A stretch of DNA of 64,000 nt from Haliotis cracherodii (GCF_022045235.1 NW_027266269.1:5394001-5458000), one strand, 5' to 3'; shown: positions 1 to 64,000, numbered from the stretch's first letter. Made by a program: numbers and translations. The notes: generated from the sequence alone by a model not told the origin.

Positions 1-269
1 CCTTTATAATGTTATTGTGATGAAAACACATAACATGTAACGTGTGTACTATCTGTATTGACTGTCCGTCCAGGGAAGGAATAGACAGCATTGCCACTGT
101 AAACCGTTTGTTTTGTTTGTTTGTTTGTTTGCTGTTTAACGCCGCACTCTACAATATTCAGCGAGCCTGACCACCCGATCCCGTTAGTCGCCTCTAACGT
201 CAAGCATAGTCACCTTTTACGATATGCATTGGTTGCTGAAGAGCTATTCGACCCCGGGTCTTCACGGGT

Positions 270-419
270 CTGTCGAGATGTTGTGACCCTAGGACGACCG
301 CTCCGAGGAAGGTCATCTGTGGTCTGTGTAGCATTGTATCGATGCATGAGACGGTAAATTGTGGTTATGTTAACGTTGTAATGACGGGCAACATCTTGGA
401 CAGACTCTCCTGCTTCCAA
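270..419 (-). mobile_element. Tc1/mariner transposase N-terminal (HTH) fragment
   Basis: ORF 210..419 reads ..VQDVARHYNVNITTIYRL..DDLPRSGRPRVTT, a paired-type HTH plus GRPR motif. Second copy at about 8075-8222. Confidence 0.75.
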
Positions 420-693
420 ACTGCTGGAGAGTGGAGACCTATTCTATCCCGGATCTTCACGGTACCACAGTTAACTGAATGTGTGCGAAACATGCATTGT
501 AGAAATTCTATAAAACCGAAAACCACCCTCGTCTTGTCCGTTTTCTTTATTAAATTGTTAATAAAAGATAAGTTGAGTTGAATTGCTTACCAAATATACA
601 TTTCTTTCAAAAGGATATGTCAAAATAAAGAGGTGCAATATTGTTTCAACAGGAAAACAGGCAACAGGGTTGCTGAAAATCCTACATTAATAA

Positions 694-857
694 GAGTGAG
701 TGAGTATGGTTTTACGCTGCTTTTAGCAGTATTCCAGCAATATCACGGCGGGGGACACCAGAAATGGGCTTCACACATTGTACCCATGTCGGTATTCGAA
801 CCCGGATGTGCGGCGTGACGAGCGAACGCTTTAACCTCTAGGCTACCCGACCGCCCC
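694..857 (-). mobile_element. tRNA-derived SINE family 1 (~165 bp)
   Basis: A-box/B-box head (TAGCCTAGTGG..GGTTCGA) and (ACTC)n tail; more than 12 near-identical copies in the window. Confidence 0.8.
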
Positions 858-1119
858 AAAACAGATACTAACATCTCATTTAGTAACATATGGTTTTTTT
901 TATTGAACACTGCTGAAAGCAATAATGTTTTGGTTATGCGTATATACTCTGATTACAGCCCAATCGGGGGAGACCCGTGAAGATTCCGGGGTAGAATAGG
1001 TCTTCAACAACCCATGCTTGTCGTAAAAGGCGACTAACAGGATCCGGTTGTCAGGCTCGCTGACTTGGTTGATGCATGTCATCAATCCCAATCATCTCGT
1101 ATTTCCTACAGTGCAAAGT

Positions 1120-1280
1120 GGGGCGGTCGGGTAGCCTAGTGGTTAAAGCATTGGCTCATCACGCCGAAGATCTGGGTTCGATTCCCGACATGGGTACAAT
1201 GTGTGAAGCCCATTTCTGGTGTCCCCGGCCGTGATATTGCTGGAATATTGCTAAAAGCGGCGTAAAATCAAACTCACTCA
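1120..1280 (+). mobile_element. SINE family 1 with 14-bp TSD
   Basis: TSD ctacagtgcaaagt at 1106-1119 and 1281-1294. The same insertion is inherited at about 26193, 51154 (truncated), 54583 and 57478. Confidence 0.85.
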
Positions 1281-1858
1281 CTACAGTGCAAAGTAAGGAG
1301 AAGGTATATGGATGAACAACTTCTTTATTGCAATCAGGAACGACGTTTCGGTGTAGGTTCTAACACTGTCATCAAACTAGTACATAGTATGGCTGACAAG
1401 TATTTATACAGGAAGGAGGCGGTGTTAATACAGTAGTGTAGATTTAAGATGTAGATGTAGATGTAACCATGGTTACACTGGAGCGGATTATATTTGTCTT
1501 CTTCTTTAGATTTGAGTATTGATCATGACTACATTTATTTTTTTATATTATGTTATGCCCTGTAAACATGAATTATGATCTGTATGATCTGTGACTAAAC
1601 ACACTTATGATAATGTAAATATGATTAAGGTACTACTTACATTGTGTATTTAAGAAATCGTCATGTAAAAATCAAAATCCATTATATGAAATACTTGTAT
1701 TATGAAATTATCATTTGCTTTGTAATGCAAAGAAACGTCATTTCATTGGATTGTCGCTGGTCGTAAGGGAAGTAACTCTAGCCCCGGATAATATGTTATA
1801 TTGTTTACGTGGTTACCAGGATGGTAAGTTGCGAATGTCTGCGGTACCGGGAAGTTAA

Positions 1859-3786
1859 AGGGGCACTGATCTAACGCAATTCCCCGGGACTGGTTGTTGC
1901 CTTTGTTATTGTTTTTTCCCAGTGAGTACCCGGATGTATAGCAGAAATCTAGACTAGTTCGCGACCTCTGCTGCGCCATTCGTAAGCGCATTAGTCACTT
2001 TTATGGGTAGTAATAAGGGCGTATGGTCACATTGATCAACAAAATGAAATACAGTTTTCGAGATAATAAGGAAATGTAGGTATCTTTGTGGGTAGCATCT
2101 GTAATGGTGACGAAGTTTTGATAAGTCACTTGCGTGGTAATTTTGCGATTTTTGTTTACACTATTTCGACTTGCAACACAAAGTAAATATTTCACCTGAG
2201 CATTGCTTTTTTTATAGTGTGTATATTTTTTTACTGTCAAAATGTGTAACAAATTTATTAAACGTCAAAATATTCAGTTATTTTACAAAGTGACTCAAAA
2301 ACATTTCCATCTGTATTGTTATGATAACGTAACTGAAAATGTTACGTTGAAAAGTACATTTCTATGTTGTTTGGCTTCTAATCCTACATAATAATCTGTA
2401 ATGTTTGTAGGCCCTTTTGATCGTCTTAATCAATATGGACAGATATTTTTGTCAAAATGACTGAAATATTTACACATTTTATAAATACCCTGAGAGAATC
2501 ACATTTTACAAATTGACGGTAATATATACACGCTTACAAAGGAAAAGACCTGTGAAAACAACGCCTATCGCGCATTGAAGAATTTCCCAACCAAGACGTA
2601 GAGAAACAAGAACGAATCGGTTCAAATGAAGGAAAACAAAATGCAAATACCATAATTACAACCTACCAAATTTATGTGTATAAATTTTAAGCAGCTTCCG
2701 TGTTCGAGGAATGTATCCGTGAATATCCACACAAAGGAACAACATCCCACTCGTCTGCAGCTGTACAAAGAAACTTATTCGATGTCACGTGTCTCAGTAA
2801 CAATCAAATATTTTAAAAGATATATATCGTTTCGGGATATTATAACCCGTGTTCGTTTCTAAACTGATCACTTGGATTGTTTCAGGTGTTTCACATAGGT
2901 GTCAAGTCTCAAAGGTCGGCTGAGAAAGCCCACGTGACAACTATTTTCATAACGTCCACGGTTCCTAAAAAATCCATTGAGTGATTGATAACAATAATCA
3001 ATCAATCAACGTATTATCAGTTAACCCTTTGAACAAAGTATGTTGTTTTTACATCGTCACTTCACGCCATGATGTGAGTGTATTCCCTTTGTTTTAGTAA
3101 ACCTAGACAATGTAAACACTCACTTTTGACATATCCACTGTGCAAGATAACAGTGATTAATCAATCAACGTATTTTCTGTTAATCCTTTGATGACTAGGA
3201 ACGATCCGTTGATTTACAAAAAAAAGTAAATCAACTGATCATTCATCTGTTGCTGGGCTGCCACGTGCATATTACATAACACACATTTCATCTCACTTCA
3301 AACCTTGATTTAGATTGAATAATTACCCCAGACACAATAAATGCCAAATGGGAACCTTTGTCTGGTAATCTAAGTGGTGCTACCACTAATTGTACCTGTA
3401 ATAAATTCATTAACTGAGCATCAAGTGAATGACGACAAATACACTAGTGTAGGGTTATAAGAGAAAACGTGAATGACAACAATGGAGTAGTAATTGTATT
3501 ATCGACGCAATCGGAAATCCGAAAATGCTTTCACTGCATGGGTACTTTTTTAGTATTAAACTATAACCATCTAGGGTATTTCCAAATGACGACATCCGAT
3601 GAGCTCCGTCGTTCTTTTTGTCTGTTTGTTTAGGCTGAAGAAATTAATTAACATGCGCCCTTTGTCGAAATCTTTACAGTTAACCAATCAGTGTTTATGC
3701 AAAAATGAGTAAAACAAATATTGCCTCCAGCCTCCAAGTTTATTTAGCTGTCCTTGCAGACGGTAGCCCAGTCTCTGGTCACGCTC
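1859..3786. mobile_element. Non-autonomous TTAA DNA transposon (Kolobok-like), right end deleted
   Basis: Starts TTAA|AGGGGCACTGATCTAACGCAATTCCCC and is collinear with 58218-60281, but the right TIR is lost by a deletion at 3786. Confidence 0.7.
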
Positions 3787-3817
3787 AATTTCCAGTTTCA
3801 AATATACTGATTGTTAC

Positions 3818-3852
3818 CTTATTTCATTCTTGGGATGTTTAGGAGTAGCCAT
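3818..3852 (-). CDS. Candidate first coding exon type B (MATPKHPKNEI-R); partner BTB exon would lie left of the window
   Basis: acaATGG Kozak, 35 nt, ends AG|gtaaca (phase 2). Confidence 0.6.
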
Positions 3853-3990
3853 TGTCACCAGGAAGTTACTGCACCGTGATTGTATGATGATAATAATTGT
3901 CAGGTGACGAGACCACAGCGAACACGGTAACTTGATGAGCAAAACCCTTGTTTCACTTTCGATTTGACACTTCTGAGAAGCAGTAGACCT

Positions 3991-4004
3991 AAGGGAGGTA
4001 ACTC
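3991..4004 (-). promoter_or_regulatory. Recurrent GAGTTACCTCCCTT motif upstream of first exons
   Basis: Exact or variant copies sit about 110-205 bp upstream of type A, B and C ATGs. Confidence 0.4.
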
Positions 4005-4267
4005 GCTTGGTTTTTCTTTCTTACAAATTGAGATTGAAATATCAATACTTAAGCTGTAATGGGTCGGATGGTTAGGGTCGTGTGGGTTCGAACCTGACGT
4101 CGTTAAAACGTGTCCTGATTTCTTTTTCCGTGTGACAGAATTTACTTGACAATTATATGTCTCCTGATTCATTTGGACTTTAGGTATACTGATTTATTTA
4201 TTTGGTATTTGTGAGTGAGACAGAATTTACCTGGTACTTCCTCGTGTCCTGTTGTATTTGGTATTTG

Positions 4268-4517
4268 GGTTGGTTTGTTGGCTGGTTTGTTGTTTAACGC
4301 CGCACTCAGCAATATTCCAGCTATATGACGGCGGTCTGTAATCCAGTGATTGACATCATGAGCATCGATCCACGTGCTTTGGATTGATGCCATGGATCAA
4401 CCAAGTTCGCGAGCCTCACCACCCGATCCCGTTAGTCGCCTCTTACGACAAGCGTAGTCGCCTTTTACGGCAGGCATGGGTTGCTGAAGACCTATTCTAC
4501 CCCGAATTTTCGAGGGC
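4268..4517 (-). mobile_element. SINE-like family 2 (~260 bp, no tRNA head)
   Basis: Matches 22172-22426; GTCGTAAGAGGCGAC core and 3' tail shared with family 1. Confidence 0.7.
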
Positions 4518-4720
4518 CTGGTATTTGGGAGTGAGACAGAATTTACCAAGCACTTCCACGTGTCCTGATTTATTTGGTATTTGGGTTGGTTTGTTGGTTC
4601 GCTTGTTGTTTAACGCCGCACTCAGCAATATTCCAGCTATATGATGGCGGTCTGTAAATAATCAAGCCTGGACCAGACAATCCAGTGATTAATGTCATGA
4701 GCATCGATTCACGCACTTGC

Positions 4721-6030
4721 AACAGTGCCAGTTGACCTCTCCCAATGCGAGCTGACCAGTGCTTGATGACACACTAACCAGCTTTCACAGTGCCAGTTGA
4801 CCTCTCCCAGTGCTTGCTGACCAGTGCTTGATGAGATACTAACCAGCTCTCACAGTGCCAGTTGACCTCTCCCAATGCGAGCTGACCAGTGCTTGATGAC
4901 ACACTAACCTGCTCTCACAGTGCCAGTTGACCTCTCCCAGTGCGAGCTGACCAGTGCTTGATGACACACTAACCTGCTCTCACAGTGCCAGTTGACCTCT
5001 CCCAATGCGAGCTGACCAGTGCTTGATGACACACTAACCAGCTCTCACAGTGCCAGTTGACCTCTCCCTTTGCGAGCTGACCAGTGCATGATGACACACT
5101 AACCAGCTCTCACAGTGCCAGTTGACCTCTCCCAGTGCGAGCTGACCAGTGCTTAATGACACACTAACCTGCTCTCACAGTGCCAGTTGATCTCTCCCAG
5201 TGCGAGCTGACCAGTGCTTGATGACACACTAACCTGCTCTCACAGTGCCAGTTGACCTCTCCCAGTGCGAGCTGACCAGTGCTTGATGACACACTAACCA
5301 TCTCTCACAGTGCCAGTTGACCTCTCCCAATGCGAGCTGACCAGTGCTTGATGACACACTAACCATCTCTCACAGTGCCAGTTGACCTCTCCCAATGCGA
5401 GCTGACCAGTTGTTGATGACACACTAACCTCATCTCACAGCGCCAGTTGACCTCTCCCAGTGCTTGATGACACACAAACCTACTCTCACAGTGCCAGTTG
5501 ACCTCTCCCAAGGTGTGTTGACCAGTGCTTGATGACACACTAACCTGCTCTCACAGTGCCAGTTGACCTCTCCTAGTGCGAGCTGACCAGTGCTTGATGA
5601 CACACTAACCATCTCTCACAGTGCCAGTTGACCTCTCCCAATGTGTGTTGACCAGTGCTTGATGACGCACCAACCTGCTCTCACAGTGCCAGTTGACCTC
5701 TCCCAGTGTGAGCTGACCAGTGCTTGATGTCACACTAACCAGCTGTCACAGTGCCAGTTGACCTCTCCCAATGCGAGCTGACCAGTGGTTGATGACACAC
5801 TTACCAGCTCTCACAGTGCCAGTTGACGTCTCCCAGTGCGAGCTGACCAGTGCTTGATGACACACTAACCAGCTGTCACAGTGCCAGTTGACCTCTCCCA
5901 ATGTGAGCTGACCAGTGGTTGATGACACACACAAATCTGCTCTCACTACAGTGCCAATTGACCTCTCCAAATGCGAACTGACCAGTGCTTGATGACACAC
6001 ACGTATCGGCCCTAGCCACAGTACCAGTTG
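4721..6030. repeat. 65-bp minisatellite, about 20 units
   Basis: Unit cacagtgccagttgacctctcccaatgcgagctgaccagtgcttgatgacacactaaccatctct; unit starts at 4786, 4851, 4916. Confidence 0.95.
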
Positions 6031-6059
6031 ACATAGTAACCTCATCACAGAACAACTTA

Positions 6060-6850
6060 CTGGCACTCGTCTGTTATTCATGAAGAGGACGTAAAACTAT
6101 TATAAAACACGTTTTGAAATAAAGGGAATATTTATTTTAGCAAAAGATCGCATACAAAACGTCTAAACAGTGTGAGGACATATCAGAAATGTTCAGAATT
6201 CTAAATCTACACAGCTTTTGTAATCTTACGTCGTCTATAAATACACACACTTTGTCAATAACGGCAACACAACACAGGTATGTTGATGGAAAACAAAAAG
6301 GTCACATGTCATTTGGGTATAACAAATCCCTGGAAAAAAGTCCATATAAGATGTACCAATTGTCACTCAAAATCAGATAGCAGGTGACCGATTCTCACTT
6401 CGGTTCATCTGACAGGAAACAGTGGCACTGTGAATCCTCATAAATCACAATCATATTATTTTTTATCTTCTCACACTTATCAGAGAAAAAAGGATGGGCG
6501 TTGGAATAGCCGCGTTGCTCGTTACACTGAAGTCCGAGGATTGTTGTTTAACGCCGCACTCAGCAATATTCCAGCTATATGACGGCGGTCTGTAAATAAT
6601 CGAGTCTGGACCAGACAATCCAGTGATTCACATCATGAGCATCGATCCACGTAATTAGGATCGATGACATGCATCAACCAAGTCAGCGAGACTGACCACA
6701 CGATCCCGTTAGTTGCCTCTTACGACAAGCATAGTCGCCTTTTTGGTTGCTGAAGACCTATTTTACCCCGGATCCTCAGGGGTCTCACGCGGACGTATAC
6801 ACTGGAGTCTCGGGTACTCACCTTCTCTTCAGGGATACATGAGTGGCCAT
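6060..6850 (-). pseudogene. BTB gene copy with the whole BTB exon deleted (3' flank and type C first exon retained)
   Basis: Collinear with 62200-63565, but about 650 bp containing the exon is missing at the junction at 6540. Confidence 0.75.
6822..6850 (-). CDS. Candidate first coding exon type C (MATHVSLKR-R), orphaned
   Basis: agaATGG, 29 nt, AG|gtgagt donor, phase 2. Confidence 0.5.
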
Positions 6851-7344
6851 TCTCAGCTTGCAGTAGAATTGGCTACCACACGGACAAGAAACGAGATCCT
6901 GATCGGAAAGCATACCCGCTTGTGTTTTTAGTTTCGATTTCAACAATAGACAAACAGTAATAGGCGGTAACTCGCATGCCAGGTTCTCGCGTTTCCATTC
7001 AACAACTCGTTTATTTATAGGATGCGCTATTGATTACAAATGAACGCAGAATGTGAATAATGTGAATGTGGCCACTTGGGGCTTAAGCCAATGTTTGTTG
7101 CCATAGGAGGTATTCCTCGCCTGTCCGCGCCGATACAACCGCGAAATCGTAGCGATGTATATACCGCCACTGTCTATTACGTATTATTGTAAAAGCGAGT
7201 ATATTTGTTTAACGCCGTACTAAAATCAGCGTCACCGACATGACGACTGCTCGTACATAATTGAGACTTGACCAAATAACCAGCAGCTGACATTGCATGA
7301 AACCATTCATACCTTCAGGGTACGATGGCACGCATAAAAGCTTT

Positions 7345-7611
7345 TGGTTGGTTGGTTTGTTGTTTAACGCCGCACTCAGCAATATTCCAGCTTTATGACG
7401 GCGGTCTGTAAATAATCAAGTTTGGACCAGACAATCCAGTGATTGATATCATGAGCATCGATCCACGCAATTGGGATCGATGACATGCATCAACCAAGTC
7501 AGCGAGCCTGACCACCCGATCCCGTTAGTCGCCTTTTACGACAAGCATAGTCACCTTTTACGGCAAGCATGGGTTGCAGAAAACCTATTTACCCCAAAAT
7601 CTTCACGGGTC
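7345..7611 (-). mobile_element. SINE-like family 2, near full length
   Basis: Similarity to 22172-22426 and 45840-46105. Confidence 0.75.
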
Positions 7612-8074
7612 ATGTTGACAAGTGTGACCATCCAAGACGCCTCTCACACCTAGCAGAGGTTGTTTCAAAACCCCCACGGGGCTTAAATATTAAAATAGTC
7701 ATACTAAATTGTTGGTTTATGTTTAAAAGTAATCTATACATCTCTTGACATGGTAGATATGAAATTCCTTCATAATGTTATTGTGATGAATACACATAAC
7801 GTGTGTACTATCTGTTATGACTGTCCGTCCAGGGAAGGAATAGACAGCATTGCCACTGTAAACCGTTTGTTTTGTTTGTTTGTTTGTTATTTAACGCCGC
7901 ACTCTGCAATATTCAGGGAGCCTGACCACGCAATTGGAATCGATGACATGTATCAACAAAGTCAGCGCGCCTGACCACCCGATCCCGTTAGTCGCCTTTT
8001 ACGACAAGCATAGTCACCTTTTTACGATATGCATTGGTTGCTGAAGACCTATTCCACCCCGGATCTTCACGGGT

Positions 8075-8222
8075 CTGTCGAGATGTTGTGACCCTAGGAC
8101 GACCGCTCCGAGGAAGGTCATCTGTGGTGTAGCATTGTATCGATGCAGGAGACGGTAAATTGTGGTTATGTTAACGTTGTGATGACGGGCAACATCTTGG
8201 ACAGACTCTCCTGCTTCCAAAC
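8075..8222 (-). mobile_element. Tc1 transposase N-terminal fragment (frameshifted)
   Basis: Near-identical to 270-419 with a small deletion. Confidence 0.7.
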
Positions 8223-8593
8223 TGCTGGAGAGTGGAGACCTATTCTATCCCGGATCTTCACGGTTCCAGTGTTAACTGAATATGTGCGAGACATTCGTTG
8301 TAGAAATTCTATAAAACCGAAAACCACTTTCGTCTTGTCCGTTTTCTTTATTAAATTGCAAATAAAAGATAACTTGAGTTGAATTGCTTACCAAATATAC
8401 ATGTCTTTCAAAAGGATATGTCAAAATAAAGAGGTGCAATATTGTTTCAACAGGAAAACAGGCAACAGGGTTGCTGTAACACCTACATTAAGAAGAGTTT
8501 TCTGTCATGTTTGAAGTAGTTCCCGTTGTTTGTTGTTTAATGCCCCTCTCAGCAATATGACGGCTGTTTGTGAATAATCGATTCCAGTGATAG

Positions 8594-8952
8594 GTGAGGT
8601 GAGGTGAAATGGGGTTTAACGTCGCGTCCAAGATTATTGCACTTATATAGCGACGTGCATGTACGTGTGTGTGTGTTTGTGTGGCTGATTGTACTAGTCC
8701 GGACTGATGCCGATTTATAGTGCTAGCTCACTGAGATACCATGCCGCAGTTTAACATGAATACCCCACTCAGACACAGTATACTGACTCCGAGCCGACCA
8801 GTCCTTGTTTTAGCCCCTTAATGCCGAACGCCAGACAGGGTAACAACAAATACCATCTTTTAACGTCTTTTGGTATGACGCGGCTGGGGATCGAACCCCT
8901 GACGTTCCACTCTCCGGGCGGACGCTCTACCATTAGACCACGGAGGCGGTCC
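8594..8952 (-). mobile_element. tRNA-derived SINE family 3 (~360 bp)
   Basis: tRNA-like head, central GTCATACCAAAAGAC..ATGGTA domain (recalls MetaSINE, from memory), (CACCT)n tail, TSD tccagtgatag. Empty sites near 45460 and 57020. Confidence 0.8.
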
Positions 8953-9499
8953 AATCCAGTGATAGACAACATGAGCATTGATATGTAGGACACAAGTAGG
9001 CTGAATATAAAAATAATGCATTGGACTGTAAAACCGATGCTAACATCTCATTCAGTAACATATGTTTTTTTATTGGACACTGCTGAAAGCAATACTGTTT
9101 TGGTTATTCGTATAGACTCTAATTACAGCCCAATTGGGGGAACTACACACAGAAGTCAAGTACTTGCAGATTGTTGTTTGGGCGGGTATTGTCAGAAAAA
9201 TACATATGCGGATATACAATAAAATGCTCTCCTGGAAGAAATGACATCTTTTTACTTTTTCTTTATTATCAAGGAATAGAGAAAGACGTAACAGATTCAT
9301 GATTTACTGAAACAGACACATCTATAAACAGCAGACGACATAAAACACTTATCAACAATACATTTTTAAAAAGTGTTAAAAATGTGCATGTCCATGTACC
9401 AGTTACTGATAACACTAAAAACGACAATGTCTTAATTTCACACGTGACACTAACGACATGGAAATGAACAACGTATCATGGGGCATAGTCTTCTAATGA

Positions 9500-9648
9500 A
9501 GTGAGTGAGTATGGTTTTACGCCGCTTTTAGCAATATTCCAGCAATATCACGGCGGGGAACACCAGAAATGGGCTTCACACATCGGGAATCGAACCCGGG
9601 TCTTCGGCGTGACGACCGAACGCTTTAACCACTAGGCTACCTACCGCC
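9500..9648 (-). mobile_element. SINE family 1
   Basis: Similarity to other copies; flanked by tcttctaa. Confidence 0.75.
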
Positions 9649-9866
9649 CATCTTCTAAAGAAACTACGCCATGTGGTAGAGGATCAGTTTAGCAGTTTGA
9701 TCCTCCTGTTTTAACATGACTGAAAGTATAAAGTCTGTGTCTACTGCTGGGCTTGTAACTGGGAAATATGTCTGTCTGTGTATGTACATGTAGTGAAATA
9801 TCTCACTATCCCTTTCAATGACTGAGTAGCATATTTACATTGAGCCATTGTGTAACAAGTCTGAAT

Positions 9867-10479
9867 CTATTTGCATATGTGTTGATGGGATGACTTAAAC
9901 ACTTCCTCAATGAACTGTAAACGCTTCTCGAATAGTTTTTTCAAAGCCGCAGATGAAATATTCACATAGTCTACATGGGCTGCTACATAAAATTCATATT
10001 GTTTTGTTTTATTCATGGCATATTGTGACGCTATGTCTGTTGTTTTCTCCAACAAGTTGTCCAATCCATACTTATCAGCCAGATATAAGAAGTGTACTAT
10101 GTCATCCCTGGATATGCGATACGCCTCTACTTTCAGTTTATAGCGATCACAGCGGTCAAGAAGAAACTCCTCACAGCAACGTTTCAAGCCATCCATTTGG
10201 TACTCGTCAGCCATTTCCAGCAGTCTGTCCACCGTGTCCTCAGTAACAGGTCGGAGTTCTGATGGGTAAATACAGAGAAGCAGATCCACAATGTCATCAT
10301 ACGACTTTTCTGGAAGAGGAATTTCACCCCCTTGCTTTTCTTTAAAGTCCCCATTAAACATTTTGTCAAAGACATTCGACGCCGATGCTAGGATCGTTTT
10401 GTTGACGTGGAGATGTCTGCCCTCTACAACCAGAACAACGTCAGACTTGTCGGAGGGTTCGTCAAACACAGATGTGTTC
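9867..10479 (-). CDS. BTB/POZ-domain protein (BTB + BACK-like helices), terminal coding exon, subfamily I
   Basis: SDVVLVVEGRHLHVNKTILASASNVFDKMFNGDFKE..LADEYQMDGLKRCCEEFL. Acceptor ttcttttctgtcag|G in phase 2; joins 18367-18401 in frame. Confidence 0.9.
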
Positions 10480-10569
10480 CTGACAGAAAAGAACACAACG
10501 GTAGAAAATTAGTCAAACTTTGAGTTGGAGAGTTGGATTTTACTTCGCTTTTCACAATTATATCATGAA

Positions 10570-10742
10570 TGAGTGAGGGAGTGAGTGAGTATGGTTTTAC
10601 GCCGCTTTTAACAATATTCCAGCAATATCACGGCCTGGGACACTAGAAATGGGCTTCACACATTGTACCCATGTCGGGAATCGAACCCAGGTCTTCGGCG
10701 TGACGAGCTAACGCATTAACCACAGGGCTACCCGCCCGCCCC
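10570..10742 (-). mobile_element. SINE family 1
   Basis: Similarity to other copies; flanked by tatatcatga. Confidence 0.75.
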
Positions 10743-10937
10743 AGCTATATCATGACGTATAGCGAAATTATACAAGTCTTAGAATTTACAACTTTGTTGA
10801 AACCCCACAACACCAAATATGGATAATGTTTACAAAATGGCGGTAAGGGAGGTAACTCATGAGCCTGTTTCACGCCCCTTATGGTTGAAATAAATACGTG
10901 ACACCATTCATTCACGGACTGTATTCAAGTTTAAATA

Positions 10938-11282
10938 CCGTATTCGATGTAATAAGCGCCCCGCTCTAATAAGCCCCCACGGCGATAATTGCTAACATAT
11001 TGGCTAGAGAACAATCACAATCAGCACCCCTTCCGATTGATCAATGTACACAAGACTTATTTATTCGCGTATAATACGCACTCGTGTGTTATATGCACCC
11101 TTAATTATGGGCAATTAAATTCTGGAAATATATATCTGTCGTATATAAACATTTCAGGCTGTCAGCATTAACCACGAAATTTACTTTCAACTCTGTTTTT
11201 TCCACCAATAATAATAATAATAATAAGAGCCCCCTATATATAATTTTGAGAGCGCCCTGGGCGCTTATTACGTCGAATACGG
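10938..11282. mobile_element. Tc1/pogo-type MITE
   Basis: TIRs CCGTATTCGATGTAATAAGCGCCC / GGGCGCTTATTACGTCGAATACGG with TA on both sides. Confidence 0.8.
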
Positions 11283-11614
11283 TAATGAGTAGCTTCTGCC
11301 AGTTCCCATGCATATATATCATTGCAAGCTATATAGTTAAACAGTCCACAATTTCGTAAAACTTCAGCTGTAACCCTACAACACAGATATGGTGCTGAAA
11401 AAACAAGAAACATTACCAGGATTCCAGTCCACGAACGTAGGATTCTAGCACTACAAGTATTGTTTTTACCGGGACATTAGATATTCTCCTACTTGACTTG
11501 ATCATTGTGCTATGTATACAACATGAAGGTTTAAGAATGATGTCTTTAGGAGTGAGCAAAACAGGATATATTCTGAGGAGAACCTTATTTGCAAGTTTAC
11601 AGTCACAAGACGAT

Positions 11615-12371
11615 CATCTTCCCGAGGCAAGATAGTTAACTGACTTTAAAAGTCCAGTTTCCACCCTTGCCGAACTAGGCTGGAATTCCTGGGCTCGATT
11701 GTAGCGCCACCAGTGGCTGTTACGAGTTATGTCCCTTCTGTGCCTATTCTATGGACCAATCAGATTCCACCTCTCGTATCACTTGCATTTGTTTCAAACA
11801 AAATGTCGGCGCAAAGACAAGACGATCTGATCGACAATCAAGATCTATGTTGTGATAAAACGGGAAGTGCATCAAATCACGTGAGCATCTTGATTGAAAA
11901 CTTGAAAAGATTTGGATAATATCTTTTGACAACGAGATGGCGGTGTACATGCTTTGCAAATCCTGCAATCGACCGAACTCTGCATGACAGTTTACGAACC
12001 GGACTTCGATTTCGGAGCGCGATTTTGATTGGACTATGCATAGACTTGTTAGTCCAGCCAAAACGTAACACCATAATACCAGCCTAGTTCGGCAAGGGTG
12101 GAAACTGGACTTTTAAAGTCAGTTAACTCCCTTGCCCCGGGAGTGAGTGAGTGAGTTGGGTTTTTAGGAGTGGGAGGAAAGCCTGAAGTGATGCAGGTCT
12201 CAGACGTTTAACACTTCGTTGAAACCCACGAGCACGGGTATGGTGCTGACAAACCTAGAAACATAATCGGGGTGAACCGGGATTCGAACCCACAATCATA
12301 GGTTTCTGGCGTGCCCAAGGGATGCAACTCTGCACAGCGAATCGCGGCGCCTTACACGACTAGGCCACCAG

Positions 12372-12407
<36 letters not shown>

Positions 12408-12427
12408 TGCCTTGCCTCGGGAAGATG
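11615..12427. mobile_element. Non-autonomous DNA transposon, ~65-bp TIRs, 9-bp TSD; right TIR interrupted by a SINE
   Basis: CATCTTCCCGAGGCAAG..CTAGGCTGG is inverted at 12080-12427; TSD caagacgat / caagacgac. Confidence 0.75.
12143..12407 (-). mobile_element. SINE family 4 (tRNA-Leu-like head) with poly-G 5' extension
   Basis: Matches 25475-25753; flanked by ccttgcc(c/t)cggga. Confidence 0.75.
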
Positions 12428-25753: not shown

Positions 25754-27126
25754 CTTTCAAAGTTAGTGTAATGGCTACCATTTTGGACACAGTATAAGTT
25801 AAGGAAATTTTGTGTTTGTTTGTTTGTTTGTTTGTTCGTTTATTGTTCAACTCCGCGATCGGCAATGTTCCAGCTATATGACGGCGGTCTGTAAATAATC
25901 CAATCTGGACCAGTCAATCCAGTGATTGACATCATGAGCACCAATCCACGCAATTAGGGTATGATGACATGCATCAACCATGTCAGCGAGCCTAACCACC
26001 CGATCCCGTCTGTTGCCAAACATTGTCGCCATTTACAGCAAGCATGGGTTGCTGAAGACCTTCTCATCCCGAATCTTCACGGGCCTTAAGGAAGGTAAGT
26101 CCGAGTAATCTACTGAAACACAGCGCATCACAGAACCACTAAGGTAAGGGATATCATATTTGATGTCATCTCGTATTTCCTACAGTGCAAAGTGGGGCGG
26201 TCGGGTAGCCTAGTGGTTAAAGCATTGGCTCATCACGCCAAAAATCCGGGTTCGATTCCCGACATGGGTACAATGTGTGAAGCCCATTTCTGGTGTACCC
26301 CACCGTGATATTGCTGGAATATTGCTAAAAGCGGCGTAAAATCAAACTCACTCACTACAGTACAAAGTAAGGAGAAGATATATGGATGAACAACTTCTTT
26401 ATTGCAATCAGGAACGATGTTTCAGTGTAGGTTCTAAAATTGTCATTAAACTGGTACAGAGTATGGCTGACAAGTATTTATACAGGTAGGAGGCGGTGTT
26501 TATACAGTAGAGTAGATTTAAGGTGCAGTTACCATGGTTACACTGGAGCGGATTATATTTGTCTTCTTTAGATTTGAGTATTGATCATGACTACATTTAT
26601 TTTTTTATATTATGTTATGACGTGTAAACATGAATTATGATCTGTATGATCTGTGACTAAACACACTTATGATAATGTAAATATGATTAAGGTACTACTT
26701 ACATTGTGTATTTAAAGAAATCGTCATATAAAAATAAAAATCCATCATATGAAATACTTGTATTATGAAATTATCATTTGCTTTGTAAAGCAAAGAAACG
26801 TCCTTTTATTGGATTGTCGCTGGTCGTAGTCGGGAAAATCTTGGGTAAGGGAAGTAACTCTAGCCCCGGATAATATGTAATATTGTTTTCGTGGTTACCA
26901 GGATGGCCAGTTGCGAATGTCTGCGGTACCGGGAGTTAACAGAGGGGTGTCAGCCTGTCGGGGTATATCATTACCATGCCAGTGACGCTCAGTGGTTTAT
27001 GTTATGTCAGTCTTGTCAAATATGCGGGAATTGAAGCAAAAGCAAGCACACACATTACATTCTAGGCAGATATTGTTTCGAGTTTCCCGATTTACAATTT
27101 CAAGTTTCTAATATACTGATTGTTAC

Positions 27127-27161
27127 CTTATTTCATCCTTGGCATGTTTAGGAGTAGCCAT
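27127..27161 (-). CDS. Candidate first exon type B (MATPKHAKDEI-R)
   Basis: acaATGG, 35 nt, AG|gtaaca. Confidence 0.65.
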
Positions 27162-28138
27162 TGTTACCAGGTAGTTACTGCACCGTGATTGCATGATGAT
27201 AATAATTGTCAGGTGACGAGGCCACAGCGAACACGGTAACTCGATGAGCAAAACCCTTGTTTCACTTTCGATTTGACAATTCTGAGAAGTAGACCTAAGG
27301 GAGGTAACTCGCTTGGTTCTTCTTTCTTACAAATTGAGATTGAAATATCAATACTTAAGCTGTAATGGGTCGGATGGTTAGGGTCGTGTGGGTTCGAGCC
27401 TGACGTCGTTAAAACGTGTCCTGATTTCTTTTTCCGTGTGACAGAATTTACTTGACAATTATATGTCTCCTGATTTATTTGGACTTTAGGTATACTGATT
27501 TATTTATTTGTTATTTGTGAGTGAGACAGAATTTACCTGGTACTTCCTCGTGTCCTGATGTATTTGGTATTTGGGTTGGTTTGTTGGCTGGTTTGTTGTT
27601 TAACGCCGCACTCAGCAATATTCCAGCTATATGACGGCGGTCTGTAATCCAGTGATTGACATCATGAGCATCGATCCACGTACTTGGGATTGATGCCATG
27701 CATCAACCAAGTTCGCGAGCCTGACCACCCGATCCCGTCAGTCGCCTCTTACGACAAGCGTAGTCGCCTTTTACGGCAAGTATGGGTTGCTGAAGACCTA
27801 TTCTACCCCGAATTTTCGAGGGCCTGGTATTTGGGGTTGAGACAGAATTTACCTTGCACTTCCACGTATCCTGATTTATTTGGTATTTGGGAGTGAGACA
27901 GAATTTACCAAGCACTCCCAATTTTACTGATTTATTTGGTATTAGGGAGTGAGACAGAATTTACCAAGCACTTCCACGTGTCCTGATTTATTTGGTATTT
28001 GGGTTGGTTTGTTGGTTCGCTTGTTGTTTAACGCCGCACTCAGCAATATTCCAGCTATATGACGGCGGTCTGTAAATAATCAAGCCTAGACCAGACAATC
28101 CAGTGATTAATGTCATGAGCATCGATCAACGCACTTGC

Positions 28139-30170
28139 CACAGTGCCAGTTGACCTCTCCCAATGCGAGCTGACCAGTGCTTGATGAGATACTAACCAGC
28201 TCTCACAGTGCCAGTTGACCTCTCCCAGTGCGAGCTGACCAGTGCTTGATGACACACTAACCAGCTTTTAGAGTGCCAGTTGACCTCTCCCAGTGCGAGC
28301 TGACCAGTGCTTGATGACACACTAACCAGCTTTTAGAGTGCCAGTTGACCTCTCCCAGTGCGAGCTGACCAGTGCTTGATGACACACAAACTATCTCTCA
28401 CAGTGCCAGTTGACCTCTCCCAGTGCGAGCTGACCAGTGCTTGATGACACACTAACCATCTCTCACAGTGCCAGTTGACCTCTCCCAGTGCAAGCTGACC
28501 AGTGCTTGATGACACACAAACCATCTCTCACAGTGCCAGTTGACCTCTCCCAGTGCGAGCTGACCAGTGCTTGATGACACACTAACCATCTCTCACAGTG
28601 CCAGTTGACCTCTCCCAATGCGAGCTGACCAGTGCTTGATGACACACTAACCTGCTCTCACAGCGCCAGTTGACCTCTCCCAGTGGTTGATGACACACTA
28701 ACCTATTCTCACAGTGCCAGTTGACCTCTCCCAAGGTGTGTTGACCAGTGCTTGATGACACACTAACCTACTCTCACAGTGCCAGTTGACCTCGCCCAAT
28801 GTGAGCTGACCAGTGCTTGATGACGCACCAACCAGCTCTCACAGTGCCAGTTGACCTCTCCCAGTGCGAGCTGACCAGTGCTTGATGACACACTAACCAT
28901 CTCTCACAGTGCCAGTTGACCTCTCCCAGTGCGAGCTGACCAGTGCTTGATGACACACTAACTATCTCTCACAGTGCCAGTTGACCTCTCCCAATGCGAG
29001 CTGACCAGTGCTTGATGACACACTAACCATCTCTCACAGTGCCAGTTGACCTCTCCCAATGCGAGCTGACCAGTGGTTGATGAAACACTAACCATCTCTC
29101 ACAGTGCCAGTTGACCTCTCCCAATGCGAGCTGACCAGTGGTTGATGACACACTAACCTGCTCTCACAGCGCCAGTTGTCCTCTCCCAGTGCTTGATGAC
29201 ACACTAACATATTCTCAAAGTGTCAGTTGACCTCTCCCAAGGTGTGTTGACCAGTGCTTGATGACACACTAACCTGCTCTCACAGTGCCAGTTGACCTCT
29301 CCCAGTGTGAGCTGACCAGTGCTTGATGACACACAAACCATCTCTCACAGTGCCAGTTGACCTCTCCCAGTGCGAGCTGACCAGTGCTTGATGACACACT
29401 AACCATCTCTCACAGTGCCAGTTGACCTCTCCCCGTGCAAGCTGACCAGTGCTTGATGACACACTAACCATCTCTCACAGTGCCAGTTGACCTCTCCCAA
29501 TGCGAGCTGACCAGTGGTTGATGACACACTAACCTGCTCTCACAGCGCCAGTTGACCTCTCCCTATGCGAACTGACCAGTGCTTGATGACACACACATGA
29601 ACAACTAACTGGCACTCATCTGTTATTCATGAAGAGGGCGTAAAACTATTATCAAACACGTTTTCAAATAAAGGGAATATTTATTTTAGCAAAAGACCGC
29701 ATACAAATCGTCTAAACAGTTTGAGGACATATCAGAAATGTTCAGAATTCTAAATCTACACAGCTTTTGTAATCTTACGTTGTTTTTAAATACACACACT
29801 TTGTCAATAACGGCAACACAACACAGGTATGTTGATGGAAAACAAAAAAGTCACATGTCATTTGGGTATAACAAATCCCTGGAAAAAAGTCCATATAAGA
29901 CCTCTCCCAATGCGAGCTGACCAGTGCTTGATGACACACTAACCATCTCTCACGGAGCCAGTTGACCTCTCCCAGTGCGAGCTGACCAGTGGTTGATGAC
30001 ACCCTAACCAGCTGTTACAGTGCCAATTGACCTCTCCAAATGCGAGCTGACCAGTGGTTGATGACACACACAAATCTGCTCTCACCACAGTGCCAGTTGA
30101 CCTGTCCAAATGCGAACTGACCAGTGCTTGATGACACACACTTATCGGCCCTAGCCACAGTACCAGTTGA
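28139..30170. repeat. 65-bp minisatellite, interrupted by a duplicated ~300-bp flank (29598-29898)
   Basis: Same unit as 4721-6030. Confidence 0.9.
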
Positions 30171-30812
30171 CATAGTAACCTTATCACAGAACAACTAACT
30201 GGCACTGAACGGAACCTCTTTGAAAAACGACTGAAGTCTCTGAAAGTTCTTCAGCACTCATCTGTTATGCATGAAGAGGACGTAAAACTATTATCAAACA
30301 CGTTTTCAAATAAAGGGAATATTTATTTTAGCAAAAGATCGCATACAAATCGTCTAAACAGTGTGAGGACATATCAGAAATGTTCAGAATTCTAAATCTA
30401 CACAGCTTTTGTAATCTTACGTCGTCTATAAATACACACACTTTGTCAATAACGGCAACACAACACAGGTATGTTGATGGAAAACAAAAAAGTCACATGT
30501 CATTTGGGTATAACAAATCCCTGGAAAAAAGTCCATATAAGATGTACCAATTATCACTCAAGATCAGATAGCAGGGGACCTATTCTCACTTCGGTTCATC
30601 TGACAGGAAACAGTGGCACTCTGAATCCTCATAAATCACAATCATAATATTTTTTATCTTCTCACACATATCAGAGAAAAAAGGAGGGGCCGTTTTGTTA
30701 AGGCGTTGCTCGTTATACTGAAGTCCGAGGATGTACTGCCCACATGCCTACAGTGCAGGCCATTTCTGGTCCCCCGCCATGGGTCCGCTGAAAATCAACT
30801 CAATATCCCATT

Positions 30813-31386
30813 TTAGTGTTTTCTTTTTTCTAGGTAATCTACTCGCTTACGAAGAAGTTTAGCAAGGCCTCTCGATGAAAGTTTCGTATAGTCTTCATGG
30901 TTCGCTATTGAGAAGCCATATCTAATCTGATTTATTGAAACGTTAGATAACGTGTCTGTTGCTATCTCTAACAAAGTTTCCAATTCATACTTATCGGCCA
31001 GGTATAAGAAGTGCACTGTGTCGTTACAGTCATGTACATGTTCATATATAGACGTTTTACATAGTGGCAATAGAAACTCCTCACACCTCCTCTTCAGGCC
31101 AACAATCTGGTACTCGTCAGCCAGTTCCAGCAGTTTGTCCACAGTTTCCCTGGTGACAGGCCTGAGTTCTGATGGGTAAATACATAGCAGCATGTCCACA
31201 ATGTCATCACGAGATTTGCCTGGAAGTGGAATTTCAGCCTGCTGCTGTTCTTTAAAGTCGCCATTAAGCATGCGGTCAAAGACATCTGACGCCGTTGACA
31301 GAATCGCTTTATTGACGTAGAGACGTCTTCCCTCCACCACAATCGCAACATCAGATTTAGCTGTGGGTTTATCAAAGACTGATGGC
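30813..31386 (-). CDS. BTB/POZ-domain protein terminal exon, subfamily III
   Basis: Frame extends upstream of the ORF call (PSVFDKPTAKSDVAIVVEG) to acceptor tttcgtattcgttgcag|G, phase 2. Confidence 0.9.
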
Positions 31387-31633
31387 CTGCAACGAATACG
31401 AAATTATCAGATGACGTCATGACTGTTTATTTACACCCACTAATCCAGGCTGGTTATTCTCTGGCTTTGACGCTGGTTTTAGTCCAGCTATATGACGGCA
31501 GTCTGTAAATAATCAAGTCTGGACCTGACAATCCAGTGATTTACATCATGATCATCGATCCACGCAATTGGGATCGATGACATTTATCAACCAAGTCGGA
31601 CCTATACACTGGAGTATGGGCTCGGGTACTCAC

Positions 31634-31662
31634 CTTCTCTTTGGGGATACATGAGTGGCCAT
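31634..31662 (-). CDS. Candidate first exon type C (MATHVSPKR-R)
   Basis: aaaATGG, 29 nt, AG|gtgagt; 247-bp intron to 31386. Confidence 0.7.
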
Positions 31663-31903
31663 TTTCAGCTTGCAGTAGAATTGGCTTCCACACGGACAAG
31701 AAAGGAGATCTTGATCGGAAAGCACACCCGCTAGTGCTTTTAGTTTCGATTTCAACAATAGACAAACATTAATAGGCGGTAACTCGCATGCCAGGTTCTC
31801 GCGTTTCCATTCAACAACTCGTTTATTTATAGGATGCACTATTGATTACACATGAAAGTATAAAACGACTATTGGTGTGTGAATGTGGCCACTTCGCGCT
31901 TAA

Positions 31904-33948
31904 AGGGCACTGATCTAACGCAATTCCCCGGGGCTGGTTGTTGCTTTTGTTATTGTTTTTCCCCCCGCCAGTACCCGGATGTATAGCAGAAATCTAGACT
32001 AGTTCGCGACCTCTGCTGCGTCATTCGTTAGCGCATTAGTCACTTGTATGGGTAGTAATAAGGGCGTATGGTCACATTGATCAACAAAATGAAATACAGT
32101 TTTCGAGATAATAAGGAAATGTAGGTACCTTTGTGGGTAGCATCGGTAATGGTCACGAAGTTTTGATAAGTCACTTGCTTGGTAATTTTGCGATTTTCGT
32201 TTACACTATTTTGACTTGCAACACAAAGTAAATATTTCACCTGAGCATTGCTTTTTGATAGTGTGTATATTTTTTACTGTAAAATGTGTAACATTTTCAA
32301 ATTTATTAAACGCCTAAATATTCAGTTATTTAACAAAGTGACTGAAAAACAGTTCCATCTGTATTATTATGATAACAAATTCCAAACATTTTAATGTTTA
32401 ATGTCATCACCAAGAGACTGAATATGTTACGTTGAAAAGTACATTTCTATGTTGTTTGGCTTCTAATCCTACATAATAATCTGTAATGTTTGTAGGCCCT
32501 TTTGATCGTCTTAATTAATCTGGACAGATATTTTAGTCAAAATGACTGAAATATTTACACATTTTATAAATTGCCTGAGAGAATCACATTTTACAAATTG
32601 AGGGTAATATATACACGCTTACAAAGGAAAAGACCTGTGAAAACAACGTTTATCGCTCATTGAAGAATTTCCCAACCAAGACGTAGAGAAACAAGAACCA
32701 ATCGGTTCAAATGAAGGAAAACAAAATGCAAATACCATAATTACAACCTACCAAATTTATGTGTATAAATTTTAAGCAGCTTCCGTGTTCGAGGAATGTA
32801 TCTGTGAATATCCACACAAAGGAACAATATCCCACTCGTCTGCAGCTGTACAAAGAAACTTATTCGATGTCACGTGTCTCTGTAACCATCAAATATTTTT
32901 AAAAGATATATATCGTTTCGGGATATTATAACCCGTGTTCGTTTCTGAACTGATCACTTGGATTGTTTCAGGTGTTTCACATAGGTGTCAAGTCTCAAAG
33001 GTCGGCTGAGAAAGCCCACGTGACAACTATTTTCATAACGTCCACGGTTCCTAAAAAATCCATTGAGTGATTGATAACAATGATCAATCAATCAACGTAT
33101 TATCAGTTAACCCTTTGAACAAAGTATGTTGTTTTTACATCGGCACTTCACGCCATGATATGAGTGTATTCCCTTTGTTTTAGTAAACCTAGACATGTAA
33201 ACACTCACTTTTGACATATCCACTGTGCAAGGTAACAGTGATTAATCAATCAACGTATTTTCTGTTAATCCTTTGATGACTAGGAACGAAAAAAAGTAAA
33301 TCAACAGATTATTCATCTCGTGCTGGGCTGCCACGTGCATATTACATAACACACATTTCATCTCACTTCAAACCTGGATTTAGATTGAATAATTACCCCA
33401 GACACAATAAATGCCAAATGGGAACCTTGGTCTGGTAATATAAGTGGTGCTACCACTAATTGTACCTGTAATAAATTCATTAACTGAGCATCAAGTGAAT
33501 GACGACAAATACACAAGTGTAGGGTTATACCTGAAAACGTGGATGACAACAAGGGAGTAGTAATCGTATTATTGACGCAATCGGAAATCCGAAATGCTTT
33601 CAATGCATGGGTACTGTTTTTATTATTAAACTATAACTATCTGGGGTATTTCCAAATGACGACATCCGATGAGCTCCGTCGTTCTTTTTGTCTGTTTGTT
33701 TAGGCTGGAGAAATAAATTAACATGCGCACTTTGTCGAAATCTTTATAGATCACAGTTAACCAATCAGTGTTTATGCAAAAATGAGTAAAACAAATATTG
33801 CCTCCAGCCTCCAAGTTTATTTAGCTGTCCTTGCAGACGGTAGCCCAGTCTGTGGTCACGCTCAGTTGCGTTGCGTATCATCCGGGTACTCAAGGGAAAA
33901 AAAACCCAATAACAAATAACTGGGGAATTGCGTTAGATCAGTGCCCCT
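31904..33948. mobile_element. Kolobok-like non-autonomous element with non-matching flanks
   Basis: TIR AGGG(G)CACTGATCTAACGCAATTCCCC at both ends, TTAA on each side. Confidence 0.8.
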
Positions 33949-34140
33949 TTAACAGAGGGTTGTCGGCCTGTCGGGTTATATCATTTCCATGCCAGTGACG
34001 CTCAGTGGTTTATGTTATGTCAGTCTTGTAAAACATGCGGGAATTGCAAGCAAAAGCAGGCACACACATTACATTCTACGCAGATATTGATTCGAGTTTC
34101 CCGATTTACAATTTCCAGTTTCAAATATACTGATTGTTAC

Positions 34141-34175
34141 CTTATTTCATTCTTGGGATGTTTAGGAGTAGCCAT
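34141..34175 (-). CDS. Candidate first exon type B (MATPKHPKNEI-R)
   Basis: 35 nt, AG|gtaaca, phase 2. Confidence 0.6.
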
Positions 34176-34816
34176 TGTCACCAGGTAGTTACTGCACCGT
34201 GATTGTATGATGATAATAATTGTCAGGTGACGAGACCACAGCGAACAGGGTAACTCGATTAGCACAACCCTTGTTTCACTTTTGCTTTGACAATTCTGAG
34301 AAGTAGACCTAAGGGAGGTAACTCGCTTCGTTTTAAATTGAGATTGAAATATCAATACTTAAGTTGTAATGGGTCGGATGGTTAGCGTCGTGTGGGTCGT
34401 TAAAACGTGTCCTGATTTGTTTTGGCGTGTGACAGAATTTACTTGACAATTATGTGTCTCCTGATTTATTTGGACTTTAGGTATACTGATTTATTTATTT
34501 GGTATTTGTGAGTGAGACAGAATTTACCTGGCAATTCCTCGTGTCCTGATGTATTTGGTATTTGGGTTGGTTTGATGGCTGGTTTGTTGTTTAACGCCGC
34601 ACTCGGCAATATTCCAGCTATATGACGGCGGTCTGTGATCCAGTGATTGACATCATGAGCATCCATCCACGTGCTTTGGATTGATGCCATGCATCAACCA
34701 AGTTCGCGAGCCTGACCACCCGACCCCGTTAGTCAACTCTTACGACAAGCGTAGTCGCCTTTTACGGCAAGCATGGGTTGCTGAAGACCTATTCTACCCC
34801 AAATTTTCACGGGCCT

Positions 34817-35050
34817 GGTATTTGGGAGTGAGACATAATTTACCTGGCACTTCCACGAGTCCTGGTTTATTTGGAATTTGGGCGTGAGACAGAATTTATC
34901 TGGCACTTCCAAATTTCCTGGTTTATTTGGTATTTGGGAGTGAGACATAATTTACCTGGCACTTCCACGAGTCCTGGTTTATTTGGAATTTGGGAGTGAG
35001 ACAGAATTTACCCAACACTTCCACGTGTACTGAATTATTTGGTATTTGGG
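34817..35050. repeat. ~56-bp tandem repeat (tttgggagtgagacagaatttacctggcacttccac..)
   Basis: About 4 units; variable copy number at 27825-28000 and 61170-61400. Confidence 0.8.
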
Positions 35051-35179
35051 TTGGTTAGTTGGTTCGCTTGTTGTTTAACGCCGCACTCAGCAATATTCCA
35101 GCTATATGACGGCGGTCATAATCAAGCCTGGACCAGACAATCCAGTAATTAATGTCACAAGCATCGAGCCACGCACTTG

Positions 35180-35725
35180 CCACAGTGCAACATGACCTCT
35201 CCCAATGCGAGCTGACCAGTGCTTGATGACACACACTAACCATCTCTCACAGTGCCAGTTGACCTCTCCCAATGCGAGCTGACCAGTGCTTGATGACACA
35301 CTAATCATCTCTCACAGCGCCAGTTGACCTCTCCCAGTGCGAGCTGACCAGTGCTTGATGACACACCAACCAGCTCTCACTGTGCCAGTTGACCTCCCCA
35401 ATGCGAGCTGACCAGTGCTTGATGACACAAGTCAATCTGCTCTCACAGCGCCAGTTGACCTCGCCCAGTACGAGCTGACCAGTGCTTGATGACACACTAA
35501 CCATCTCTCACAGTGCCAGTTGACCTCTCCCAGTGCGAGCTGACCAGTGCTTGATGATACACTTACAAGCTCTCACAGTGCCAGTTGACCTCTACCAATG
35601 CGAGCTGACCAGTGCTTGATGACACACTTACAAGCTCTCACAGTGCCAATTGACCTCTCCCTGTGCGAGCTGACCAGTGCTTGATGACACACACTTATCG
35701 GCTCTAGCCACAGTGCCAGTTGACA
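35180..35725. repeat. 65-bp minisatellite, about 8 units
   Basis: Same unit as 4721-6030. Confidence 0.9.
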
Positions 35726-36250
35726 ATGTAACCTCATCACAGGACAACTAACTGGCACTCATCTGTTATTCATGAAGAGGACGTAAAAGTATTATCAAAC
35801 ACGTTTTCAAATAAAGGGAATATTTATTTTAGCATAAGATCGCATACAAATCGTCTAAACAGTGTGAGGACATATCAGAAATGTTCAGAATTGTTACGTC
35901 GTCTATAAATACACACACTTTGTCAATAACGGCAACACAACACAGGTATATTGATGGAAAACAAAAAAGTCACATGTCATTTGGGTATAACAAATCCCTG
36001 GAAAAAAATTCATATAAGATGTACCTATTGTCACTCAAGATCAGATAGCAGGGGACCTATTCTCATTTCGGTTCATCTAACAGGAAACAGTGGCACTGTG
36101 AATCCTCATAAATCACAGTCATATTATTTTTTATCTTCTCACACATATCAGAGAAAAAAGGATGGGTGTTGTTAAGGCGTTGCTCGTTATACTGAAGTCC
36201 GAGGATGTATTGCCACATGCCTACAGTGAAAATCAGCTCAATATCCCATT

Positions 36251-36824
36251 TTATTTTTTTATTTTTTCAAGGAAATCTACTCGCTTACGAAGTAGCTTAG
36301 CAAGGCTTCTCGATAAAAGTTTCGTATAGTCTTCATGGTTCGCTATTGAGAAGCTACGTCCTATCTGATTAATTGAAACGTTAGATAACGTGTCTGTTGC
36401 TATCTCTAACAAAGTTTTCAATTCATACTTATCGGCCAGGTATAAGAAGTGCACTGTGTCGTTATAGTCATGTACATATGGATATACAGATGTTTTACAT
36501 AATGGCAATAGAAACTCCTCACACCTCCTCTTCAGGCCAACAATCTGGTACTCGTCAGCCAGTTCCAGCAGTTTGTCCACCGTTACCCTGGTGACAGGCC
36601 TGAGTTCTGATGGGTAAATACATAGCAGCATGTCCACAATGTCATCACGAGATTTGCCTGGAAGTGGAATTTCAGCCTGCTGCTGTTCTTTAAAGTCGCC
36701 ATTAAGCATGCGGTCAAAGACATCTGACGCCGTTGACAGAATCGCTTTATTGACGTAGAGACGTCTTCCCTCCACCACAATCGCAACATCAGATTTAGCT
36801 GTGGGTTTATCAAAGACTGATGGC
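36251..36824 (-). CDS. BTB/POZ-domain protein terminal exon, subfamily III
   Basis: Intact frame; same phase-2 acceptor as 31386. Confidence 0.9.
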
Positions 36825-37071
36825 CTGCAACGAATACGAAATTATCAGATGACGTCATGACTGTTTATTTACACCCACTAATCCAGGCTGGTTATTCTCT
36901 GGCTTTAACGCTGGTTTTAGTCCAGCTATATGACGGCAGTCTGTAAATAATCAAGTCTGGACCTGACAATCCAGTGATTTACATCATGATCATCGATCCA
37001 CGCAATTGGGATCGATGACATTTATCAACCAAGTCGGACCTATACACTGGAGTATGGGCTCGGGTACTCAC

Positions 37072-37100
37072 CTTCTCTTTGGGGATACATGAGTGGCCAT
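37072..37100 (-). CDS. Candidate first exon type C (MATHVSPKR-R)
   Basis: 29 nt, AG|gtgagt. Confidence 0.7.
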
Positions 37101-37341
37101 TTTCAACTTGCAGTAGAATTGGCTTCCACACGGACAAGAAAGGAGATCTTGATCGGAAAGCACACCCGCTAGTGCTTTTAGTTTCGATTTCAACAATAGA
37201 CAAACAGTGATGGGCCGTAACTCGCATGCCAGGTTCTCGCGTTTCCACTCAACAACTCGTTTATTTATAGGATGCACTATTGATTACACATGAAAGTATA
37301 AAACGACTATTGATGTGTGAATGTGGCCACTTCGTGCTTAA

Positions 37342-39386
37342 AGGGCACTGATCTAACGCAATTCCCCGGGGCTGGTTGTTGCTTTTGTTATTGTTTTTCC
37401 CCCCGCCAGTACCCGGATGTATAGCAGAAATCTAGACTAGTTCGCGACCTCTGCTGCGTCATTCGTTAGCGCATTAGTCACTTGTATGGGTAGTAATAAG
37501 GGCGTATGGTCACATTGATCAACAAAATGAAATACAGTTTTCGAGATAATAAGGAAATGTAGGTATCTTTGTGGGTAGCATCGGTAATGGTCACGAAGTT
37601 TTGATAAGTCACTTGCTTGGTAATTTTGCGATTTTCGTTTACACTATTTTGACTTGCAACACAAAGTAAATATTTCACCTGAGCATTGCTTTTTGATAGT
37701 GTGTATATTTTTTACTGTAAAATGTGTAACATTTTCAAATTTATTAAACGCCTAAATATTCAGTTATTTAACAAAGTGACTGAAAAACATTTCCATCTGT
37801 ATTATTATGATAACAAATTCCAAACATTTTAATGTTTAATGTCATCACCAAGAGACTGAAAATGTTATGTTGAAAAGTACATTTCTATGTTGTTTGGCTT
37901 CTAATCCTACATAATAATCTGTAATGTTTGTAGGCCCTTTTGATCGTCTTAATTAATCTGGACAGATATTTTAGTCAAAATGACTGAAATATTTACACAT
38001 TTTATAAATACCCTGAGAGAATCACATTTTACAAATTGAGGGTAATATATACACGCTTACAAAGGAAAAGACCTGTGAAAACAACGTCTATCGCGCATTG
38101 AAGAATTTCCCAACCAAGACGTAGAGAAATAAGAACCAATCGGTTCAAATGAAGGAAAACAAAATGCAAATACCATAATTACAACCTACCAAATATATGT
38201 GTATAAATTTTAAGCAGCTTCCTTGTTCGAGGAATGTATCCGTGAATATCCACACCAAGGAACAATATCCCACTCGTCTGCAGCTGTACAAAGAAACTTA
38301 TTCGATGTCACGTGTCTCTGTAACCATCACATATTTTTAAAGATATATATCGTTTCGGGATATTATAACCCGTGTTCGTTTCTGAACTGATCACTTGGAT
38401 TGTTTCAGGTGTTTCACATAGGTGTCAAGTCTCAAAGGTCAGCTGAGAAAGCCCACGTGACAACTATTTTCATAACGTCCACGGTTCCTAAAAAATCCAT
38501 TGAGTGATTGATAACAATGATCAATCAATCAACGTATTATCAGTTAACCCTTTGAACAAAGTATGTTGTTTTTACATCGGCACTTCACGCCATGATATGA
38601 GTGTATTCCCTTTGTTTTAGTAAACCTTGATATGTAAACACTCACTTTTGACATATCCACTGTGCAAGGTAACAGTGATTAATCAATCAACGTATTTTCT
38701 GTTAATCCTTTGATGACTAGGAACGATCCGTTGATTTACAAAAAAAGTAAATCAACTGATCATTCATCTGTTGCTGGGCTGCCACGTGCATATTAAATAA
38801 CACACATTTCATCTCACTTCAAACCTGGATTTAGATTGAATAATTACCCCAGACACAATAAATGCCAAATGGGAACCTTTGTCTGGTAATCTAAGTGGTG
38901 CTACCACTAATTGTACCTGTAATAAATTAAATGAATGACGACAAATACACAAGTGTAGGGTTATACGAGAAAACGTGGATGACAACAAGGGAGTAGTAAT
39001 CGTATTATCGACGCAATCGGAAATCCGAAAATGCTTTCAATGCATGAGTACTTTTTTTTAGTATTAAACTATAACCATCTGGTTTTTTTCCGAATGACGA
39101 TATCCGATGAGCTCCGTCGTTCTTTTTGTCTGTTTGTTTCGGCTGAAGAAATTAATTAACATGTGCCCTTTGTCGAAATCTTTATAGATCACAGTTAACC
39201 AATCAGTGTTTATGCAAAAATGAGTAAAACAAATATTGCCTCCAGGCTCCAAGTTTATTAAGCTGTCCTTGCACACGGTAGCCAAGTCTCTGGTCACGCT
39301 CAGTTGCGTTGCGTATCATCCGGGTACTCAAGGGAAAAAAAACCCAATAACAAATAACTGGGGAATTGCGTTAGATCAGTGCCCCT
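37342..39386. mobile_element. Kolobok-like non-autonomous element
   Basis: TIRs and TTAA flanks; duplicate of 31904-33948. Confidence 0.8.
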
Positions 39387-39578
39387 TTAACAGAGGGGTG
39401 TCGTTCTGTCGGGTTATATCATTTCCATGCCAGTGACGCTCAGTGGTTTATGTTATGTCAGTCTTGAAAAACATGCGGGAATTGCAAGCAAAAGCAAGCA
39501 CACACATTACATTCTACGCAGATATTGATTCGAGTTTCCCGATTTACAATTTCCAGTTTCAAATATATTGATTGTTAC

Positions 39579-39613
39579 CTTATTTCATTCTTGGGATGTT
39601 TAGGAGTAGCCAT
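39579..39613 (-). CDS. Candidate first exon type B
   Basis: 35 nt, AG|gtaaca. Confidence 0.6.
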
Positions 39614-40484
39614 TGTCACCAGGAAGTTACTGCACCGTGATTGTATGATGATAATAATTGTCAGGTGACGAGGCCACAGCTAACAGGGTAACTCGATGAG
39701 CAAAACCCTTGTTTCACTTTCGATTTGACACTTCTGAGAAGTAGACCTAAGGGAGGTAACTGGCTTCGTTTTTCTTTCTTACAAATTGAGATTGAAATAT
39801 CAATACCTCAGCTGTAATGGGTCGGATGGCTAGGGTCAATTGCGTGTGGGTTCGAACCTGACGTCGTTAAAACGTGTCCTGATTATTTTTGGCGTGTGAC
39901 AGAATTTACTTGACAATTATATGTCTCCTGATTTATTTGGACTTTAGGTATACTGATTTATTTATTTGGTATTTGTGAGTGAGACAGAATTTACCTGGCA
40001 ATTCCTCGTGTCCTGATGTATTTGGTATTTGGGTTGGTTTGTTGGCTGGTTTGTTGTTTAACGCCGCACTCGGCAATATTCCAGCCATATGACGGCGGTC
40101 TGTGATCCAGTGATTGACATCATGAGCATCCATCCACTTACTTTGGATTGATGCCATGCATCAACCAAGTTCGCGAGCCTGACCTTCTGATCCCGTTAGT
40201 CGCCTCTTACGACAAGCGTAGTCGCCTTTTACGGCAAGCATGGGTTGCTGAAGACCTATTCTACCCCGAATTTTTGAGGGCCTGGTATTTGGGAGTGAGA
40301 CAGAATTTACCAAGCACTTTCCACGTGTCCTGATTTATTTGGTATTTGGGTTTGTTTGTTGGTTCGCTTGTTGTTTAACGCCGCACTCGGCAATATTCCA
40401 GCTATATGACGGCGGTCTGTGAATAATCAAGCCTGGACCAGACAATCCAGTGATTAATGTCATGAGCATCGATCAACGCACTTG

Positions 40485-40895
40485 CCACAGTGCCAGTTGA
40501 CCTCTCCCAATGCGAGCTGACCAGTGCTTGATGACACACTAACCATCTCTCACAGTGCCAGTTGACCTCTCCCAGTGGGTGCTGACTAGTGCTTGATGAG
40601 ATACTAACCAGCTCTCACAGTGCCAGTTGACCTCTCCCAATGCGAGCCGACCAGTGCTTGATGACACACTAACCTGCTCTCACAGTGCCAGTTGACCTCT
40701 CCCAATGCGAGCTGACCAGTGCTTGATGACACACTAACCATCTCTCACAGTGCCAGTTGACCTCTCCCAGAGCGAGCTGACCAGTGCTTGATGACACACA
40801 ACCATCTCTCACAGTGCCAGTTGACCTCTCCCAATGCGAGCTGACCAGTGCTTGATGACACACACTTATCGGCTCTAGCCACAGTACCAGTTGAC
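40485..40895. repeat. 65-bp minisatellite, about 6 units
   Basis: Same unit as 4721-6030. Confidence 0.9.
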
Positions 40896-41493
40896 ATAGT
40901 AACCTCATCACAGAACAACTAACTGGCACTCATCTGTTATTCATGAAGAGGACGTAAAACTATTATCAAACACGTTTTCAAATAAAGGGAATATTTATTT
41001 TAGCAAAAGATCGCATACAAATCGTCTAAACAGTGTGAGGACATATCAGAAATGTTCAGAATTCTAAATCTACACAGCTTTTGTAATCTTACGTCGTCTA
41101 TAAATACACACACTTTGTCAATAACGGCAACACAACACAGGTATGTTGATGGAAAACAAAAAAGTCACATGTCATTTGGGTATAACAAATCCCTGGAAAA
41201 AAGTCCATATAAGATGTACCAATTGTCACTCAAGATCAGATAGCAGGTGACCTATTCTCACTCCGGTTCATCTAACAGGAAACAGTCGCACTGTGAATCC
41301 TCATAAATTACTCTCATATTATTTTTTTATCTTCTCATACATATCAGAGAAAAAAGGATGGGCGTTGGGGTAGCCGTGTTGCTCGTTACACTGAAGTCCG
41401 AGGATGTATTGCCCACATGCCTACAGTGCAGGTCATTTCTGGTCCCCCGCCATGGGTCCGCTGAAAATCAACTCAATATCTCCTTTTCCTTTT

Positions 41494-42064
41494 TTACTTT
41501 CTTTCAAGGTAATCTACTCGCTTACGAAGTAGCTTAGCAAGGCTTCTCGATGAAAGTTTTGTATAGTATTCATGCTCAGCTATTGGGTAGCCATGTAGTC
41601 CACGGTGATTAATTGAAGCGTCAGATAACTTTTCTGTTGCTATCTCTAACAAAGTTTCCAATTCATACTTATCAGCCAGGTATAAGAAGTGCACCATGTC
41701 CTTATATTTTTCTACACCATACAACCTATCAATTTTACATAATGACAACAGAAACTCCTCACACCTTCTCTTCAGGCCAACAATCTGGTACTCGTCAGCC
41801 AGTTCCAGCAATTTGTCCACAGTTTCCATGGAGATAGGCCTGAGGTCTGATGGGTAAATACATAGCAGCATGTCCACAATGTCATCGCGAGATTTGCCTG
41901 GAAGTGGAATTTCAGTCTGCTGCTGTTCTTTAAAGTCGCCATTAAGCATGCGGTCAAAGACATCTGACGCAGTTGACAGAATCGCTTTATTGACGTAGAG
42001 ATGGCTTCCCTCCACCACAATCGCAACATCAGATTTAGCTGTGGGTTTATCAAAGACTGATGGC
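41494..42064 (-). CDS. BTB/POZ-domain protein terminal exon, subfamily III (divergent C-terminal half)
   Basis: Intact frame; acceptor tttcttattcgttgcag|G. Confidence 0.9.
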
Positions 42065-42311
42065 CTGCAACGAATAAGAAATTATCAGATGACGTCATGA
42101 CTGTCACCCATTAATAATCGATAATGGACCAGACAATCCAGTGATTAAGATCATAAGCATCGATCCACGCATCCCGTTAATCGCCTCTTACGACAAGCAT
42201 TGGCTGCTGAAGACATAGTCTATCCAGGATCTTCACGGGTCTCACGCGGACCTATACACTGGAGTATGGGCTGTGGGTCCCTGTTCCCCATTACCCGTCT
42301 CAGGTACTCAC

Positions 42312-42340
42312 CTTCTCTTCAGGAATACATGTGTGGCCAT
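42312..42340 (-). CDS. Candidate first exon type C (MATHVFLKR-R)
   Basis: 29 nt, AG|gtgagt. Confidence 0.65.
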
Positions 42341-42739
42341 TTTCAGCTTGCAGTAGAATTGTCTACCACACGGACAAGAAACGAGATCTTTATCGGAAAG
42401 CAAACCCGCTAGTGTTTTCAGTTTAGATTTCAACAATAGACAAACAGTAATGGGCAGTAACTCGCATGTTAGGTTCTCAGTTTTCCATTCGACTAGTTTA
42501 TTTATAGGATGTACTGTTGATTACACATGAACAGGCTTTGACGCACGACATTTACATGAACTGGGTCGAGGTTTAAGCTCAGTAACATTAGTCAGTGATG
42601 GTGAGTCAGACTCGCTGGCTTGGTTGATGCATGTTGAAGACCTAATTCTATCCCAGATCTTCACGGGTCACACGCGGACCTATACACTGGAGTATGGGCT
42701 GTGGGTCCCTGTTCCCCATACCCCGTCTCAGGTACTCAC

Positions 42740-42768
42740 CTTCTCTTCAGGAATACACGGTTGGCCAT
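42740..42768 (-). CDS. Candidate first exon type C (MANRVFLKR-R), tandem duplicate
   Basis: 29 nt, AG|gtgagt. Confidence 0.6.
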
Positions 42769-43078
42769 TTTCAACTTGCAGTAGAATTGGCTATCACACT
42801 GACAAGAAACGAGATCTTGATCGGAAAGCACACCCGCTTGTGTTTTTAGTTTCGATTTCAACAATAGACAAATAGTAATGGGAGGTAACTCGCATGCCAG
42901 GTTCTCAGGTTTCCATCTAACAACTAGTTTATGTATAGCATGTATTATTGGTTACACATGAACGCATAAAACGACTGTTGGTGTGTGAATGTGTCCACTT
43001 CGCGCTTAAGTCAAATGTTTGTTGGTTTGTTGCCTCGTCTGTCCGCGCCGACACTAACCGCAAAATCGTAGCGATGTA

Positions 43079-44558
43079 TACTGAGTCAAATTAAAAACTT
43101 CACATTTTTAAAAGTAATCCCATATATGATATAAAACGGACAAATGTATCAGAGAAGGTAATTTTTAATCATTAATGTCCAAAGAAGGATGTTAATTAAC
43201 GGTGGTAACCATAATTTGTTCCAAGCACCTACGGTATTCGGATATAACATCAACAGTTTAAATCATAAGTCCCAAGCACGAGAATCTGATGGCACACAAG
43301 TTCACTTGGGTGTATGGCCACAATGTGCGTTGACAACTGCCACACAACGCGTCCGCATGGACCTTGTGATGCTTGTGAACACATGATTTGGGTAGACGAC
43401 GCCATTGTTGCTGCAAAATGGTGCCAAGATCTTGCAAATTCTGTGATTGGTTCTCGAGAGTGCGCAGACTTCTGCCAAGAGCATCCCAGACGTGTTCGAT
43501 AGGATTGAGGTCGGGAGACCTTGACGGCCAGTCCATGACGTTGACTCCCGCATTCTGAAGGAAATTTCTTGTCAAAATTGCTGTGTGGGATCTGGCATTG
43601 TCGTGTTGGAAGATCAAACCGGGTCCATGTGCTGCCATAAAAGGCAGAAGTTCTGGTGCCAGCCTGGAACGTGCATTGCCACAGGAAGCACACCACACCA
43701 TGACACTTCCGCCTCGAAATCTGTCAACTTCCTGTACACAACACTGGGCGTAACGTTCATGACGGCGCCTCCACACCCTCGCCCTACCATCAGCAAACCG
43801 AAGATTAAATCGGGATTCATCACTGATGACGACTTGATTCCAATTCCTCTGAGTCCATCGTAAGTGTCGCTGTGCCCACAATTGACGTTGACGTCTGAGT
43901 AATTGAGTCAGAATCGGCCCGCAGTATGGCCGTCGTGCTTGAAGGTGAGCAGTTCTCAGGCGGTTTCTAACAGTTTGCGCACTCAGTTTACCCCTAAACA
44001 GTTCATTTCTGGTTGATGTAGCCGTCAAAAATCGGTTACGGAGGTGACGTAAGACAATCTGACGATCATCTGCATGTGACGTCACACGTGGTCGACCTGG
44101 CCGAGGGCGATCAACAGTGGTATCCGTTTGCTGTAGACGCGTCTGTAAATCATAAACAGTCCGTCGACTACAACCCATCGTCCTTGCGACTTCAGCTACG
44201 GACGTTCCCGTCTGCAACATGCCGATGGCACGTTCACGTTGCACATTTGAAAGGCGTGGCATGACAAATGGCCGTAAAGACTTTTGTTTTCTTGTGTTTT
44301 TCTTTTATTGTTAATGACTGCTAACACGTATGGCTGAAAACACGTGCGGTATTATGGCCACGTGACCAGTTGCACGTGAAAAACCACTTTTGCCACTATA
44401 GTGCTGTGCACATGATTTTGATCACCTGCACTTAAAACGAGTGTTATCTGAAGACAATACGTGGCCATTACTGTTTAAATACACAATAAGGGCCCACAGT
44501 GATAACTGGTCAAAATGTTAAAAGTTTAGGATAGTGAAGTTTTTAATTTGGTTCAGTA
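43079..44558 (-). mobile_element. Tc1-family DNA transposon, full-length ends
   Basis: TIRs TACTGAGTCAAATTAAAAACTTCAC / GTGAAGTTTTTAATTTGGTTCAGTA, TA TSD; empty sites near 7157 and 56073. Confidence 0.93.
43258..44262 (-). pseudogene. Tc1 transposase (DD34E), internally deleted and C-terminally frameshifted
   Basis: HTH, GRPR, SDESRF, QHDNAR, WPSRSPDLNPIE with 34 residues between D and E; a segment is missing between ARSRL and APELLPF. Confidence 0.85.
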
Positions 44559-45547
44559 TATATAACCCCACTGTCTATTATGTAGGATTGTAAAAGCGAG
44601 TATACCTGTGTGTTGTTGTACTAAAACCAGCGTAACCAACATGACGACTGATTGAGACTTGACCAGGTTAACCAGCAATTGACATTGGCATTGCATGAAA
44701 CCATTCACGCCTTCAGGGTATGATGGCACGCATAAAAGCTTTTGGTTGGTTGATTTTACGGCAAGCTTGGGTTGCTGAAGACCTATTTTACCCCGGAATC
44801 GTGTGACCATCCAAAACGCCTCTCACACCTAGCAGAGGTTGTTTCAAAAACCCCACGGGGCTTAAATATTAAAATGGTCATACTAAATTATTGATTTATG
44901 TTTAAAATTCCTTCATAATGTTATTGTTATGAATACACATAACGTGTGTACTATCTGTTATGACTGTCCGTCCATGGAAGGAATAGACAGCATTGCGACT
45001 GTAAACCGTTTGTTTTGTTTGTTTGTTTGTTGTTTAACGCCGCACTCTGCAATATTCAGCGAGCCTGACCACCCGATCCCGTCAGTCGCCTCTTACGACA
45101 AGCATAGTCGCCTTTTACGGCAAGCATGGGTTGCTGGAGAGTGGAGACCTATTCTATCCCGGATCTTCATGGTACCACAGTTAACTGAATATGTGCGAAA
45201 CATTCATTGTAGAAATTCTATAAAACCGAAAACCACCCTCGTCTTGTCCGTTTTCTTGATTAAATTGTTAATAAAAGATAAGTTGAGTTGAATTGCTTAC
45301 CAAATATACATTTCTTTCAAAAGGATATGTCAAAATAAAGAGGTGCAATATTGTTTCAACAGGAAAACAGGCAACAGGGTTTTCTGTCATGTTTGTTGTT
45401 TAATGCCCCTCTCGGCAATATGACGGCTGTTTGTGAATAATCGAGTCTGGACCAGACAATCCAGTGATAGACAACATGAGCATTGATATGTAGGACAGAA
45501 GTAGGCTGAATATAAATTTAAAGCATTGGACTTTAAAACAGATACTA

Positions 45548-45725
45548 GTGAGTGAGTGAGTGAGTGAGTGAGTTTGGTTTTACGCCGCTTTTAGCAGTAT
45601 TCCAGCAATATCTCGCCGGGGAACACCAGAAATGGGCTTCACACATTGTAACCATGTCGGGATTCGAACCCGGATCTTCGGCGTGACGAGCGAACGCTTT
45701 AACCACTAGGCCACCCGACCGCCCC
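45548..45725 (-). mobile_element. SINE family 1
   Basis: TSD aaaacagatacta. Confidence 0.85.
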
Positions 45726-45839
45726 AAAACAGATACTAACATCTCATTTAGTAACATATGGTTTTTCTTATTGAACACTGCTGAAAGCAATAATGTGTTG
45801 GTTATGCGTATATACTCTGATTACAGCCCAATTGGGGGA

Positions 45840-46105
45840 GACCCGTGAAGATTCCGGGGTAGAATAGGTCTTCAACAACCCATGCTTGCCGTAAAAGGTG
45901 ACTATGCTTGTCGTAAAAGGCGACTAACGGGATCGGGTGGTCAGGCTCGCTGACTTGGTTGATGCATGTCATCAATCCCAATTGCGTTGATTGATGCTCA
46001 TGATATTAATCACTGGATTGTCTGGGCCAGACTCGATTATTTACAGACTGCCGTCATATAGCTGGAATTTTGCTGAGTGCGGCGTTAAACAACAAACAAA
46101 TAAAC
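45840..46105 (+). mobile_element. SINE-like family 2, full length
   Basis: Complete copy with both hairpin repeats. Confidence 0.8.
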
Positions 46106-46527
46106 AAAATAAGCAGACATCAACTAACTGTTCCCAGGAGGAAACCGAACTCTTTGGCCAGTTATAATTCTGGAAGAAACTCCCGCTAGAAATCAAACTG
46201 GCACCATCCTTGGACCATTTCGAGAAACTGATTAAAACACCTTTTCCAAAAGTACTACGAGTGAGTGAGTATGGTTTCACGCCGCTTTTACCAATATTCC
46301 AGCAATATCACGGCGGGGGACACCAGAAATTGGCTTCACACATTGTACCCATGTCGGGAATCGTACCCCGGGTTTTCGGCGTGACGAGCTAACGCTTTAA
46401 CCATTAGGCTACCCGACCGCCCCGAAAGTGCTACGAGCTTTTTGGCCAGTGAATGCTTCACGTCGTTTCTCCCATTACTATAATTACCATTTATCCCCCC
46501 ACACTTTGCGTTCGTCTGTCTATCGTC

Positions 46528-46880
46528 GACCGCCTCCGTGGTCTGGTGGTAGAGCGTCCGCCCGGTGAGCGGAAGGTCCGGGGTTCGATCCCCGCCATAC
46601 CAAAAGACGTTAAAGGATGGTACTTGTTGTTACCCTGTCTGGCGCTCGGCATAAAGGGGCTTAAACAAGGACTGGTCGGCTCAGAGTCAGTATACTGTGT
46701 CTGAGTGGGGTATTCATGTTAAACTGCGAAAAAGGTATCTCAGTCTGCTAGCACTGTAAATCGGCATCAGTCCAGACTAGTACAAGCAGCCACACAAACA
46801 CACACACGTACATGCACGTCGCTATATAAGTGCAATAATCTTGGACGCAAAGCTAACCCCAATTTCACCTCACCTCACCT
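46528..46880 (+). mobile_element. SINE family 3
   Basis: Similarity to 22857-23215. Confidence 0.8.
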
Positions 46881-47649
46881 GCACCTATCATAATAAAAGC
46901 GTCAAAATTCTTTCCATATTCATGAGAAATTACTGCCAGAAACAGTCGATTGTACGTTCCGACTGTATAATGGTGAGTGAGTGAATTAAAGTTTAACGTC
47001 ATATCGGCAATATTTCAGCCATATCGTGACGAAACAAAATTTGACATTTACAATATATTTTAAACTGTATAAAATTCTGCCGACGAAGGGCAGTATAATA
47101 ACTAGAATATCACAGATTTACATAAAACTAGTTAGAGAGCATGTAAAAATATACTATCATTTTGCAACACAATATAAAAACAGGCTATAGATCGCCAACA
47201 ACTGAAGGTAGATCACCACGCTAGGATCCATGGGGACTTACAGTACTTTTGCTACCTGCATGGACCCCAGCAGGATTTACACCATCCCTTCAGTGGTTGG
47301 CGATTATTGTCAATTTAGCCGAATTAAAAGAACATATATTCTGCGATTAAAAACGTGGTAGTAATAAATATACTGTGAATGACGTGGACTTACGTACCAT
47401 CTCCGGGGGACAATCCTTTTACACTACTTCAACCCCCTTCGAGGTACAGCCACTGACAATCTTAGTTATCCAATTTATTCTACCAATATTAAAAGATCAT
47501 TTATTAACTACATAATGAGCATGAATGTGTTTATGAATCACTATCAAATTGTGATGATACCAGGTGTTCGCGAAAAGATGATCAAATTCTATCACCCCTC
47601 GCTTGTCAATAATGTACATATAATAAATGATGTAATTTACATCCCCGAA

Positions 47650-47695
47650 CATCGTCATCATCATCATCATCATCATCATCATGTTCATCATCATC
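47650..47695. repeat. (CAT)n microsatellite
   Basis: Also at 23968-24003 and 52529-52576. Confidence 0.85.
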
Positions 47696-48438
47696 GGAGT
47701 AAAAAAATCAGATTTTTAAAAAAATTATGAAATTTCACAGTTCTGCAACTACAGACTTTAAATTTTATTCAGAATCAGCAAAACAGATAAGAGTGGCCGG
47801 TTTTACCGGTATATCGGTAAATTGAGGTTCATTCTTTGCATGATGCGTATCACAATATCAGATGATTACAAATAGCGATTTTTATCATCTGTTTAATGTT
47901 ATTAAGTTGCCAAATACATGTATCTGCATTATGTTTCCGTAATTCCAAAATGCAAGTTCACATTCTGGAGTTCTTCTGTGGCATGATGTAGCACCAAGTC
48001 ATCACTATCCCGGAGCGTGCATCCTTGCGTAATTATTGAATGTCCCAGCATCTTGTTTTGTTCCATTTATAAACTTCTATTCCTGATTGATGTTTCAAAT
48101 TGCTTCTGAATTCACAATTTTGAATCATACAAAACATTGTGATACGTATCGCAATACGTCCTTCTGCATTGTAAAATATTGTGATACACATGAAACATCC
48201 AATACCCTTCCCTAAAACAAATATAACAAAATCGAACATTTGTGCTAAGGAATCAAATATTGTTTGATTTATTTGACTTATTTGAACATGCCAGAGCTAC
48301 AACGAATATATTTATAGATCACAGATGTTCTACAACGAGAATCCTTTCAGCTGTGAGTGCAATGGTACCCTCACACCTACTCAATAATGAAGTTAAACAT
48401 AAGTTGAAAACACGTAGAGAGGGGGCAAGTATTGTTAT

Positions 48439-48910
48439 TTTTTTTATTATAACTTTTTATTTCTGTTGCATTTTTACACATGGGTTATACAATGTAATAC
48501 ATAGGCAGTAAACAAAAGTTGAGAACAGAATTATTGTGTGGGAAACAAAAGATGACAAGATGACCAAAATTTGTAGAATTTATCGATACTATTACTTATG
48601 AGAGCTGTGTATTTTGTAAGCATGTAATATTTGTAAATCTCTTTTTTTAAAAACTGGAAGTTCGGTACCTTTTTTTTTATATCTATATTTAAAAATTACG
48701 AATTTACAAAGTAAGATAATTACATTTATAGGATCGTTGTGTTGCTGATGAAATCCAAGCAGAATGTTTTTTCTTGTTAATGTGAGCTTAACTTGAATCT
48801 CATCTGATAGCCACTCTTCCAGTTTTTGCCATATGGGTTTCACTTTGCTACAGTCTGCCAGTGCATGGGAAACAGATTCTATACTATTTGAACAAAAACT
48901 ACATGTCTCC
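48439..48910 (-). mobile_element. 5'-truncated L1/Tx1-like LINE 3' end
   Basis: CSFC..ESVSHALADC..W zinc-knuckle, then ILLGF..IILLCKFVIFK; A-rich tail; TSD gtattgttat (48429-48438, 48911-48920). Confidence 0.85.
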
Positions 48911-49338
48911 GTATTGTTATGGTGTTCAGGTGATTTTTGTTTTTTAACAATGAAGTTAAACATTAGTTTAAAACACGTAGAGAGGGGGCAAGTATTGTTA
49001 TGGTGTTCAGGTGATTTTTGTTTTTTAACAATGAAGTTAAACATTAGTTTAAAACACGTAGAGAGGGGGCAAGTATTGTTATGGTGTTCAGGTGATTTTT
49101 GTTTTTTAACAATGAAGTTTAACATTAGTTTAAAACACGTAGAGAGGGGGCAAGTATTGTTATGGTGTTCAGGTGATTTTTGTTTTTTAACAATGAAGTT
49201 AAAAAATTAGTTTAAAACACGTAGAGAGAGGGCAAGTATTGTTATGGTGTTCAGGTGATTTTTGTTTTTTAACAATGAAGTTTAACATTAGTTTAAAACA
49301 CGTAGAGAGGGGGCAAGTATTGTTATGGTGTTCAGGTG
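48911..49338. repeat. 81-bp tandem repeat, about 5.3 units
   Basis: Unit starts at 48911, 48992, 49073, 49154. Confidence 0.95.
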
Positions 49339-49356
49339 GAGTCAATGCCGTGCATA

Positions 49357-49921
49357 TCACTTTTGAAAGTGGTAAATCATTTCAGCCATCAGCTTGATCT
49401 TGGTTTCATTCCTAAGATTCACAAAGTCCTGTTTGTTCTCCAGATACATGGTATTCTTCGGGTTATACGCTGGACATCTAAATTGGTAGTATTTCACAAT
49501 TTGTATTGCACCATGCAGGAGATCAGGCAAGCTGTGCTTATCTGCAAGATATAAAGCGTGAAGAACCTCTCTTTGTGAAATATATTTGTCAACACAGCGT
49601 GTTAACAGAAACCCCTCACACTTCCGCTTCAAGACATCAATCTGGTACTCGTCAGCCAGTTCCAGCAGTCTGTCCACCGTTGCCTTGGTGACAGGCCGGA
49701 GTTCTGATGGGTAAATACAGAGAAGCAAGTCCACAATGTCATCATATGTTTTTCCCGGTAGAGGGACTTCACTTTCCTGCTTTTCTTTAAAATCTCCATT
49801 AAACATCCTGTGAAAAACATCCGATGCTACTGAAAGTGCCCCTTTGTTGACGTGAAGACGTCTCCCTTCTACAACCAGAGCGACATCAGTCTTGTCAGAG
49901 GGTTCGTCAAACACAGATGAC
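49357..49921 (-). CDS. BTB/POZ-domain protein terminal exon, subfamily II
   Basis: Intact BTB; acceptor tcttctatgctggcag|G; stop earlier than in the 24616 copy. Confidence 0.88.
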
Positions 49922-50273
49922 CTGCCAGCATAGAAGATCAAATCCATGGGTCACGTAACATCAGACAAAACAAGATCGTTACAATACATACTCGTCTTTA
50001 CACTTGTGTTTCATTTCTTGACATTATCATAACAACGTAAGTTACATCAATACATTTCGCTCGGTCAGAAACCATAGAAAGTCCACTCGTTTCGTAAAAA
50101 TGGTATCTAACGAGAATGTGTGCTGAGTTCACTATTTATCTTTCAAAGTTAGTGTAATGGCTACCATTTTGGAAAAATTATAAGTTAAGGAAGGTTTTTG
50201 TTTGTTTGTTGTATAACGCCCCACTCAGCAATGTTCCAGCTATATGACGGCGGTCTGTAAATGATCGAGTCTG

Positions 50274-50381
50274 GGCCCCGTTCCACAAAGCGATCTCAGC
50301 TCTAAGTTGATTGTAAGTTCCATACTTTAACATAAGCTTATGACAGTCGTAACGCTAAGATCACTTTGTGGAACGGGCCCC
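50274..50381. mobile_element. Short MITE, PIF/Harbinger-like
   Basis: TIRs GGCCCCGTTCCACAAAG / CTTTGTGGAACGGGCC; CTG duplicated; inserted in a family 2 SINE. Confidence 0.65.
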
Positions 50382-50430
50382 TGGACCAGAATCAAGTGAT
50401 TGACATCATGAGCATCGATCGACGCAAATG

Positions 50431-50900
50431 GTGAGGTGAGGTGAGGTGAGGTGAAATTGGGTTTAACGTCGTTCCAAGATTATTGCACTTATATAGCGAC
50501 GTGCATGTACGTGTGTCTGTTTGTGTGACTACCTGTACTAGTTCGGACTGATGCCGATTTATAGCGCTAGCTCACTGAGATACCATGCCGCAGTACATGA
50601 ATACCCCACTCAGACACAGTATACTGACTTCGAGCCGACCAGTCCTTGTTTTAGCCCCTTAATGTCGAGCGCCAGACAGGGTAACAACAAGTACCATCTT
50701 TTAACGTCTTTTGGTATGACGCAGTCGGGGATCGAACCCCGGACCTTCCGCACCCTGGGCGGATGCTCTTCCACTAGATCGACGGGTATTTAATCATAAT
50801 AAACTTGTTTTCATCGCAAAATGGCTGCAATATTGCCGATGCGATGTAAAATTTTAACTCGCTTACTCACTCTACCACTAGACCACTGAGGCGGGCCGAG
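50431..50900 (-). mobile_element. SINE family 3 nested in family 2, itself interrupted (50779-50869)
   Basis: gcaaatgg flanks; the inner insert is flanked by ctct(t/a)ccactaga. Confidence 0.75.
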
Positions 50901-51366
50901 GCAAATGGGGTATGATGACATGCATCAACCAAGTCAGCAAGCCTGACCACCCGATCCCGTTAGTCGCCTCCAATGACAAACATAGTTGCTATTTACAGCA
51001 CGCATGGGTTGTTGAAGACCTATTCTACCCCGGATATTCACGGGACTTAAGGAAGGTAAGTCCGAGTAATCTACTGAAACACAGCGCATCACAGAACCAC
51101 TAAGGTAAGGGATATTATATTTGATGTCATCTCGTATTTCCTACTGTGCAAAGTGGGGCAGTCGGGTAGCCTAGTGGTTAAAGCATTGGCTCATCACACC
51201 AAAGACCCGGGTTCGATTCCCGACATGGGTACAATGTGTGCAGCCCATTTCTGGTGTCCCCCGCCATGATATTGGGTATCTTCATGATCCTCCCGAAATA
51301 ATAAGTGGATCTGAAATTGTCAGAAAAATGTCAGTTAAACTTTATCCTAACAACAGAATGATGTAC

Positions 51367-51401
51367 CTTTTTATTGCAGCGGAGATAATTACGAGGGCCA
51401 T
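51367..51401 (-). CDS. Candidate first exon type A (MALVIISAAIK-R) for BTB exon 49357-49921
   Basis: acaATGG, 35 nt, AG|gtacat. Confidence 0.65.
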
Positions 51402-51540
51402 TGTCGACTGTTGCTTGTTAAACGAAGAACGTACACCAGGAAATGGCTGTGCCCCAGGTCTGTCCTGTTTGTATTTTCGTTTTTAACGAATGCTGACTCA
51501 CTGCAAGCTCCTCACAGCGATACCCGTTCGCGGAGCTCTC

Positions 51541-52065
51541 CACCCGAGACGTGTTCAGGAGGGCGGGCGCTCGCGCGAGCGAACAGCGAGACACTATAAG
51601 GCCTTCCTGAACGGAAGGCGCGAACTCGCTCTCGCGGCACAGCATTCAAAATGGCGTCGCCGGGTGTCGGGACTGCTCTACTCGTTTGGCGTTAGAGGAA
51701 TTATCAAGGCCGGCGGAGGCTATGGATGCCACTTATTTAGATTATGCCCACACTGCTCTCGGTGTTTTATCACAAGACAGAAGAGGGATCCAAGCCCCAC
51801 TTGGCACAGTACGCATAGAGGACTATGTAGAGGCTACCGTGCCTCGATACAGGGACCCCCTGTTCAGGGCTCACTTCAGAATGAACAGAACGTCCTTTCA
51901 GGTTGTAATATTATTTCCAGTAGTGAATAAAGGCAAAAAATTTCACTGCTAGAATACCGGATAACTTCCGCCATAGGTCTATTAGAAATAAGGAATGTGC
52001 ACGCGCTCCTTCCTCAGTGACAGTTGACAACTTATTGTACATGTCGTTTTAACCACCTTGATAAA
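51541..52065 (+). mobile_element. PIF/Harbinger transposon 5' fragment (transposase N-terminus)
   Basis: YVEATVPRYRDPLFRAHFRMNRTSFQ resembles the Harbinger F..HFRM.R..F motif; GC-rich; frameshifted near the start. Confidence 0.7.
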
Positions 52066-52584
52066 ATAAATCGCCAACAACTGAAGGTTGATCACCACGC
52101 TAGGGTCCATGGGGACTTACAGTACTTTTGCTACCTGCATGGACCCCAGCAGGATTTACACCATCCCTTCATTGGTTGGCGATTATTGTCAATTTAGCCG
52201 AATTAAAAGAACATATATTCTGCGATTAAAAACGTGGTAGTAATAAATATACTGTGAATGACGTGGACTTACGTACCATCTCCGGGGGACAATCCTTTTA
52301 CACTACTTCAACCCCCTTCGAGGTACAGCCACTGACAATCTTAGTTATCCAATTTATTCTACCAATATTAAAAGATCATTTATTAACTACAAAATGAGCA
52401 TGAATGTGTTTATGAATCACTATCAAATTGTGATGATACCAGGTGTTCGCGAAAAGATGATCAAATTCCATCTCCTGTCGCTTGTCAATAATGTACATAT
52501 AATAAATGATGTAATTTACATCCCTGTACATCGTCATCGTCATCATCATCATCATCATCATCATGTTCATCATCATCGGAGTAA

Positions 52585-52757
52585 GGGCGGTCGGATAGCT
52601 TAGTGGTTAAAGCGTTCGCTCGTCACGCCGAAGACCCGGGTTCGATTCCCGACATTGGTACAATGTGTTAAGCCCATTTCTGGTGTCCCCCGCCGTGATA
52701 TTGCTGGAATATTGCTAAAAGCGGCGTAAAACCAAACTCACTCACTCACTCACTCAC
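52585..52757 (+). mobile_element. SINE family 1, young copy with 12-bp TSD
   Basis: TSD tcatcggagtaa; empty sites near 24000 and 47691. Confidence 0.9.
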
Positions 52758-53347
52758 TCATCGGAGTAAAAAAATCAGATTTTTAAAAATTTAATGAAAT
52801 TTCACAGTTCTGCAACTACAGACTTTAAGTTTTATTCAGAATCAGCAAAAAAAGATAAGAGTGGGCAGTTTTACCGGTATATCGGTAAATTGAGGTTCAT
52901 TCTTTGCATGATGCGTATCACAATATCAGATGATTTCAAATAGCGATTTTTATCATGTGTTTAATGGTATTAACTTGCCAAATACATGTATCTGCATTAT
53001 GTTTCCGTAATTCCAAAATGCAAGTTCACATTCTGGAGTTCTTCTATGGCATGATGTAGCACCAAGTCATCATTATCCCGGAGCGTTCATCCTTGCGTAA
53101 TTATTGAATGTCCCAGCATCTTGTTTTGTTCCATTTATAAACTTCTATTCCTGATTGATGTTGCAAATTGCTTCCGAATTCACAATTTTGAATCATACAA
53201 AACATTGTGATACGTATCACAATACGTCCTTGTGCACTGTGACATATTGTGATACACTTGAAACATCCAAAACCCACCCCTAAAACAAATATAACAAAAT
53301 CGATCATTTCTGCTAAGAATCAAAATGCACTTAAGGAACTGAACTTG

Positions 53348-53921
53348 TTAGACCGACAACACTGATTGAAAGCAGTCAATCATTTCAGCCATCAGCTTAA
53401 ACTTGGTTTCATTCCCAAGATTCACAAAGTCCTGTTCCTCCTCAAGATAAATGTCAAACGCATAACCATCTGGGTTTCTCAATCTGAACGATTTCGCAAT
53501 TTGTATTGCAGCATTCAGGAGTTTAGGCATGCTGTGCTTATCTGCCAGATATAAAGCGTGAAGAACCTCTCCTTGTAAAGTAGATTCGTCACGACAGAGT
53601 GTTAACAGAAACTCCTCACACTTCCGCTTCAAGCCATCCATCTGGTACTCGTCAGCCAGTTCCAGCAGTCTGTCCACCGTTACCTTGGTGACAGGCCCGA
53701 GTTCTGATGGGTAAATACAGAGAAGCAAGTCCACAATGTCATCATATGTTTTTCCCGGTAGAGGGACTTCACTTTCCTGCTTTTCTTTAAAATCTCCATT
53801 AAACATCCTGTGAAAAACATCCGATGCTGCTGAAAGTGCCCCTTTGATGACGTGAAGACGTCTCCCTTCTACAACCAGAGCGACATCAGTCTTGTCAGAG
53901 GGTTCGTCAAACACAGATGAC
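53348..53921 (-). CDS. BTB/POZ-domain protein terminal exon, subfamily II
   Basis: Intact BTB; phase-2 acceptor; last residues frameshifted relative to the 24616 copy. Confidence 0.88.
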
Positions 53922-55263
53922 CTGCCAGCATAGAAGATCAAGTCAATGGGTCACTTTACATCAGACAAAACAAGATCGTTACAATACTTTCCCCGTCATT
54001 ACACTTGTGTTTCATATCTTGACATTGTCATAACAACGTAAGTTACGTCATTACATTTCGCTCGGTCAGATACCATAGAAAGTCAACTCGTTTCGTAAAA
54101 ATGGTATCTAACGAGAGTGTGTGCTGAATTCCCTATTTATCTTTCAAAGTTCGTGTAATGGCTACCATGTTGGACAAATTATAAGTTAAGGAAGGTTTTT
54201 GTTTGTTTGTTTGTTCGTTTTATCATTTAACTCCGCGATCGGCAATGTTCCAGCTATGTGACGGCGGTCTGTAAATAATCGAGTCTGGACCAGACAATCC
54301 AGTGATTGACATTATACGCACCGATCCACGCAATTAGGGTATGATGACATGCATCAACCATGTCAGCGAGCCTGACCACCCGATCCCGTCTGTCGCCTCT
54401 TACTACAAACTTAGTCGCCATTTACAGCAAGCATGGGTTACTGAAGACCTTCTCATCCCGGATCTTCAGAGGTCTTAAGGAAGGTAAGTCCGAGTAATCT
54501 ACTAAAACACAGCGCATCACAGAACCACTATGGTAAGGGATATTATATATGATGTCATCTCGTGTTTCCTACAGTGCAAAGTGGGGCGGTCGGGTAGCCC
54601 AGTGGTTAAAGCATTCGCTTGTCACGCCGAAGACCCGGGTTCGATTCCCGACATGGGTACAATGTGTGAAGCCCGTTTCTGGTGTACCCCGGCCGTGATA
54701 TTGCTGGAATATTGCTAAAAGTCGCGTAAAATCAAACTCACTCACTACAGTGCAAAGTAAGGAGAAGATTGATATAGAAATGCTGTTATAATATGGCATC
54801 AGCGCTCGATTCCAACATGTGTACAATGCTAAGAACGGCCACTAGTTCGCAATGAAAGTCATTGGTTACCGAGTTGTATAAAAAGGAGATATGTTAACAT
54901 TTTGTTTGCCAAATATGGGGCGGTCGCGAAATTTCTGATTTTAACTCCAGAAATGCGACTAAATCTGAATTTTTCCGAAATAATTACACCACAACTCTAG
55001 ATTTTTGTAGGCTTTCAGACAAATGTTATCCTATTATCGGTCTCAAATCATCGATCAACGCAATTGGGATCGATGACATTTATCAACCAAGTCAGCGAGA
55101 CTGACCACACGATCCCGTTAGTTGCCTCTTACGACAAGCATAGTCGCCTTTTTGGTTGCTAAAGACCTATTCTATCCCAGATATCCACGGGTCTCACGCG
55201 GACGTATACACTGGAGTATGGGCTCTGGGTCCCTGTTCCCCGTTCCCCGTCTCAGGTACTCAC

Positions 55264-55292
55264 CTTCTCTTTGGGGATACACGAGTGGCCAT
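55264..55292 (-). CDS. Candidate first exon type C (MATRVSPKR-R)
   Basis: 29 nt, AG|gtgagt; the upstream motif region is replaced. Confidence 0.5.
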
Positions 55293-55722
55293 TTTCAGCT
55301 TGCAGTAGAATTGGCTATCACACGGACAAGAAACGAGATCTTGATCGGAAAGCCCAGTAGTCACATATGGTAAAAAAAACATATGAGGGAAAAAGGTAAC
55401 TTATCCGTGACTTCATTCATACAACACACAACTACCAGTTTGTTGGTATTCAGACAACTTCATTTTGGTTGAAATGTCAGTCAGTAAGGTCACGCGGACG
55501 TTGGTTGGTTGGTTTGTTGTTTAACGCCGCACTCAGCAATAGTCCAGCTTTATGACGGCGGTCCTTAAATAATCAAGTCTTGACCTGACAATCCAGTGAT
55601 TTACATAATGATCATCGATCCACGCAGTTGGGATCGATGACATTTATCAAAGTCACGCGGACCTATACACTGGAGTATGGGCTCTGGGTCCCTGTTTCCC
55701 GTTCCCCGTCTCAGGTACTCAC

Positions 55723-55751
55723 CTTCTCTTTGGGGATACAGGAGTGGCCAT
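55723..55751 (-). CDS. Candidate first exon type C (MATPVSPKR-R)
   Basis: 29 nt, AG|gtgagt. Confidence 0.55.
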
Positions 55752-58217
55752 TTTCAGCTTGCAGTAGAATTGGCTATCACACGGACAAGAAACGAGATCT
55801 TGATCGGAAAGCACACCCGCTAGTGTTTTCAGTTTCGATTTCAACAATAGACAAACAGTAATGGGCGTTAACTCGCATGTCAGGTTCTCGCGTTTCCAGT
55901 CAACAACTCGTTTATTTATAGGATGCACTATTGATTACACATGAACGCATAAAACGACTATTGGTGTCTGAATGTTGCCACTTCGCGCTTAAGTGAAATG
56001 TTTGCTGGTCTGTTGCCATAGGAGGTATTCCTCGTCTGTCCGCGTCGATTCAACCGCGAAATCGTGGCGATGTATATACCGCCACTGTCTATTACGTATT
56101 ATTGTAAAGGCGAGTATATTTGAGTGTTGAGTGTGACATGACTGCTTGTACATAATTGAGACTTGACCAGGTAAACAAGCAATTGACATTTCAAGAAACG
56201 ATTCCCGCCTTCAGGGTACGATGGCACGCATAAAAGGTTGTTTTGTTGTTTAACGCCGCACTCAGCATGCTTAAATATTAAAATGGTCATACTAAATTAT
56301 TGATTTATGTTTAAAATTCCTTCATAATGTTATTGTGATGAATACACATAACGTGTGTACTATCTCCTATGACTGTCCGTCCAAGGAAGGAATAGACAGC
56401 ATTGCCACTGTAAACCGTTTGTTTTGTTTGTTTGTTTGTTTGTTGTTTAACGCCACACTCAGCAATATTCAGCGAGCCTGACCACCCAATCCCGTCAGTC
56501 GCCTCTTACGACAAGCATAGTCGCCTTTTACAGCAAGCATGGGTTGCTGGAGAGTGGAGACCTATTCTATCCCGGATCTTCATGGTACCACAGTTAACTG
56601 AATATGTGCGAAACATTCATTGTAGAAATTCTATAAAACCGAAAACCACCCTCGTCTTGTCCGTTTTCTTTATTAAATTGTTAATAGAAGATAAGCTGAG
56701 TTGAATTGCTTACCAAATATACATTTCTTTCAAAAGGATATGTCAAAATAAAGAGGTGCAATATTGTTTCAACAGGAAAACAGGCAACAGGGTTGCTGTA
56801 TCGCCTACATTAATAAGAGTGAGTGAGTATGGTTTTACGCCGCTTTTAGCAATGTTCCAGCAATATCACGGCTGGGGGACACCAGAAATGGGCTTCACAC
56901 ACTGTACATTAATAAGAGTTTTCTGTCATGTTTGAAGTAGTTCCCGTTGTTTGTTGTTTAATGCCCCTCTCAGTAATATGACAGCTGTTTGTGAATAATC
57001 GAGTCTGGACCAGACAATCCAGTGATAGACAACATGAGCATTGATATGTAGGACAGAAGTAGGATGAATATAAAAATAAAGCATTGGACTTTAAAACAGA
57101 TACTAGTGAGTGAGTTTGGTTTTACGCCACTTTTAGCAGTATTCCAGCAATATCACGGCGGGGGACACCAGAAATGGGTTACCCGACCGCCCCAAAACAG
57201 ATACTAACATCTCATTTAGTAACATATGGTTTTTTTTATTGAACACTGCTGAAAGCAATAATGTTTTGGTTATGCGTATATACTCTGATTACAGCCCAAT
57301 CGGGGGAGACCCGTGAAGATTCAGGGGTAGAATAGGTCTTCAACAACCTATGCTTGTCGTAAAAGGTGACTATGCTTGTCGTAAAAGGCGACTAACAGGA
57401 TCCGGTTGTCAGGCTCGCTGACTTGGTTGATGCATGTCATCAATCCCAATCATCTCGTATTTCCTACAGTACAAAGTGGGGCGGTCGGGTAGCCTAGTGG
57501 TTAAAGCATTGGCTCATCACGCCGAAGATCCGGGTTCGATTCCCGACATGGGTACAATGTGTGAAGCCCATTTCTGGTGTCCCCGGCCGTGATATTGCTG
57601 GAATATTGCTAAAAGCGGTGTAAAATCAAACTCACTCACTACAGTGCAAAGTAAGGAGAAGGTATATGGATGAACAACTTTTTTATTGCAATCAGGAACG
57701 ACGTTTCGGTGTAGGTTCTAACACTGTCATCAAACTAGTACAGAGTATGGCTGACAAGTATTTATACAGGTAGGAGGCGGTGTTTATACAGTAGAGTAGA
57801 TTTAAGATGTAGATGTAGATGTAACCATGGTTACACTGGAGCGGATTATATTTGTCTTCTGCTTTAGATTTGAGTATTGATCATGACTACATTTATTTTT
57901 TTATATTATGTTATGCCGTGTAAACATGAATTATGATCTGTATGATCTGTGACTAAACACACTTATGATAATGTAAATATGATTAATGTACTACTTACAT
58001 TGTGTATTTAAAGAAATCGTCATATAAAAATAAAAATCCATTATATGAAATACTTGTATTATGAAATTATCATTTGCTTTGTAATGCAAAGAAACGTCAT
58101 TTCATTTGATTGTCGCTGGTCGTAAGGGAAGTAACTCTAGCCCCGGATAATATGTTATATTGTTTACGTGGTTACCAGGATGGTAAGTTGCAAATGTCTG
58201 CGGTACCGGTAAGTTAA

Positions 58218-60281
58218 AGGGGCACTGATCTAACGCAATTCCCCGGGACTGGTTGTTGCCTTTGTAATTGTTTTTTCCCAGTGAGTACCCAGATGTATAG
58301 CAGAAATCTAGACTAGTTCGCGACCTCTGCTGCGCCATTCGTAAGCGCATTAGTCACTTTTATGGGTAGTAATAAGGGCGTATGGTCACATTGATCAACA
58401 AAATGAAATACAGTTTTCGAGATAATAAGGAAATGTAGGTATCTTTGTGAGTAGCATCTGTAATGGTGACGAAGTTTTGATAAGTCACTTGCGTGGTAAT
58501 TTTGCGATTTTTGTTTACACTATTTCGACTTGCAACACAAAGTAAATATTTCACCTGAGCATTGCTTTTTTTATAGTGTGTATATTTTTTTACTGTCAAA
58601 ATGTGTAACAAATTTATTAAACGTCTAAATATTCAGTTATTTTACAAAGAGACTGAAAAACATTTCCATCTGTATTATTATGATAACGAATTCCAACATT
58701 TTGAGGTTTAATGTCATCACCAAGAGACTGAAAATGTTACGTTGAAAAGTACATTTCTATGTTGTTTGGCTTCTAATCCTACATAATAATCTGTAATGTT
58801 TGTAGGCCCTTTTGATCGTCTTAATCAACATGGACAGATATTTTAGTCAAAATGACTGAAATATTTACACATTTTATAAATTGCCTGAGAGAATCACATT
58901 TTACAAATTGACGGTAAGATATACACGCTTACAAAGGAAAAGACCTGTGACAACAACGTCTATCGCGCATTGAAGAATTTCCCAACCAAGACGTAGAGAA
59001 ACAAGAACGAATCGGTTCAAATGAAGGAAAACAAAATGCAAATACCATAATTACAACCTACCAAATTTATGTGTATAAATTTTAAGCAGCTTCCGTGTTC
59101 GAGGAATGTATCCGTGAATATCCACACAAAGGAACAACATCCCACTCGTCTGCAGCTGTACAAAGAAACTTATTCGATGTCACGTGTCTCAGTAACAATC
59201 AAATATTTTAAAAGATATATATCGTTTCGGGATATTATAACCCGTGTTCGTTTCTAAACTGATCACTTGGATTGTTTCAGGTGTTTCACATAGGTGTCAA
59301 GTCTCAAAGGTCGGCTGAGAAAGCCCACGTGACAACTATTTTCATAATGTCCACGGTTCCTAAAAAATCCATTGAGTGATTGATAACAATAATCAATCAA
59401 TCAACGTATTATCGGTTAACCCTTTGAACAAAGTAAGTTGTTTTTACATCGGCACTTCACGCCATGATGTGAGTGTTTTCCCTTTGTTTTAGTAAACCTA
59501 GACATGTAAACACTCACTTTTGATATATCCACTGTGCAAGATAACAGTGATTTATCAATCAACGTATTTTCTGTTAATCCTTTGATGACTAGGAACGATC
59601 CGTTGATTTACAAAAAAAAGTAAATCAACTGATCATTCATCTGTTGCTGGGCTGCCACGTGCATATAACATAACACACATTTCATCTCACTTTAAACCTG
59701 GATTTAGATTGAATAATTACCCCAGACACAATAAATGCTAAATGGGGACCTTTGTCTGGTAATCTAAGTGGTGCTACCACTAATTGTACCTGTAATAAAT
59801 TCATTAACTGAGCATCAAGTGAATGACGACAAATACACAAGTGTAGGGTTATGCGAGAAAACGTGGATGACAACAGTGGAGTAGTAATCGTATTATCGAC
59901 GCAATCGGAAATCCGAAAATGCTATCACTGCATGGGTACTTTTTTTAGTATTAAACTATAACCATCTGGGGTATTTCGAAATGACGACATCCGATGAGCT
60001 CCGTCGTTCTTTTTGTCTGTTTGTTTAGGCTGAAGAAATTAATTAACATGCGCCCTTTGTCGAAATCTTTACAGTTAACCAATCAGTTAACCAATCAGTG
60101 TTTATGCAAAAATGAGTAAAACAAATATTGCCTCCAGCCTCCAAGTTTATTTAGCTGTCCTTGCAGACGGTAGCCCAGTCTGTGGTCACGCTCAGTTGCG
60201 TTGCGTATCATCCGGGTACTCACGGGGAAAAAAACAATAACAAATAACCAGTCCGGGGAATTGCGTTAGATCAGTGCCCCT
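58218..60281. mobile_element. Kolobok-like non-autonomous element at its original site
   Basis: TTAA TSD (58214-58217, 60282-60285), TIRs starting AG; empty site gag-ttaa-cagagggg near 26936. Confidence 0.85.
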
Positions 60282-60472
60282 TTAACAGAGGGGTGTCGGC
60301 CTGTCGGGTTATATCATTTCCATGCCAGTGACGCTCAGTGGTTTATGTTATGTCAGTCTTGAAAAACATGCGGGAATTGAAGCAAAAGCAAGCACACACA
60401 TAACATTCTACGCAGATATTGATTCGAGTTTCCCGATTTACAATTTCCAGTTTCAAATATACTGATTGTTAC

Positions 60473-60507
60473 CTTATTTCATTCTTGGGATGTTTAGGAG
60501 TAGCCAT
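60473..60507 (-). CDS. Candidate first exon type B
   Basis: 35 nt, AG|gtaaca. Confidence 0.6.
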
Positions 60508-61533
60508 TGTCACCAGGTAGTTACTGCACCGTGATTGTATGATGATAATAATTGTCAGGTGACGAGGCCACAGCTAACACGGTAACTTGATGAGCAAAAC
60601 CCTTGTTTCACTCTCGATTTGACACTTCTGAGAAGTAGACCTAAGGGAGGTAACTCGCTTGGTTCTTCTTTCTTACAAATTGAGATTGAAATATCAATAC
60701 TTAAGCTGTAATGGGTCGGATGGTTAGGGTCGTGTGGGTTCGAACCTGACGTCGTTAAAACGTGTCCTGATTTCTTTTTCCGTGTGACAGAATTTACTTG
60801 ACAATTATGTGTCCCCTGATTTATTTGGACTTTAGGTATACTGATTTATTTATTTGGTATTTGTGAGTGAGACAGAATTTACCTGGTACTTCCTCGTGTC
60901 CTGATGTATTTGGTATTTGGGTTGGTTTGTTGGCTGGTTTGTTGTTTAACGCCGCACTCGGCAATATTCCAGCTATATGACGGCGGTCTTTAATCCAGTG
61001 ATTGACATCATGAGCATCAATCCACGTACTTGGGATAATGCCATGCATCAACCAAGTTTGCGAGCCCGACCACCCGATCCCGTTAATCGCCTCTTACGAC
61101 AAGCGTAGTCGCCTTTTACGGCAAGTATGGGTTGCTGAAGACCTATTCTACCCCGAATTTTCGAGGGCCTGGTATTTGGGAGTGAGACAGAATTTACCTG
61201 GCACTTCCACGAGTCCTGGTTTATTTGGAATTTGGGAGTGAGACAGAATTTATCTGGCACTTCCAAGTTTCCTGGTTTATTTGGTATTTGGGAGTGAGAC
61301 AGAATTTACCTGGCACTTCTACGAGTCCTGGTTTATTTGGAATTTGGGAGTGAGACAGAATTTTCACAACACTTCCACGTGTCCTGAATTATTTGGAATT
61401 TGGGTTGGTTAGTTGGTTCGCTTGTTGTTTAACGCCGCACTCAGCAATATTCCAGCTATATGACGGCGGTCATAATCAAGCCTGGACCAGACAATCCAGT
61501 GATTAATGTCACGAGGATCGATTCACGCACTTG

Positions 61534-62200
61534 CCACAGTGCCAGTTGACCTCTCCCAATGCGAGCTGACCAGTGCTTGATGACACACACTAACCATCTC
61601 TCACAGTGCCAGTTGACCTCTCCCAATGCGAGCTGACCAGTGCTTGATGACACACTAACCATCTCTCACAGTGCCAGTTGACCTCTCCCAATGCGAGCTG
61701 ACCAGTTGTTGATGACACACTAACCTCATCTCACAGCGCCAGTTGACCTCTCCCAATGCGAGCTGACCAGTGCTTGATGACACACTAACCAGCTCTCACA
61801 GTGCCAGTTGACCTCTCCCAATGCGAGCTGACCAGTGGTTGATGACACACGTCAATCTGCTCTCACAGCGCCAGTTGACCTCTCCCAGTACGAGCTGACC
61901 AGTGCTTGATGACACACTAACAAGCTCTCACAGTGCCAGTTGACCTCTCCCAGTGCGAGCTGACTAGTGCTTGATGATACACTTACAAGCTCTCACAGTG
62001 CCAGTTGACCTACCCCAATGCGAATCGACCAGTGGTTGATGACACACGTCAATCTGCTCTCACAGCGCCAGTTGACCTCGCCCAGAGCGAGCTGACTAGT
62101 GGTTGATGACACACTAACCATCTCTCACAGTGCCAGTTGATCTCTCCCAGTGCGAGCTGACCAGTGCTTGATGACACACACGTATCGGCTCTAGCCACAG
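61534..62200. repeat. 65-bp minisatellite, about 10 units
   Basis: Same unit as 4721-6030. Confidence 0.9.
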
Positions 62201-62667
62201 TGTTATTCATGAAGAGGACGTAAAAGTATTATCAAACACGTTTTCAAATAAAGGGAATATTTATTTTAGCATAAGATCGCATACAAATCGTCTAAACAGT
62301 GTGAGGACATAAATATAAATACACACACTTTGTCAATAACGGCAACACAACATGATGGAAAACAAAAACGTCAAATGTCATTTGGGTATAACAAATCCCT
62401 GGAAAAAAATCCATAGAAGATGTACCTATTGTCACTCAAGATCAGATAGCAGGGGACCTATTCTCACTTCGGTTCATCTAACAGGAAACAGTGGCACTGT
62501 GAATCCTCATAAATCACAATCATATTATTTTTTATCTTCTCACACTTATCAGAGAAAAAAAGGATGGGCGTTGGGATAGCCGTGTTGTTAAGGCGTTACT
62601 CGTTATACTGAAGTCCGAGGATGTATTGCCCACATGCCTACAGTGAAAATCAGCTCAATATCCCATT

Positions 62668-63241
62668 TTAGTGTTTTATTTTTTCAAGGCAATCTATTCG
62701 CTTACGAAGTAGCTTAGCAAGGCTTCTCAATGAAAGTTTCGTATAGTCTTCATGGTTCGCTATTGAGAAGCCATATCTAATCTGATTTATTGAAACGTTA
62801 GATAACGTGTCTGTTGCTATCTCTAACAAAGTTTCCAATTCATACTTATCGGCCAGGTATAAGAAGTGCACTGTGTCGTTACAGTCATGTACATGTTCAT
62901 ATATAGACGTTTTACATAATGGCAATAGAAACTCCTCACACCTCCTCTTCAGGCCAACAATCTGGTACTCGTCAGCCAGTTCTAGCAGTTTGTCCACAGT
63001 TTCCCTGGTGACAGGCCTGAGTTCTGATGGGTAAATACATAGCAGCATGTCCACAATGTCATCGCGAGATTTGCCTGGAAGTGGAATTTCAGCCTGCTGC
63101 TGTTCTTTGAAGTAGCCATTAAGCATGCAGTCAAAGTCATCTGACGCCATTGACAGAATCAGTTTATTGACGTAGAGACGTCTTCCCTCCACCACAATCG
63201 CAACATCAGATTTAGCTGTGGGTTTATCAAAGACTGATGGC
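62668..63241 (-). CDS. BTB/POZ-domain protein terminal exon, subfamily III
   Basis: Open frame, phase-2 acceptor; several substitutions in the otherwise conserved BTB core. Confidence 0.85.
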
Positions 63242-63536
63242 CTGCAACGAATACGAAATTATCAGATGACGCATGTTTAACGCCGCACTCAGCAATATTC
63301 CAGTCTGTAAATAATCGAGTCTGGACCAGACAATCCAGTGATTTACATCATGAGCATCGATCCACGCAATTAGGATCGATGACATGCATCAACCAAGTCA
63401 GCGAGATTGACCACCCAGTCCCGTTAGTTGCCTCTTACGACAAGCATAGTCGCCTTTTTGATTGCTGAAAACCTATTCTATCCTGGATCTTCACGGGTCT
63501 CACGCGGACGTATACACTTGAGTCTCGGGTACTCAC

Positions 63537-63565
63537 CTTCTCTTCAGGGATACATGAGTGGCCAT
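63537..63565 (-). CDS. Candidate first exon type C (MATHVSLKR-R)
   Basis: 29 nt, AG|gtgagt. Confidence 0.65.
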
Positions 63566-64000
63566 TTTCAGCTTGCAGTAGAATTGGCTACCACACGGAC
63601 AAGAAACGAGATCGTGATCGGAAAGCATACCCGCTAGTGTTTTTAGTTTCGATTTCAACAATAGACAAACAGTAATGGGCGGTAACTCGCATGCCAGGTT
63701 CTCGCGTTTCCATTCAACAACTCGTTTATTTATAGGATGCGCTATTGATTACAAATGAACGCATAATGTGAATAATGTGAATGTGGCCACTTGGGGCTTA
63801 AGCCAATGTTTGTTGCCATAGGAGGTATTCCTCGCCTGTCCGCGCCGATACAACCGCGAAATCGTAGCGATGTATATACCGCCACTGTCTATTACGTATT
63901 ATTGTAAAAGCGAGTATATTTGTTTAACGCCGTACTAAAATCAGCGTCACCGACATGACGACTGCTCGTACATAATTGAGACTTGACCAAATAACCAGCA

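What the first reader, a model, noticed from the sequence alone, without database searches (positions are those of the whole stretch)
3818..63565. Plug-and-play locus: 15 interchangeable ATG micro-exons and 8 BTB terminal exons, all phase 2
Seen: every BTB exon starts (Y)nCAG|G with one orphan G. Fifteen 29/35-nt units of three sequence types lie on the same strand: A at 18367 and 51367; B at 3818, 27127, 34141, 39579 and 60473; C at 6822, 31634, 37072, 42312, 42740, 55264, 55723 and 63537. All start ANNATGG, are stop-free and end AG|GT, rebuilding an AGG (Arg) codon. Leader type is not tied to BTB subfamily: the nearest leaders of the three subfamily II exons are B, A and C. Four BTB exons have 2-3 leaders before the next gene. 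Inference: a promoter/leader-cassette system that allows alternative first-exon choice, possibly splicing across BTB exons, and evolutionary rewiring of expression without frame disruption. The ORF track misses all of this.
Basis: partly seen in the sequence, partly recalled or inferred. Interest (0 to 1): 0.8.

Follow-up and report, generated by a model that had tools for sequence, protein, structure and literature searches.

The report
Abalone BTB gene array, swapped first exons
The window holds half of a black-abalone tandem array of small two-exon BTB genes whose short first exons, each with its own promoter, have been duplicated, orphaned and swapped between gene copies, so that some genes have two or three alternative starts; it is a tidy but ordinary kind of gene-family evolution that public gene models already largely show.

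Summary
All 15 micro-exons and all 8 BTB exons lie where stated, on the minus strand, with the stated Kozak, phase and splice features.

The window is Haliotis cracherodii, G000:C6:5394001-5458000. It is half of a ~120-kb array with 16 intact and one truncated BTB exon and 28 leaders. The B and C leader types occur nowhere else in the 1.18-Gb genome.

Each leader is the coding end of a promoter-plus-first-exon module. The A, B and C modules are diverged homologues that share an IRF/ISRE-like motif, so the uniform phase is inherited.

RefSeq proteins already join leaders to BTB exons. One gene has isoforms X1 (B leader) and X2 (C leader). Transcript-like contigs add a C start to a gene that RefSeq starts at B. 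This is my inference from depths.

Extra leaders arose from a BTB-exon deletion, short duplications and a SINE-bounded block. Module swapping is supported. Splicing across BTB exons is not.

The scan had already described the other half of this array (s1-823190, s1-823343).

Verdict: ordinary tandem family with alternative promoters.

The parts
3818..3852 (-). B leader (coding part of first exon, MATPKHPKNEI + AG of Arg); next BTB exon lies outside the window at C6:5392795
   Evidence: not needed by any RefSeq protein seen
6822..6850 (-). C leader, orphaned: its own BTB exon was removed by a ~650-bp deletion
6541..6545 (-). deletion scar. Homology to the 63537/63241 gene runs 7100-6545 = 63815-63274 and resumes at 6541 = 62622, so the whole BTB exon is missing
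9867..10479 (-). BTB terminal exon, class I (203 codons)
   Evidence: equals the C-terminal part of RefSeq XP_071098053 (P0019)
13131..18260 (.). 54/55-bp minisatellite filling most of the 7.9-kb intron between A 18367 and BTB 10479
18367..18401 (-). A leader (MASDTSSVAIE+R), first coding exon of the class I gene
24616..25243 (-). BTB terminal exon, class II, long tail (208 codons)
   Evidence: P0009
27127..27161 (-). B' leader (MATPKHAKDEI+R); this copy has an extra in-frame upstream ATG that RefSeq uses
30813..31386 (-). BTB terminal exon, class III. Contig pieces of three runs end at 31385, next to the predicted acceptor
   Evidence: P0001
31634..31718 (-). C first exon: 29-nt coding part 31634-31662 plus about 55 nt of 5'UTR; the 5' end at about 31717/31718 is inferred
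   Evidence: (depth arithmetic, my inference)
31744..31753 (-). ISRE/IRF-like GAAATCGAAA about 26 nt upstream of the inferred start. Equivalent motifs lie at 3951, 6932, 18475, 27260, 37182, 39712, 42850, 55827/55833 and 63647
34141..34175 (-). B leader; RefSeq joins it to BTB 31386, skipping C 31634
36251..36824 (-). BTB terminal exon, class III
   Evidence: P0018
37072..37100 (-). C leader 248 nt upstream of BTB 36824; not used in RefSeq proteins
39579..39613 (-). B leader; RefSeq joins it to BTB 36824
41494..42064 (-). BTB terminal exon, class III
   Evidence: P0004
42312..42340 (-). proximal C leader (MATHVFLKR+R); its IRF-like motif is mutated; unused by RefSeq here, but the equivalent copy is used in the paralogue at C6:5350857
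42740..42768 (-). distal C leader (MANRVFLKR+R) of a 428-bp tandem duplicate; RefSeq joins it to BTB 42064
49357..49921 (-). BTB terminal exon, class II
   Evidence: P0012
51367..51401 (-). A2 leader (MALVIISAAIK+R)
53348..53921 (-). BTB terminal exon, class II, with two annotated alternative first exons
   Evidence: P0021 = X1, P0022 = X2
54509..54769 (.). tRNA-like SINE copy plus the flank that lies on the acceptor side of the single SINE in the 27127-25243 intron
55264..55292 (-). proximal C leader inside a 163-nt duplicate (55194-55356) that begins near the inferred start and lacks the promoter; used in RefSeq isoform X2
55723..55751 (-). distal C leader with full promoter; unused by RefSeq here, but the equivalent copy is used in the paralogue at C6:5383057
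57450..57701 (.). second copy of the same SINE plus the flank on the leader side. Together with 54509-54769 it brackets the 2.7-kb block that carries both C leaders
60473..60507 (-). B leader, 6.5 kb upstream of BTB 53921; used in RefSeq isoform X1
62668..63241 (-). BTB terminal exon, class III
   Evidence: P0017
63537..63565 (-). C leader 296 nt upstream of BTB 63241

Best explanation
This is a lineage-restricted tandem array of small two-exon genes for BTB-only proteins of about 190-230 aa, with a cullin-3-adaptor-type BTB and no MATH or Kelch domain.

Each 'micro-exon' is the coding tail of an ordinary first exon driven by its own promoter. The A, A2, B and C promoter-plus-exon-1 modules are diverged copies of one ancestral module. 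That is why all share ATGGC, an AAG|GT donor and the same intron phase.

How it works (inferred):
1. Transcription starts at whichever promoter fires.
2. The leader's donor pairs with the first acceptor downstream. That is always a BTB terminal exon, because intervening leaders have no acceptor.
3. The transcript ends at that exon's poly(A) site.
4. Promoter choice alone therefore fixes the product. Isoforms differ only in the first 10-12 residues and in regulation.

Genes with two or three leaders arose as by-products of array turnover:
- deletion of a BTB exon, leaving a solo leader;
- short duplications of a leader;
- recombination inside introns, partly at SINE copies, which also moved the C module between deeply diverged BTB classes.

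The shared GAAANNGAAA motif just upstream of the inferred start suggests IRF-type, immune-inducible control. This last point is inferred and untested.
For: Identity and extent:
- 100% hits to H. cracherodii RefSeq proteins.
- The array holds 16 intact and 1 truncated BTB exon and 28 leaders, all on the minus strand, at C6:5346246-5467150.
- B and C patterns occur nowhere else in the genome.

Gene models:
- 15 of 15 H. cracherodii RefSeq proteins equal an exact BTB-exon translation plus an N-part. That N-part matches a leader lying between that exon and the previous BTB exon.
- X1 and X2 of one gene differ only by B versus C leader.

RNA-like contigs:
- Pieces end at 31385 in X1, X2 and X4.
- Their unplaced 5' parts (85 and 44 nt) account exactly for the depth in the bin holding C 31634: 9.22x85/200 = 3.92 and 144.6x44/200 = 31.8, both as observed.
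- X4 and X8 give 84 nt.

Homologous modules: alignment of A, A2, B and C shows shared blocks.

Motif:
- 28 minus-strand and 0 plus-strand hits in 144 kb, 22 of them within 250 nt upstream of a leader ATG against about 1.4 expected.
- 15 hits in the window against 3.55 expected, reached by 0 of 100 shuffles.

Origins of extra leaders:
- deletion scar at 6541-6545;
- 163-nt and 329-nt leader duplicates;
- a SINE-bracketed 2.7-kb block.

Swapping:
- Class II and III BTB exons are about 0.7 changes per site apart.
- C modules next to either class differ by about 0.01-0.05.
- Class II genes share the last ~850-1130 nt of intron whatever the leader.

Protein: the BTB is closest to KLHL22, SPOP and KLHL11 among solved structures.
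Against: - No run is on record as RNA, and the tool only guesses 'RNA?'. The runs are coded organisms that may be sister species.
- The C 31634 to 31386 junction was not printed. I deduced it from bin depths, because high-copy repeats swamped the joint table.
- RefSeq XP models are computed predictions, and I could not see their read support.
- B leaders are identical in five copies, so a junction read cannot say which B copy it came from.
- X4's contig carries 76 further letters that I could not place.
- The inferred start is based on contig ends, which can also be assembly break points.
- IRF control rests on a motif recalled from vertebrate ISREs. The copies share ancestry, so the enrichment is not independent across copies.
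Confidence: 0.8

Rival explanations
1. A dedicated combinatorial system. Leaders splice over one or more BTB terminal exons to several downstream BTB exons, by read-through or trans-splicing. Any promoter could then drive any BTB protein across the array.
For: - All donors and acceptors share one phase, so any pairing would be in frame.
- In the sister species H. rubra, RefSeq isoforms P0013 and P0029 join an internal point of one BTB exon to the start of a second BTB exon.
- The corresponding in-frame AG|GTGTGAG is present in 7 of 7 class III exons here.
Against: - None of 16 RefSeq protein-exon pairs in H. cracherodii uses a leader from beyond the previous BTB exon.
- AATAAA or ATTAAA lies within 18-600 nt after 14 of 16 stops.
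- Bins 35210-35809, which lie between the 3' end of gene 36824 and the repeat block upstream of leader B 34141, have zero depth in 4 of 4 runs. Contigs do drop rare forms, though.
- The H. rubra forms run into a frameshifted exon and are predictions.
Confidence: 0.06
2. An ordinary array with one working first exon per gene. The extra leaders would be inert relics. The alternative starts in RefSeq would be artefacts of multi-mapping reads among near-identical leader copies or of model building.
For: - One extra leader (C 6822) is demonstrably a relic of a deleted gene.
- C 55264 lacks its promoter and C 42312 has a mutated motif.
- 6 of 15 window leaders are not needed by any RefSeq protein.
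- B leaders are identical, so mapping is ambiguous.
Against: - A B leader joined to a class III exon (P0001, P0018) cannot be borrowed from another gene, because every class III exon has a C leader nearest to it.
- The contigs nevertheless fit C for the same exon, so two starts are indicated by two different sources.
- B-leader bins carry depth in 2 of 4 runs.
- All 28 leaders keep ATG, open frame and GT. With exons this short and copies this young, that is weak evidence.
Confidence: 0.13

Closest known systems
Clustered variable-first-exon loci (protocadherin alpha/gamma, UGT1A); recalled, not looked up here
   Same: Several promoter-plus-first-exon modules lie in tandem upstream of one acceptor. 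Promoter choice decides the splice, and intervening first exons are skipped because they lack acceptors.
   Different: - Here there are only 2-3 leaders per acceptor.
- The leaders encode 10-12 residues, not the diversity-bearing domain.
- The downstream exon is itself multiplied 17 times, each with its own poly(A) signal.
- The layout looks like a by-product of deletions and duplications.
Chimeric genes from unequal crossing-over in tandem families (haemoglobin Lepore, red/green opsin, CYP11B1/B2); recalled
   Same: Recombination inside a shared intron puts the promoter and 5' exon of one paralogue in front of the 3' exon of another. Phase is kept because the intron position is ancestral.
   Different: Here it has happened repeatedly within one array and leaves supernumerary first exons. 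Part of it is bracketed by SINE copies.
Expanded, fast-evolving BTB adaptor families (C. elegans bath genes, grass MATH-BTB). The CUL3-adaptor role and the grass expansion come from the abstracts of PMC4091423 and PMC6883508 (listing). The nematode adaptive-evolution paper is recalled only.
   Same: Tandem, lineage-specific expansion of cullin-3-type BTB proteins. RefSeq names these 'BTB and MATH domain-containing protein 36/38-like'.
   Different: No MATH or other substrate-binding domain: Pfam finds only BTB plus sub-threshold BACK-like hits. No selection test was done here.
Drosophila mod(mdg4)/lola-type loci; recalled
   Same: BTB genes with many alternative exons arranged in tandem and joined in one phase.
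   Different: There, the BTB sits in common 5' exons joined to many alternative 3' exons, partly in trans. Here the BTB is the 3' terminal exon, and no crossing of terminal exons is seen.
ISRE/IRF-driven immune genes. Oyster IRF2 and IRF8 activate mammalian ISRE and IFN-beta reporters (PMC5557890, passages read).
   Same: GAAANNGAAA(C/G)T-like elements sit just upstream of the inferred start in all leader types.
   Different: No expression or binding data for these genes. The consensus is recalled from vertebrates.

Membership tests
BTB/POZ domain proteins (Pfam PF00651) | Significant match to the BTB profile above the gathering score | tested here: met
   4 of 4 exons tested (of 8 in the window): 79.8-98 bits against a cut-off of 20.5
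MATH-BTB / SPOP-type CUL3 substrate adaptors | A substrate-binding MATH domain N-terminal to the BTB | tested here: not met
   No MATH hit in Pfam. RefSeq proteins are 193-231 aa with only a 10-23 aa N-part before the BTB.
MATH-BTB / SPOP-type CUL3 substrate adaptors | BACK/3-box helical extension after the BTB | tested here: inconclusive
   PF24570 BACK_BPM_SPOP at 17-19.8 bits, below its 27.4 cut-off. Matches to solved SPOP and KLHL structures cover residues about 23-125.
MATH-BTB / SPOP-type CUL3 substrate adaptors | Binding to cullin-3 | not testable with these tools
   Needs pull-down or co-expression
Variable-first-exon cluster (Pcdh/UGT1A type) | Each first exon has its own promoter and lacks an acceptor | tested here: met
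   Conserved promoter blocks and motif upstream of 26 of 28 leaders. No AG at the inferred 5' end of the C exon. The start itself is inferred from contig ends.
Variable-first-exon cluster (Pcdh/UGT1A type) | Several first exons are joined to one shared downstream exon | tested here: met
   BTB 53921 is joined to B or C in RefSeq X1/X2. BTB 31386 is joined to B in RefSeq and to C in contigs, the latter inferred. That makes two genes only.
Variable-first-exon cluster (Pcdh/UGT1A type) | The variable exon carries the functional diversity (a whole domain) | tested here: not met
   Leaders encode 10-12 residues; the domain is in the downstream exon
Alternative 3'-exon / trans-splicing locus (mod(mdg4), lola type) | One 5' part joined to many different terminal exons along the locus | tested here: not met
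   0 of 16 RefSeq protein-exon pairs cross a BTB exon. Zero contig depth between a gene's end and the repeats upstream of the next leader in 4 of 4 runs.
IRF/ISRE-regulated genes | ISRE-type motif close to the start site | tested here: met
   19 of 28 leaders have an exact GAAANNGAAA at -83 (A), -108 (B) or -91 (C) from the ATG; others are one mismatch off
IRF/ISRE-regulated genes | Induction by viral or poly(I:C) challenge and IRF binding | not tested
   No labelled RNA runs were available. No paper was found for abalone BTB genes.

The most novel reading that the evidence does not exclude
The array is an IRF-inducible, fast-turning-over immune family in which promoter-leader modules act as movable units. 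SINE-mediated recombination in the shared intron keeps re-pairing promoters with BTB exons, so each BTB variant samples different induction programmes. The different N-terminal peptides (hydrophilic A, hydrophobic A2, basic C) would set protein stability or location. On read-through, the common phase also allows in-frame chimeras across BTB exons, as annotated in H. rubra.
Probability: 0.1. Interest if true: 0.6.

Novelty: new member of a known kind. Interest (0 to 1): 0.3.

Why it matters
The locus is a clean, datable example of how a tandem family rewires its regulation. Promoter-plus-first-exon modules get orphaned, duplicated and re-paired with coding exons without breaking the frame, and the scars can still be read: a 650-bp exon deletion and a SINE-bracketed block.

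If the IRF-like promoter motif proves functional, this BTB-only family would be a candidate inducible immune gene set in abalones, animals with serious viral and bacterial diseases. Leader-specific primers would give a direct readout of which promoter responds.

It does not open a new kind of mechanism. Public gene models already contain these exons and one pair of alternative starts.

Tried and rejected
- **Gene calls around the locus:** I used cluster members and protein sequences instead.
- **Direct junction counts:** the single read-laying run printed only 15 of 290 joints, all between high-copy repeats (31410-31609, 34410-35209). The leader-to-exon joints had to be deduced from depths. 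No run is on record as RNA.
- **Relic BTB fragments between B and C leaders:** I looked for these as a test of the 'deleted exon' origin of the 5438-bp B+C+BTB unit. tblastn at E<=1 found none, so the origin of that unit is unresolved. Only C 6822 has a proven deletion.
- **Faster evolution of leader peptides than of flanks:**
  - A against A2: 12 of 32 against 33 of 250 variable columns (p = 0.001).
  - B: the reverse, 2 of 32.
  - C: no difference, 8 of 26.
  - I dropped the two promoter-less C copies, 55264 and -9174, before the C count.
  - No general claim can be made.
- **Hammerhead or other structured RNAs (lead from s1-823285):** Rfam at gathering score gave only 8 weak tRNA-like hits, which are SINEs.
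- **B spliced into the C exon:** rejected by reading the sequence. There is no AG at the inferred 5' end of the C exon, and the only nearby AAG would give an in-frame TGA.
- **Literature:** no paper holds both 'Haliotis' and 'BTB and MATH domain-containing'. 'abalone, BTB, tandem, expansion' and 'abalone, herpesvirus, BTB' gave nothing relevant. These are the searches behind the statement that the array is not described in print. Supplementary files were not consulted.
- **Intron position in relatives:** distant relatives on other contigs were checked. The closest, L017, encodes its N-terminus contiguously with the BTB, so the intron is specific to this array.

Full report
**What is there.**
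- The 15 units are 35 nt (A, B) or 29 nt (C) from ATG to the last base before GT. All have A at -3 and G at +4, no stop, and end AAG|GT.
- The 8 BTB exons start (Y)nCAG|G and run open for 187-208 codons.
- Four of the eight were given to Pfam, and all four match BTB at E 1e-22 to 5e-28. They also give sub-threshold BACK-like hits and no MATH domain.
- One correction: the two 'A' units share promoter and 5'UTR but differ at 10 of 35 coding bases. I call the second A2.

**Where it is.**
- The best protein hits are 100% identical RefSeq proteins of Haliotis cracherodii.
- The window is G000:C6:5394001-5458000.
- It is about half of one array at C6:5346246-5467150, with 16 intact BTB exons, one N-terminally truncated pseudo-exon and 28 leaders (3 A, 2 A2, 8 B, 15 C). 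All are on the minus strand.
- Whole-genome pattern searches at up to 3 mismatches found 8 B and 10 C copies, all inside the array, with 0 hits for the reversed control. A and A2 were searched only in the 144 kb around the array.
- So the leaders are not dispersed repeats.
- Much of the array is recent segmental duplication at 90-99% identity, so the copies are not independent observations.

**Gene models.** I compared database proteins with each exon separately.
- All 15 H. cracherodii RefSeq proteins retrieved end with an exact BTB-exon translation. Each begins with an N-part that equals a leader lying between that exon and the previous BTB exon.
- They cover 15 of the 16 intact exons.
- XP_071098054 (isoform X1) and XP_071098055 (isoform X2) share exon 53921. 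They differ only in using B 60473 or C 55264.
- For 31386 and 36824, RefSeq uses the distal B and skips the C that lies 248 nt from the acceptor.
- For 42064 it uses the distal of two C copies.
- Nine of the 15 window leaders are used. B 3818, C 6822, C 31634, C 37072, C 42312 and C 55723 are not needed by any model.
- No model crosses a BTB exon (0 of 16 protein-exon pairs).
- I could not see the read support of these predicted models.

**Transcript-like contigs.** No run is on record as RNA. The 15 best small runs are guessed to be RNA and may come from sister species. I laid four of them on 30810-36809.
- The printed joints were all between high-copy repeats, so the result below is my inference.
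- Contig pieces of X1, X2 and X4 end at 31385, next to the acceptor. They leave 85, 44 and 160 letters of the record unplaced on the 5' side.
- The depth in the bin that holds C 31634 equals contig depth times those lengths. For X1, 9.22x85/200 = 3.92 (observed 3.92). For X2, 144.6x44/200 = 31.8 (observed 31.8).
- X4 and X8 both give 84 nt.
- The bins holding B 34141 are empty in X2 and X4 and weakly covered in X1 and X8.
- I read this as C 31634 spliced to 31386 in 4 of 4 runs, with a first exon of about 84-85 nt. RefSeq gives B for the same exon.
- Seventy-six letters of the X4 contig remain unplaced.
- Bins 35210-35809, between the 3' end of the upstream gene and the repeat block upstream of B 34141, are empty in 4 of 4 runs.

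**Leaders are promoter modules.**
- The sequence at the inferred 5' end of the C exon has no AG, so it is a start rather than an acceptor.
- A, A2, B and C with 170-200 nt of upstream sequence align. They share blocks: GCGAGTTACC in B and C, an (A/G)AAAnCGAAAnT block in all, ATGGC, and AAG|GT.
- GAAANNGAAA occurs 28 times on the minus strand and never on the plus strand in 144 kb. Of these, 22 lie within 250 nt upstream of a leader ATG, at -83 (A), -108 (B) and -91 (C), against about 1.4 expected.
- In the window there are 15 against 3.55 expected, reached by 0 of 100 shuffles.
- This resembles the vertebrate ISRE/IRF core, which I recall rather than looked up.
- Oyster IRFs activate ISRE reporters (PMC5557890, passages).
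- I saw the motif, before finding that an earlier follow-up (s1-823190) reports IRF-type motifs for the neighbouring half of the array.

**Where extra leaders come from.**
- C 6822 is a solo leader. Homology to the 63537/63241 gene runs through promoter, exon 1 and intron to 33 nt before the acceptor. It resumes 46 nt after the stop, so about 650 bp holding the whole BTB exon are gone.
- C 55264 lies in a 163-nt duplicate that starts near the inferred start site and lacks the promoter. C 42312 and C 42740 are a 329-nt duplicate.
- The intron from B' 27127 to BTB 25243 holds one copy of a ~164-nt tRNA-like SINE with both flanks.
- The intron from B 60473 to BTB 53921 holds the leader-side flank plus SINE at 57701-57450 and SINE plus acceptor-side flank at 54769-54509. 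These bracket the 2.7 kb that carry both C leaders.
- That is the signature of recombination between SINE copies, or of a SINE-bounded insertion.
- No BTB relic lies between B and C in the 5438-bp units, so the origin of those units is open.

**Swapping.**
- BTB exons form three classes: I (2), II (7), III (7). Classes II and III are about 0.7 changes per site apart.
- C modules next to class II and next to class III sit in one unresolved group with branches of about 0.01-0.05.
- Class II exons that differ by 0.002 have different nearest leaders: C at -10943 and B' at -47181.
- Class II genes share the last ~850-1130 nt of intron whatever the leader.
- In H. rufescens the long-tailed class II protein is C-led (P0007), whereas the similar exon here is B'-led. 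Orthology is not shown.
- Exchange of 5' modules, or their homogenisation by conversion, is therefore well supported.

**Splicing across BTB exons.**
- I found no support in this species.
- There is one lead. H. rubra isoforms P0013 and P0029 join an internal point of one BTB exon to the start of a second, frameshifted one. The matching in-frame AG|GTGTGAG is kept in 7 of 7 class III exons here and in 0 of 9 others.

**Mechanism and comparison.**
- Promoter choice fixes the product, because the only acceptors downstream are BTB terminal exons, and these are followed by poly(A) signals.
- The uniform phase is inherited. The closest out-paralogue (L017) has no intron there.
- The layout works like a miniature variable-first-exon cluster. 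It evolves like classic unequal-crossover chimeras, but it fails the defining feature that the variable exon carries the diversity.
- It is a new member of known kinds, and is largely present in public models. The scan has already noted it on the adjoining DNA (s1-823190, s1-823343) and noted a similar layout elsewhere in this genome (s1-829579).

**Limits.**
- Only one read-laying run was allowed, and its joint table was swamped by repeats.
- Supplementary files were not consulted.
- No selection test and no structure prediction were done.

Noticed in passing
window:13131-18260: A 5-kb array of 54/55-bp repeats fills most of the intron between leader A 18367 and BTB exon 10479. The copy of this gene just beyond the window end has a shorter intron (5.9 against 7.9 kb).
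   Followed up: no
window:4591-6046, 28009-29594, 34984-35724, 61338-62179: A 65-bp minisatellite lies a few hundred bases upstream of B-leader modules, between them and the preceding gene's 3' flank.
   Followed up: no
window:31410-31609, 34410-35209: Short repeats inside the C intron and upstream of B reach summed contig depths of about 1e5 in all four runs laid. They belong to very abundant, probably SINE-like, families and swamped the joint table.
   Followed up: partly
window:51367-51401 versus 18367-18401: A and A2 leaders differ at 10 of 35 coding bases (SDTSSVAIE against LVIISAAIK, hydrophilic to hydrophobic). Across the five array copies, 12 of 32 coding columns vary against 33 of 250 in the flanks (p = 0.001). 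B and C show no such excess.
   Followed up: partly
window:43258-44262 (-), 19750-20463 (-): There is an intact-looking Tc1/mariner-type transposase ORF (DDE_3, HTH_Tnp_Tc3_2) upstream of C 42740. A retroelement RNase H fragment lies in the spacer above A 18367.
   Followed up: partly
proteins P0013, P0029 (H. rubra); window class III exons at codon 100: RefSeq isoforms of a sister species splice from inside one BTB exon into the next BTB exon. The same in-frame AG|GTGTGAG is kept in all 7 class III exons of this array.
   Followed up: partly
L027, about C6:5357386-5357987: An N-terminally truncated BTB class II pseudo-exon, 91% identical to exon 25243 from residue 41, sits downstream of a B' and an A leader in the other half of the array.
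   Followed up: partly
window:30810-36809, run X4 record 18: This contig is 100% identical to exon 31386 over 197 nt. It carries 160 letters 5' of the acceptor, of which only about 84 fit the C exon. The other 76 are unplaced.
   Followed up: no
Only two H. rufescens proteins (class I with A, class II with C) and no class III protein were found, against 15 in H. cracherodii. Either the array is much larger in black abalone or the red abalone annotation is incomplete.
   Followed up: no
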